Source of the DNA: Mobula birostris
Lineage: Eukaryota
Direction of reading: 5' to 3'
DNA length: 64,000 bases
NCBI RefSeq assembly: GCF_030028105.1
Contig: NC_092378.1
Location: 22,934,715-22,998,714, forward strand
Shown here: piece by piece, positions 1-64,000 of the stretch
Position numbering within the stretch: the first letter of the stretch is position 1
How the letters are laid out: each line of letters opens with the position of its first letter
The notes under the pieces: generated by a model
Told to the model about the DNA's origin: nothing
Databases searched by the model: none
The model's input: the letters and a program-made list of their open reading frames with translations, nothing else
Made by a program: the position numbers and the translations under genes

Positions 1-539
1 TAGCTGCTTGCTATGCAGTTTTGTAGTTAATCTAAACTACAGTATCCTAACTAACTTCAGAAAATAACATAGGTAGAAAAACAAAGTGCAGTCCAAAATT
101 GTGAAGTAACACAGAGTCAATAATCACCATTTGACTTCCCAAAGGCTGTTCATAAATGTTAAGTAGTGATGAATGAGTATGTGCAGCCAAACGCTCATTT
201 TGCATACCAATATAATTAATGAAAATGCGTATTAAAAGCTAATTGTTACACGGATGTAAGTTTTTCAATAGAATATGTAGCAACTAAGAACTGGCGAAAT
301 AAATCTATTTGACAATGCAGCGTGTGCCAGAGGTTATCTTTACCAGGCTCGGTCGTTTGTAAAGCTTTGCAATGCCTGGCTGGGCTGAAGTAACATAAAT
401 TAGCGTTAATCGCGTTCCCGATGGAGCGGACGTGTTACATTTAAGCGCCTTTGCCTTTGCTGTGTGTATGTGTGTGGAAGGAGGAGAGATGCGACAGCAG
501 AAGACGCGGCAGGGATTACAAATAGGCTCGGTGCGCAGT

Positions 540-669
540 CTCCGTCTCAGGCACTTGCTATCCATTCACTCCCAGCAAGCTACTGACAGCAGGAGACAGC
601 AACTCCTTGTGACACCACAGTCAGCCCTACAGAGAGAGAGAGAGAGAGAGAGGAAAAAAAACAACACAG
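540..669 (+). other. Putative non-coding 5'UTR exon of GPR85 (5' boundary uncertain)
   Basis: Strong donor CAG|GTACGT at 669/670. Candidate acceptors are ttttatag| (828) and the pyrimidine-rich ...tttacacag| (954), both upstream of the ATG. Confidence 0.45.
631..652 (+). repeat. (AG)11 microsatellite
   Basis: Directly visible. Confidence 0.95.
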
Positions 670-1073
670 GTACGTGCTTTTCCATCTTCCTGAATAAATG
701 TATTTCTGCTCAAGACACGGAAAATGTCGATGAAATGATGCTTTAAAATGTTAATTGTCAGTTTGCTGTGCATCTTTCCACAGAAATAAGAGGCTGCTTT
801 TTGAAATATATGATGATTCATTTTATAGGCTCCTCGCCGTAAATAATTACCCGGGATCGGGTGGATTTTATAGATGCCTTTAATGAGAGTGACGCCCGGG
901 TAGGGCCGGACACGCCAGCTCTGGATTTTTTTCCACCTCTACCTATTTACACAGAAGAGCTAGACGGGAGGGGTGGGAGACTGGATTTTTTTTTATATAC
1001 CGGCGCTCTCCTTCCATCATGACTCTTCACTGCCGTGGCTGAGGCTGTTGCCAGATTCCCACTGTCTGGATCT

Positions 1074-2201
1074 ATGGCGAACTACAGCCATGCGGGTACT
1101 GGGAGCAGCGAGAACCTAATGCAGAATGTATCTCCCCTGGCGACGTTCTTCAAGCTGACATCGCTGGGGTTCATCATTGGAGTCGGCGTGCTGGGCAACC
1201 TCCTCATCTCCTTCCTGCTGGTTAAAGACAAGACCCTACACCGGGCTCCTTACTACTTCTTGCTGGATCTCTGCTCATCTGATATCATCCGTTCGGCGGT
1301 GTGCTTCCCTTTTGTGTTCCTCTCAGTGAAAAACGGCTCCTCCTGGTCCTACGGGACCCTGAGCTGCAAAGTGATCGCCTTCGTCGGGGTCCTCTCCTGC
1401 TTCCACGCCGTCTTCATGCTCTTCTGCGTGAGTGTCACCCGCTACATCGCCATCGCCCACCACCGTTTCTACTCTAAGCGGCTGACTTTCTGGACCTGCT
1501 TGGCCATCATCTGTATGGTGTGGACCCTATCGGTGGCCATGGCTTTCCCTCCAGTCTTCGACGTGGGCACTTACACCTTCATCAGGGAGGAAGAGCAGTG
1601 CATCTTTGAACACAGGTACTTCAAAGTCAACGACTCGTTGGGCTTCATGCTCATGTTCGTAGTCATCGTCCTGGCCACTCACATCGTGTATCTGAAGTTG
1701 ATCTTCTTTGTGTATGACAGGCGCAAGATGAAGCCCGTCCAACTGGTGCCGGCAGTGAGCCAGAACTGGACTTTCCACGGCCCCGGGGCCAACGGACAAG
1801 CGGCTGCCAACTGGATCGCTGGCTTTGGCCGAGGCCCAACCCCACCCACCCTATTGGGAATCAGACAAAATCCTCAGGGCCAGGGCATGAGGAGGAGGCT
1901 GCTAGTCATGGACGAGTTCAAAACGGAGAAAAGAATTGGCAGGATGTTCTACCTGATTACCTTTTTCTTCGTAGCTCTCTGGTGCCCATATCTAGTGGCT
2001 TGCTACTGGCGCGTCTTTGTGAAAGGCCCCGCTGTTCCACGTGGTTACATGACGGCTGCCGTCTGGATGACTTTTGCCCAAGCTGGAGTCAATCCGTTTA
2101 TCTGCATCTTCTCCAATAGGGAGCTAAGACGTTGTTTCAGCACCAACATCCTTTACTGTCGAAAATCCAGATTACCAAGGGAACCTTACTGCGTTATATG
2201 A
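1074..2201 (+). CDS. GPR85: SREB2 orphan class A GPCR (375 aa), single coding exon
   Basis: ATG at 1074 gives MANYSHA... (the ORF track starts at an upstream GTG). It has 7 hydrophobic segments, the SREB motifs APYYFLLDLC, SVTRY.AIAHHRFY and SQNWTFHGPGA.GQAAANW.AGFGRGPTPPTLLGIRQN, and the GPR85-type C-terminus SNRELRRCFS...RKSRLPREPYCVI. SAMTOR lies downstream, as in human. Confidence 0.93.
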   Translation: MANYSHAGTGSSENLMQNVSPLATFFKLTSLGFIIGVGVLGNLLISFLLVKDKTLHRAPYYFLLDLCSSDIIRSAVCFPFVFLSVKNGSSWSYGTLSCKVIAFVGVLSCFHAVFMLFCVSVTRYIAIAHHRFYSKRLTFWTCLAIICMVWTLSVAMAFPPVFDVGTYTFIREEEQCIFEHRYFKVNDSLGFMLMFVVIVLATHIVYLKLIFFVYDRRKMKPVQLVPAVSQNWTFHGPGANGQAAANWIAGFGRGPTPPTLLGIRQNPQGQGMRRRLLVMDEFKTEKRIGRMFYLITFFFVALWCPYLVACYWRVFVKGPAVPRGYMTAAVWMTFAQAGVNPFICIFSNRELRRCFSTNILYCRKSRLPREPYCVI

Positions 2202-3096
2202 GCACTAGTGCTGTATGTATCTGAGACGGAAATTACCCTAATTTTATCAAGCAACAGACGAAACAGTAATTGTCGTGGTCTGCGGCACTGGGGCCCCTTT
2301 TGGTGTTCTGGCGAGGGCGATTTGCAAAGAAACGATCATCAACCTTTCGCAGAATGGTCTTTAATTTATTTCTGCTATCTCTGTGTTAATGTTCAAGGTA
2401 TTTCAATACAGTTTCTGTGGAAATTAGTATTATTATCATGCCATCTGCACATTCATTTACACGTTTGTTTTTGAACTAACCAATCCATGTCATAAATTAC
2501 AGTTTTAGAATATATATTGACTTTTATACTTTTTGGAAAAAAAAAGGTCTTTTGCATCCATGGATGCACACCAGACAAAACATGTTTAAATGATTTGACT
2601 TAATTAAAAGTGACAATACCTTCATCAGTTGACTGGCGGGTATGCATGACCGACAGGGTTAATGTTTGATTATGTACAGATTAGTTTCCTCAACTTTTCC
2701 TTTAAATCTACACTGGATCTAAACTTGTACCAGGTACAGGCACCCTGCCCAAGTGGTTAAGCCTGCCGCGTAATTACATTTATGCAACATGGTTGATGTC
2801 TGTTCCTATATTTTTAGACCGTGGTCATATCCACAGCAGAACGAGTTGGTTTCAAACCTTGCACAATCTGTGAGAAATTTGTTCTATGGTTGCATATTGT
2901 TTACAATATTTTCCTCCTCATTGTTCAGTTCAGTCTTTCGTGTTTCAACTGTGATATTGTTCTATTATCATTTTATCTCAAAAAGGTGATATGGCTTATA
3001 CCATTTCCTTAGTGTTGCGGGGGGAGGGTGGAATGTATGTGAATTGAAGTAAAACTGCATCCAGTAAAATGTGTGGGATCTCATCAACATTTTGGA

Positions 3097-3102
3097 AATA
3101 AA
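3097..3102 (+). terminator. Candidate GPR85 polyadenylation signal
   Basis: AATAAA about 900 nt after the stop codon, in an AT-rich, repeat-free 3' region. Confidence 0.35.
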
Positions 3103-4678
3103 ATGTATATCATATTATACAGTTATCAATTCGCCTAAGTCCAGCTGCTTTTTCTTGAAGTAGACGATAATTATTTTCGCAAATATGCACAGAATTTCAA
3201 CATTACGATTCTTTGTAATAAGTTTAAAAGAGATAACATCTGACTGAATACGTGAATGATTGATGGGAACCACAAGATTGATCGAAGGCGTAATACCAAA
3301 GAATTCCTGTGCACTTTATTGTCCTTAATTTTCCAATGTTGTGACATTCTTTGTAAGTGTCCTGTACATTAATATAAAATAATTTAACGTGGGAAAAATC
3401 GGAGAGAAAAATGTAAAATTGCTTATAGATGTTGTGTATGTAATAACAATTGTGAAACTAATTGAACTGGTATCACTTACAGAGCCATATAATTAATGAT
3501 CTCTGACTGGAAATTTCTTAGACTTCTCATTCTCTATTCTTACATTTCCCAGAGATTGTTTAATAATCTCATGCCTTACACATTTTCAGTTTTGCTTTTC
3601 AATCTGTTCATGATTTAGATTTTGTTTGACGTTTTTGGATAGGCTTATTACATCAGCAATTCGCTTTTATTTCCATTTGTTCCTTAATGCCATTGCATTT
3701 TCTTATTTCAATGTTCCTTGTATATATTTTCTTGTTACCTTTCCTTTCTTCAAAATGCTTCCCATTCTTTTTTCAAATTTCTACTTTCTTTAGTTGAATG
3801 TACCTGTCAAACATTTATTTTACCCAGTAGTACCATTAATTTCCTATTTCCATTTTATATTGTTTGCTTACTGTGTTATTTTTAATGTTTTTCCATAATA
3901 TTAATCTGAGAAGCTAGGTACCTTCATTCTTAACATCATTTATGTGTTTAGTTTTCTGGAAGTACCAATCTTTCATAATTACTGAAGGCTCCAGCCCATA
4001 ACAAGAAATTCACCTAAAATAAACAACAAAATAGTAAATGTAATTTAAATTAATCTTTTATCTTCATTTCCTGATCTGACCAGATGGTCTAGGTATAGTC
4101 ATGCAGTACACATTATTTGCATTACTAAGGTGGTCGAATGGAAGAGCGGAAGACTTGGATTCAAGCCCTGGTCTTGGCCGCATCCTAACTTGCTTCTTGC
4201 TGAGTTCTGAGTTGTTTATCTCAGGTAGGTTGCCACAGCACCAAAGAATGAAAGCACTAACCTAACAGGAGTGATGGGACTCCAACTACTGCCAAAGTTG
4301 ATGTCAGTAGCCAACCTTAATTATTAAAGGATGTAGAAAATGTCCAGTATTGGAATAATGCATATACAACAAAGCAGCTCTTAAATTTTTTTAATAAAAT
4401 GCACTATGGTCCCAATATCTGAACTAGGGTAGTTGTTTCATAGTTTAAGTATCATCCCTTGAAAGTGATCCCTAAGTACTTTGATCCAATTAGATAAATA
4501 AATACACAGGCACTGTAGATAACAATTTAAAAAGGAAGTTTGTTGGGAGAAGGACAAAAATTGAAACAAGTTTTCTGTGTCTGCTGGTTAATTATTGATT
4601 TCATCATATGCATAGTCAAAAGTCCTAACTTAATCCACATTTCGAATCTAAAGTTAAAGCATAATGCAATATGCTTTG

Positions 4679-4844
4679 AGCAACACACACAAAATGCTGG
4701 TGGAACACATCAGGCCAGGCATTATCTATAGGAAGAAGTACAGTCGATGTTTTGGGCCGACACCCTTCGTCAGGGTCTGCTGCGTTCCACCAGCATTTTG
4801 TGTGTGTTGCTTGAATTTCCAGCATCTGCAGATTTCCTGGTGTT
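4679..4844. mobile_element. Short Penelope-like fold-back insertion (two inverted pLTR 3' ends)
   Basis: Arms caacacacacaaaatgctggtggaac / gttccaccagcattttgtgtgtgttg; 14-bp TSD tgcaatatgctttg (4665-4678, 4845-4858); decayed hammerhead motif on the - strand. Confidence 0.85.
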
Positions 4845-7238
4845 TGCAATATGCTTTGTTTCTTCTTTCTCAACATTTGTTCCAATTCGAAACACTTGAT
4901 GCCTAAATATTTGGAATCGTTCATTATTCTATAATTATATTGAGTAATAATAACTCAGAGCAATAGCAAAATGATAATTAAATATCCAAGAGTTTGATTA
5001 CGTATAAGTACTTACCTTGTCTTGAACCCAGCCCATGAAATAGGCTTTGAAGTTCCACTGATAACGTATAAGCGATAATGGCAAATTAAATGGATGCTGC
5101 CTGTGAATGCTTTTTAATATGTTTATTGTGTCTGACATACATTTTATGGTATGTTATCATCTATACATTTTCAATAGATTTATGAATTATTCCTTCATGA
5201 AAACACTTCATCACTGTAATTCATAGCTGACACATTTCAATCATCGTTATATGACAAATTGCATTGTTTCACTTTTGCTGTTTAAGCAGGTTTCTCTCAA
5301 CATAATGCACTGGAGTGGAAATTGCTGCTGTTAGATCTTCTGATGAATACCAGTGCCATTATGGCTGAAAATTAATAATTAAGCAATGCAACCTTGTTAT
5401 ACTGTAAAACCTGCTCAACAAAGTGCTTATAAATATTTTTAAATCCTTTGTTCATTATATCTATTTATGTTTTAAAATGCTGTAAAATGGGAGGATATTT
5501 TAATGTTTTTTACATCTGTATTGTATATTTTCTTTGAGGAAAATAAAAATAGAAAATGCTGGAAATAATCAGCACCTGTGGATGGCATTTCAAGGACAAT
5601 GTTTTAAGTTAGAAGTATGTTATCAAACTGGAAATAGTTAAAGATGCACAGGTTTTAAGATGTAGAAAAGAGGAGGAGGACAGGGAATTGTCCACCTTGA
5701 AATTCTTCTCTTCCTCTCTGATTTCTGTTCATGTCTTTTGCTTCTTTACCTTTATGGCCTTCCCTTCTCTTTATACCTTTCATTGGTTACCCACCAAAAT
5801 CCGCTTTCACAGCTCAGATTCAGCCCACATGAATCCCTATTGAAACTCCACATCAAATACCAACAAGATATTCATTGTTTCTTAAACATTATTCTCAAAA
5901 CATCCTACAACCCATGCTTTATGTAAATGTCAGCACAAACCTGGCCATGGCCTCCCTTTGTACCAACATTGATTCTCCTTTTCTCATAACTGTCGTGATC
6001 TACTGCTTCAGTTCATCTTTCTCCTCATCTGGTGCTATAACTGACTTTCATTCCTTGCTTTCTGCACCTAAAAACCTGTGTGTTGCCAAATATACTTGGT
6101 TGTTATGAAAGGTAATTGAATTAAACATTAATTGTTTCTTGATAAAACTATGATAAAAACTTTTTTAAGAAAAAGTTTTTATTGTAGTTTTGGAAGCTAC
6201 TATCAGTTTTCGTTAAAATTGACTATGCAATTTTGTGAACTTCTGCCTTGTGATAATATTTAGGGAATTTTAAGCAAAAGCAACAAAAGTAAGTTGCAGT
6301 TTTTAATCTTTTAATTCATTGTAAACTCAGCAATGTATCTCAGTAAGAGATAGACAAGAAGTATTTGGTGAGGATATGGTTCAAGCTCCCAGCAATTCAT
6401 ATTTCAACATTCTGTTAATTATTATGTTCTGCCAAATGATCAAATGACAGCTGCAGTAAGTTAACATTTAACCTGTTCCTTGCTCTCTTCTTCATCTGGC
6501 TAAGTTGATGAAATAACAATATATCAAAGCTATCATTCTCGGCACCCAGAAAAAGATGCCAATGCTTTCCTTCACACCCAGAAAATGTGGTTTAGTCGTA
6601 GAAAGCTGATTGATATGTTGTTTAAGCAAGAAGTAGGCTTCAGAGGGTATCCAATATGAGATAATTCCATCTTTATCCAACACTCTCTATCTTTGACCCA
6701 CCATGGTAGAACACATTTTCATGTTTTTGTTATCTCAAGATTTGATACTTGAACAGGACCATGTTGGCTTTCAGAATCTTCTTTGTACTAACTTAATCTT
6801 TTTCATAAAGTTAACTGCTTCCAGGTTATCTCACTCTGTGCCTCTTTCTAGTAATTGCACTTCAAAAATAACAAAACTTTAATATGAATTAGTTGTATGT
6901 GATTTCCTTTGAAACATTCTGAAAATGTAGAAGATTTAGAAGATTCTGTTATGGATCTCTATTGTGGACTGAGAGTGGGAAGAGGGCAGGGAGAGGAGAA
7001 TCATGGTTGGGAAAAGAGGAACGGAGAGGGGAAGGAGTGGGAAACACCAGAGAAACATTCTGTAATGTTCAATAAACCCTGCATGGAGTCTCAGGGCTGG
7101 GAGTGTCTGCACCCACCCTGGCGTTCCTTCTCTTCCACCTGTCCCACCCCCTCCTGTGTGGCTCCACCCTCCCTATTCCCAACATCCTTTGCTCCCACCA
7201 GATTTACAAACTCACTCTCTGCCCCATGTTGACAAAAA

Positions 7239-7295
7239 TAGTACTATGCAAAAGTCTTAGGCACCTTAGCTGCATAAGACTTTTGTACACTATTC
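7239..7295. mobile_element. Tiny palindromic Tc1-like MITE
   Basis: Imperfect inverted repeat gtactatgcaaaagtcttaggca...tgcataagacttttgtacac. Confidence 0.55.
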
Positions 7296-8186
7296 TTTAT
7301 TTTTTTTTAAATCATGATTGTATCATGCTCTATCTTTATAGCCCTCTCTATTACCTAAACCAGTGACAACTTATGCTCTTTTAACATTGGTCCCCAGTGC
7401 ATCATTCCCTCATCCTTCACCAGAGGTCTTTAACCACTGAGCTTCAATATTCTTCAACTCAGCCACTGAAAATTTGTTTCCTATCTTGAAAGTCTCCACA
7501 AAACTAATCCTTTCTATTTCATGTTTAGTTATTAATCACAATTCTGTACTACTCTAATAGTTTCCACTCTCGAAACAGAAAAGCTTCTGATCTTTATTAT
7601 AACAAAGTTGTTTCTTCTTTAAATTCCTATATTGATTTCCCAGCCCATGAGACTAAGGTCAAGTGTGCACTTTATTTTTGCAAATATTTATCTTTAATTA
7701 AATACAAAGATTAATTTTATAGCTTAACTTTTGTTTTCTTTTTGTTCTATTGCTAAGATTGCATTCCATAATTCCCAATACCCCTGGATATTATAAGGTT
7801 ACCAAGCCAACTTCCTTCATCATTTCCAAATGCTTTAATCCATTTGATTCTTAGGCTATAAAGTTTAAATTACAAGAACAGTTTGAATAGTCTTAGGTTC
7901 TAGTTCAATTCATATAAATGATTAAGGGAAAACTAATTAAGGTTTTTAAGATAATTAAGCAATTTAATACCTTTATTTCTCTTTTAGGAGTTTTGAAAAG
8001 TGAACTACAAGAATTGTTTAGTTCACATGATAGGTTAGGAATTACATCTTCAGACAAAGGTAGTGGAAACCTGGAGTTTCAAAATGTTGTTCGGAAGGCA
8101 GTGATTTGAAAATTTCGAACTAATATTACTCCCATTTTTGTCAGGCAAGTGTAAAAAGAATTATGAAACCGAGGCTGATAAATAAG

Positions 8187-8400
8187 AAACACTGGAAATT
8201 CTGTAGATGCTGGAAATCCTGAGAAACACACAGAAAAGTCTAGTGGAACTCAGCATGTAAGGCAGCATCAGGAACTGACATAAAGCATGAATACCTGGGG
8301 CTCATATGAGTGCCAATGGCAACACCTTTGGTTTGGTAGTCCTGATGAAGGGCAAAATGTAGTCTTTTTATTTCCCTTCATAGATATTACCTGACTTGCA
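8187..8400. mobile_element. Old Penelope-like pLTR fold-back remnant
   Basis: - strand arm (ctgtagatgctggaaatcc...ggcagcatc) plus + strand arm (tagtcctgatgaaggg...). Confidence 0.6.
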
Positions 8401-11400
8401 AATAAATAAATTATAAATCAGGCTTCATTTAGTTGTAAGGTGGAAAAAGCTTGAGGGACTCAGTTGTCCACTCCTGACTTTATGCTTCCCTGCATCATTT
8501 TCTTAAAATAAATAATCCAAGTGTATCAGGTCTTTTATTACAGTTTAGTCTTTTGTTACAGATATTGCACAAATGCTTCATAGTTATACTTTCTGTAAGT
8601 TCTAAAGTGAGGCACTTAGAACTAAACACAATATTCTAAATGAAGTCTGATTATATTCCAAATGAAGTTCTGTGTAATAGCAGGAGCACTTGATCATTCT
8701 TACATTTTATACCTAAAGTAATTAATTATACTATCTTAGTACATTTGGTACTAGATTGTAATGGATTTTCAATACCTAAAACTTTTAGTTAAGCTGTCAT
8801 GATATTTCTCAATTTAGATTTTCCGTCATCCGCCAGTTTTGCAACTATTATGTGTAACAGCTGCAGCATGCTTTATGTTTTGTCTTGGTCCTGCCTTTCA
8901 GCTAATTGTGTCCTTATGCAATTTTATGTCTTCTGTAATTTTATGTTTACTTCACCATTCAGTATACTTCCTAACCTGTCAGTTTTTGCCCTAGCTTATT
9001 ATATAGAGAGATGATAACATGATAATAGAATGAACATGTCCATTTGTTCAAGAAATCAGATGACACAGACGATACAATTATTTTGCATCTGTAGTAATAG
9101 TATGAAAGGGTAAATTTAAATACTATGCAACTATACCACTTAATGTTTGTGATAGATCTGTTTGTTAATATTCATGTGCTATAGCCTGTGCTTTGGTTGA
9201 ACCCAGCCAAAATTAATAAACTGAAATACACTTTTGATGGAATCAAAAAGTCATTCCCATATTTGTATAATTCCATTCCATATTTGCTTAATTGGTGTTG
9301 ATACTGGTCTAACTACAGGTCGGCATCTACCTTCTTAGTCTACCAAATTAATTAAGCTGAAGTATTAACAACTAATCTGTTAAATTACTAAAAATCTTAG
9401 GCTTAAATCACTTTGTACCTCAATTGTGGTGCTTTGAAGCGTGCAAGATTTAAGCCTAGATAAAGAAATCTATCATTTGACAATGAATGAATGATGATTT
9501 ATTCTATTGCATCTAATTAATTTTAGGACTAATAAATACAGAAATAATGCCTAATTAATTTATAATGGAAGCATCAGGTATGGAAAAAATACATTCCCAG
9601 AGGAGTAATTGGACTTTAGTTTATGTTGCTTAAATCATGCAAAAATTGACCACTCCTATCTGCACTTTAAGTTCTGGAGAGGTCAATGGAAGCAAATGTG
9701 CAAAGGTGTGCACTTCCGGTATATTTCTGCATGCTTTAATGGTAAATGACACGTTCCTTATCTGGAATATTGATTTGATCTTTCTGAGTCTAATCCATAC
9801 TAATATTGAATTTGCACCTACAACACATTGTCATTTGATTTCAGTTTTATGGTTCCTACAGTAAACTATCTTTCAAGATATGCACCTTTATGTACATTCT
9901 GTAAAAGTATATTTCTGCAAATGTTTACTTTTAAATGTTACAATGTAGATTGAGAAAAATGTTCAAGTTTAAAGAACTTTATTTGGTTTCCACTACTCTG
10001 AAAATAAAGTAAAATACTAGTTTTCTCTCTTGGAGTTTTATTCCATAAACATTTTTTAATGAGTCACCACAGTATGACAACATGACTCAGAAGAAATCAG
10101 ACTCTGCCCCCATTACTTTTCTATTAGCTTCCAATGACACTTACAAGCTTCTTTGTAGTATAGCAATGAGGACTCCAAAGTAAGTGATGCTACCCTTTCA
10201 GATCTATTTCAGTATATTTTTTCATGGACCTCATGTACATGCAGGTACATTCATCCTTTTCTCTTGCACATTCACATCTGTCCATCTGCAAGCACTCATT
10301 GCTAATCAGCTTTATCTTCACAAAATTATATCCTCTTCCTCACAATTACCAACTAAAATCAATACCTATCCATATGTTTTAGAGAATATTATCGCTCAAT
10401 GGTGTCTTCTTGCCCGCATGGGAGAAGGGAGCATGAAGCTACATAAATGTATAGAATCCAAAATTGCCTTCTAGCCTTCACCCACTAGTATATGCAAATA
10501 AAAAAAACAGGGACTTTAGAATATATGGTTCTTTTAGAATGGGGAGGAGGAGGTTTTATTATGATCTGTGATAGAATTGCATCTCATCCAGCAACCTTGC
10601 TTAAAACATCCACTGGATTGGATGTCAGCAAAAATTAAAAAGTAATCAGGTATAAAATTAAAATCTTAAAAATACCTTGAGAATAGTAATTCACATCTTT
10701 AAACTCCCATGAACCCACAACAGGAGGGCAATGTTGAAGGCTCTTCCAAGGTGGTCCCCATTCTGAGGCTCTGTTTCGTAGGCCTCATGCTTATTCTCCA
10801 CGCACAGGTTCTCACACTTTAAGACAGGCTCAAAATCACCAAGTATGCAGAATGGAGGAAGCAATGACAGTAGTGGAATTTCTAGAAGACACAGGGCTCT
10901 CCAAACTCAACTGAGCTGGATATACTGTAGATGATGCATCTCGGGAAACACAAATGCAGAGGTGCATAGATAGATATCCCAGCATCAAAGTACAGAGTCA
11001 TCCTTGAGATGGAGGGCTGTGATGATATTATTTGCTGATCATCATTGAGCAATAAGTGCGGCATAATAGTGAATACAAATCCTTGCTGAGAACTGCACAC
11101 TGAATGACAGACATCCTAATCTGGGCCATTCTGTGTTCCACTGGCCTACAGACACACAGCAAAACTGTTAGCAGTGTAGTTTTAACCCCAAATATAGAAA
11201 AGCTGTAAGGTGATGAGAGCAAACGTACAAGTAGAACTTCAATCAATGCCCCTCCCTTTTCCTAGAGAATTCACCCACCATTTAGTGCCCTGATGGTATT
11301 GTTGTATGGGGAGGAAGGTTCTGGAATGCATAAAACTCTTAGGAAGTGACCACAAGTATTTCAGACATTCAGAGCAAACTGCTGCTGTGGAAACTCTCGA

Positions 11401-11694
11401 AGCTATGGATAATACATTCCATTGCAACATCAGGAAAGGGAAAGTAAGGATAACAATATTTACCCAACATTAGAGTTTCATGTTTGTGTTGGTTGCAATG
11501 GCAAAAAATAAGTGACAACATTTTCTGAGCAATAATTATAGTTTTTGAATAACAAATGCATTTTTAAAATCTGTAATGGTGATTTCATGATCTAACTCTA
11601 CTATCAGAGTTGACAACTGAACTAGGGTGGTGCATGAACTTGTTTTGGATTTTGTGAAGGAAGTGAGGCAATGTTAATATTGGATATTGCAGAT

Positions 11695-13141
11695 GTTAGT
11701 TTACATGGATTACACCTTGTGGTTCTGAAAGATGTAGCTGAAGAGATTGTGGAGGCATTAGTAATGCTCTGTGAAGAATCACTAAATAATGGAGTGGTTC
11801 CAGAGGACTTGAAAATTGCAGATGTTTGTCCACACTTCAAGAAGAGATAGAAGCAGAAGAAAGTATAGACCAGTTAGCCTGATTTCAGTGGTTGGGAAGA
11901 TGTTGGAGTCCATTATTAATGATAAGGCATCAGAGTACTAATCAGGTTTCAGGCACATGATAAGTAGGCCAAACTCAACACGGTTTCTTTAAGGGGAAAT
12001 CTTGCATAACACATTGGGAAATAATAGTCAGGATAGAAAAAGGGTAGTGAGTGGATGTTATTTCTTTGTATTTTCAGCAGGCCTTTGACAAGGTGCCACA
12101 AATGAGGCTGCTTAACAAGTGCCCATGGCATTACAGTAAAGCTACTAGCATGAATAGAAGGCAGGAGGCAAAGAGTCATAAAGGGGGCCTATTCTGGTTG
12201 GCTGCCTTTGACAAGTGGTGTTCCACAGGGGATGGTATTGGGACCATTTCACATTAAATGTCGGTGATTTGGATGATAGGATTGATAGCTTTATAACCAA
12301 GTTTGCAGAAGATGCAAAGATAGGTGGAGGAGCCAACAGTGGTGAGAAAGCAGGGAGTCTGCAGAAGGTCTTGGACAGACTGAGAGAAGTGGTAGATAGA
12401 ATATGGTGGAGGGAAGTGTATAGCCTTACATTTTGGGAGAAGGATAAACGTACACTATTTTCTCAATGGAGAGCAAATTCTAAAATCAGAGTTGCAGAGG
12501 GACTTGGGAGTCCTTTTGCTGGGTTCCATAAAGGTTGACTTTCAGGTTGAGTCTGTGGTAAGGAAGCCAAATGCGATGTTAGCAAGGCTGTGATGCTGAG
12601 CCTTTATAAGGCGTTGGTCAGAGCACACTTGGAGAGTTGTGAGTAGTTTTGGATCCCTTATCTAAGAAAATATGTGCAGGCATTGGACTGGGTCCAAAAG
12701 GAGTTCACAAAAAATAAAAGGGTTATCATATGAGGAGTGTTTGATGGTTCTGGGCCTGAATACCCTGGAGTTTAGAAGAATAAGGGGTATTCTCATTGAA
12801 GTCTATCGAACATTGAAAGGCCTAGACAGGTGGATGTGGAGAGGATGTTTTCTATAATGTGTGAGTCTACTGCTAGGAGACACAGCCTCAGAATAGAGGG
12901 ATGCCCATTTTGAACAGAGATGAGAATGAATTTCTTTAGCAAGAGGGTGGTAATTCTGTGGGAGTCATTGCCACGGATGTCTGTGGAGGCCAAATCATTG
13001 AGTTAGTTCGGGCATCAAAGGTAATGGGCAGAAGGCAAGAGAATAGTGTTGAGAGGGATAATAAATCAACCATGATAGAATAATGGAGCAGACTTGATGG
13101 ACCAAGAGGCCTAATTTTACTCCTTATGGTCTTATGGTCTT
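11695..13141 (+). mobile_element. CR1 LINE, 5'-truncated and decayed
   Basis: Fragments YFQQAFDKVP, KFAEDAKIGG and LEFRRIRG.LIEVY; (TTATGGTC) tail. Confidence 0.9.
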
Positions 13142-15106
13142 TCCTCTTCAGGATCTGGTTGTCATCTACAAAGTCCAACACTTAATTTCCATCTCTAATT
13201 CCCTTGGAAAAAGTGGTGATGAGCTAGATCTTTCCATCTCAACAGTACATGTAGAGAACATTTCTCCTAGTACTTTGGTACAATGTGACTACCATGCACA
13301 GACCACAGTACTTTGGGACTAAAGTCATCAGATTTCCCTGCCAAAAAGACGTAAGTGGTCCAGTTGGGTTTTGATGACTAGCTGGGTAGCTTCACGATCA
13401 GTTTTGATGATACCAGTTTTTTAAATTCCACATTATGTAATAAATTATTTACATTTCTCATTTCCATTGAAGGAATTTTATCTCATGCCTTAGGATCTTT
13501 AGTTCAGGTTTCTGGATTACGGTTCCAACAGTTTCACTTGGAGGACTTCAGCCAGAGCAGTGAGTTCATATTCCTTCTCAGTCTGGTGGTCCGTCACAAA
13601 TAGAACATCTGGATCTGCCTTGTGCATGAACGTTCAGCAGATTAAGGAATCCTGGCAACATCTCTATCAGAATGTTGAAATCATCCAAAAGTACGAAAGT
13701 CTACGACTACAGCCAAAGGTAAACTGTGTCCATCAGGTTGTGAAAACAACAGACCTTGTTCAAGCCTGCCAAGATTTGATAGTTTGAGCCACATTCTATA
13801 GTTCTTATGAAGGTTGAACAATGCACCTCTAGCTCTGATGCAACTGCAGATGGCCAACGGGTGTTGCTGGCTGTCCAGGCAGTGCCTCTTCGACTTCTTA
13901 CGGTATGACAGCACAAGCAACGCTGATCCACAAAGTTGCAGTGAAGAAATTGGAACAAAAAGGTGAGCCTAATTCCACTCTAAGGTTTGCAGAGGGGGAA
14001 AAAAATCATACCTGCTCCTGAAGAGTGCAAACGTGAAATAAAATTAGAGAATCCTAGAAATCGCAGGTCAGGCAGCATCTGTGGAAACTGAAACGGAATT
14101 AGCATTTCAGGTCAAAGACCCTCTGTTAGATCAGTGAGTCCGCACTTTCAGAGGTAGTGGCAGAGCAAGAGATCAGTTGCACCCATGTCTGCCCTGTATC
14201 GTATGCTGTGCATGCCTGTTGTGGTGTGCAGGCGTAGAAATCCACAGCACACACTGGAGCTGCCTAGAGGTCCTCTACAGGCGCGTGATGAACAGTCAAC
14301 ATGAACCACCCCATTATTTTCTCATTACACCAATAGACACTCTGCCTTTGCCAGATTTTTCCGAGACTGGGAAACACATGCCCTAGTAATTGTATTTCCA
14401 ACCTGCTGGTGAAGTGGCTGTAAACTAGCAATTAACTTTAAATTACCAAACCATCAGAAAAACACACTTTGATTAAACCTGGAAATTGGCTGCTGTATCA
14501 TGTGTGTGGTGGCTATAAACCTCTGTCTACCATGAAACAGAGTCACTCTCTGGGATTAAATTTCTCCCCCAATCCCTTGTTTCAAGAATGGATGTAAAGC
14601 ATCAGGATTCTGGCAGAAGTGCCGTTATTGAATTTAACTGATTTAAAAGAGTCCTTCATTTAAACAGACTGCCTTTATGGCAGCATCAAAAGGCTACCTC
14701 TCTAAAATGTCTTCTTACCAATTCCTATTTTTAAAATAGCATTTATAGTCAGAATGTTCTTTTCCAAACTAAGAAGGAAGGCTTTGGTTAATGTCAGTAT
14801 TATTGCATTCAAAATCAAAGACAAAATTTAGATATCATATCTGCACCATACCATATCAAAACCTAGTATCAGTAAAATTATAATACAAGATTGAAGAAGA
14901 GTTGTTTACTCAGGAGTATGGCTAATAACTGCTGTTTGATCTGCATACTACAAATCAAATAGGTAGTTTGTAATAAACCCTAGTTCCCTTTCTCTTCTTA
15001 ACAGGTACATCAAATAGCTTATTTTAATAATTACCTTGTCAATTAGTGGTATAATACATTTTGGAAACTTTCCAAAGGAAACCTAATTGAAACAGAATAA
15101 CAATGC

Positions 15107-15643
15107 CTTTGAACAGGAAGTCCTACAAAAAGTAGTGGATTTGGCCCAGTATATCACAGATAAAGCCCTCCCAACCATTAAGCACATCTACATGAAACAC
15201 TGTCATAGGAAAGTAGCATCAGGGAGCCCCACCACCCAGATTATACTCTCTTCTCACTGCTGCCATCAGGCAGCAGGTACAAGAGCTTCAGGACTTGCAC
15301 CACCAGGTTCAGGAACAGTTACTACCCCTGAACCATCAGGCTGTTGAGCATAAAGGGATAATTACACTCAACTTTACTTGCCCCATCATTGAAATGTTAC
15401 CACAACCAATGAACTCACTTTCATGGACTCTTCATCTCATGTTTTCTTTATTTATTGCTATTTATTTATATTTGCATTTGCACAATTTGTTGTCTTCTAT
15501 AACAATGGTTGATCTTTCATTGTTCCTGTTACAGTTACTATTCTATAGATTTGTTGAGGATGTCCTTAAGAATATAAATCTCAGGGTTGTGTATGGGATA
15601 GTAATAGACTTCGATTAAAAATGTACTTTGAACTTTGAACTTT
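15107..15643 (+). mobile_element. L2/Rex1-type LINE 3' fragment
   Basis: LQKVVD.AQYIT.KALPTI motif and (TTTGAAC)n tail; same family as copies near 47.8, 59.5 and 61.5 kb. Confidence 0.8.
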
Positions 15644-17094
15644 AACCTTTATTTATGCACTACAACTTATTTTCTGATACACGGTTGTATTGTTGCATGG
15701 TAACTTTAATTACTTGATAATGCATTGGTTACTTACATAAATAACCCTGGGATCGGGTATATAGTTATGATGTACGTATTACAAATTGTAAGAAAATACA
15801 TTGCAGAAGACAGAATGCTGGTTACTTCTTGGATTCACCAGAAATTCCTTTCTTAGTCACATCTGGGACAACCTTATAGAATGGTGTTTGGAAGAAGCTG
15901 AATCTACAAAGGGTAAATAAACTGACCCTGTTAAATTGGTGACCAGTCCTGGGCTGCATTGAAGTAAGTGATTAATATGCACTCATTTCTGAAGACTAGT
16001 ATATGATCTCTAATTAAATAGGTGCAACGTCTTGGAAGTGGAATAAAACAGATAAGCAAATAACTTTCGTATTATTTGATTTTGACTAGCTATTTTTATA
16101 AAGAAACTAAAGATATGTGAAATAATTTCTAGTCAAAATATAGAATTGCTGTAGGAGAAATCAGACCAAGATTAAAGCGGCATGACATTCTTCATTTGAT
16201 GCCATAAAGTGCATGGTGCTTACCGACATGCACATGTCACAAGATCTCATGAAGCTAATTGGATCATTGACAAGCATTCTGCAGTTATTCACAAACTATT
16301 ATGAATCAGTTTATTTCAATTTCCACCACTACAACGTTGCAATAATGTTTAAATCACCATAAGTGATAACAAAGCGTTTTCTGAGTGAGTGATAGTGTTT
16401 GTATTCAAATTCTGAGATCAGCTGAACTTGAAAATAAATCAAGATTACATACTGTCTGATATTATCATCTTTGATTGACACTCAAGAGGGTGTATTGTAC
16501 TATATCTATTTTAGAATACATTTAAAATCCACAATAAAAATAGAATTAAAAGGACATACATATCTTTAGTTACATTACCAGTGCAATATCCCACTAAATT
16601 TAAGCCCTTGAAGTGTATTTGTCGTATTTTGCCAAATGTACCTTATACTACTTACTCCCATTTCTTTTATTCTGCCTTTCAGCCACTAAATTTCCAAAAT
16701 AAATTTGGGAATATCCTCCACAATTTTCTTTTAGTTGATGTACCTGTCACAATTAAAAGTGATAAGGTTAATGAGCTGGGAAAAGGAAAATGGCACAACT
16801 TAATAACTTATGGAGATACAATATATTCTTTATGCAGATGTTGGTGTTGTGTATTTAATATTTCACAAGAGATAACAGGATTTTCCATACTGAATGGATT
16901 TTGCAGTATTTTAAAGCAAATGGAATAGCCAATGAGAAACAAGCACCAATTTTTCTGACTGTATTGGATTTAAAGGCATACGGTTTGCTTACAAGTAATA
17001 CAAAATAGAACATAGAACAATACAGCACAGAAACAGGCCTTTTGGCCCTTCTTAGATGTGACAAACCATTTTTGGTTGGAGGAACTCCAACCAA

Positions 17095-17228
17095 ATGATG
17101 TAGGAACTCAGCAGGCCAGGCAGCATCTATGAAAAAGAGTAAGCAGTCAACGTTTTGGGCCAAGAGTCTTCATCAGGACTAGAAAGAAAGAGGAGAAGTC
17201 AGGTTAAGAAGGTGGGGAGAGGGAAAGA
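17095..17228 (-). mobile_element. Penelope-like pLTR fragment with decayed hammerhead
   Basis: - strand reads agtcCTGATGAagactcttggcccAAAAcgttgact. Confidence 0.75.
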
Positions 17229-17982
17229 GATTTACTTAGAAGATTGATTTCTCCAACCAAACCAGCCAAAATGAGCTTTGCTGATATCATGTAAGTAATG
17301 CAAGACTATCTGGAATTGAAATCATTGTTGATTGCAGAATGCTTAAGGTTTCATAAGTGGGATCAAAAGGAAAGGGAGCATACGTGTTGAATTGAAGAGG
17401 TTTACTGAGCATTGTCAGTTTGGTAATGGACTTTGTGATGCACTGAGAGATTATTTTGTTCGTGGTATCTTACAAGAAAGCATCAAAATGGCTCTTAACT
17501 GAAGCACACCTTACATTTAAAAGAGCAGTTGAAATAGCTGTATTAATGGAAACATCAGACAGAGACACAATTAAGTTGCAATCAGGAATGAAAGTGAGTG
17601 TGAACAAAATTACAACGTCTAAACAGAAACTGGCCTGGCCACACAAATTGTGTTACCATTGTGGTAGGGGCTCACGCACCAAACTGATGCAGATTTAAAG
17701 CTGCAACTTGCAGAAATTGCAACTAAGTAGGATGCATACAAAGAGCATGTTGGTCAGATAAAAATAAATGGACTGCAAAGGGAAGAGAAAAAGATAAAAA
17801 TTCTGGTTGCAGTTGTAAAAAGAGCACCAATCTGCATGCTGTTGATGAAAAATCTGATAATGATGAAAGTGGCACAAGACTGCGTAGCCCTGAGATTTAC
17901 AACAAGACACAAGCAATATGCTTACACCAGAAGTGAATAACAAATTAATTAAAGTCAAATTGGACATTGGTTTGGCTGTTCA

Positions 17983-19005
17983 GCATCTGATATGTTAATC
18001 AGGCAGTTACTTCCAAAATGTGTCTTGCATTTAAACTGGAAGGGAGTTCAAAGAGCTTCTGGAAAGGTGCAGGCATTCGTCTTTTCTGAGTATAAGAAAC
18101 CAGAAGCTACTTTGTGTGCATTTAGGTTATTGCATGAACTTCAAGTGAGAGACAAAAAGCTGCTTGTAAAAGTAGATGCAAAGACCAAACCCCAGCTGGA
18201 TGAATGAAAGGGCCGAAAGGAAAGGAGTCAATGAAGATACAAGGGGTGATTGATAAGTTCGTGGCCTAAGGTAGAAGGAGTCAATTTTAGAAAACATAGT
18301 ACATTTATTTTTCAACATAGACCCCTCCTACATGTACGGACTTAGCCCAGCGGTCGTGGAGCATATGAATCCCTTCTTTGTAGAAGTGGTCCGCAGCAGG
18401 GTGATTGATAAGTTCGTGGCCTAAGGTAGAAGGAGATGAGTTATTAACTTTGAACTTTCTGTATTATCACTCAAAGAGTTGAACTGCACGTGCATGTAAC
18501 GAGAGCATCCTGGACCTCCATGTGGTCCACAGCAGGGGTGATTGATACGTTCGTGGCCTAAGGTAGAAAGAGGTGAGTTATACAGCTCTCGTTACATGCA
18601 CGTGCAGTTCAACTCTTTGAGTGAAAATCCAGAAAGTTTGAAATTTCTCCTCATTTCCTTGCACTTTAGGCCACAAACTTATCAATCACCCCTGTTGTGG
18701 ACCACTTTCTGGAGGTTCAAGACGCCCACTTCTACAAAGGAGGGATCTGTATGCTCCACGACTGCTGGACTAAGTGTGTAAATGTAGGAAAAATAAATGT
18801 GCTAGGTTTTCTAAAATTGACTCCATCTCCCTTAGGCCTTAAACTTATCAATCATCCCTCTTACGAAAACAAAGGATTCATAAGATGATGTTGTGGATGA
18901 GGAAACCAAGTGGAGAGATCAGATCCTAAAGGAGCAATATTCCAGTAAACTAAATGTACATTTAGATGCACGAACTAGAAGAATAAAAAGGAAAGAGAAA
19001 AAGAG
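17983..19005 (+). pseudogene. RBM25: Intronless RBM25 mRNA fragment (RRM region), split by a mariner MITE
   Basis: ASDMLIRQLLPKC..LNWKGVQRASGKVQAF.FSEYKKPEATL.A.RLLHELQVRDKKLLVKVDAKTKPQLDE* continues after the MITE as DEETKWRDQILK..YSSKLN...KRKEKK. This matches the remembered RBM25 sequence; in-frame stops are present. Confidence 0.85.
18240..18861. mobile_element. Mariner-type MITE, copy 1
   Basis: TA TSD (18238-39, 18862-63); long TIRs caaggggtgattgataagttcgtggcctaagg...; internal TIR-derived repeats. Confidence 0.88.
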
Positions 19006-19110
19006 TGTCCACAACTGTCAGAACCACATCCTGCAGACTCAGAGTCATCTCCTACAACCTCCACAGAGGAGGCCCCAGAACCCTGAGATTGTTTTCACAG
19101 CCACAAGTCT

Positions 19111-20010
19111 CATAAGACCATAAGATATAGGAGCTGAAGTAGGTCATTCGGCTCTTCGCGTCTGCTCCACCATTCAATCATGGATTGATCTAATTCTTCC
19201 AGTCATCCCCACTCCCCTGCTTTCACCCCGTACCCTTTGATGTCCTGGCTAATCAAGAACCTGTCTATTTCTTCCTTAAATACACCCAATGACTTGGCCT
19301 CCACAGCCGCTCATGGCAACAAATTCTACAGATTTACCACCCTCTGACTAAAGTAATTTGTCCACATCTCAGTTCTAAATGGACATCCTTCAATCCCGAA
19401 GTCGCGCCCTCTTGTCCTAGAATCCCCTACCATGGGAAATAACTTTGCCGTATCTAATCTGTTCAGGCCTTTTAACATTCTGAATGTTTCTATGAGATCC
19501 CCCTTCATTCTCCTGAACTCCAGGGAATACAGCCCAAGAGCTGCCAGACGTTCATCATATGGTAACCCTTTCATTCCTGGAATCATTCTCATGAATCTTC
19601 TCTTAAACCTCTTCAATGTCAGTATATCCTTTCTAAAATAAGGAGGCCAAGACTGCAGACAACACTCCAAGTGTGGTCTCATGAGTGCCTTATAGAGCCT
19701 CAACATCACAACCCTGCTCTTATATTCTATACCTCTAGAAATGGAATGGCAACATTGCATTTGCCTTCTTCACAACCGACTCAACTTGGAGATTAACCTT
19801 TAAGGGCATCTTGCACAAGGACTCCCAAGTCCCTTTGCATCTTTGCATTTTGAACTCTTTCCCCATCTAAATAATAGTATGCCCATTTATTTCTTCCACC
19901 AAAGTTCATGACCATACACTTTCCAACATTGTATTTCATTTGCCACTTCTTTTCCCATTCTCCTAAACTATCTAAGTCTCTCTGCCGGCTCTCTGTTTCC
20001 TCAACACTAC
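19111..20010 (-). mobile_element. CR1 LINE 3' fragment
   Basis: ORFs 19326-19760 and 19793-20035 (LYKALMRPHLE, WQMKYNVGKC); tail cataagaccataag. Confidence 0.9.
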
Positions 20011-20156
20011 CCAGCAGATACCTTCCTTGTACCAAGTATCAAGTTCCTTGTCAGGAAAGACATTACCCTACAAGAATAAGAAATCCTCCACATTGATTAA
20101 ATCTTTAAACCTGAAGGGGACTATTTAAAACCTACTATGCAGTGGATGTCTATATA

Positions 20157-20779
20157 CAAGGGGTGATTGATAAGTTTGTGGCCTAAGGTAGAAAGAGTCA
20201 ATTTTAGAAGACCTAGCATATTTATTTTTCAACATAGCCCCCTCCTACATGTACGCACTTAGTCCAGTGGTCGTGGAGCATACAGATCCCTTCTTTGTGG
20301 AAGTGGTCCACAGCAGGAGTGATTGATAAGTTCGTGGCCTAAGGTAGAAGGAGATGAGTTATTAACTTTGAACTTTCTGCACTATCACTCAAAGAGTTGA
20401 ACTGCATGTGCATGTAACAAGAGCGTCTTGGACCTCCAGGTGATCCACAGCAAGAGTGATTGATAAGTTCGTGGCCTAAGGTAGAAGGAGATGAGTTATA
20501 CAGCTCTTGTTACATGCACGTGCAGTTCAACTCTTTGAGTGAAAATGCAGAAAGTTTGAAATTTCTCCTCATCTCCTTCTACTTTAGGCCACAAACTTAT
20601 CAATCACCTCTGCTGTGGACCACTTTCTGGAGGTCCAAGATGGCGACTTCTACAAAGAAGGGATCCGTATGCTCCACGACTGCTGGACTAAGTGTGTAAA
20701 TGTAGGAAAAATAAATGTGCTAGGTTTTCTAAAATTGACTCTTTCTACCTTAGGCCACGAACTTATCAATAACCCCTCG
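20157..20779. mobile_element. Mariner-type MITE, copy 2
   Basis: Near-identical to 18240-18861; TA TSD (20155-56, 20780-81). Confidence 0.9.
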
Positions 20780-21289
20780 TAGTAGTTATAGTATACTGTA
20801 TATATACTGTTGTATATTTAATATTTCAGTAATATTGTAAATATATTGTTTGATTAAGCATTCGTTGTTGTTTAAATAATTCACTATGGGTTATATATAA
20901 AAGTACTTGCATGGCATACATCATTGTGCCAACACGTTATACGTTTGCAGCTCACTTAAAGTAAAAACAAAGTTAGACTCGCGTTCTGGACTCTCCGTGT
21001 TTTCCTTACAATTAGTTTTATGCTTTGGAGTTACAAAAGATAACATTTGGAATCCGGAGGAGCTCAGCAGGCTGAGCAACATTGGCAAGAAGAAATGAAT
21101 TTCAGATCAAAACCCCGCATCAAGACAAATTCTTATGGGATATCTACACTGTTACTCCTGGGAAGCCATTTTATTACTTTCAAGGTAAATGTGTTTTAGG
21201 TATACAAACATTTGTATATTACCTGAGAAGCACAAACCTGTCATTACTGCATACAGAAAACAATTTCCAGCTTTCCAAAAGATGTGGCA

Positions 21290-21627
21290 GCAAAACTATT
21301 TGGCTTGGCCTCAGAGAAGGGAAGGTCAGAGGAGATGAAGACCTGGCATGGATGAGAGCGAGGATCAGAGGGCAGGATGGGGTTTGTAGTGTCAGAGGAG
21401 AGGGGAGGGTTGGGGTGTTCAGGGAAGGTGGAGTGAGAAGAAGATGGAGTCTCCAAGCACCCAAGAGCTGGTGGTGGAGCCTGAGAGACATGGGATTGCA
21501 GAGTAGTGGTGGGGGGAGATGAGGAGTCAGAGTAAGAAAGTTGGGGGGAGGAAATGTTGACTGTACTCTTTTCCATAGATGCTGCCTGGCCTGCTGAGTT
21601 CCTCCAGTATCTTGTGTGTGTTGCTCA
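21290..21627. mobile_element. Penelope-like fragment (ORF N-terminus on -, pLTR end on +)
   Basis: CQVFISSDLPFSEAK resembles a PLE ORF N-terminal region; gatgctgcctggcctgctgagttcctccag is the pLTR end. Confidence 0.6.
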
Positions 21628-21629
21628 GT

Positions 21630-22310
21630 AGAAAAAAGCCTGCTTGCATCTACCCTATCTATACCCCTCATAATTTTGTATATCTCTATCAACTCTCCCT
21701 TCATTTTCCTGCACTCAATGGAATAAAGTCCTAATCTATTTAACCTTTCCTTATATCTCACGTCCTGGCAACATCATTGTAAATTTTCTCTGCACTCTTT
21801 GAAAGGTTCCTTTATTATCCACGCATGTATCCATACACATTTCAATTTTATTGATATTTTTCCTGTGGGTATGTGACCAGAAGTGCACGCAATATTCCAA
21901 ACTAGGCCTCACCAACATCTTATACTTCAACATAACATCCCAACTCCTGTACTCAGTACTTCGATTTATAAAAACCAAAGTGCCAGAAGTTCTCTTTACG
22001 ACCCTATCTACCTGTGGCACTATAAGGAATCTATATACCTAGATTCCCCTGTTCTACCACAGTCCTTTGTCCCCTACAGCTCACCATGTAAGTTCTACAC
22101 TTGTTTGTCCTCCCAAAGTGCAATACCTCACATTTGTGTGCATTAAATTCCTTCTGCCATTTTTCATTTCATTTTTCTAGCTGGTCCAGATCCCACTGCA
22201 AGCTTGATAGCCTTCCTCACTATCAACTATGCCCCTACCCTGGAGTCATCTGCAAATTTGCTGGTCCGGTTTACCATATAAGTTTCCAGATCATCGATAT
22301 AGATGACAAT
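21630..22310 (-). mobile_element. CR1 LINE fragment
   Basis: YKMLVRPSLEYCVHFWS; LGLYSIECRKMKGELIEIYKI. Confidence 0.85.
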
Positions 22311-23199
22311 TCTGTTCTGATTTTTATGACATTCCATGACAATTAAGTAATGCAAAATAAAAGGATAATGAAGTTACACTCAATGAAATTATATGCTCTT
22401 TAAATGAAGTTTCTCACATATGTTACAATATTTTTTGCTTAACCCATTCAGTCATACAGAATTGCAAGTATTATTATGAGGCCATCTCAGCTTCAATGAG
22501 ACTTGGCTTCTATTATATCAGAATATGCCAGAATGACAAGAATAATTAATAGGATTGCCCACAAAATAGATGCAAAGGTAGAAAATTGCTTCATTAAAAA
22601 TTCATAAATTAATTTAGTTATGCAGTGAAGTCAACTCCTGATAAATGTATATTTCTTTCAAGCATAATTCTGAGTCAAGTTTAGATAGTACAAAATCACA
22701 TCCTAATCATTCTCACTGTGTACAATTGACCCTTGGATAATAATGTTATGTCCTTGAATACACTGGATTCTACCTAACAACCAGATATTAGTCCATATCG
22801 ACTAATATATATGGACCCACCTGCCCATATTCACCAACACTTATCTTGTTGGTGCTCTACATGTGGGAAATACCTGCTTAGATGTGCCAAAGTCTCAACA
22901 GAAAATAAATCTTGTAGAACCACCTCCAAGGCCACCTTAGACAGTAGCTCAAACTGTGGGTTGGACTTAGAAACTTTTGACAACCTGTAAAGCCATTGCA
23001 ACAATTTTAAATGCCTCTGATGTAGAGAGAAAAATATTTAGTTTCAAAGTCCATAAATACTGATATTCAGAGGTATTTAAAGCAATCAAAATTGCTGTGG
23101 AAGAACAAAAAGAATTAGAAACCGAAAAATCAATGCTCATTTGAACGTTGTTTCTGCTGAGTGCTCACACCTCAACTGATAACAAAACGTTTGTGACCT

Positions 23200-23455
23200 A
23201 ACCTTCAGGCTCGGACAAGCAAGGAGTATCTGTACATAAGGTGACTCTGACAGGAAATAATAAAGTAGTGATGGTGGGAGATGTCGTTGGGTGATTTCAT
23301 GGGGGAAGACGTTGATCAGCCTTACTGCTTAGAGAAAGTCACTGATTTTGAATCTGTTGGTTCTGGCGTGGATGCTGTGTAGCCCCCTCCTTGATGGCGT
23401 TGGAACCCACCGTCCATAACAGGTGTGGGTAGGATCCTTGATGATGCTGCTGCCC
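23200..23455 (-). mobile_element. Decayed Rex1/L2-type LINE 3' end
   Basis: - strand SSIIKDPTH...PSRR motif. Confidence 0.5.
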
Positions 23456-24689
23456 TTAAAAACTACTTCTTAAAACTTCTTCTTAAAGCTTCTTTTGAAG
23501 AAGCATCTTAATAACTACTTCTTTCATCCAGCTTTGTATCTCCTTGCAAAAGATAATGCTCCTGTGAAATGCCATAGGATGTCAGACTAAGTTAAAGACA
23601 CTATAAATATACTTTCTTGATGTATGAGAAGAAATAAACTATAGAATCAATCTTTAGATTTCTACATTTACAGATGAAAGCTTTTAAAATTATTTTGAGC
23701 ATAAAAACAATATTCCATTTATATCTAAAATCTTTAGTGAATTTTATATAACTAGGCTTTATTCATATGGATTTTGCATAACAAGCATGATTTATTTTCT
23801 AGCTAGCTTTAGCACATTATTTGTGAGAATGCTTTGGGACCAGTCTTATGGCCTCAATCTATCATAGGAGTTTGGGCCTGACAATTTAAAATATGCCTCA
23901 CTGATTTATTTGAATACTAATCTTTTGCTTAACAGTAAAGAGAATATGATTTAAATCTGACTTCAGAATCTGAGAACAAAGATTTGAATTAAGTAGACTG
24001 ATAGCAGTTCTGGACGCAACTGCTGTCAACCATTAAGGCCTCTGCTCCTTTCAGACTACAGTGCTTGTACAGTGAAATGCTGAAGTGTGGGATGAGTTAG
24101 AGGTCAGGTGCTGGTGCATTTGACCATCTACTCCACCACTGAGTCCAACATTGAGGCAGTGATGCACGGAGGAGAAAGGGCCAGATGCACTTTGCATCTG
24201 GTCTCTTAGCTTTATGCCAGGGATGGCAGGTGTATGAAAAGAAACTCCATTCATTTGAGTAGTTTACCAACCTTACAGAATAAAATAAATGCATTGAAGC
24301 ATCTGAGTTCCTTTATTTGAATTTTAAATTATCTGTTGGAATTTTAATGCATTGTCAACTTTCAGAGGGTTCTTTTTAAAAAAAAAATCCTATTTATTAA
24401 TCACTTGAGTAGCATTTAAATGTCTCTTGCCATCATTTGCTACTAAAAACTCTTCAAAGTCCTCTGAGGGCTGATGAGTAATCAGTGCTGTCAATGGTTA
24501 AGGGGTTAGTTAGTCCTCAGGGTAAAATGGCTCCGGTCTACTTCATGTTCAGAGCATGATTCTCTTATTGCACAGGGTCAATTCATCTGCCCTGTTTCCA
24601 AGAAAAGTAGGTGCAAGTGAGAACTATGAGTGATGATACTGTGAATCGCCAAGGCATTCTGGCCCATTTTCTAGTCTGATCCATTTTGC

Positions 24690-25250
24690 AGTAGAGATGC
24701 ATCATCTTTAAATGTAATATTGAACTAAGGCCTTTAACAGAAGATGTTAAAGATCCATACTATTGTTTCCAGAAGAGCAGGGGAGAGTTCTGGAAAATAA
24801 TTTTTATTGTCAAAGTAAACTTTATTCATAATAAAAATATTTACAAGAATAAACTGTTCAATGTATTTTAATTCTTTACATTCATAGTCAATGTTTTGCA
24901 TATTATTCTACTACGTTCCTACACATCAATAGCACTGCTACCACTCATGTGGCCCCTGGGGTGGTGTACCACTACAATAATTGAGGGCTTCCTCTCCCAA
25001 CCCCCACCCTCCCCCTCCAGTAGAAGAAGAAACCTATGGTTTGACTCTTCCACAGCGAGCCATTGCGGTGACTGCACCAAGTTTCAGTAGGTCCCTCAAC
25101 AGCCTAGAATGTGCCAACTATTCCTCAAAATAATTGCCAAAATAAATGTTCTGCAATAGAGCAGTGATACTATTCTGAATGGTTTACTATTTCATTCATC
25201 AAGAGCTTAGGAATATCCCAGGAATGTGAAAAATGCATCATGTATTTCCT
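24690..25250 (+). mobile_element. Deu-domain SINE remnant interrupted by a Tx1-like fragment
   Basis: gatgttaaagatccatactattgtttccagaagagcagggagagttct resembles the Deu domain. Confidence 0.5.
24797..25120 (-). mobile_element. Tx1-like LINE 3' end
   Basis: - strand LAHSRL..LRDLLKLGAVTAMARCG followed by AATAAA and an A-rich end. Confidence 0.55.
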
Positions 25251-26264
25251 CATTTTCCAAATTTAATGCAACCATGAAACATTATTTTTCAGCATATGAA
25301 GTCAAATAGAGCTAAGGAATTAAAGGGGTCAGATATATAACATAAGTAATTAACATATAACTCCAACCTGATTGGCTAACATGATTTTTGTAATGAACTA
25401 TTTATTTATTAATAAATGTTTTACTCAGTGCTGTGAGTCAGGCAAGACAGTGGGACACAGCAGGAAAATGGAAAATTATGTGATTATTACATAATTGTCC
25501 TATTCATATGTCTGGCCATGTTTACATATTAATGTTCAGAAGGCAGGACAAGGAATGGAAAATAACTTGCATGGAGATAACTCATCATAAACATCAACCC
25601 CGATTGCACAATGAACTTTTTAAAATTGAAGGTAAAATTTCGAAGGTCACATCTTTAACGTTTGTTGATGGCATATAAATGACATTCAGCTTGTGTATTG
25701 AATGGGTAAATGTTGCAATAAATGAGATTTACTTCTTATTTTCCTCCTTGAATCGAGAACAGTGCTGCAATGGTCCTGATGAACACTGAACATAAATACA
25801 AACAGCCCCTTTGTCCCATGTTATCTATGCCGACCATAAAGCCAATCTAAACTAATCTCGTACCTACACATGGTTTATATCATTCTGTTATCTACCTATT
25901 CATATGCCTGTCTAAATCCCTCTTCAACATTGCTATTTGCTTCCACTACTTCCCATGGCAACAAGTTCCAGGCACCTACCACTCTCTGTGTTAAAATAAA
26001 GCTTGCCTTGAAAAGCTCCTTTTAATGTCCCCCCCCCCAAAAAAAAACACCCTCACCTTAAAGCTAGGCCCTTTATAATTTGATATTTCTACGCTGGTGA
26101 AAAGACTGTGACTATCTATCCCATTTATGCCTCTCATAATTTTTTTATACTTCTATCAGGTTGCTTCTCAACCTCTCACATCCCAAACAAAATGATCCAA
26201 GTATGCCTCACTTCTCAATATTTTTAATACTCTCTAGCCCAGGCACCATCCCAATGAATCTTTT

Positions 26265-26545
26265 ATTTATTGATTGATTGATTGAGATAGGACATGGAAT
26301 AGGCCCTTCCAGCTCTTAGAGTTGAGCCGCACCGTACAGCAGTCTCCTGAGTTAATGCCAGCCTAATCACAGGACAATTTACAATGATCAATTAATCTAC
26401 CAACCGGTACGTCTTTGGACTGTGGGAGGAAACCAGAGCACCCTGAGGAAACCTATGCGGTCATGGGGAGAACATACAAACTCCTTACAGGCAGCAGGGG
26501 GAACTGAGCCCGGTTCACTGCGCCAACCACTAAGCTAATGTGCCA
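26265..26545 (-). mobile_element. V-SINE (HE1-like)
   Basis: - strand V-domain ggagtttgtatgttctccccatgacc...ggtttcctcccacagtccaaagac; tRNA-like head; (ATCA)n tail. Confidence 0.8.
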
Positions 26546-26665
26546 CCCCTTTTCTCAAAAGCTCCCCATCCTTCCTGTAGTGCAGTGACCAGAACTGCAC
26601 ACAATATTCTGAATGTTCAAAGTTTAAAATTTCATACAAGCCCATGCTGACTATCCCTAATAAGT

Positions 26666-26874
26666 AAGCGCAAGAGATCCTGCAGATGCTGGAAATCCAG
26701 AGCAACTCACACAAAATGCTGGAGAGGCTCAGCAGGTCAGGCAGCATCTTCGGAAATGAATAAACAGTTGATGTTTCTGGCTGAGACCCTTCATCGGGAC
26801 TGGAAAGGAAGGAGAAAGATGCCAAAATAAAAAGGTGAGGAGAGGGTAAAGAGGAAAAGCTAGAAGGTGATAGG
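26666..26874 (-). mobile_element. Single-arm Penelope-like pLTR insertion
   Basis: 12-bp TSD tccctaataagt (26654-65, 26875-86); decayed hammerhead. Confidence 0.85.
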
Positions 26875-27932
26875 TCCCTAATAAGTTTATGCTTTTTCCG
26901 GATGCAGTAGATCCCATCCCTGAGAATCTTCTTCAATAATTTCCTCACCTCTAATGTAAAGCTCACTGGTCTATAATTTCTTGGTTTGTCTCTAAACCCT
27001 TCATCAACAGGAGAATAACAATGGATGTTCTCAAGTTCTCTGGAACCTCACCTGTGGCTAAAGACAAAGCCTCAATAATTTCCTCTTTTGCCTCTCTAGC
27101 CCTAGCCCTAGCAATACACTAACTCAGCAATGTGGGATAGATCCCATTGATTCCTGGGGACTTATTCACCAATACATTTCATGACCCCTTTTCAATTTCT
27201 CTTCTGCTTCATTGATATTCTTTAAAGGATCTGTCAAATTTCTGATTTCTGAACCTTACGTGTGCTTTTCTTTCTTTTTCATTTTGGCTAAATTTTCAAC
27301 ATCATCCTGAACCTTATTTCTTCCTCACAGGAATGTGTTGGTCCTGAATTCTGACCAGCTGGCCTTCTAATGACTCCCACAAGACAGATGCAGACTTACA
27401 CAATTACAGCTGCTCCCAATCTATTTTCCTGAGCTCCTGCCTGATAATTTTGTAACTGGCCTTTTCAGGCTTATCCAGGCTTATCCTTATGCATCATTAC
27501 CTGAAAACTTATAGTCACTGTTCCCAAAATGCTCTTCCATTGAAACCCCAATCACCTAGCCAGGCTCAGTTTCAAATACAATATCTTCTTTGGCTGGATT
27601 ATCTACATACTGTGTCAATAAATACTCCCTGATCTTGCTCTCCTCTGTGTCTTTGCTGTCCTCGATGTCTATGTCCCACCTAACTAAATCTTTCCCATCT
27701 GTGCCTTTGGCACCAAGAGAATGCTAGTCAACATTTTGGAAATTGAACTCACCAACTACAACTGCCCTATAGCTTTTATATTTTTCCATAATCTTCTTAC
27801 ATATCTGTTCCTTTAACTCCCACTGGCTATTGAGAGAGCAGTAGCATAACCCTATCATAATGATTATACCTTTTTTATTCCTGAACTCTACCATCTTGCC
27901 TTCCTAGATGAGCCAATCATAATGCCTTAAGG

Positions 27933-29150
27933 CAGCAGACCCCAACCACTGGGCCGCGGACCGGTACCGGGCCGCAAGGCATGTGCTACCGGGCCGCGAG
28001 GAAATTATATGATTTGGCGATATGAGTCAGCTGCACCTTTTCTCATTCCCTGTCATGCCCTGTTGAGCTTGAACGCGAGTGAGGTCATTACCCACGTGTC
28101 AGCCGTGTCAGCGAGGGAAGGAGATCAACTCCTCGAGCTTGCAAATGATGGCGGGCTGAAAAGTATGTTTGACATAACATCTCTGCTGGCATTCCGGATC
28201 TAAGTCAAGGCTAAATATCCTGAGATAGCCACGAAAACACTGAAAACTTTGCTTCCACTTCCAACATATCTCTGCAATTAATGAAACGAAAACTAAATTG
28301 CGGAATAGTCTGGACATAAGGAACCCCCTTCGAGTATCACTGTCTCCCATCACCTCTCGATAGGACCGTATTGTTGCAGGGAAACAAGCCCAGGGCTCCC
28401 ACTGGTTCAGTGATATTGGTGTGTTGTAATGATTTTATATGTTCGTACGAGGAAAATATGTGCTGTGTGTTTAATATCCAAACGTTACTTAAAATGTTAT
28501 GATGCTATTGACTTATAAGTGACTTATATAACCATATAACAATTACAGCATGGAAACAGGCCATCTCTGCCCTTCTAGTCTGTGCCGAATGCTACTCTCT
28601 CCTAGTCCCACCGACCTGCTCTCAGCCCATAACCCTCCATTCCTTTCCTGTCCATATACCTATCCAAATTTTCTTTAAATAATATCGAACCTGCCTCTAC
28701 CACTTCTACTGGAAGTTCATTCAACACTTAATTCAAGCTCCGCTGTCCTTTCCTGATAATTGACTTATCACTATATTCATGTGAAGAAAATACGCGCTGC
28801 GTGTTTAATATTAAATTCATTAGATAAACCCTTTTAGAAATGAAATTGAGTGTATTAGCCACTTATCACCTCTATTCCAGCCATGATTAACACCACACCC
28901 CCTCCCCGGAACAAAATCGCCAAAAACAATTTGTAGAAAAAAATTGGCATGTACACGCATGTGCACTGGTGCCCGCGCAAGGCTTCATGGTCGTTGTAGT
29001 CTTTCTCGGGGTAAACACAATGTATTTGACTGCTACCCTTGTCCGTTGGCGACCATACCCCCCCCCCCCCCCCCGGTCAGCCGGTCCGCAAGAATAAGAA
29101 TATTGTCAATAATAAACCGGTCCACGTGCAAAAAAGGTTGGGGACCCCTG
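27933..29150 (+). mobile_element. Non-autonomous hAT (Charlie/Buster-type) transposon, copy 1
   Basis: TIRs cagcagaccccaacc / ggttggggacccctg; imperfect 8-bp TSD ccttaagg/cctgacgg; transposase dimerization-domain remnant. Confidence 0.88.
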
Positions 29151-29869
29151 CCTGACGGGTCTGATATTTGCCCTGAGCATTAGAGCATCTCCCCTACCTC
29201 TTTTATACCTCATTCAGTGACATCAGAAACATCTCAACCCTAGCATATTGGGCTGTCCTTTCTGCCTTTCTCCCAAACAAGTCGCTTTAATGAATATATC
29301 ACTGTAGCTCTTGCTCAAGAAACTACCCTTTTATCATTAATAGTTCAAAGATGGGGATTCTTAGATATAATTCAGTTCTCAAAATAATGGTTCTTAAAAT
29401 TATTTAATGTCAGCTATTCATGACTTTTCAAAATGAAATAATATCATTTATTGCTCATTATCAAGCACAGACTGAGGAGAAACTTAATATCTTAAACCAG
29501 GAAATTCAAACTGGCCAAATCTTCAACCATCAAAGTACTTGGCCCTCTTTCACAGCTAACAGATGACAATAGCAGTACCAAAACAATTTTTCTTAAACTG
29601 CACAGTTCTTACTACTGCGGCCATAAAAACACACACAGCTATTTTTTTCTTTAAGGTAGTTCCCAATAAAGGGAATAGCAAAAGTCACAGCAACTCTGAT
29701 ATCACTGCGTAAGTCTGAAAGTTTCAGTGAGTGATACCATCTTCTGTTATTGGGCCTCTTTTTTTCAGTCTTCAATGGAGAAAGTGGCAAATAATGGTGA
29801 TTTTATGTTCATATTTTTCTTTCCTGTATTATTCTATCTGGACATAAATCATTGAAAATAATAAATTAA

Positions 29870-30150
29870 AAATGGAGGAGTAACACCTTATGTTCCATCT
29901 GGGTGACTTCCTAACCGATGGGATGAATATCAATTTCTCCTTCCAGTAAAATAATTTTCCCTCCCCCTTCCCTCTTTTTCTATTCCCTACTCTGGCCTCT
30001 TACCTCTCTTCACCGGCTTATCACTTCCCCCTGAGTCTACTACTCCTTCCCTTTCTCCTATCAGATTCCTTCCTCTCCAGCCCTTTACCTTTCCTACCCA
30101 CTTGGCTTCACCTATCACCTTCCAGTTATCCTCCTTGTCCTCACTCCCCA
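29870..30150 (+). mobile_element. Old Penelope-like 3' fragment
   Basis: MEE*HLMFHLG...DGMNINFS* followed by pyrimidine-rich pLTR sequence. Confidence 0.7.
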
Positions 30151-32034
30151 AACACCAAAGCAAAATTAGAGGGAAAAACAGAGGATTGGGAAGCTTTTAA
30201 AATCCTACAGAGAGCAACTAGAAGAATCATTCGAAAGGAAAAGATGAAATATGAAAGTAAGCTGGCAAACAATATCAAAGTGGATAGTAAAAGCTTTTTC
30301 AAGTGTGTAAGAAATAAAAGAGAGATAAGAGTGGATATAGGACTGCTAGAAAATGAGGCCAAAGAAATAATAATGGGGGCCAAGGAAATGGCAGATGAAC
30401 TAAATGAGTATTTTGCATTGGTCTTCACTGTGGAAGACACTAGCAGTGTGCCAGATGTTGAAGAGGGTGAGGGAAGAGAAGTGAGTGCAGTTTCTATTAC
30501 AAAAGAGAATGTGCTCAAAAAGCTGAAAGACCTAAGGGTACATAAGTCATACACCAGATGAATTGTACCTTTGGTTCTGAAAGAGGTAGCAGTAGAGATT
30601 GTGGAGGCATTATTAGTGATCTTTCAAAAATCTTTGGATTCTGGCATGGTGCCAAAGGACTGGAAAATTGCAATTGTCACTTCACTCTTTAAGAAAGGAG
30701 GAAGGCAGCGAAAAGGAAATTATAGACCAGTTAACCTGACCTCAGTGGTTGGGAAGATGTTAGAATCAATTGTTAAGGATGAGGTGATGGAGTACTTGGT
30801 GACACAGGACAAGATAGGACAAAGTCAGCATGGTTTCCCTCAGGGAAAATCTTGCCTGACAAACCTGTTGGAATTCTTTGAGAAGATGACACGTAGGATA
30901 GATAAAGGGGATGCAGTGAATGTTGTATATTTGGACTTTCAGAAGGCCTTTGGCAAGGTGCCACACATGAGGCTGCTTACCAAATTAAGAGCCCATGATA
31001 TTACAGGAAAGTTACTAGCATGGTTTGAGAATTGGTTGATTGGTAGGAGGCAGCGAGTGGGAATAAAAGGATCCTTTTCTGGTTGACTGCCAATGATTAG
31101 TGGTGCTCCACAGAGGTTGGTGTTGGGACCACTTCTTTTTTATGCTGTATATCAATGATTTAGATGATGGAGTAGGTGGCTTTGTTGCCAAGTTTGTAGA
31201 GGATACAAAGATTGGTGAAGGGACAAGTAGTGTTGAGGAAACAAGTAGGCTGTAGAAGGACTTAGACAGATTAGGAGAATGGGCAAGAGAGTGGCAAATG
31301 AAATACAACATTGGGAAAATGCATGGTCATGTACTTTGGTAGTAGAAATAAATATGCAGACTATTTTCTAAACGGGGAGAAAATCCAAAAATCTGAGTTG
31401 CAAAGGAATTTGGGAGTCCTTGTGCAGAGCACCCTAAGGGTTAACTTACAGATTAAGTCGGTTGTAAGGAAGGCAAATGCGATGTTAGCATTCATTTCAA
31501 GAGGCCTAGAATACAAGAGCAGGGATGTGATCCTGAGGCCTCTCCTGGAGTATCGTGAACAGTTTTGGGCTCTTCGACTAAGTAAGCATGTGTTGGCATT
31601 GGAGAGGGTTCAGAGGAGTTTCACAAGAATGATTCTGAAAATGAAAGGGTTATCATATGAGGAGCATTTGATAGCTCTGGGTCTGTATTCACTGGAATTT
31701 AGAAGGGTGAGGGGGGACCTCATTGAAACTTTTCGAATATTGAAAGGCCTGGACAGAGTCAATGTGGAAAGGATGTTTCCGATGGTGGGGGAAGTCCAGG
31801 ACAAGAGGGCACAGCCTCAGGATAGAGGGGTGTCCACTTAAAACAGAAATGTGGAGAAATGTCTTTAGCCAGAGGGTGGTGAATTTGTATAATTTATTAC
31901 CACTTGTATCTGTGGAGACCAGGTCATTGGGACGAAGTTGATAGGTTCTTGATTGGATATAGCATCAAAGGTTATGGGGAGAGGCTGGGGAGTGGGGCTG
32001 AGGAGGGGAGAAGAAGATCAGCCATGATTGAATG

Positions 32035-33402
32035 CAAACAACAGGAATTCTGCAGATGCTGGAAATTCAAGCAACACACATCAAAGTTGCTGGTGAACGC
32101 AGCAGGCCAGGCAGCATCTGTAGGAAGAGGTGCAGTCGACGTTTCAGGCCGAGACCCTTCATCAAGACTAACTGAAGGAAGAGTGAGTAAGGGATTTGAA
32201 AGTAGGAGGGGGAGGGGGAGATCCAAAATGATAGGAGAAGACAGGAGGGGGAGGGATAGAGCCAAGAGCTGGACAGGTGATAGGCAAAAGGGGATACGAG
32301 AGGATCATGGGACAGGAGATCCGGGAAGAAAGACAAGGAGGTGGGGGGGGGGGACCCAGAGGATGGGCAAGAGGTATATTCAGAGGGACAGAGGGAGAAA
32401 AAGGAGAGTGAGAGAAAGAATGTGTGCATAAAAATAAGTAACATATGGGGTACGGGGGTCCGCCACCTCCAACGGGATCCCACCACTAAGCACATCTTTC
32501 CCTCCCCCACCCCTGCATTCCGCAGGGATCGCTCCCTACGCAACTCCCTTGTCCATTCGTCCCCCCCCATCCCTCCCCACTGATCTCCCTCCTGGCACTT
32601 ATCCGTGTAAGCAGAACAAGTGCTACACATGCCCTTACACTTCCTCCCTTACCACCATTCAGGGCCCCAAACAGTCCTTCCAGGTGAGGCAACACTTCAC
32701 CTGTGAGTCGATTGGGGTGATATACTGCATCCGGTGCTCCCGATGTGGCCTTTTATATATTGGCGAGACCCGACGCAGACTAGGAGACCGCTTTGCTGAA
32801 CATCTATGCTCTGTCTGCCAGAGAAAGCAGGATCTCCCAGTGGCCACACATTTTAATTCCACATCCCATTCCCATTCTGACATGTCTATCCACGGCCTCC
32901 TCTACTGTAAAGATGAAGCCACACTCAGGTTGGAGGAACAACACCTTATATTCCGTCTGGGTAGCCTCCAACCTGATGGCATGAACATCCACTTCTCTAA
33001 CTTCTGCTAATGCCCCACTTCCCCCTTGTACCCCATCTGTTACTTATTTTTATGCACACATTCTTTCTCTCACTCTCCTTTTTCTCCCTCTGTCCCTCTG
33101 AATATACCTCTTGCCCATCCTCTGGGTCCCCCCCCCCCCTTGTCTTTCTTCCCGGACCTTCTGTCCCATGATCCTCTCATATCCCCTTTTGCCTATCACC
33201 TGTCCAGCTCTTGGCTCTATCCCTCCCCCTCCTGTCTTCTCCTATCATTTTGGATCTCCCCCTCCCCCTCCTACTTTCAAATCCCTTACTCACTCTTCCT
33301 TCAGTTAGTCCTGACGAAGGGTCTCGGCCTGAAACGTCGACTGCACCTCTTCCTAGAGATGTTGCCTGGCCTGCTGTGTTCACCAGCAACTTTGATGTGT
33401 GT
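32035..33402 (+). mobile_element. Penelope-like element (Neptune-like), fold-back: inverted pLTR 32035-~32457 plus GIY-YIG body and pLTR
   Basis: 15-bp TSD agccatgattgaatg (32020-34, 33403-17); ORF 32549-33010 with Cys linker CKQNKCYTC and endonuclease VIYCIRCSRCGLLYIGET..L.DRFAEH. Confidence 0.93.
33307..33342 (+). ncRNA. Minimal type I hammerhead ribozyme motif in PLE pLTR (predicted cleavage after C33338)
   Basis: AGUC-CUGACGA-AGGGUCUCGGCCU-GAAA-CG-UC-GACU: stem I AGUC/GACU, intact core, stem II hairpin, palindromic ACGU in place of stem III. Confidence 0.8.
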
Positions 33403-35224
33403 AGCCATGATTGAATGGCAGAGCAGACTCGATGGGCCAAATAGTTTAATTCTGCTCCTATGTCTTATGGTCTTATAGTCTAATTTGATTTCAATATATC
33501 TTTTTAACTGTAAAAGAAACTAATACTGCAAAAGTTTTATCTTATTTATACATGGAAAACCTATGAACAATTCAGTAAAGAATAAATATAAAAGAATCTC
33601 TCAGTATTCAGTCCTTATTTTGTTATGATAACATTATGAATGTAATATTTATAGAAATGACAGGTTGCAAAATCTCCTCAGTGGTCTGGATTAGAACTTC
33701 TCTGTGTTGTACGTGTCCTTTATGGTCTGAGGCAGACAACGTTATGACTCCTCACAGTCTCTGGTGACCAATGTGTTGACATCAAGAGAAGCTGAATACA
33801 TTATACAGGAGCAGTTACGAAGGTCACTTTTGACTTAATAAATCTTCCATGCAGGCAGTTTAAATAAGACAATGTTACAGTTAATTAAAATTAACACTAT
33901 GTTCCCAAATTTCAAAGATTGCACTAGTTTAGAAATTATGCCAAAACAGGGAAAAAAATAATTAGTGTAAATCCCTATTTCAAAACTGGAGCAGAATCTA
34001 CATAAAATATAGTTTAATTTCTGCATGGATGCTGTGAATTCACATGAACAACAGGTATAGACATACTTTAAAACATAATTTCAAGTTGTAAACTATTAAA
34101 AGAAGGAAGCAAAATTGTAAATTGATAAAAGTAAAATGTGGGTGGTGTCAAAAGGAACATTGTTCGGTTGAATCTTCCAGCTGAGGTAATGGAATCTCCC
34201 TAACTCTTTCAATTGATGCTGACCAATTCCATGACAATTTTCATTGTGCTCTGTTCTTATTTCAGACTTACAGCTGCTCTGTTTCTCACGATGGAACATA
34301 GAACACGAAGAAGCAAGCATAGTACAGGCCCTTCGGCCCACAATTTATGCTGATCTGTACAAACCTACATAATCAGTCTCACACTTCTTATAGAACATAG
34401 AGCTTTAGAAACAACACACAAAAATACTGGAGGAACTTAGCAAATCAGGCAGCATCTACAGAGAGGAATAGAATTCTTATAGATAATTATCTTTTGTTTT
34501 GATTTATGCAGCACATTCTTCAATGTAAACATATGCAAGAACATAAATGCTTTTTTAAAAGAAATGATAAAGCAGGCAATAGATGTAGGAAAGCCACAGG
34601 TAGTACCTGAAGAATGATCTATAATTTAGAAAGGATATTTGGCATTTTGCGTTTGGCCGATCCCACAATCTGGAATTGATACTTATGGTCCTTGTTGTAT
34701 GTACTTAACTGACCTGGGTGTTGAGGATCCATTTCACTGGCCCTGGGAAGCAGGAAGTGAGGTTTCGGCAGCAATAAGGCTTCAGGCAGCATACTGCAAC
34801 CGCCACAACTCCAGAACAAGCCAGACCTGGCAGGAGGAAAATTAAAGATGGTATTTTTACTTTTATCAAAACTATGATGGTGTTTCTTTTTTCATGTTTG
34901 GCATTCAAACATATTAAATGTATATTAAAATAGACAATTTTAAAATGGATTTTTAAACAACTGATAAATAATACATTGAAAAACTTACAAATCATTAAAA
35001 CATATAAGTAATGTAAAATATTTTAAAATAATAAATTACTTATTCCACAGACAGTAAATCTCCACTCAAAAGAATAGCATTTTGCTGGGGAGTTTCTGTG
35101 TCTGACTTGCCTGCTTGGATTCCAGCAATGAACAACAGGATCTGAATATATCCAGGACAGGGTCACTTCAAAACTTCTGACCACAGCCAGGAAGATATGG
35201 CTCTGGAATTGGTCCTAACTTCAT

Positions 35225-36915
35225 TTCCCCATTTGCATGATCCTAACCTTCTCCATTGACAGCACATCCTATCCTAGATAAGGGGCCAAAACTGCTCACA
35301 ATACTCCAAGTGATACCTCACCAGTGCTTTATAACAGTGGTCCCCAACCACCGGGCCGCGAGGAAATGATATGATTTGGCGATATGAGTCAGCTGCACCT
35401 TTCCTCATTCCCTGTCACGCCCACTGTTGAGCTTGAACGCACGCGAGGTCATTACCCGCGCGTCATCCATGTCAGCGCCGGAAGGAGATAAACTCTTCGA
35501 GCGTACAAATGACGGTGGGCTGAAAAGTATGTTTGACATAACATCTCTGCTGGCATTCTGGATCAAAGTCAAGGCTAAATATCCTGAGATAGCCACGAAA
35601 GCACTGAAAACGTTGCTTCCATTTCCAACATATCTCTGCAATGAATGCAACGAAAAGTAAATTGCAGAATAGCCTGGACATAAGGAACCCTCTTCGAGTG
35701 TCACTGTCTCCCATCACCCCTCGATAGGACCGTCTTGTTGCAGGAAAACAAGCCCAGGGCTCCCACTGACTCAGCAATATTGGTGTGTTGCAATGGTTTT
35801 ATATGTTCATACGAGGAAAGTATGCGCTGTGTGTTTAATATCCAAACGTTACTTAAAATGTGATGATGCTATTGACTTATAAGTGACTTATATAACCATA
35901 TAACAATTACAGCACAGAAACAGGCCATCTCGGCCCTTCTAGTCAGTGCCGAACGCTACTCTCGCCTAGTCCCACCGACCTGCACTCAGCCCATAACCCT
36001 CCATTCCTTTCCTGTCCATATACCTATCCAATTTTTCTTTAAATGATAATATCGAACCTGCCTCTACCACTTCTACTGGAAGTTCGTTCAACACTTTCTT
36101 CAAGCTCCCCGTCCTCCCTTGATAATTGTCATCACTACATTCATGCGAGGAAAATATGCGCTGTGTGATTAATATTAAATTTGTTCGATAAACCCTTTTA
36201 GAAACGAAATTGAGTGTATTAGCCACTTATCACCTATATTCCGGTCGTGATTAACACCCCCCCCCCCCCCGGGTATAGAACCGCAAAAATGATTTGCAGG
36301 AAAAAAATCATCAGCAGGTACACGCATGCGCACTGGTGCCCGCGCAAGGCTTCATGGTCATTGTAGTCTTTCTCTGGGTAAACACAACGTATTTGACTGC
36401 TACTCTTGTCTGTTGGCAACCCTACCCCAGTCGGCCGGTCCGCAAAAATATTGTCAATATTAAACTGGTCCGCAGTGCAAAAAAGGTTGGGGACCCCTGC
36501 TTTATAAAGCCTCAACATTACATCCTTGTTTTTATCTTGCGGTCCTCTTGAAATGAATGCCAACATCACATTAACCTTCATCACCACCAACTTAACCTGC
36601 AAGTTAACCTTTAGGGAATCCAGCACAAAGACTGCCAAGTCTGTTTGTACCACAGATTTTTAAATTTTCTCTTCATTTAGGAAATAGTCTATGCCTTTAC
36701 TTCTTCTAGCAAAGTGCATAACCATACACTTCCCAAAACAGTTTTCTATCTGCCACCTCTTTGTCCATTCTCTTAATCTGTATATGTCCTTCTGTAGCCT
36801 CTCTACTTCCTCAAAACTACCTAACCCTCCACCTATCTTTGTATCATCCACAAACTTTGCACAAAGCCATCCATTCTGTCATCCAAATCATTGACATATA
36901 ACATAAAAGGAAGCG
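35225..36915 (-). mobile_element. CR1 LINE fragment interrupted by a hAT element
   Basis: DDTKIGG...RLQKDIYRLREWTKRWQ; LAFISRG. Confidence 0.8.
35335..36499 (+). mobile_element. Non-autonomous hAT (Charlie/Buster-type) transposon, copy 2
   Basis: TIRs cagtggtccccaacc / ggttggggacccctg; perfect 8-bp TSD ctttataa (35327-34, 36500-07); SLLAFWIKVKAKYPEIATKALKTLLPFPTYLC. Confidence 0.93.
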
Positions 36916-36917
36916 GT

Positions 36918-37368
36918 ATCTTCATATATCGTCTAGGTAGTCCCTCATATACCGTCTAGGTAGTCTCCAGCCCCTTGGTATGAACATAGAATTCTCCAAC
37001 TTCTGGTAATTCCCCCCCTCCCTTCTCCTATCCCTATGTCACTCTGCCCCCTCCCCCAGCTGCCTACCACTTCCCTCATGGTTCCGCCTCCTTCTACTAC
37101 CCATTGTGTTTTCCCCTATTCATTCTTCACCTTTCCTGCCTATCACCTCCCTGCCTCCCCCCCCCCACCCCTTTATCTTTCCCCTTACTGTTTTTTTACC
37201 TGGAACCTACCAGCCTTCTCCCTCCCACCCTCCCCCCACCTTCTTTTTAGGGCCTCTGCCCCTTCCCCCTACAGTCCTGACGAAGGGTTCTGGCCCGAAA
37301 CGTCGACTAATCATTTTCACGGATGCTGCCCGACCTGCTGAGTTGCTCCAGCGCGTTGTGAGTGTTCC
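36918..37368 (+). mobile_element. Penelope-like 3' fragment, second subfamily
   Basis: LIYRLGSLQPLGMNIEFSNFW* followed by a pLTR with a hammerhead motif. Confidence 0.85.
37273..37308 (+). ncRNA. Minimal type I hammerhead ribozyme motif (second PLE subfamily)
   Basis: AGUC-CUGACGA-A-GGGUUCUGGCCC-GAAA-CG-UC-GACU; loop differs from the 33.3-kb copy while core and stems are kept. Confidence 0.78.
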
Positions 37369-38945
37369 CTTAACAGACTTACTATTGCCTCACTGGCTAT
37401 ATCAACTTCTGTGTGGACACTGTAATACCATCAAGGAGTGTTTGCTGCTTCCCTAACAACAAACCATGGGTCACCAGTGATCTAAAGGTTCATCTCAACC
37501 ACAAAAAGCAAGCAATCAGATTAGGAGACAGGGAAGAATTCGAACATGTGCCGAGGGAGCTAAAGGAGAAGATCAAGAGGGCTAAACAGCAAAGCAGGAG
37601 AGAGCTGGAGAACAAGCTTGCGCAGAGTAGCACACAGGAGGTATGAAGAACATCATTAGCTTTAGAGCCTTTGCAGCTGTGAGTGGGATAATGAGTTAAG
37701 CCAATTCTTCAATAGGTTTGACAATTGCCCTCCTGCTCACACCCCTCTCAGCACTCTAGTCCAGCTGCGAGGCAACCAATCCTCACTCAGCACCACTGCT
37801 TCCCTCCTCCCTCCTCCCTCTCCAGTTCAACACGAGGATGAACAACACAAGCTCCCACTGTCTACTTACCCTCCTTGCCCTGCATCTACCATCCACACCT
37901 CCGCATACCAACTGCTATCATCCCAAACTTCACCTCCCCCAGTCCCCTCCTTCCACCAACTCCTCAGTCATCATTGACTCACCTTCACTACGGAGCAGGT
38001 GAGAAGGGCTCTGGGGAAACTCGGGACAGGGCAAAGCATTGAGACCAGACCGTGTGAACCCCTGGTCCTGGAGGAGTGTGTTGAGCAGCTGTGTGGAGTT
38101 CTGCAGCGCATTTTCAATCTGAGTCTCAGCCTGGAAAGGGTCCCGACTGTGTGGAAAACATCATGTGTGGTTCCAGTAACCAAATAGGGCCAATTGAAAG
38201 TTCTGAATGACTACCGTCCAGTGGTCCTGAACTCGCACATCATGAAGCCCCTAGAAAGGCTGGTCCTAGCTCACTGGCAACCCCTAGTCAGATCAGCCCT
38301 CGAGGCCCTGCAGTTTGCCTACCAGGAGCACACTGGAGTCAACAATCCTGCTGAATATACTCCCATTTGGATAAGCAGGGCAGCACTGTGAGGATCATGT
38401 TTTTTGATTTCTCAAATGCCTTCAATACCATACAGCCCTCATTGCTGGAGAAAAAGCTCCATTCAATACAGATGGGCTCTTCTATTGTATCCTGGATAAT
38501 GAACTACCTGAGTGGCAAACCAAAGTTAGTGCGGCTTCAGAGCTGTGTGTCAGGCATAGATATAAGCAGCACTGGGGAGCCACAGGGGACTGTATTGGCT
38601 CCCTTCCTGTTTGCCCTGTATACCTGGGACTTCAGATACAAGAATGAGTCATGACATCTGCAGAAGTTCTCTGATGACTCAGGAATAGTTGGGTGTATAA
38701 AGGGAGGACAGAAGGATGAATACAGAGCCCTGGTGGAGGACTTCATTAAATGGTGCTTGCTGAATCATCTGCAGCTCGGGACAGTAAGACAGAGGAGATG
38801 GTGACTGACTTAAGGAAGAAAAAACCTGTAATGCTCCCTGTTACTATTGATGGTGAGGACGTGGATGTGGTGAGGACCTACAAGTACCTGGGGGTGCATG
38901 TGGATGACAGACTTGAGTGAAGCACCAACACAAAGGCTTGTGTAC

Positions 38946-39711
38946 TGTCATGTGACCAGCAACAATGAATATATAATTGAGTCAAGTTTTATAAACAAAC
39001 ATAAACATTTATTTAACTCTGCTCAACAATTGCGAAAAGTATTCAAACAACTAATTTAACCAGAAGTTAACTGCTATACGGCAACTCTGGAACAGTTCTT
39101 AAAATGGTAAATTCGAAAGTCCAAGTGAACACAGTCAATTAGGAGAGACTTCTCTGGAAACGGATTTCTTCGGAGACATGACGTTACTGCTGGTTCTGTC
39201 CAAAGGATTCATGATGAAGGAAATAAAATGGCTTAAAGGAACTGACCTTTTCCTGGCAAATGGACACTGCCAAAAACCTTCCTGATATTACAGGGGTTAT
39301 CTCAGATGCAGGTCACTATTTCTGAATGAAGATTCAATCAGGTCGATCCTATATGAAACTGCCGAATGACACCAACTTTACTCAATCCTTCAGGTTCCCG
39401 TACTTACTAAGGTCTTCACTCTCCAATACTAGACTTACAATAGAAAGTAAAACTCCACTTTAAAACAGAACTGTGTCATGAGACGAATACGCAACATAAC
39501 GGAGTAACTAACAAATTAAACAATGAACTAAATTGCATAACGACAGGGGTTACCCATTATATACCTGTTGAGAACATGTCATCACGTGACCTCACACTGG
39601 CGGGAAAATCACATCACCCCACCATCACAAGACCATTAGATCATGCTCACAAGATACTCACTTACATCATGGCCATTAGACAGTCACAAGGTACCCACGA
39701 GGTATGTAACA
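38946..39711 (-). repeat. 3' LTR of the Gmr1-like element
   Basis: Direct repeat of 45643-46428; preceded on the - strand by purine tract GGAGGGTGG (39712-39720). Confidence 0.93.
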
Positions 39712-39869
39712 CCACCCTCCAAAAAAGGAAAATTTTTGGTCTTTTATGAGCAAAATTTTAACAACTATTTACAAAAAAACACGCATGTATAAAACCTACA
39801 ACATACACAATATACACAGTATTATCATACAGAACCTTCCCTCCATCAAAAAAAATTTACATTGTACAT

Positions 39870-41084
39870 TCAACATTGAGATAGACAGTCAGCAATCATA
39901 TTATCTTTACCTTTAATGTGTTATCAAAATATTATACTCCTGTAACATCAAACTCCAATTCAGTAACCTTCTATTTTTGTTTTTCATCTTACTCAAAAAC
40001 ACTAACAGATTATGATCGGTGTAAACTGAGTGGTTTCTGAGTTGTACCAACGTACACATCAAAATGTTGTAAAGCCAAAACGGGATAATAATTCTTTTTC
40101 TATGGTTGAATAATTTCTTTGATGCAAATTAAATTTCTTAGAAAAGTAAGCTACTGGATGATCAACCTCATTACCATCATCCCTTTGAAGTAACACTGCT
40201 CCAGCAGCCTCAACACTGGCATCCACAGCTAATGAAAATGGTTTTGCAAAGTCAGGTGATTTGAGCACAGGTTGATGACATAGCATAGTTTTCAATTTAT
40301 CAAATGCCTCCTGACAAGGCTCTGTCCAAACAAACTTTGCACTTTTCTTGAAAAGATTAGTTAATAGAAGGGCAATGTCAGCAAAATTCTTGCAAAATTT
40401 ATGGTAATATCCTACTATTCCCAAGAATCTTCTGAGAGTCTTTTTACCAGTTGGAGTGGGTACCTCTAAAATTGCCTGAACAAGAGCTAACTTACTCTGA
40501 CCCACAACATAACCAAGGTAAGTCACAGTGGCATGTCCAAATTCACTTTTAGCTAAGTTAATAGTTAAATTAGCTTTTGAAAGCCTTTCAAATAGTTTCT
40601 CCACCGCAGTAATATGTGCTTCCCAAGTATTATTTCCTGTAACTAAATCATCAATATAGGCATCTGTATCTTTTAACCCATGAATCACAGAATTAATCAT
40701 TCTCTGGAAAGTTCCTGGTGCATTCTTCATCCCAAAGGAAAGAACATTATATTCATATAACCCAGATGGGGTTACAAATGCAGAAATCTCTCTACCTCTA
40801 TCCGTCAATGGAACACACCAATAACCTTTTAACAAATCAATCTTTGTAAGGAACTTTGCTTTTCCCACTTTATCCACACAATTATCCACTCTAGGGATTG
40901 GATATGCATCAGTTTTTGTCACAACATTCACCTTCCTGTAATCAGTACAAAACTGAATACTACCATCTGACTTAGGCACCATAACACACGATGAACTCCA
41001 ATTCGAATTAGAAGGTCTAATAATATTATTCTCTAACATATACTTAATTTCTTGTTCAGCAAGTTCACATTTTTCCATGTTCAT
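39870..41084 (-). pseudogene. Gmr1-like pol: reverse transcriptase and RNase H
   Basis: DYRKVN, KIDLLKGYW, FGMKNAPGTFQR, YIDD, LAVDAS and YSTIEKELL; frameshift near 40060. Confidence 0.93.
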
Positions 41085-41140
41085 CCAATATGGATGTTGC
41101 TTTACAGGTTTGGCATCTCCAACATCTATATCATGTGAAG

Positions 41141-42794
41141 CTACTGTGGTTGTTTTGGGAAAATCTGGAAATAAATCCCTATATTTAATATTAACTGCTT
41201 CATCTGCTGCCTCTGCTCTGGCTGTAACTGAGCTAATTTCTCATCAATATTTTCCAGAATTATTGAGTTTGGTAACCTGGCAGAAATAATGTTGGGTTTA
41301 AAATGAGTTTCAGGTGAATCATCCATTAAGTTCCTAGTGGGATCAGACCCATTATTATTGATCACAACAGTCATAGTAACAGACTGTTTCTCATAATGTG
41401 GTTTTATCATATTTATATGACAAATCTGTATTGGCCTTCTTCGATCTGGTGTTTTTATCACATAATCCACATCATTAACTTTAGATATAACCTCATAAGG
41501 ACCATGAAATTTAGCTTGTAAAAGGTTCATTTGCACAGGGAAAAGAACTAACTCCTTATCTCCAGACTTAAATGACCTCATTCTAGCTTCCTTATCACAG
41601 CAAGTTTTCATTTTCTCCTGAACTGATTTTAAATTTTCCCTAGCCAAGCTACAAGCTTTATGCAATCTTTCCTTAAATTTTAAAACATAATCCAACAAAT
41701 TAGTATGTACCTCTTTATTAATCCACTGTTCTTTTAACAAGGCCAAAGGTACTCTAACTCTATGCCCAAACACAAGTTCAAAAGGACTAAAACCTAGGGA
41801 TTCCTGCACTGACTCCCATACTGCAAATAGAAGTAAATGTACGCCCCCATCCCAATCATTTTCATTTTCCACACAATACGTCCTAATCATAGCTTTGAGG
41901 GTAGAGTGGAACCTCTCCAAGGCTCCTTGCAATTCTGGATGGTATGCAGATGAGATAATCTGCTTTGCTCCCGGTTTATAAACTATCTGCTGAAGCAATC
42001 CAGATATAAAATTAATACCTTGATCAGATTGTATTTCCTTAGGCAACCCAAAGTAATTAAACAATTTTATGGGCCTTTATTACAGTTTTAGCCATTATAT
42101 TCCTAAGTGGTATTGCCTCTGGAAACCTAGACACTGTGCACATGATGGTCAGCAAATATCGATGGCCAGTTTTGGTTTTTGGCAATGGGCTTACATAGTC
42201 TATAATAATTTTTGAAAATGGTTCACTAAATGTGGGAATAGGTTGCAGTGGGGCCACTGGAGTAACTTGATTAGGTTTACCCACAATTTGACAAGTATGA
42301 CACATTCTGCAAAATGTCGCCACATCTTTTCTTAAACTATGCCGGTAAAAATATTTAAAAACCTTGTTCACAGTTTTCTTCACACCTTGATGACCACCCA
42401 AAGTCATACTATGAGCCATAGTTAAGATCTTATTCCAATAAACTTCAGGAACTACTACCTGGTGAAAAACCTTCCACTCCTCACTTGCAGGAATTGTAGG
42501 TGATCTCCACTTCCTCATTAATACTCCCTTCTCGAAATAATATCCTACTGGCACTTTCCAAATTTCACTATCTGGAAGAGCTTGTTCTTTTAATTTGATA
42601 ATCTCAGGGTCTCTACTCTGCTCTGCTATCATCTCCTTCTGAGACAGAGACAAGTCTTCATGGTCAGACTTACTACAAGAACCTTGATCAAACAATGAAG
42701 ATAAGAAAGTTTCTGACACATGCTCAAAATTCAAATCCCGAGTTGAACAGTCATGGGTAACAGACCCATCCTGCACATCAACCTTTTTAGCCAT
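41141..42794 (-). pseudogene. Gmr1-like pol: integrase (upstream of RT)
   Basis: HHCC motif (H.MTLGGH...CHTC), DDE motifs IIIDYV / IQSDQG / GALERFH and a GPY module; frameshift near 42060. Confidence 0.92.
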
Positions 42795-43247
42795 AGCTCA
42801 GGTTACAACACAGGAGGAATCCATGTTAGATTCCATCTTTGGTTCCTCAGAAATGGGCTTTATTGTCAAAGGCACTTCAGGAAAAACATGTCCATCTGCT
42901 AAGTCATTTCCTAACAATAAAAAAAACATCATTCATGGGAAAACTGGTTTGTAGTCCTAATTTAACAAGTCCTGTAGCTAACCCTGAACTTAAATTTACT
43001 TTGTGCAAATGTACAGGCATAAGGGCACTCCCAACACCTCGTATATAGTTTACCTCAGCAATGTCAGACTCATCACTAAACTTTAGAACACTGTCTAACA
43101 TAAGTGAATAAGAAGCTCCAGTACCCCTAAGTACTTGTATTGGCACTGGAGTGGATCCCTCTTTCAAAGATACAAATCCTTCGGTTATAAAATGATCATA
43201 TCCCCTCTTAACTTGGTCAGACTCTGACAAAGCTTCATTTGTATTTA

Positions 43248-44294
43248 AACGCAAACAACAGGAACTCTGCAGATGCTGGAAATTCAAGCAACACACATCA
43301 AAGTTGCTGGTGAACGCAGGAGGCCAGGCAGCATCTGTAGGAAGAGGTGCAGTCGGCAGTTCAGGCCGAGACCCTTTGTCAGGACTAACTGAAGGAAGAG
43401 TGAGTAAGGGATTTGAAAGTAGGAGGGGGAGGGGGAGATCCAAAATGATAGGAGAAGCCAGGAGGGGGAGGGATAGAGCCAAGAGCTGGACAGGTGATAG
43501 GCAAAAGGGGATATGAGAGGATCATGGGACAGGAGGTCCGGGAAGAAAGACAAGGGGGGGGACCCAGAGGATGGGCAAGAGGTATATTCAGAGGGACAGA
43601 GGGAGAAAAAGGAGAGTGAGAGAAAGAATGTGTGCATAAAAATAAGTAACAGATGGGGTACGAGGGGGAGGTGGGGCCTTAGCGGAAGTTAGAGAAGTGG
43701 ACGTTCATGCCATCAGGTTGGAGGCTACCCAGACGGAATATAAGGTGTTGTTCCTCCAACCTGAGTGTGGCTTCATCTTTACAGTAGAGGAGGCCGTGGA
43801 TAGCCATGTCAGAATGGGAATGGGATGTGGAACTAAAATGTGTGGCCACTGGGAGATCCTGCTTTCTCTGGCGGACAGAGCGTAGATGTTCAGCAAAGCG
43901 GTCTCCCAGTCTGCGTCGGGTCTCGCCAATATATAGAAGTCCACATCTGACATACACACATTCTTTCTCTCACTCTCCTTTTTCTCCCTCTGTCCCTCTG
44001 AATATACCCCTTGCCCATCCTCTGGGTCCCCCCCCCTTGTCTTTCTTCCCGGACCTCCTGTCCCATGATCCTCTCGTATCCCCTTTTGCCTATCACCTGT
44101 CCAGCTCTTGGCTCTATCCCTCCCCCTCCTGTCTTCTCCTATCATTTTGGATCTCCCCCTCCCCCTCCAACTTTCAAATCCCTTACTCACTCTTCCTTCA
44201 GTTAGTCCTGATGAAGGGTCTCGGCCTGAAACGTCGACTGCACCTCTTCCTACAGGTGCTGCCTGGCCTGCTGCGTTCACCAGCAACTTTGATG
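43248..44294 (-). mobile_element. Penelope-like fold-back insertion inside the Gmr1-like element
   Basis: 14-bp TSD ttcatttgtattta (43234-47, 44295-308); - strand arm with GIY-YIG C-terminal half (to about 43947); + strand pLTR arm 43954-44294. Confidence 0.93.
44204..44239 (+). ncRNA. Minimal type I hammerhead ribozyme motif in PLE pLTR
   Basis: AGUC-CUGAUGA-AGGGUCUCGGCCU-GAAA-CG-UC-GACU. Confidence 0.8.
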
Positions 44295-45620
44295 TTCATT
44301 TGTATTTATTGAACCCTGTGGATTTACAGGTGTTTCAATAAGTTGCACACAAGCATCTGGGACTGCTTCCTTCTCCTTCTTCTTCAGTCGGAAACAGTTA
44401 GCTATTACGTGACCAGGTTTCTTACAATAATTACAAATAGGACCAAAATGTCTTTCCTTCACATGTTTCCCTTCATCCTTACCTTTCTCACTAACTTCTG
44501 ATTTAATTTCTGGTTTACCTAGACTCTCTGTGCTATTTTTCCTTTTAAAAGTTCTACCTGGAAGAAATTTACTCTTATGGATTAAAGCATACTCATCTGC
44601 TAATTTAGCAGACTCATGCAATGTAGCAGTGTCCCTCTCATTTAAGTATGTCCTTACTTCAACAGGGATGCTCCTTTTAAATTCCTCCAATAAAATCAAC
44701 TCTATTAATTTATTATACTCCCCATTCACATTTTTAGAGGAAACCCATCTCTCTAAACACGCAGATTTATTGTAGGCAAATTCCACGTAAGTTTTTTCCA
44801 CGGATTTCTTCAAATTTCTGAATCTTTCTCTATAAGTTTCCATAACCAGTTCATACGCTTTCAGTATATGCTGCTTCACAATATCATAATCAAGTGCTTG
44901 GTCAGCAGTTAAAGCTGTATAGACTTGTTGTGCCTTACCTCTAATTACACTTTGCAACATCACTGGCCATTTCTCTTTCGGCCACCTTGAAATCAGAGCA
45001 ATAGATTCAAAATGTTGGAACTATTTGTCCACTTCTGTTTTATTAAATGAAGGAGCCAATATAACTTTCCGACTAGCAACAAACTGTTTCCTAGAACCAG
45101 AGGACTGACTCTCCATCTTTAATTTCTCTATCACTAGTTCAAACTCCCTCTTTTTATCTGCTTCTCTAGCTTCGAATTCCTTCTGTTTATTTGTAGCTTC
45201 TAACCGACTTTGTTCCAAATCAGCTTCTAACTTTTTCTGTTTTAAGTCAGCTTCTACTCTAGCTTTTCTAATGCTACCTGTTTCATGCACAACTGGATCA
45301 CTGCTTTACTTACAGGGAACCTACCTAACTCCGCTTCATCAAAAACTCCCGAATTTATATAGTGTTCCGCGATTTTCCTCCGAATTACCAGCTTTGTTGT
45401 AACCTTCGAAATTCCTTTAAGGTCCAACCTTCTAGCAATTTCGGATACATCATCCTTTTTCACCTTCCTTAATAACTCCAGGTCTGGCAATGCAATAAAC
45501 TCTTCAATATTCATTGCTGCCAAATACTACCTACAGACCAATCAAACAGAAGAATTGGGTATTTCCCTTTTCCAAATCAGATTGATAATTAAGCAAGCAC
45601 TTAAGCTCAAAATCGGAACA

Positions 45621-45638
45621 ATTCAGGACGAGCCCCCA
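45621..45638 (-). promoter_or_regulatory. Primer-binding site, tRNA-Pro
   Basis: TGGGGGCTCGTCCTGAAT matches the tRNA-Pro PBS TGGGGGCTCGTCCGGGAT at 16/18, 4 nt from the 5' LTR. Confidence 0.88.
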
Positions 45639-45642
45639 ATTT

Positions 45643-46428
45643 TGGCACGTGACCAGCAACAATGAATATAGAATTGAGTCAAGTTTTATAAACAAACATA
45701 TACATTTATTAAACTCTGCTCAACAATAGCGAAAAGTATTCAAATGACTAACTTAACTGGAAGTTAACTGCTATATGGCAACTCTGGAACAGTTCTTAAA
45801 GTGGTAAATTCAAACACAGTTCTTAAAATGGTAAATTTGAAAGTCCAAGTGATTTTCACAGTCAATAAGGAGAGACTCCTCTGGAAATGGATTTCTTTGA
45901 AGACGTGACGTTACTGCTGATTCTGTCCAAAGGATTCATGACGAAGGAAATAAAACGGCTTAAAGGAACCTGGCGAATGAACACTGCAAAAGACCTTCCC
46001 GATATTACAGGCGTTATCTCAGATGCAGGTCACTATTTCTGAATGAAGATTCAATCAGGTCGATCCTATATGAAACCGCCGAATGACACCAACTTTACTC
46101 AATCCTTCAGCTTCTGGTACTTACTAAGGTCTTCACTCTCCAATACTAGACTTACAATAGAAAGTAAAACTCCACTTTAAAACGGAACCGGGTCATGAGA
46201 CGAATACGCAGCATAATGGAGTAAGTGATGAATTAAACAACGAACTAAACTGCGTAACAACAGGGGTTTCCCTTTATATACCTGCTGAGAACATGTCATC
46301 ACATGACCTCACACTGGCGGGAAAATCACATCATCCCACCATCACAAGACCATTACATCATGCTCACAAGATACTCACTTACATCATGGTCATAAGACAG
46401 TCACAAGATACGCACGAGGTATGTAACA
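45643..46428 (-). repeat. 5' LTR of the Gmr1-like element
   Basis: Direct repeat of 38946-39711, with an extra tandem copy of about 27 bp near 45789-45840. Confidence 0.93.
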
Positions 46429-47009
46429 GTACAAGAAGGGCCAGAGTTGCCTCTATTTCCTGGGGAGACTGAGGTCCTTTTGGAATATGCAGGCCTCTCC
46501 TTCACATGCTCTACCAGTATGTTGTCACCAATACAATCTTCTATGCGGTGGTGTGCTGGGACAATGACATCAACATGGGTGATACCAACCGGCTCAATAA
46601 ACTGATTAGAAAGGCTGGCTCTATTATAGTAGTCAAGCTGGTCACACTGGAGGCTGTGGTAGAACAAAGGACCCTACAAAAATCCTGACAGTTCCGGAAA
46701 ATTCTTCTCACCCTCTGCATGCCATCGTGGCTGAACAAAGGAGCACTTTTAGTAAAAGCCTAAGATAACTGCACTGCTCCAAAGAGTATTATATGAGGTC
46801 ATTCTTACCCTTAGCCATTAGACTCTATAATGGGTCAGCCTATCGCCAGGGAAGTGATAACCCTTCTCCTGCTAGACTGTTTGAGGTAACATTTTTAATT
46901 TTTTTCTTACTCCTTTTCTAATATTGGTATAATTTGTATATCTGTGCATTTGTAATGCTACCGTGACACTATAATTTCTTTTGGGATCAATGAAGTATCT
47001 ATCTATCTA

Positions 47010-47810
47010 GTGTATTCCACAGTGAAGACTGATGCAAAATATGTTTGTACTTATTCAGTTTATCCGCCATTTCATTGTCCCCCATTACTACCTCCCCAGC
47101 ATCATTTTCCAGCTGTCCGATATCCACCCTCGCCTCTCTTTTACACTTTATGTATCTGAAGAAATGTTTGGTATCCTCTTTAATATTTTCGGCTATCTTA
47201 CCTTTGCATTCCATCTTTCTTTCTTAATGACTTTTTAGTAGCCTTCTGTTGGTTTTTGAAAGCTTCCCAAACCTCTAACTTCCCACTAATTTTTGGTCTA
47301 TTATAAGCCCTCTCTTTGACTTTAATGTTGGCTTTGACTTTCCTTGTCAGCCATAGTTGTGCCATCTTGGTTTTAGAAGCTTTCTTCTTCTTTGCGATGT
47401 ATATATCCTGTGACTTCTGAATTGCTTTGAAATCCCAGCCATTGCTCCTCTGCTGTCATCCCTGCCTGTGTTCTTTCCCAATCAGTTTTGACCAGCCCCT
47501 CTCTTATTCCTCTGAAATTCCTTTTTCATCACTGTAATACTGATACATCTGACTTTCACTTCTCCTTCTCAAATTGCAGGGTGAATTCTATCATATTATG
47601 ATCACTTTTCCCAAGGGTTCTTTCACAAGCTCTCCAATCAATTCTGATTCATTGCACAACACCCAATACAGAATAGCTGATCCCTAGTGGGCTCGACCAT
47701 GAGCTGCTCTAAAAAGCCATCTCATAGGCATTCAACAAATTCACTCTCCTGGGATTCAGTTTCAACCTGATTTTCCCAATCTACAGTATCTGCAAATTGA
47801 AATCCCCCAT
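47010..47810 (-). mobile_element. CR1 LINE ORF2 fragment
   Basis: NIKEDTKHFFRYIK.KREARVDIGQLEND. Confidence 0.8.
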
Positions 47811-48585
47811 GTCAGCAAGACCAGGGAGCTGATCATTGATTTCTGGAGGAAGAACCCAGAGATCTGTGAGCCAGTACTCATCAGAGGATCAGAGGAAGAG
47901 AGGACCAGTAAATTTAAATTTAGTGTTACTATTTTGAGGCACCTGTCCTGGGCCCAGCACATAAGTGCAATTACGAAGAAAGCATGGCAGCACCTCTAGT
48001 TCCTTTGGATTTTGCAAAGATTCAGCATAACATCTAAAACGGCCTTGATGGCCCAGTCCGTCACAGGTAAAGCTCTCACCACCATTGAGAACATCTGCGT
48101 GGAGCATTGTTGTAGTAAAATGGCATCTATCATTAGGAACACCCACCACCCAGAATGTTCCCTTCTCATTGCTGCCATCAGGAAGGAGATACAGGAGCCA
48201 CAGGACTTATACCACCAGGTTTAGGAACAGTAATGACCCCTCAAACATCAGGCTCTTGAACCAAAGGCCCTTCACTGAACTTCCCTTGCTTCATCATTGA
48301 AATGTTCCCACAATATTTGGACTCATTTTCAAGGTCTATTCATTTCGTGTTTTTGATATTGATTGTTTATTTATTAATATTACTACTTCTTTTATTTCGT
48401 ATTTCCACAGTTTGTTGTTCTTTGCACATTGGTTAAACACCCAATTTGGAACAATTTGGTACATTAGTTCTATTCTGGTTATTAACCTGTTATGGATTTA
48501 TTGAGTATGCCCACAAGAAAATGAATCTTAGGGTTGTATAGTGACATATATGCACTTTGATAATAAATTTACTTTGAACTTTGAA
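47811..48585 (+). mobile_element. L2/Rex1-type LINE 3' part
   Basis: KTRELIIDF, LLPSGRRYRS..T.TTRFRNS and a (TTTGAAC) tail. Confidence 0.82.
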
Positions 48586-50799
48586 TAGAACTGCAGTTTC
48601 TCTTACCTGTGGCTTTTCTGTCAATGACTAGATAAAAGGAATGAGACAAAAATTAGTATTTAATAGCAGATGTAAGATTCAGAAGTTAAATGTTGTACAA
48701 TACTCAAAAAGTTTGCTGTAATATAGTAAAGTCTGATCACACTTTCTGCAATGTAGCCACAACCTGAGGACCTTGCTGGTGGATTTGACAATTACTGCCA
48801 CCTATTGACTAATTTAGATCACACTTTTGAAAAATGAGTGCTCTTCCACCCGTTCGCTTGTTAATCAGCAACTGCATTCAAGATCCTGGAAGCCCTGATA
48901 GAAGTCATATTGCCTGCACAATTTTATTGCTGGCTGTGGTAAACATCTTCCTTTTAAGATGCTTTAAGCAGCAGCCAACACACTCCTGTAAATCCCAGCC
49001 ACTCACTCAGCAAACTACTATAAAATACTGGCCACAAGAGTGCTAAAAGCACCATAATGAAGAGTGTACCAGGTACAAGAAATGCATGCTTGTCAGTTAT
49101 TACTGTACTTTGTTATGGGCTTCAACTGAAAATCTCTTCCTTTGCATCCCTAAGGATGTTATGAAACATAATCTATTGTTAGTAAGGACAAGAAAAGCAG
49201 TCTTGCCAGTGCCATTTTCAACTCAAGAACAAAATTACTTTTTTAAAAATTCTTTTCCCTGTCCTCTGCAGGATAACTCAAGAAGCTGCTCCATAGAAAA
49301 AGAAATATGGAGGAGTTTTCAAATCTTCTGAGGTAATTTGCCAACTCAAGGCAATAATTCTGACAGATACTAAAGTGGCTTCCACAGCAAATCAAATCAA
49401 AATCAAGTTTAATTATCATACCCTGAGTGACATGCCCCACAAATTAATGGTACAGTTCCCAGAAATAGAATGTGCAGCGTGCAATCCAGCTCATCATTCC
49501 ACTGATTGAACACTGGGGGGCAGCACCAACAGGAGTGGCCAGCCCCAAACTGAGTATGCCATGCTGCATTGCCTCTGGTGTCTCCTCTCCCGGACAGCAG
49601 CAGCAGGCAAGCCTGCGGCTTAAGACATAGTCCTCACTACACCCAAGGCTACACAGCTTCCATGCCACCTTTTGTATCAGCAAACAAGGGAAACAGACCT
49701 GCAGCATCTTACACTATCAATGTCCAACAGGGTCTTGCAATCGCAAGACAGACATCCAAGACAATCACCCACAGATACACTGCATGCCCTTCACGCACCA
49801 ACTCTGACGTCTTTGAGTAGCAGACAGCTCATCCGAACCCAATTTGGCTCCTCCACCACGCTAGCTGGCTACTCTGATCAACGGACAGCTCACTGATGGT
49901 GTAGACCTGCAGTACCCAAAGTTCTTGAAGTCTAATATCGTCTTGTGATCATTAAAAAAAACTTACTTATCAAAGGAAGAAACACCTTTGGTTGGCTCAT
50001 GAGAGGCCATTGTGTCCAAACATGCTGTTATCTTACCGTAAGATATCTGTAAGTTTTATTTTCTGAGCACTAACCGTTTGGATAATTTCCTATTTAGCAA
50101 CTCATTTGGCATTGTAACCTGTCAAGAAATATTGATTAAAATATATTTTAATCACAGAAGTGATTAGATTACTAAAAACTGCACTGTTGTTTTGAGCATG
50201 TACAGCAATCATCACAGGACACTTAATACTTAATTTTGATCAAGATGTTTAATAAAATCATTGAACATTAATCAATTTATGAGAATGGAATGCTCCTTGG
50301 CAAACTGGAAATCTGATTGAATTTGAAGTCTGATTGTTTCTTTCTCCATCTTGGGATATGGCTTCACTGACAAGGCTTGTCCCTCATGGGCATAAGAATG
50401 TGGTATTCTTCTTCTGGAACCTATGCTGTCAGATTTCCCATAGGCAATGCTAAAAGAATTTTGACCAAATAACAATGAAAAATGTGGTAAATGTCACTAG
50501 TAATGTTGTCCTCACCAAGTTCTCCCAATAACATCTTAGGACTTGTGTCAAAGTTAAGAGAGTTAGGCACACTAGGCAAGTATATGCTGATGAATTCTTT
50601 GACATTGACTCCAGAATTCTTGTGGATCAGATCAAATGTAGCAAAGAAACACATTTTTAAAACTACCTTCCATCTTCGTTCATTTGATGAATCAGTGTTC
50701 ATCCATGTTGAACGGCACTGGGAAGAAGTATTGAAAGTAACACAGTGTCCTTGGATGGGGAACTTCATTGTCAAGGCTTGGTAGCACCATCTTTGGGAG

Positions 50800-51140
50800 A
50801 ACTGCCAGATTTCCACTGGTAGTTGAGACTAGAACTAGGAGACATAGCTTCCAGATTCGGGGGAGTAAATTTAGGATGGAGATGAGGAGAAGGTGCTTTT
50901 CCCAAAGAGTGGTGAATCTGTGGAATTCTCTGCCCTATGAAGCAGTGGAGGTTACCTCAGTAAATATATTTAAGACAAGGTTGGATAGATTTTTGCATAG
51001 TAGGGGAATTAAGGGTTATGGGGAAAAGGTAGGTAGGTGGAGATGAGTCCACGGTCAGATCAGCCATGATCTTATTGAATGGCGGAGCAAGCTCAACGGG
51101 CCAGATAGCCTACTCCTGCTCCTATTTCTTATGTTCTTGT
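50800..51140 (+). mobile_element. CR1 LINE 3' end
   Basis: TRTRRHSFQIRG...FSQRVVNLWNSLP; tail tcttatgttctt. Confidence 0.88.
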
Positions 51141-52223
51141 GTTGGGAAGGATATACTGTATGTGTCAGGTTGGGTTTGTGGCATATAGTGAATGATTCAA
51201 CAGGAGATGTAAATTTACATGACCTCATAATCACCAATCTATTTCTGGTTAAGTACATCAATCTACAATAACACTGTAAAAATGATCACCTCACAGTCCT
51301 TATGGAGAAAAAGTCCAGTCTTCATATGAATGACACCTTTCACCATGTTGTGAGACACTACATTTGTAATAAATGCAGAGACTTGGAGCAAACTTTGCAG
51401 CTCAAAATTGGAAAGGAGGTGCCATGGAATATCAGCAGCAAAATATTGCCTAGCATTTCCCTCACTTTGTTAATACTATCAAGGCAAAGTGTATAAGCCT
51501 TATACTATAAGGGCATGTCAGGAGCTACACAAGGCAACCCTAAAAATCTGCCAAACTTGTGAAGCTGAAACACAGGACTACAAGCATACTAAACTCCCAA
51601 GAAAAATATGCATTAGGTATACAGGGATAAGTCAGCTCACAACCAATGAACTAATGACTGTGCAGTCTCATTACAACAAATTGTGAAGGGTGCTAGACAC
51701 TTTAAAAGATAACTGATGGGCAAGGCTTCAAGAACACCCCCATCCTCAACAATAGTAGGGTTCAGCAAGTGAGTCCATAGACAAGGCTTAAGCACTTGCA
51801 ATCATGCTTGTTGAATAGTACTAAGTGAATGATCCATCTTAACTTCTTCCTTAAATCTTTAGCATTTCAGCAGCTAATCTTCATACTAATCCATTCGAGC
51901 CCAGTAATATCAAAATTGACTGAGCTAATTGAATATGAGATCATTTAGTGACAATGGGATCAAACAATATTTGGCTGTAGTACATAAGACTTGGTTTCTA
52001 GAATTAGTGTTGCCTCTAGCAAAGCTATTACAGTACAATTACATTAGATATCTACAATGCGGAAAATTGTCCAAATATGATCTATTCACCAGAAGCAGTA
52101 CAATTCCAATTTGGATTTCACCAAATCAGTTCATTCTCATTCTTCAACAACATGATGGAAAATGTCATTGGCAGTGCTACCTTGAAGATATATTGTTGGT
52201 CCTTCATAACTGATGGATCTAAA

Positions 52224-52438
52224 CGCAAACACGAGGAAATCTGCAGATGCAGGAATTTCAAGCAACACACATAAAAGTTGCTGGTGAGCGCAGCAGGCCA
52301 GGCAGCATCTCTAGGAAGAGGTACAGTCGACGTTTCGGACCGAGACATGACGAAGGGTCTCGGCCCGGAACGTCGACTGTACCTCTTCCTAGAGATGCTG
52401 CCTGGCCTGCTGCGTTCACCAGCAACTGTTATGTGTGT
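52224..52438. mobile_element. Short Penelope-like fold-back insertion
   Basis: Near-perfect inverted arms of about 80 bp joined inside the hammerhead motif (52346/52347); 13-bp TSD tgatggatctaaa (52211-23, 52439-51). Confidence 0.92.
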
Positions 52439-52572
52439 TGATGGATCTAAATCCCGACAGCAGCATGATAGTCATGAATGTTGGAAGTAATCAAGAAGGC
52501 AACTCATCACCAACTTCTCCAGAAATTAGGAGTGGGCAATAAATGATGGCCTAGCCAGTGACGCCCAGATCC

Positions 52573-52616
52573 TAAATAAATAAATAAACAAACAAACAAA
52601 CAAATAAATAAATAAA
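52573..52616 (+). repeat. (TAAA/CAAA)n tail of an old LINE
   Basis: Directly visible after a LINE-like 3' UTR (52490-52572). Confidence 0.8.
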
Positions 52617-54400
52617 TGCAACAAATACTGTTTGATTTACAGGGGAACATTGGAGTATCATTTTTGATTGGGGAAAAAAACTACAGCAGCCTTAGTATGC
52701 TGGTAAAGGAGGGGATGGAATTTACACCTGTGATTGAAGTACTGATAAGTATGATTGCTTTGAATTAGTTGATGTAAAGTTTCTCGTGTTCATGCAACTG
52801 CACATATCCAGGCAAGTGGAAAGCATTCTATAACATTCCTGATTCAAGCCTTATAGCTGGTGAAATACCTTTGGAGAATTAGGCAGTAACAAACTCACTG
52901 CTGAGTACACAGACTTTGACTGGTTTAATTGCAAAAAATTTAGATGGCTGATTCAATATGGATTAGGTATTTTGAGTTGAAGCAAAACTAGAGTTTGTTG
53001 TGCAGGGACAAACTCAGGATGCAATGAATATTAAGCGCTCCTCAATTTTTGTTTTGAAATTGCGAATAGGTGATTCTTTAATTAGGGTAACTTTTCTGTC
53101 TCTGGGATTGATTTTCAAGAAAAAATTGCTTTTAAAATAGTTTAGTAATAATAGACCTAAACTTTTTTCAGTATTCTTCCTAAATAATATTTTCTTAATT
53201 TTTAAATGAATTAAAAACTTGAATATGCAAGAATTTCACTATTTTGGGCTTGTTTCCTATCCAGGCTTTGTAACTTTGTCTTCAAAATAAAGTAATAATA
53301 AGTATTAAAATGATCAAACTTTTAGTTTTTTTTCACACAAGAACTTTTAAACACATGTTAAAATCATGTGGGTTACTTTTTATACAACTTGTACATTTTT
53401 TATGACAAGGAACCACTATCCGCAACACTTCAGTCATTACCAACACACAACAGGTTTCAGAGATCAGTCAAGTTTTTTCAAACAACTGCTTATGTGGTTG
53501 CCATGGAAATGAGAATTGTGCTGTCCTGGCAGAAGGCTGACATTTTGATGTCCAGAAATGTGAGTAATTTAAAGATTTATACCTCCTGATCTGAGAGTAC
53601 GTTTATTACGTGTCATTACCAAATGAGTCATTATTTGAGTGCTTTAACTGAGAAATAAATAACTTCACTTTATTTCTGTATATTTAAATTATGTTTACAA
53701 GCTAGCAATCCAGTTAAGTTAGCAAGTGTGAGGCTGAGCCCCCTTCTTCTTTAATAAGTGAAAAATGTCATTACCATCTCATGTCTTCACCATCACAAAG
53801 CTGACAAGATGGCCCCGAAATCATCAGCAGACCAATCAAAAAAAATACAGTGACACAATTAAAACAGATCTGGTGAAGTATCAGCAGTACATTGGAAAGA
53901 GAAAGAAAAAGATACAAAAAGAGAAGGGAGACGAGAAAACTTTAAAATCTTCTCACAATTACCAAAGGGCAAACAGAGACTGAAGAGATGACAGTGGAGA
54001 GCTAATTAAAGAAACAAAATGGCTGCTGAAAGATAGGCCGTACAAAGTCTTATAGCGGAGAATATCCCGCCTGAATCTCAGTAGGCCAGCAACGAGAATA
54101 ACCTTCATCTTCCTGAGGCTTCACCTGTGACTATAAGAAGGTGCTTTAAATTTTAACTGCTGCTTTTTTCAGAGTTGTTGAGATTTCTGATAATGTTTCA
54201 TATGTCTTACTGATAAAAACAAGTATGTAGAGGGTTGAGTAAATGTTTTGTCAGTGTTAAAAAAGAGTTCTCTCTTATGGACAGTTAAAAATAATGATCT
54301 CTATAATCTGTATGAAATTTGAATTACTGCTTATTCCAGAGTTGAGGAGGGTTAGGCAGATGTTTTGTAAGCATTATTATTTTTTAACAAGCCTAGTTTA

Positions 54401-54595
54401 TACACACAGAATGCTGGAGGATCTCAGCAGGCCAGGCGCATTTATGGAAAAGAGTCAACCTGTCCTGATGAAGGGTCTCGGCCCGAAATGGCAACTTTAC
54501 TCTTTTCCATTGATGCTGCCTGGCCTGTTGAGTTCTTCCAGTATTTTTTATTACATTGATTTCCAGCATCTGCAGATTTTCTCTTGTTTGTGAAT
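54401..54595. mobile_element. Short Penelope-like fold-back insertion upstream of SAMTOR
   Basis: TSD gcctagttta (54391-400, 54596-605); inverted pLTR ends; CTGATGA...GAAA core with a decayed cleavage site. Confidence 0.85.
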
Positions 54596-55149
54596 GCCTA
54601 GTTTAGTTGGGCTGTCTATGTTCATGTTTCACGTGGGTGTTTTTAACAAAGTTCTCTGGCTGCTTGCCTTAAAAACTGTGATCTATTATAGAATTTTGAT
54701 AAATAGTGTAGACTGTAAGGATGTGTTTCTAATTGTAAGTGTTGCTTCTTCTAGTTGGACAGATGTTTTATAAGGATTAGTGTTAAATTAAAACCATTGT
54801 TTGTCAATGTCAGAAGTATTTTGTCATCACCAGCAAAGCGAGTATTTTGATGAGAAATGAAGTTTTGTTTAGTAATATTGATCTGAACTCATTTGCTGGA
54901 GTCATGTGCTCTTATACAGAATTTCTCTTAAAGGTGGGTCAATGCCAAGATCTGATCTTCATTCCAGAGCCTAAAATAAAGGTTATAACATAAACACAAA
55001 GTTTCAAGAAATTTCATTTTTCAGAATGTCAAGTCGTCAAAAGTGGCCCTAGTTGAAGAATCACCCTTATACTTCCACAGCAATGAAATGAATTTGACTT
55101 ACTTACAGACACAGGGGAAGAGAGAGAGACAAGACACACTCACACACCC

Positions 55150-55570
55150 AGACGGTGGGCGGGCGGACGAGGGGGAGGGAGGAGGCGGGGCTCTAGTCGA
55201 GCGGATCCGAGTGCTGTCGAACTGAGCCGATCGGCCAGCGGCATGGAGGAGGAGGTTGTCGGTGGGTGCAACGTTCAGGCGGCCGATCGAACGGTGCCTT
55301 CGACACTCATAGGCGGTCAGGCAGCGGCCTCCGAGGGCGACAGGAAACGGGAGCAAGAGAAACTCTCCGGGGTGGTGAAGAATGTCCACAGAAAGCTGCG
55401 CAAGAAATATCGAGAAGGTGAGAAAGGGGGCGGGTAGGCGGGTGAGCCATTGGGGCCCCGCTCGGTAAGCCCGAGGAGCCGGAGCCGGCGCCGGCATCGC
55501 CTGGGGCTCACGGCGGGCAGAGGAGAGGAGCCAGCTGTAACCGGGCCCTTGCCCTCTGCAGCACACCCGG
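55150..55570 (+). promoter_or_regulatory. CpG island and promoter of SAMTOR
   Basis: GC- and CpG-rich island in an AT-rich background; GC boxes gggcgggcgg (about 55157) and ggaggcgggg (55181). Confidence 0.8.
55243..55417 (+). CDS. SAMTOR: SAMTOR (BMT2/C7orf60), coding exon 1; remaining exons not found in the window
   Basis: ...[25 protein letters not shown] matches the remembered human [25 protein letters not shown]; phase-1 donor AAG|GTGAG at 55417/18; good Kozak context (GGCATGG). Confidence 0.9.
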
Positions 55571-57072
55571 CTGTGTTTATATCTTTACTTCTTGCTGCAG
55601 TTCTATTATGTCGCCGCTCTCCAATCCTGTCTCTATTAAAACACTGCTGATGTGATTGTTTTGAAGAAATCGCAACTTTTTGCAAGCGATTTATTTTAAT
55701 ATACTTGACCATCTTTACACCTTTCAATTTACTTTCCCAGTAAACATTTTCACAGCGTAGCACCGATACAAAAGACCTTTGTTATATCGGCAATACATTT
55801 ATACTGTAAGTTTTTGAAATACTTATATTCAAGTAGTGTGTAAATCATTTATCTTTGTCATTGTCTTTGACTTTACGGCTAGGAATAATTGAACATTAAT
55901 CGGCAAAAAAAAATCTTACAGTCTTGGGGATTTGTTATGGTGAGGTCTGGAAATGAATGCTCCCCCCTGCTTAATCTTCCAGCAAAGTGGAATATGTGGG
56001 TGGGGGGAGACTGAAGGAAAAATACTTTTTATAAGACGGGAATTGGTAATTTAGGTAAAAAAGAATGCACAGAGAAGGTGAGGCGTATCAGCGACTTCAG
56101 ATGTTTTTGATCCTTTATGACTTCCAGGGTATCCCTGTAGAATGTGTGTGAGCTGTGCTTCAAACTGAAGCATCTTGAGCATATTTGTGTTGTTTGCTTT
56201 ACATAAGCAGTTTTACGAGACCTTCTGAGGTTAGTGATTCAGTAGCTATGTGTTTTCTTTTAAACATCAAAACATAAACTGCATGTAGATGTGTAATATA
56301 TACACAGTATACCGTTTTTGTTTCCAATGTTGAAATAGAATACTGTTGTATTCATATTGCAATAAATACTGCTGCTTGGGATGTTGATTTTTTACATTTT
56401 TTAATAATTGTGTAAGTTGTCAACCTCACAATAGATATATCTGCAATATCATGGAATTGTCTCAGAACAGAAGACCCTTTGAATTGCTTATCAAATCTCT
56501 GCTATATATTAGTAATATCCCAATGCAGCAATATTTCCCAAGCAAAGCAGTGGTCAAGAGTTTGTAGCTTGTGAAAAACTGACAGATTGTTGTTTACCAC
56601 AGCAGAATGTGGTGAAAATGGGAGACATTCTCCCCAACATCAAGACTTGGGATTTTTTGCAGTGGAAACTTCTTTTTTTCCCCACATTAGGTGACAGTTC
56701 ATTGGGATACCAGAGCCCAGTAATGATGGGGGTCATCAGTTTGGCTTTGTGTCCAATTGCTTTAAACAAATTCTCATCGGTAGAATGTCAAGAGTGCTAA
56801 ATAGTTTTGGAATTTGCCGATCCGATGTGACTCAAATAGCTGAAGTGCCATAAGGTTATTAAATAACTTTTAAATTTAGTTTGAAGTATTTACATAAAGA
56901 AACTGCACAAAAGGCAAAGGTTTAAGTCGAAGTTTTTTTGAGCCTGTGGTTTCATATGACATGGAATTGTCACCAGAGCACTTGGGCTGCTCTGACCAAT
57001 GGATTGTTCGGTTTAAGTGCCTAATGCCTAATGCCAAATGCCAGATCCCTGAAAGAAGCACTGGTCTTGGCT

Positions 57073-57150
57073 CAGGGTTTCCCAACCTGGGGTCCACAGG
57101 CCCCTTGCTTAATGGTATTGGTCCTTGGCATAAAAAAGTTGGGAGCACAG
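57073..57150. mobile_element. Small hAT-type MITE
   Basis: Ends cagggtttcccaacc / agttgggagcacag resemble the TIRs of the larger hAT copies. Confidence 0.5.
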
Positions 57151-57837
57151 AAAACATATTTCAAGATTCAAGGGTATTTTTGAAGTTCCCTTGAAAACAT
57201 TGCATATCTTTTCTATCTGATGGAAATCCTAAACCATGACTCCTCAGAATGGAGGAGGAGCTTCCAGGCGTTCAGATATCTGTGAACCTATGTACAGTGC
57301 AAACTGAACAATGCACAGTATCACAAATAATCAACACATCTTTCCTGTCATGCATTGCCTGCTCCATCTTTGGAAAAGTCTGTGCATCCTTTAGTAGGAC
57401 TTCTAAATCACCTCAAAAGCAAGTGCAAATAACCTAATGGATTGGCTAAGAAGTAGATGCAATGAAAAGTTAATTTAGACTGCTAAACTAGCTGCAAAAC
57501 TTGCAAGACTTAAGAAGGGACTAGTTTATAAAGAACTTAAATATACACCAGTCTAGTGATTTCTGTTGATTGCAGGGTAGCAAAATTAAATATTGAATCC
57601 TAGGTGTATAGTTTATCCCTGCCAGCAACCTCTGAATTTCTGTGATGTTAAGTTACTCCAAAATTGTAGTCAGTTTCAGGGAACAATGATGGTGAATGTT
57701 GATAATTGCACCATTAATACAAAGCCAAGGCCAATAATACTGTAACAAGTTATATAGCACAGAATAATAGCAATTGACCAGAATCAGAATAACCTAGTAA
57801 AAAAAAAGTGCTTTTTAATTATTGACTTTGTTTTTAG

Positions 57838-59165
57838 GGATCATTCTAGAGTGTAGGAGAATGAGGGGAGATTTGATAAGAGGTATGTAATATTTAGAGG
57901 GGTATAGATAGCATAAATGCAAGCAGACTTTTTCCACTGAGGGTGGTTGAGACTAGAACTGGAGGTCATGGATTAAGGGTGAAAGGTGAAATGTTTAATC
58001 ATATAACCGTATAACAATTACAGCACTGAAACAGGCCATCTCGGCCCTTCTAGTCTGTGCCAAACTCTTACTCTCACCTAGTCCCACTGACTTGCACTCA
58101 GCGCATAACCATCCATTCATTTCCTGTCCATATAGCTATCGAATTTAACTTTAAATGACAACATCGAACCTGCCTCAACCACTTCTGCTGGAAGCTCGTT
58201 CCACACAGCTACCACTCTCTGAGTAAAGAAGTTCCCCCTCATGCCCTTTTTTTGCCCTTTAACTCTCAACTCATGTCCTTTTGTTTGAATCTCACCCATT
58301 CTCAATGGAAAAAGCCTATCCACGTCAACTCTATCACTCCCCCTCGTAATTTTAAATACCTTTATTAAGTCCCCCCTCAACTTTCTATGCTCTAAAGAAT
58401 AAAGACCCAACTTGTTCAACCTTTCTCTGTAACTTAGGTGATGAAACCCAGGTAACATTCTAGTAAATCTTCTCTGTGCTCTCTCAATTTTGTTGACATC
58501 TTTCCTATAATTCGGTGACCAGAACTGTACACAATACTCCAAATTTGGCCTTACCAATGCCTTGTACAATTTCAACATTCCATCCCAACTCCTATACTCA
58601 ATGCTCTGATTTATAAAGGCCAGCATACCAAAAGCTTTCTTCACCATCCTATCCACATGAGATTCCACCTTCAGGGAACTATGCACCATTATTCCTAGAT
58701 CCCTCTGTTCTGCATTCTTCAATGCCCTACCAAAATGTAGCACCTCACATTTATCAGCATTAAACTCTATCTGCCATCTTTCAGCCCACTCTTCTAACGG
58801 GACTAAATCTCTCTGCAAGCTTTGAAAACCTACTTCGTTATCCACAGCTCCAGCTATCTTAGTATCATCTGCATATTTACTAATCCAATTTACCACCCTC
58901 TCATCCAGATCATTAATATGTATGACATACAACATTATCCACCAGGGATAAGGAGTTTAAGGGGAACATGAGAGAGAACTTATTCACTCAGAGGGTGGTG
59001 AGAGTGTGGAACAAGCTGCCAGTGGAAGTGGTTGATGTGGGTTTCATTTCATCATTTAAGAGAAGGTTAGATAAGTATAGGCAGGACTAAGCAGAGTAGT
59101 AGTTTGGTATGGTCCAGATGGGCTGAAGGGCCTGTTTCTGTGCTGTAGTACTCGATGACTCTATG
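57838..59165 (+). mobile_element. CR1 3' end interrupted by a second CR1
   Basis: SLECRRMRGDL...TRTGGHGLRVKGE is broken at about 57997 and resumes at about 58953. Confidence 0.8.
57998..58940 (-). mobile_element. Young CR1 LINE 3' part (RT C-terminus)
   Basis: ORF 58117-58935 with KYADDTK, WQIEFNADKC and LVRPNLEYCVQFWSP; (GTTATATG)-like tail. Confidence 0.92.
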
Positions 59166-59451
59166 GGTTATTTAATTTTCTATAAAATTAGAGCCTTCAA
59201 AAATTTATATATTACTCTAGTGATCACTTAATCTTGCTAACAATACAGAAGATTTGACTACTGACGTCTCTTTAGCCAAATGTTTTGAGGCATAATTTGT
59301 TACCCTATTAGATCTGTAACATGTTTGTCTTGAGTTTACGGAAGTAGAATTGTGTTGCTGTTAAGTAAACAACTTAGGTTGGTGTTGGTGTCTCACACTG
59401 TAGCGTCAAAGGAGAAGTTCCTTGGTGTCAGCTGTGGTTCCTGTTGTGTCT

Positions 59452-59975
59452 TAAAGTTCAAAGTAAGTTTATTATCCAAGTACACATATGTCACCCTGAG
59501 ATTCATTTTCTTGTGGGCATACACAGTAAGTACAAAGGAACACAATAGAATCAATGAAGGACAGCACCCAAATAGGACGGACAAACAACCAATGTGCAAA
59601 AGACAACAAACTGTGTAAGTATGAGGGCGAGAGAGGAAAAAAATAGTAATAAATAATTAAACAAACAATAAATCCTGAACGTGAGATAAAGAGTCCTTGA
59701 AAGTAAGTCCATAGTTTATGGAAACAGTTCAGTGTTGAGTTAAGTGAAGCTGAGTGAAGTTATTCCCTTCTGGTTCAAGAGCCTGATGGTTGAGAGGTAA
59801 TAACTGTTCCTGACCCTGGTGGTGCAGGTTCTGAGGCTCCTGTACCTTCTTCCTGATGGCAGCAGTGAGAAGAGAGCATGGTCTGGGTGGTGGGGCTCTT
59901 GACAGTAGGTGCTGTTTTCCTGTGATTGCGCTCTGTGTAGATGTGCTCAGTTGTGGGGAAGGCTTTGCCCTTTGT
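59452..59975 (-). mobile_element. L2/Rex1-type LINE 3' fragment
   Basis: Reverse complement of the family at 15.1 and 47.8 kb, including its tail. Confidence 0.78.
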
Positions 59976-60019
59976 GGTCTTAACCTCATATATATTTAAG
60001 AGCATGAGGAGAAACTGGC

Positions 60020-60335
60020 TGATCCTTCACTGTTGTATTAAAGAAATCACTGTTTCAGATTAGATATTAAACCAATTCCCCATCTCCCCTTTCTGGCAGA
60101 TGTGAAAAATTCCACGCCAAATTTGAAAGTTACCCCAGAGTCTCATCATTATTTATCGTACAACCACACAAAAGTAAAATAGATTATTTAATCATTATTA
60201 CGTTGCTATCTGTGAATGCTTGCTCTGTGCAAATTAACTACTGTGTTTCCTTTATTGAAACAATGAATGCACTTCAGAAATACTTGGCTGAAAACTGTCT
60301 TTGGAACATCTTGGGACAGGGGATGGTGCAAGTGT
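60020..60335 (+). mobile_element. Ancient Deu-domain SINE (SacSINE1/AmnSINE1-like)
   Basis: ttgctatctgtgaatgcttgctctgtgcaaatt...gcacttcagaaatacttggctg...ctttggaacatc resembles the remembered Deu-SINE 3' region. Confidence 0.6.
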
Positions 60336-61469
60336 TTTGTTGAATGGAATTAAAGTAAGTGTGGTTTATAGAATCATATAGTACCAAAGGAAGTTCTTAG
60401 GCCCATTATGTCTTGCAGTTATTTGAAAGACTTATCCCTTCCCATTGCTCTACAGTTTTCTTCATGCTTTTATCCAGTTTGCTTTGAAATTTACTATTAA
60501 ATTTAAATCTGCTTTAATACACTCCAGGGACTGTAAACGTCATAGAAGTCACTTAATAAATTTTACTACTCATGTATAAAAGATAATGAGTTTTAAATCT
60601 CTCATTAAGACTTCTCCATTCACTGTCATTAAGATTCTTCTGCAGATAAAGAATTTTTATAAGTGTTGTAAATCTGAATAGAAAATGCTGAAAATACGTC
60701 AGTCTGATCCTCAATAAAAAAAATTTGATCCTGTGAAAGTGTTACGTGTATATTTTGTTTGTGAATAACTCTAATTCATATAAGAATAGATCTGATCAAC
60801 GCTGCTAGACAAAAAACACACTTTTGGGTAAGTTAATTGGAATGACTTGGATTTTTTCCAATATACAGTACTTTCCTGTGAAATGCTGTGTAAGCAGATA
60901 ATGTTTCTCATGAACTAATACCACCTCCCTTTCACTTACTTCCAAACTGAATTAACATATAATAATAGTTGAAAGATTTACTTGACAAAACAATTATAAC
61001 AGCCATGAAAGGTACTCACTACCACTCTTGCAACCTTTAAAGACTCACAAACAACATTTTGTTTTGGTAATTGGTTTACTAATGTACCATTTACCAAGAT
61101 GCAGTGAAAAGCTTTTAACTGCATGCCTTTCAAACAGAATATTCAAAACACTAGTATGTTGAGGTGGTACATCAGGCATTAAAAACAACACAGGATTTAC
61201 ATTTAGAATTATAGAGAAAGTGCAGTGGAGGACGATCCAGAACTAGATTGAGAGATCAAGCATTTATTTTGTAAGGTGCATGTAAAAATGTTAAAACAGC
61301 GGGCTAGAAGCTGACCCTGAGCCTGGTGATAAGCGTTCTCAAGTTTTTGTATCTTCTGCTTGATGAATGGGGTGGGGGTGGAGAAGAGAAAATGACTGGC
61401 ATATTAATCCCTTGGAACTTAAAAACTCTCAACAATCTCCATCTTGGCGTCATTGATACCTGGGGTCCT

Positions 61470-62362
61470 CATTGGAGGATCAACAACTTTTAAGTTCCTT
61501 GGTGTTATTATTTCAGAGGACTTGTTCTGGGCCCAGCACATAAGTACAATAATGAAGAAAGCATGGCTGCACCTCTACTACTTCAGGAGTTTATGAAGAT
61601 TCAGCATTACATCTGAAACTTTGACAAACCTCTGTAGACATGGGGTAGAGAGTATATTGATTGGCTGCATCAATCAATGCCTGGTATGGAAACCCCAATG
61701 CCCTTGAATGGAAAATGCTACAGAAAGTAGTGAATACGGCCCAGTCTATCATGGGTAAAGCCCTCCCAACCATTGAGCACACCTACATGGAGCGTTGCTA
61801 CAGGAAAGGAGCATCGATCGGCAGGGACCCCCACCCCCCAGGTCATGCTGTCTTCTTGCTGCTGCCATCAGGAAGGTGGTACAGGTGCCCTAGAACTCAC
61901 TATCAGGTTCTTGAACCAAAGAGGATAATATCACTGCCCCATCACTGAACTGTTCCCACAAACTATGGACTGTAGTCCTGACAGAGGGTCTCAGCTCAAA
62001 ACGTCGACTGTACCTTTTCTTATAAATGCTGCCTGGCCTGCTGCGTTCCACCAGCATTTTGTGTATGTTGCTTGAATTTCCAGCATCTGCGGATTTCCTC
62101 GTGTTTGCGTTTTTAGACTCACTTTCAAAGACTCTTTGTCTCAAGTACGTGATATTTATTTATTGTTTATGATTATTTACTTATTTTTGTATTTGCACAG
62201 TCTTTTGCACACTGGTTGAATGTCCAAATTGGCACAATCTTTCATTGATTCCATTATGGTTATTATTCTATTGATTTATTGAATATGCCCACAAGAAACT
62301 GGATCTCAGAGTTGTACATGGTACTATAGATGTACTTTGATAAATTTACTTTGAACTTTGAT
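61470..62362 (+). mobile_element. L2/Rex1-type LINE 3' part with a nested PLE pLTR (61973-62112)
   Basis: LQKVVNTAQSIMGKALPTIE, LLPSGR and tail actttgaactttga; the PLE piece starts at the hammerhead stem. Confidence 0.85.
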
Positions 62363-63119
62363 ACAGTTGGATGTGTATTCTGCCCAACTTCCTGATGTCA
62401 GTGCCCAGCTGTGGTTTTGCTGACATTGAGGGAGAGATGGTTGTCTTGACACCAGGCCATTAGGCTGTTTATCTCCTTTCAGTACTCTTTCTCATTGTGG
62501 TTTGAGATCTGGCCCAGAACAGTTGTGTTATCTGAAAACTTATAAATGGAGTTAGACCAGAAAGTGTCCATGCAGTTGAAATAGTCATCAGAAAAACAAC
62601 TGCTTGACAAAATCGGCAGATTATGCAACATTTATATAGGGAAATGTACACTCAGAGTTTTGCATTGCGACCCTTCAGCTGTCCATTTCCCACTATAGAT
62701 GCTGCCTGACTTGCTGAATTCTTCCAGCAGTTTATTTATTTTTGCTCCAGTTTCCACCATCTGCAGTCTCATCTTTGAACCACTTTCATTTTCATGAGCC
62801 ACAGAGGCATATCTCATAAGCCACTGTAACTATAGTCAAGGTTATATTTATTTATATGTGTTCTTGTATTGTTTTTCTGTTGTTCATTAAGGTTATCCTC
62901 TTCCTAGATGCAAGACGACAACCTGAATTTTGAACATTACAAATTGCAAGTAATAGGTAGAAGCATAGTTAGAATTGGCTTACTTAAGTTTCGATATTTC
63001 TACAGCATTAAATATTGTGATTCCTGCCAGTCAGTATACTTTGAATTAATGTGCTTGCGGTGTAAAAGTTAGTCAATTGTACAACCATCCCTGTTCTAGT
63101 AATCTTATACAGGGATAAA

Positions 63120-63648
63120 TCTTTTTGGATTCCAGACCTAATCAGTTCCCCTCTACCACCACTCTGCTCCGTCTAGCGGAATTAGTCCTTACTCTTAATA
63201 ATTTCTCCTTTGGCTCCTCCCACTTCCTTCAAACTAAAGGTGTAGCTATGGGCACCCGTATGAGTCCTAGCTATGCCTGCCTTTTTGTTGGCTTTGTGGA
63301 ACAATCTATGTTCCGTGCCCATTCTGGTATCTGTCCCCCACTTTTCCTTCGCTACATCGACGACTGCATTGGCGCTGCTTCCTGCACGCATGCAGAGCTC
63401 ATTGACTTTATTAACTTTGCCTCCAGCTTTCACCCTGCCCTCAAGCTTACCTGGTCCATTTCTGACACCTCCCTTCCCTTTCTAGATCTTTCTGTGTCTG
63501 TCTCTGGAGACAGCTTATCCACTGATGTCTACTATAAGCCTACTGACTCTCACAGCTATCTGGACTATTCCTCTTCTCACCTTGTCTCTTGCAAAAACGC
63601 CATCCCCTTCTCGCAATTCCTCCGTCTCTGCCGCATCTGCTCTCAGGA
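63120..63648 (+). mobile_element. Penelope-like reverse transcriptase fragment
   Basis: NNFSF....FLQTKGVAMGT.MSPSYACLFV, LRYIDD, LPFLDL, TDVYYKPTDSHSYLDYSSSH and IPFSQFLRL.RICS. Confidence 0.93.
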
Positions 63649-64000
63649 AACACACATCAAAGTTGCTGGTGAATGCAGCAGGCCAGGCAGCATCTGTAGG
63701 AAGAGGTGCAGTCGACGTTTCAGGCCGAGACCCTTCGTCAGGACTAACTGAAGGAAGAGTGAGTAAGGGATTTGAAAGTTGGAGGGGGAGGGGGAGATCC
63801 AAAATGATAGGAGAAGACAGGAGGTGGAGGGATGGAGCCAAGAGCTGGACAGGTGATTGGCAAAAGGGGATACGAGAGGATCATGGGACAGGAGGTCCGG
63901 GAAGAAAGACAAGGGGGGGGGGACCCAGAGGATGGGCAAGAGGTATATTCAGAGGGACAGAGGGAGAAAAAGGAGAGTGAGAGAAAGAATGTGTGCATAA
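63649..64000 (-). mobile_element. Penelope-like pLTR arm interrupting the RT fragment (runs off the window)
   Basis: Near-identical to the pLTRs at 32-33 and 43-44 kb; begins at the shortened (...TGTGTGT) terminus. Confidence 0.9.
63710..63745 (-). ncRNA. Minimal type I hammerhead ribozyme motif in PLE pLTR
   Basis: - strand AGUC-CUGACGA-AGGGUCUCGGCCU-GAAA-CG-UC-GACU. Confidence 0.8.

Follow-up and report, generated by a model that had tools for sequence, protein, structure and literature searches.

A 64,000-nt stretch of Mobula birostris DNA (hereafter the window, with positions counted from its first letter) contains insertions of a Penelope-like element (PLE) in which two arms of the same 3' sequence point away from each other inside one TSD, and an extra tail is present on only one of them. 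The question raised by this locus is how such inverted copies with a one-sided tail are formed. Earlier publications already report inverted pLTRs tailed on one side, a pair of RT start sites and extension of both target strands, as the preliminary description had said of the inverted pLTRs and the short 3' tail; the origin of the inverted repeats with their one-sided tail is described as unresolved (PMC8557442 and an excerpt of PMC11167929). The architecture is thus known, and what this study provides is a sharpened and testable mechanism.

The window element is a Neptune-type PLE, judging by its linker and domain order. A 5'-truncated ORF end at 32459..33010 (+; stop codon at 33008-33010) encodes a CX4CXXC linker followed by a GIY-YIG endonuclease (EN), and the domain at 32.5-33.0 kb scored above the cut-off in Pfam (PF01541, E 3.7e-5). 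The EN shows the motifs YCIxCxxC...YIGET with two Cys between the motifs, and the preceding linker, CKQNKCYTC, fits the Neptune pattern CX2-5CXXC; a linker of this kind between RT and C-terminal EN is absent in Penelope/Poseidon and present also in Nematis (PMC8557442). All window copies are partial, and the succession of RT and C-terminal EN in one ORF was seen via relatives: individual ray proteins match both the RT and the EN piece of the window, with RT preceding EN (P0002, 90% and 81%), and the full-length relatives P0024 and P0034 carry RVT_1 and then GIY-YIG. An RT-core fragment of the same family (63119..63648, +) is split by a younger arm, and a tail-less arm (63649..64000, −) runs into the window end with no partner in the window. 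The inverted pLTR, the optional tail of 30-40 nt and the TSD of EN+ PLEs were all found. With the motif definition in an excerpt of PMC4209133, a hammerhead core plus 4-5 stem I pairs is predicted in the pLTR of four arms: a minimal type I motif at 33306..33343 (+), with a predicted cut after 33338 (−103 in the coordinates given below), and intact cores at 44203-44240 (+), 37272 (+) and 63746 (−). The Rfam scan reported no hammerhead in the window arms; its sole match, to a microRNA hairpin, was at chance level (40 bits against a cut-off of 140). The ray 3'-end pattern had no match in viral or metagenome contigs, and none of the RNA runs listed contained the ray element.

Five insertions in the window are genuine head-to-head copies of this element, with the extra tail on exactly one arm. 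End coordinates count from the C of ...GTTTGC (43252), set to 0, and all left TSD copies are on the + strand. Insertion 1 (TSD of 14 bp, 4665..4678 and 4845-4858) consists of a tail-less arm (4679..4774, −; −131 to −35) and a tailed arm (4774..4844, +; −73 to −3) that overlaps the TSD by 3 nt. Insertion 2 lies within a LINE remnant (TSD of 15 bp, 32020..32034 and 33403-33417); its tailed arm (32035..32458, −; about −414 to −1) contains 3' UTR only, while its tail-less long arm (32459..33402, +) ends at −39, and a paralogous LINE copy without the insert, at 19.1-20.0 kb, bridges the insertion site. Insertion 3, within an LTR-retrotransposon remnant (TSD of 14 bp, 43234..43247 and 44295-44308), has a tailed long arm (43248..43947, −; −695 to +4) reaching into the endonuclease coding region, a filler of 4 nt (43948-43951) and a tail-less arm (43952..44294, +; −385 to −44). 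Insertion 4 (TSD of 13 bp, 52211..52223 and 52439-52451) has a tailed arm (52224..52346, −; −120 to +1) and a tail-less arm (52348..52438, +; −129 to −39), overlapping the TSD by 3 and 2 nt, respectively. Insertion 5 (TSD of 10 bp, 54391..54400 and 54596-54605) combines a tail-less arm of an older subfamily (54401..54459, −; about −105 to −38) with a tailed arm (54462..54595, +) running from −133 to the terminus, at about +1, plus 3-4 unmatched nt. The tail between the two termini measures about 39 nt in the reference copy (43252..43290, −).

The TSDs are exact at their borders in all five insertions, whereas an abutting repeat of at least 10 bp occurred in only 3 of 3,000 random intervals matched to them in length. 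One arm always has the full terminus and the other ends 35-47 nt earlier. An overlap of 1-3 nt with the TSD, judged by eye, is present at six of the ten termini (the element sequence is known to +5), and either arm can enter the GIY-YIG ORF, the short-end arm at 32.5-33.0 kb and the full-end arm at 43.7-43.9 kb. In these respects the preliminary description was accurate, its overlaps of 1-4 nt being confirmed up to 3 nt. Its placement of the short end inside the TGTGTGT tract held except for the 4.7-kb insertion, whose end is 4 nt past the tract. Its term 'stereotyped' is overstated, since two single arms with TSDs also exist in the window, one tailed (26666..26874, −; 12 bp) and one tail-less (17096..17250, −; 11 bp). 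The rule of exactly one tail is therefore valid for two-armed insertions and not for every insertion. An older sixth head-to-head copy (8186..8401, no strand assigned) has an 8-bp flanking repeat, a tailed left arm and a degenerate right arm that, by eye, ends near −66, so that two-armed copies number 5-6 against 2 single-armed ones among the TSD-bounded copies; for several further copies in the window a TSD was looked for and none was found.

The same arrangement was observed in animal DNA of other origin (G001), in a related family whose closest named proteins reach only 51-58% identity in the RT region, and in metagenome loci. One tailed and one tail-less arm were present in all 19 TSD-bounded G001 pairs and in 4/4 metagenome pairs, that is, in 23/23 pairs of the related family and, with the window, in 28/28 across three data sets; independent choice of ends would give 0.5^24 = 6e-8 for the window and G001 pairs. 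Two pairs lacking a TSD break the rule, namely C205 (−50/−39) and C39 (−21/−49), of which C243 is a duplicate. The 3' ends are sharply bimodal: two intervals, 11 and 14 nt wide, take in 67 of 74 G001 arms, and among 65 metagenome ends 60 fall either between −60 and −41 or between −5 and +9; the random distribution of end-points that the preliminary description had named as refuting did not appear. These G001 counts leave out 17 of 91 arms: 13 with near-identical ends on nine contigs, which represent a single old insertion multiplied as part of another repeat, and those of C243 and of C15, a likely chimera in which the flank is also inverted. TSD-bounded G001 copies comprised 19 two-armed and 5 single-armed ones, and TSD lengths centre on 13 bp. 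Target microhomology, enriched in the range of 1-6 nt, was present at both types of end (mean 1.75 nt at 32 ends against 0.40 in the null), leaving out C10 (TSD of 7 bp only), C283 (inside a microsatellite) and C119b (read by eye).

The bimodal ends, the microhomology and the junctions support the proposal that both nicked target strands prime at two fixed sites, and we consider it probable that both strands prime, be it on one RNA or two. The narrower reading, in which 5'-truncated Neptune-type insertions arise from a single RNA read twice, has close to an even chance of being right. The target would receive staggered nicks about 13 bp apart; one strand would prime at the upstream site, about 40 nt before the tail end, and the other at the tail end. 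The cDNA begun at the tail end would either stop short, giving non-overlapping arms, or displace the first cDNA, giving overlapping ones. Both cDNAs would end by truncation or by run-off where the RNA begins, shortly before the hammerhead, their 3' ends would be joined via microhomology or fillers, and host repair would fill in. Priming of a single strand would leave a single arm. Strand displacement over 1.1 kb, as in C485, is an assumption of the one-RNA form. Both C485 arms extend into the ORF (about 1.1 and 2.2 kb), which ruled out pLTR length as an upper limit for the shorter arm. In either family the tail is predicted to form a hairpin with sequence upstream of it, each time with a single compensatory pair; its stability against shuffles showed no excess in the ray (z 0.04) and a z of −2.1 in the second family, and the hairpin was given no weight in the argument.

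The inner junctions bear on the self-priming favoured by the authors of PMC3846280 and PMC8557442, in which a cDNA or antisense RNA folds back and trimming by the endonuclease then leaves only one end of the intermediate with a tail. This would account for the similarity of the arms, their shared rare variants and the junction palindromes, and it is compatible with 6/19 G001 pairs and 2/5 window insertions, for example C334 with its 5-nt loop. However, the tail-less arm extends further upstream than the tailed one in 3/5 window, 8/19 G001 and 3/4 metagenome TSD-bounded pairs, so that one cDNA alone could not have served as the template for its partner. Four more junctions (C85, C491, C227 and C539) are palindromes with a centre of 0-1 nt on pre-existing self-complementary words; by nucleic-acid geometry these would be too tight for a hairpin primer, and they fit annealing of two cDNA ends. 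Besides, the arms of three pairs (C110, C240 and L079) have no sequence in common and those of L048 share about 5 nt, priming-type microhomology occurs at both outer ends, and in an excerpt of PMC11167929 the two ends are RT start sites in vitro. The loopless palindromes, the two-sided microhomology and the non-overlapping arms argue against fold-back, which we regard as unlikely, and against an amplified master, and they argue for both-strand priming.

Amplification of one pre-formed head-to-head master, or two independent insertions at one site, is the least credible of the explanations. C85 and C491 share an inner junction, C10 has the same centre, and a few joints are covered several times over; nevertheless, C85 and C491 differ in their outer ends and in a variant present on both C491 arms. 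The identical internal junctions predicted by such a master did not appear: all five window junctions differ and span at least three subfamilies, and nearly all junctions are different overall. When the contigs of four sequencing runs (99,901 contig records in run X1 alone) were aligned to one ray arm, the best 15 of 256 joints were each found in 1-2 contigs per run, a few being deep. Two independent insertions are at odds with the single TSD that encloses both arms. Among the six loose ends listed for run X24, both 3'-side ones lie at the two termini (43249 and 43289), a hint of two termini.

A hammerhead-processed circular or multimeric RNA, proposed for PLEs in an excerpt of PMC4209133, is very improbable as the shared template. 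Three of 74 G001 arms begin at the predicted cut site (−117/−116), a weak hint of some cleaved templates, but 28/74 begin upstream of it at −160 to −142, about 30 nt past a TATA box, and no arm was seen wrapping from the cut site to the tail. Cleavage is dispensable in vitro: hammerhead cleavage-dead mutants of the Anolis element PAc (Poseidon) still insert (excerpt of PMC11167929). Neither the circular RNA nor the hammerhead-dimer tether suggested earlier gained support, since most arms copy through the cleavage site. Insertion by cleavage-dead mutants does not bear on tethering.

Priming on two templates of the same source, either sister RNAs or the two pLTRs of one tandem RNA, held together by a protein dimer or, as the preliminary description had suggested, a hammerhead dimer, is possible but doubtful. 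All evidence for both-strand priming applies equally to it, and long strand displacement would be unnecessary. The Anolis element is predicted to be a protein dimer and minimal hammerheads function as dimers (excerpts of PMC11167929 and PMC4209133, respectively), and L016 and C728 combine a long arm with one ending at the inferred RNA start. Two templates offer no ready reason for exactly one tailed arm in every pair, for which one RNA read twice is the simpler account.

Variants between arms were compared, as had been proposed. The arms of one insertion derive from the same source copy: G001 pairs share 54 derived states in 1976 nt (27/kb against 6.5 permuted), 16 of them rare (8.1 against 0.37/kb; 0 of 2,000 permutations as high), and are far more alike than random. 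At non-CpG polymorphic sites, eight young pairs showed 0/45 mismatches; all G001 pairs together showed 7/105, where 3.0 were expected (P 0.03), and the seven came exclusively from older pairs. Since the arms share a source, a single RNA copied from both start sites is slightly favoured over a pair of sister RNAs, although sister RNAs predict no mismatches in young pairs either. In the ray window, the arms of one young insertion differ at 12/339 and 8/348 positions and those of different insertions at 6-12 per about 345, so arms within a pair are no closer. Of 13 non-CpG differences in young ray pairs (insertions 2 and 3), three coincide, in position and allele, with polymorphisms listed for the family, against a rough expectation of 0.17, or 2/12 (P about 0.01) minus a junction-proximal site. 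These 2-3 differences may be compatible with two templates, as may the mild G001 excess; gene conversion in a very abundant family could also yield them, and shared rare variants fit one RNA equally, so that the two template copies suggested earlier are not established.

Arm length classes correlate in G001 (15/2/0/3, p 0.009; p 0.0004 with the window pooled in), leaving out C110, C240 and C119b and taking in C645 and C205, which have no TSD. The correlation is weakened by 4/6 ORF-selected metagenome pairs in which a short arm is joined to a long one. In a count by eye, short tailed arms numbered 6-7/26 and equally short tail-less arms about 5/26; the former are thus not clearly commoner, and nothing points to a collision where the second start site lies.

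In canonical EN+ PLEs, the Adineta Pen2a unit has an adjacent inverted, 5'-truncated head-to-head copy (PMC3846280; scheme in PMC8557442), a tail of 30-40 nt, often on a single end, and a TSD of about 8-10 bp (PMC3846280, PMC8557442). The window insertions share the layout, one-sided tail, TSD and palindromes at the inverted junction; here the one-tail rule was counted and the TSDs are centred on a longer value. Excerpts of PMC11167929 report that two internal RT start sites downstream of the hammerhead bound the tail of PAc in vitro and that both target strands are nicked and extended. PAc belongs to another clade than the Neptune-type element, and the text excerpted stresses the lack of homology to the cleaved DNA, in contrast to the microhomology found here; in that text the inverted arm is left unexplained, and pairing of the start sites on one target molecule lies outside the tests. 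As in L1 twin priming, or the two-RNA 'dual priming' postulated for L1, both strands prime, a TSD surrounds two inverted pieces and the inner junction forms by microhomology or end joining (excerpts of PMC2837659). According to the same excerpts, the arms of L1 lack overlap, their second site varies and such events are in the minority, whereas here both sites are fixed, the arms usually overlap (5/5 in the window, as described earlier) and two-armed copies are the majority of TSD-bounded ones. The window element, with its GIY-YIG domain and no poly(A) end, works like L1 twin or dual priming but is not a member. Non-LTR retrozymes, too, are short units that derive from PLEs and contain a type I hammerhead, but those in the excerpted text are head-to-tail tandems (bioRxiv 10.64898/2026.07.22.740005), while the window arms are head-to-head and contiguous with a coding element, and do not belong to them. 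An explicit both-strand model of PLE inversion was not found in the literature and may already be in print.

As a tentative generalisation, rather short of even odds, programmed twin priming may be how Neptune-type PLEs normally insert, in hosts ranging from rays to invertebrates. A single RNP would assign each nicked strand a different fixed start on one RNA, whose own 5' end would lie at a TATA/Inr promoter shortly before the hammerhead; the same stretch would be copied twice and the cDNA ends joined. If true, a single step would explain both the inverted pLTR and the tail on one side only. The genomic pattern makes the pairing of start sites and the choice between one and two RNAs directly testable in the existing in vitro system. 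For curators, tailed and tail-less ends would be the two 3' ends of one event, and the pattern would bear on any genome-writing use of PLE enzymes.

The five two-armed copies of the Penelope-like element (PLE) at 4679-4844, 32035-33402, 43248-44294, 52224-52438 and 54401-54595 (insertions 1-5) were flanked by exact direct repeats of 14, 15, 14, 13 and 10 bp, respectively, as the preliminary description had claimed; an abutting repeat of at least 10 bp occurred by chance in 3 of 3,000 random intervals. The site of insertion 2 at 32 kb was bridged by an empty paralogous LINE copy. In every insertion, the left arm lay on the minus strand and the right arm on the plus strand. When arm ends were measured against the natural 43-kb arm, with the terminal C of GTTTGC at 43252 taken as 0, one arm of each insertion (tailed) had its end between -3 and +4, the other (tail-less) between -35 and -44, confirming for 5/5 insertions the described combination of one full and one short end, and the long arm was the tailed or the tail-less one depending on the insertion, also as described. 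Besides these five, the window carries a sixth, older copy with two arms, as well as two single arms bounded by TSDs; these single arms indicate that two arms are frequent but not required. Another tail-less arm, from 63649, interrupts an RT fragment of the family to which it belongs (63119-64000), and its partner would lie beyond the window end. Insertion 3 is hosted by a broken minus-strand LTR-retrotransposon remnant (38946-46428) with 88%-identical terminal repeats (38946-39711 and 45643-46428). The window further contains a MITE-like 628-bp repeat pair (18237-20781): the two copies are 92% identical, their ends are inverted, and repeats of 37-39 nt lie within them. An intact single-exon 7TM receptor ORF on the plus strand (1023-2201; Pfam 7tm_1, E 1.4e-37) may resemble the SREB/GPR85 group.

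An endonuclease alignment search found relatives with ca. 40-55% identity at 80 loci in metagenomes and 15 in the genome collection. Twelve of the latter belong to G001 (L082-L094 and L096-L159), a 12-Mb assembly that carries a bacterial MAG label and holds many animal-type PLE insertions. Such insertions in this and two other MAG records (L081, L091) are likely host contamination. From 424 kb of G001 (58 contigs around pattern and BLAST matches), 91 arms were collected and 74 were kept after the removal of 17 (nested repeats, one duplicate and one likely chimera). Their 3' ends were not random, falling mainly in two narrow ranges, -56 to -46 (28/74) and -5 to +8 (39/74). All 19 TSD-bounded head-to-head pairs (TSD 7-17 bp, mostly 12-14) had one tailed and one tail-less arm, as did six further metagenome pairs (6/6; four with TSD). 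One of three G001 pairs without TSD obeyed this rule and two (C205 and C39) broke it; five TSD-bounded single arms were also found. A 57-nt tail-less fragment with identical ends, recurring 13 times (C219, C252, C300, C327, C358, C378, C490, C567 and C663), was apparently carried along by another repeat. The 99%-identity inverted duplications C15 (L082 128-3260) and C238 (L089 2072-4009), which include 480-690 nt of flank past the element end, are probably amplification chimeras, two-armed 3' transduction being the less probable alternative.

Both outer ends behave like primed ends. Target microhomology averaged 1.75 nt against 0.40 expected (32 ends of 16 G001 insertions), at tailed and tail-less ends alike, and in the window the termini overlapped the TSD at 6 of 10 ends, by 1-3 nt where 1-4 nt had been reported. 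The proposal that both strands prime, at two fixed sites, survived the independent test in the G001 and metagenome pairs. As possible origins of the inverted arm, PMC3846280 and PMC8557442 put forward self-priming on an antisense template and endonuclease resolution. If a single cDNA folded back, it must be the tailed arm and reach furthest upstream; however, the tail-less arm extended further in 3/5 window, 8/19 G001 and 3/4 metagenome TSD-bounded pairs. A further four junctions in G001 were palindromic, with centres of 0-1 nt, and coincided with self-complementary words pre-existing in the element; such centres would permit annealing of two separate cDNA ends, not a hairpin primer. The arms of C110, C240 and L079 (a metagenome locus) had zero sequence in common. 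Fold-back therefore fails in most cases. Amplification of one head-to-head master copy is also unlikely, since the inner junctions differed in 5/5 window insertions (one with 1-2 nt of overlap, one with a G-run and three with fillers of 4, 1 and 2 nt) and in G001 only C85 and C491 had a common junction, yet differed elsewhere. The junction fillers in C283, C617 and C728 consisted of nearby element sequence, repeated in short copies, and resembled templated end-joining scars.

The arms within one G001 insertion had 54 derived states in common over 1976 nt (16 rare), far above permuted pairs, young G001 pairs showed 0/45 mismatches at non-CpG polymorphic sites, and insertions 4 and 1 each carried their own subfamily marks on both arms. 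These observations indicate that both arms of an insertion come from the same source. Arm length classes also correlated within pairs, although they were mixed in 4/6 ORF-selected metagenome pairs, and source heterogeneity alone could explain the correlation. Two templates, one per arm, would account for the diagnostic differences that were indeed found between the arms of insertions 2 and 3 at four sites: 43337, 43580 and 43635, which are polymorphic at 47-69% in the sequencing run X1, and 43421, a variant common to the 63.6-kb arm (rough P 0.01 or less for differences at polymorphic sites). Older G001 pairs likewise had 7/105 mismatches at non-CpG polymorphic sites versus 3.0 expected. Such mismatches could stem from gene conversion or from template jumps. 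We regard two templates as somewhat less likely than one. One RNA read from two sites, which we favour tentatively, is narrowly preferred because the strict one-tail rule follows from it without extra assumptions.

The 5' starts of G001 arms clustered at -160 to -142 (28/74; 14 at -154 to -151), 30 nt downstream of a TATA box (at -183), and short window arms started at -135 to -120, adjoining an initiator-like word at -138. Such spacing is known for TATA and initiator motifs. This suggests run-off at the RNA 5' end; a pause site is a possible alternative. A minimal type I hammerhead motif lies ca. 100-135 nt upstream of the terminus in window arms. Most arms read through its cut site, so the usual template was uncleaved, and the three of 74 G001 arms starting at the predicted cut (-117/-116; C119, C383 and C660) hint weakly that some templates are cleaved. 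Neither the suggested hammerhead tether nor a circular RNA gained support from the window, G001 or metagenome arms. Many copies of a young G001 subfamily (e.g. L084 2130-2140) have the core CCGA instead of CTGA, and the ribozyme may be weakened in this active lineage. In both families, the tail is predicted, with minimal covariation support, to pair with upstream sequence and enclose the short terminus (43252-43350, minus strand; L084 2158-2277).

Long window arms carry the end of the GIY-YIG ORF, preceded by a CX4CXXC linker; PMC8557442 ascribes linkers of this type to Neptune and Nematis and not to Penelope/Poseidon elements. Mobula and Hypanus proteins match the RT fragment at 63.1 kb with 88-89% identity, and the window pieces match single proteins in the order RT, then EN. 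The probable host is accordingly related to stingrays or devil rays. Three papers describe the textbook PLE unit as having an inverted copy next to it, a TSD, and a tail of 30-40 nt that is often confined to one end (PMC3846280, PMC8557442 and PMC8969392). For the Anolis Poseidon element, PMC11167929 reports that reverse transcription starts at two internal sites bounding the tail, that each strand of the target is nicked and extended, that a dimer is predicted, and that hammerhead cleavage is dispensable. For L1, PMC2837659 treats twin priming on a single RNA as established and dual priming on two RNAs as postulated; our literature search, whose scope did not extend to key older papers, found no paper applying either to PLE inversions. 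The window insertions are genuine and well formed; their architecture is a known one, and the Neptune-type family that carries it is new. Priming of both strands at two fixed sites explains them better than the published self-priming suggestion.

Follow-up and report, generated by a model that had tools for sequence, protein, structure and literature searches.

Minimal hammerhead ribozymes (min-HHRs) have been reported in the Xena, Poseidon and Neptune PLEs (Penelope-like elements) of fishes (Cervera and de la Pena, 2014; PMC4209133), and PLE hammerheads are described as having low in vitro rates and a dependence on protein. For example, uncleaved RNA was the main in vitro substrate of PAc, a Poseidon element of Anolis, and cleavage was protein-assisted (Frangieh et al., 2024; PMC11167929). 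Published hammerhead counts, made with descriptors other than ours, are ~9,000 in Xenopus and ~4,000 in the coelacanth (PMC4209133), and 126,247 in the axolotl (PMC7229834). A CX2-5CxxC linker between reverse transcriptase (RT) and endonuclease is a mark of Neptune and Nematis (PMC8557442), and a tail on one side only of PLE insertions is already known in qualitative terms (PMC3846280; PMC8557442). In addition, a 2026 preprint describes hammerhead retrozymes in one chondrichthyan (bioRxiv 10.64898/2026.07.22.740005). The role of the PLE hammerhead, the starts of PLE RNAs and the regeneration of a promoter-bearing tandem are presented as open questions in several of these accounts (PMC8557442; PMC2377424; PMC11167929). 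Because the ribozyme class is already known from fish Neptune and Poseidon PLEs (PMC4209133), the motif described below is unsurprising in itself, and the ray family that carries it is a further member of that class.

The window analysed here is a stretch of 64,000 nucleotides from Mobula birostris (NC_092378.1, positions 22,934,715 to 22,998,714 of the forward strand), and coordinates refer to this stretch. Hammerhead positions follow the standard numbering scheme. Signed distances are counted from the predicted cut, 0 being the first base after C17, and the motif then spans -32..+3. The window contains the following PLE features.

33307..33342, plus strand: minimal type I hammerhead, putatively cleaved, with the predicted cut between 33338 and 33339
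32459..33405, plus strand: sense arm of a 5'-truncated Neptune-type PLE (-878..+66), with Cys linker, GIY-YIG, 3' UTR, hammerhead and untailed end
32036..32458, minus strand: inverted arm of the same insertion (-313..+101), with tailed end and hammerhead at 32169-32134 (C3>U)
32020..32034 (left copy) and 33403-33417 (right copy), plus strand: 15-bp target-site duplication (TSD) flanking the insertion 32036-33405
37273..37308, plus strand: intact subfamily B hammerhead with a different loop II and G-C at 10.1-11.1
43253..44295: second inverted insertion, with a tailed arm 43947-43253 (minus; hammerhead broken at 43386-43351) and an untailed arm 43952-44295 (plus; hammerhead intact at 44204-44239)
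63120..64000: rearranged copy, with an RT fragment 63120-63648 (plus) and then an antisense arm from 63643 past the window edge; hammerhead intact at 63745-63710 (minus)
52227..52440: mini inverted insertion, arms starting inside the hammerhead at -18 and -27, one end tailed and one untailed, TSD of ~11 bp
4680..4845: older mini inverted insertion, one arm beginning at -29
61973..62106, plus strand: solo short copy (-33..+101), running from the hammerhead 5' edge to the tail end, core decayed
54401..54592: older mini inverted insertion with a decayed core, its sense arm beginning at -31
26677..26813, minus strand: older-subfamily terminus, decayed hammerhead at 26801-26766
17104..17181, minus strand: older-subfamily terminus, decayed hammerhead at 17180-17145
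21551..21625, plus strand: terminus fragment starting at -8, with the 3' part of the motif alone
8337..8400 (end approximate), plus strand: old copy with an internal deletion, retaining the motif's 5' half

The motif at 33307 (+) belongs to the inverted insertion 32036-33405 and is very probably a PLE hammerhead. It consists of a 4-bp stem I, the CUGANGA core, an extra A, a 4-bp stem II with a tetraloop, and GAAA, and an ACGU palindrome replaces stem III. Its sequence is exactly as first given, and the minimal type I fold, the extra A and the palindrome that had been proposed for it all agree with the sequence comparison. Core positions C3 U4 G5 A6 N7 G8 A9, G12 A13 A14, A15.1-U16.1 and H17 are all present, and the motif lies on the sense strand of the element, 3' of a GIY-YIG frame (PF01541, E 3.7e-5). 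The core is likewise intact at the three other sites listed as such in the preliminary description, 37273 (+), 44204 (+) and 63745-63710 (-). Against these four core-intact copies, 200 doublet shuffles gave 0.0 on average, and the shuffles together with reversed-pattern controls rule out a chance origin. Three of the four lie in arms of inverted insertions; none has a direct-repeat partner inside its own insertion.

All ten sites previously described as decayed or partial carry remnants of the motif. Eight of them (32134, 43351, 52347, 54462, 61973, 26767, 17142 and 4742) match 29-34 of its 36 nt and have core lesions, such as C3>U at 32134 and G8>A plus A15.1>C at 43351. The site at 8337 retains the 5' half alone and that at 21551 the 3' part alone. 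A scan of the window with the Rfam covariance models returned no hammerhead family at E <= 1, and a PDB sequence search gave no match. The Rfam match to MIR6140 (40 bits, gathering threshold 140) was rejected as below threshold; the sequence is really the inverted mini-insertion at 4680..4845. Tandem Repeats Finder detected no retrozyme array in the window, and the one close motif pair that was checked (L155) consists of two separate fragments.

Several other features surround these insertions. A single-exon GPR85 (SREB2)-like receptor gene at 1077-2201 (+) shares 94% identity with a skate-named cluster and 83% with a catshark cluster, which makes a batoid host likely. Gypsy-type LTR remnants with a SCAN-like gag, whose integrase frames stand before RT/RNase H on the minus strand, occupy 40059-45020 (-); the PLE insertion 43253-44295 lies within this element and breaks it. 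LINE RT fragments (RVT_1), which we take to be CR1-like, are found at 30562-31841 and 58117-58956, and the PLE insertion at 32036 adjoins the end of the former.

The carrier of the motif is confirmed as a young, recently amplified Neptune-type PLE with the motif in its terminal repeat. Searching the genome at the protein level for the RT fragment of the window gave 56,496 candidates; 150 were scored and 12 long-frame loci examined. The full-length copy L041 comprises, in order, an inverted 208-bp arm, a partial tandem, a hammerhead, an ORF, a 3' UTR and a second hammerhead. Its hammerheads stand in direct repeat, 3,513 bp apart (positions 2380 and 5893), and the presence of the motif in both terminal repeats bears out the pLTR context first suggested for it; the 5' hammerhead has one change in the palindrome. 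An uninterrupted ORF of 1,016 aa starts at +138, and its product matches RVT_1 and GIY-YIG, the RT being followed by a C-terminal GIY-YIG in the one ORF. DKG and YIDD are both present, as is a CX4CxxC linker at residue 883 that recurs in 114 of 121 proteins of the homologue set. Its nearest named homologue is an uncharacterised bamboo shark protein (70%). The linker and motifs would place the element in the Neptune clade, and the Neptune architecture of partial tandem, inverted 5' copy and optional 30-40 bp tail is present. Copies that reach the ORF leader are rare (328 exact matches, compared with 55,330 for the 3' anchor).

Copies of the motif are extremely numerous in this genome of 4.01 Gb. 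Exact matches to the 34-nt family pattern number 30,596 genome-wide (control 0), and matches to an intact-core pattern (core + 13 nt + GAAACGUC) number 73,261 (control 41), or ~18 per Mb. Unselected stretches contain 7 intact cores in 210 kb and the window 4 in 64 kb, so that the window is richer than average; terminal-repeat remnants of all ages give 74 matches in 274 kb of unselected DNA. The very large ribozyme load proposed in the preliminary description is therefore real as DNA copy number, but does not extend to an active load: because most copies are lone 5'-truncated or inverted fragments, activity is putative.

Conservation was assessed in 310 unique arms, of which 271 fall into five groups (225, 7, 16, 19 and 4) and 39 are unassigned; 266 passed the anchor filter. 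The majority letters of the five groups agree in 29 of 36 motif columns, as against 2 of 30 upstream columns and 1 of 13 columns of the downstream spacer (ungapped), the spacer contrast being partly by construction because the groups were assigned partly on the spacer. The core is thus better conserved than its flanks and, as had been suggested, the subfamilies differ in the stem II loop while core and stems are kept. Disagreement is confined to seven columns: N7, a pair of positions in loop II, 11.1 (G-C versus G-U), the final base of stem I and, in group E with its 4 copies only, two ties. Gapped identity in three pairs of natural copies is 0.86-0.97 for the motif, 0.60-0.70 upstream, 0.40-0.53 in the spacer and 0.78-0.87 in the downstream box; since sequence from +19 onward is also kept, conservation is not peculiar to the motif. 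The ACGU palindrome is present in all groups, and stem pairing changes inside the Neptune-type family are limited to G-C/G-U.

Other families preserve the same design. A genome search allowing longer spacers produced 1,815 matches (control 702) and led to families with an unrelated stem II of 6-7 bp that keep the core, the extra nucleotide and ACGU. The extra nucleotide between 9 and 10.1 is A in the Neptune-type family and A, U or G in the others. The stems of three other families differ in sequence and mostly pair, with broken pairs in several old copies. One older family (L301, L308, L318 and L322), presumably Poseidon-like as judged from its motifs, has a 7-bp stem II, 418 exact anchor matches and the same inverted and tailed architecture as the Neptune-type family; its hammerhead follows the end of the endonuclease without a Cys linker. 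At least two further minimal hammerhead families, with other stems I and II and an extra U or G, are represented by L224, L229, L231 and L239.

The ends of inserted copies provide a record of how they were made. They were read in 100 arms for which the +19..+51 anchor was the sole selection criterion (the first 100 of 55,330, all within the first 5.5 Mb of one contig). The 3' ends fall at +54..+77 in 46 arms and at +92..+104 in 54, so insertions end ~66 or ~101 nt past the cut site. A long stem-loop is predicted in region +17..+85 (L041:5921-6025), with the +66 end in its 3' arm, the tail directly after it and its paired boxes conserved between subfamilies. At all loci sampled, 65 of 69 inverted pairs join one tailed and one untailed arm; the other four have two tailed arms, and three of these run on into the ORF leader. 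TSDs of at least 8 nt flank 54 of the 69 pairs, compared with 4 of 200 controls, with a mode of 13-14. Identical inversion junctions were observed in independent insertions (L119/L124 at -319/-368; L120/L131 at -231/-492), which may reflect microhomology hotspots or self-propagating palindromic derivatives.

The 5' ends concentrate at the upstream edge of the hammerhead. Of these 100 arms, 21 begin at -35..-28, 14 at -26..-4, 9 at -100..-39 and only 2 within 3 nt of the cut, where no pile-up was seen; 7 ran past the sampled stretch. Ends at the cleavage site, the signature put forward for the RNA in the preliminary description, are thus not a feature of the genomic copies. The edge-starting arms, 7 solos and 14 arms of inverted pairs, account for 21 of the 50 ends within -100..+19 (p=2e-12 versus a uniform distribution over that interval). 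The first samples had been chosen on the motif; the peak is present after resampling on downstream anchors and is not a sampling artefact. In older subfamilies, sampled as the first 40 arms of 9,243, 10 of 40 ends lie at -34..-25 and 2 of 40 no more than 3 nt from the cut. In the Poseidon-like family, where stem I starts near -39, 9 of 41 arms (first 41 of 418) start at -47..-34 and none within 3 nt of the cut; three share flanks, leaving 7 of 39 independent, and two arms left out of the count (L294 and L317) appear by eye to start near -39.

Sequences upstream of this edge suggest promoter function in one family and are ambiguous in the other. A TATA-like box is found in 10 of 13 long Poseidon-like copies, 39-40 nt before C3 in all 7 measured, with CCAAT boxes upstream. 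Given the usual TATA-to-start spacing of 30-31 nt, this geometry predicts a start at about -43. The Neptune-type family has a weak AT-rich stretch 30 nt upstream and no canonical TATA, and its upstream sequence resembles a splice acceptor in every subfamily (pyrimidine tract and YAG ending at -31). Short solos adjoin the TSD with 0-8 extra nt and without a common upstream exon, and no captured upstream exon was found in 44 short arms and 30 loci. The base before A-32 shows none of the G excess expected from a copied cap (hand count over 100 rows: G 28, A 30, C 42). The 5' ends of leader-bearing copies are spread (6 of 33 at -38..-23, 13 of 33 at +7..+99); 20 of 33 extend 5' of the cut and 9 of 33 continue into the upstream repeat. 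Some of these copies end only 140-410 nt in, which indicates that priming in the 5'-repeat context occurs. Six leader-bearing short copies (L197, L199, L215, L216, L220 and L221) end at +261..+274, possibly at a third RT start site within the 5' part of the ORF.

Predicted folds do not favour the catalytic form. As a monomer, the motif is predicted to form an inactive rod (-10.0 versus -6.0 kcal/mol for the hammerhead) that pairs the core with the cut region and has its base exactly at -32..+3. Two copies are predicted to form an antiparallel duplex (-28.3 kcal/mol) in preference to a double hammerhead (-9.5 kcal/mol), in a folding model that ignores tertiary contacts. These inactive folds fit the reported low in vitro rates and protein dependence. 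In addition, few of the 73,000 motifs are expected to cleave, because most have no same-strand partner or would be locked in inverted-repeat hairpins if transcribed. It is moderately likely that some genuine hammerhead cleavage takes place in vivo. Joins exactly at the cut, where a 6-bp palindrome lies, were seen in 5 of the first 50 short hairpins and could be cleaved ends or the product of palindrome microhomology.

Taken together, the account that we consider probable is that of a type I hammerhead in a recent Neptune-type PLE, likely placed at the RNA start, likely cutting only inefficiently as a dimer and leaving most templates uncut. That the transcript begins with the hammerhead is itself a reading of the end distribution towards which we lean only slightly. 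The upstream part of the terminal repeat would act as promoter, and the RNA would begin at about -32, span the ORF and extend beyond the second hammerhead, with ACGU pairing the two hammerheads. One nicked DNA strand, or both, would prime RT at +66 or +101 on either repeat. Priming on the 3' repeat would give long 5'-truncated copies, whereas priming on the 5' repeat would run off at the RNA 5' end after 100-135 nt and give the abundant short edge-starting copies, which would resemble integrated strong-stop cDNA. Inverted insertions would arise from two priming events joined head-to-head. Dimeric cleavage would be occasional and likely protein-assisted, with templates remaining mostly uncleaved.

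A broader, tentative extension, which we hold to be somewhat less likely than its negation, is that in vertebrates the pLTR of Neptune and Poseidon PLEs has a U3|R-like layout, with the promoter upstream, the hammerhead at +1 and strong-stop-like cDNA produced by priming 100-135 nt in. If so, integration of this cDNA would account for tens of thousands of 100-135 bp inserts headed by a hammerhead, and cDNA moved to the 3' repeat would regenerate the partial tandem and its promoter. The ribozyme would then be a decapping or template-destroying switch and not the maker of unit-length templates.

Other explanations of the edge peak compete with an RNA start. A 5'-to-3' exonuclease halting, or RT being released, at the edge of a folded or protein-bound hairpin would place ends at -32 because the motif folds as a single rod with its base at exactly that position. 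The end distribution, sharp upstream and tailing into the motif (the 14 arms at -26..-4), the lack of a cap-G signal and the joining of 5 of 50 short hairpins by stem I microhomology agree with this. However, the antisense cDNA folds weakly (-2.6 kcal/mol, DNA parameters), for which reason a cDNA snap-back hairpin was also rejected as the cause of the edge ends. RT stalling would be expected on the 3' side of the structure (+4), where few ends lie, and the Poseidon-like TATA geometry independently predicts a start at the same place; we regard this explanation as unlikely. The edge could instead be a 3' splice site, the copied RNAs being splicing products or intermediates, as in Drosophila virilis Penelope, in which the start is at nt 371, ~120 nt upstream, and the intron 416-491 ends at helix I. 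The acceptor-like sequence ending at -31 in every subfamily matches this helix I/intron coincidence reported for Penelope (PMC4209133). Yet TSD-flanked solos lack an upstream exon, several solos keep A-32 without microhomology (L110, L163, L170, L171 and L175), no GT..AG skip ends at the edge among the contig joints listed (15 of 162), and the Poseidon-like pile-up occurs without a pyrimidine tract, all of which makes splicing a very improbable origin of the peak.

Two further alternatives concern the ribozyme itself. In the proposal of Cervera and de la Pena (2014; PMC4209133), efficient cleavage would yield unit-length RNA that is circularised as the main template for rolling-circle RT, and short copies would arise by another route. 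Two motifs in direct repeat one unit apart, and the 9 of 33 leader-bearing copies that continue into the upstream repeat, are what a circle predicts, and a religated circle would likewise leave no ends at the cut. A circle without a 5' end cannot produce the -32 peak, however; leader-bearing copies are rare relative to those with the 3' anchor, and PAc core mutants insert normally in vitro (PMC11167929). Circular templates are accordingly quite unlikely as the main route. The opposite possibility is that catalysis is vestigial and that the motif is maintained for promoter function or protein binding. The inactive predicted folds would suit such a role, as would the report that 8 of 9 Xenopus dimers are uncleaved in vitro (bioRxiv 2026.07.22.740005) and the success of Naiad PLEs without a hammerhead (PMC8557442). 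In contrast, the catalytic positions and the palindrome are all kept across families with unrelated stems, and the variable sites (N7, loop II and the 11.1 wobble) form the pattern expected from selection on a ribozyme fold. Loss of catalysis is for these reasons highly doubtful, and the inefficient, start-associated hammerhead described above is retained as the preferred reading.

Comparison with described systems places the ray family within known diversity and also sets it apart. It shares with the min-HHRs of Cervera and de la Pena (2014; PMC4209133) the absence of helix III, the palindromic segment 15.1-16.1, an additional nucleotide between 9 and 10.1, a G at position 10.1, a short helix I, a single motif in each pLTR, a predominance of solo copies derived from truncated elements, and opposite-strand pairs. 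In contrast to them, stem II has only 4 bp here and the commonest subfamily has G-U at 10.1-11.1. In the text and one supplement file of that study, no cartilaginous fish and no 5'-end pile-up were found, and the literature searched, which was mainly open-access, yielded no description of this Neptune-type family or of copies whose 5' ends lie at the edge of the hammerhead. The single ORF with RT, CX2-5CxxC linker and C-terminal GIY-YIG, as well as the partial tandems, the inverted 5' copy and the 30-40 bp tail at one end only, are those of the Neptune clade (Arkhipova, 2006, as given in Craig et al., 2021; PMC8557442). Animal non-LTR retrozymes (PMC7229834; bioRxiv 10.64898/2026.07.22.740005) similarly have type I hammerheads, a relationship to PLEs and very high copy numbers, but they are short tandem non-coding repeats, whereas the ray copies are dispersed fragments of an autonomous element.

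The closest functional parallel is PAc (PMC11167929), in which two RT start sites bound the tail downstream of the hammerhead, both strands are extended, uncleaved RNA is used and no RNA ends lie at the cut. The proposed model agrees with these in vitro data in its two RT starts, uncleaved substrate and protein-assisted cleavage. The two elements differ in clade; the ray family has TSDs of 13-14 bp, and the PAc ORF starts inside the hammerhead, whereas the first ATG here lies 138 nt past the cut. The 5'-end pattern, with its edge peak in both PLE clades and hardly any ends at the cut, bears on the role of the hammerhead; together with the tail asymmetry of 65 of 69 inverted pairs it offers specific points for testing, and the unbroken natural ORF of L041 is available for in vitro assay. 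The value of the ray family lies in sample size, each TSD-flanked insertion recording an RT start and stop. Its 73,261 intact cores, compared with ~9,000 hammerheads in Xenopus and ~4,000 in the coelacanth as counted with different descriptors (PMC4209133), give a density of intact cores far above the published counts for Xenopus, coelacanth and axolotl.
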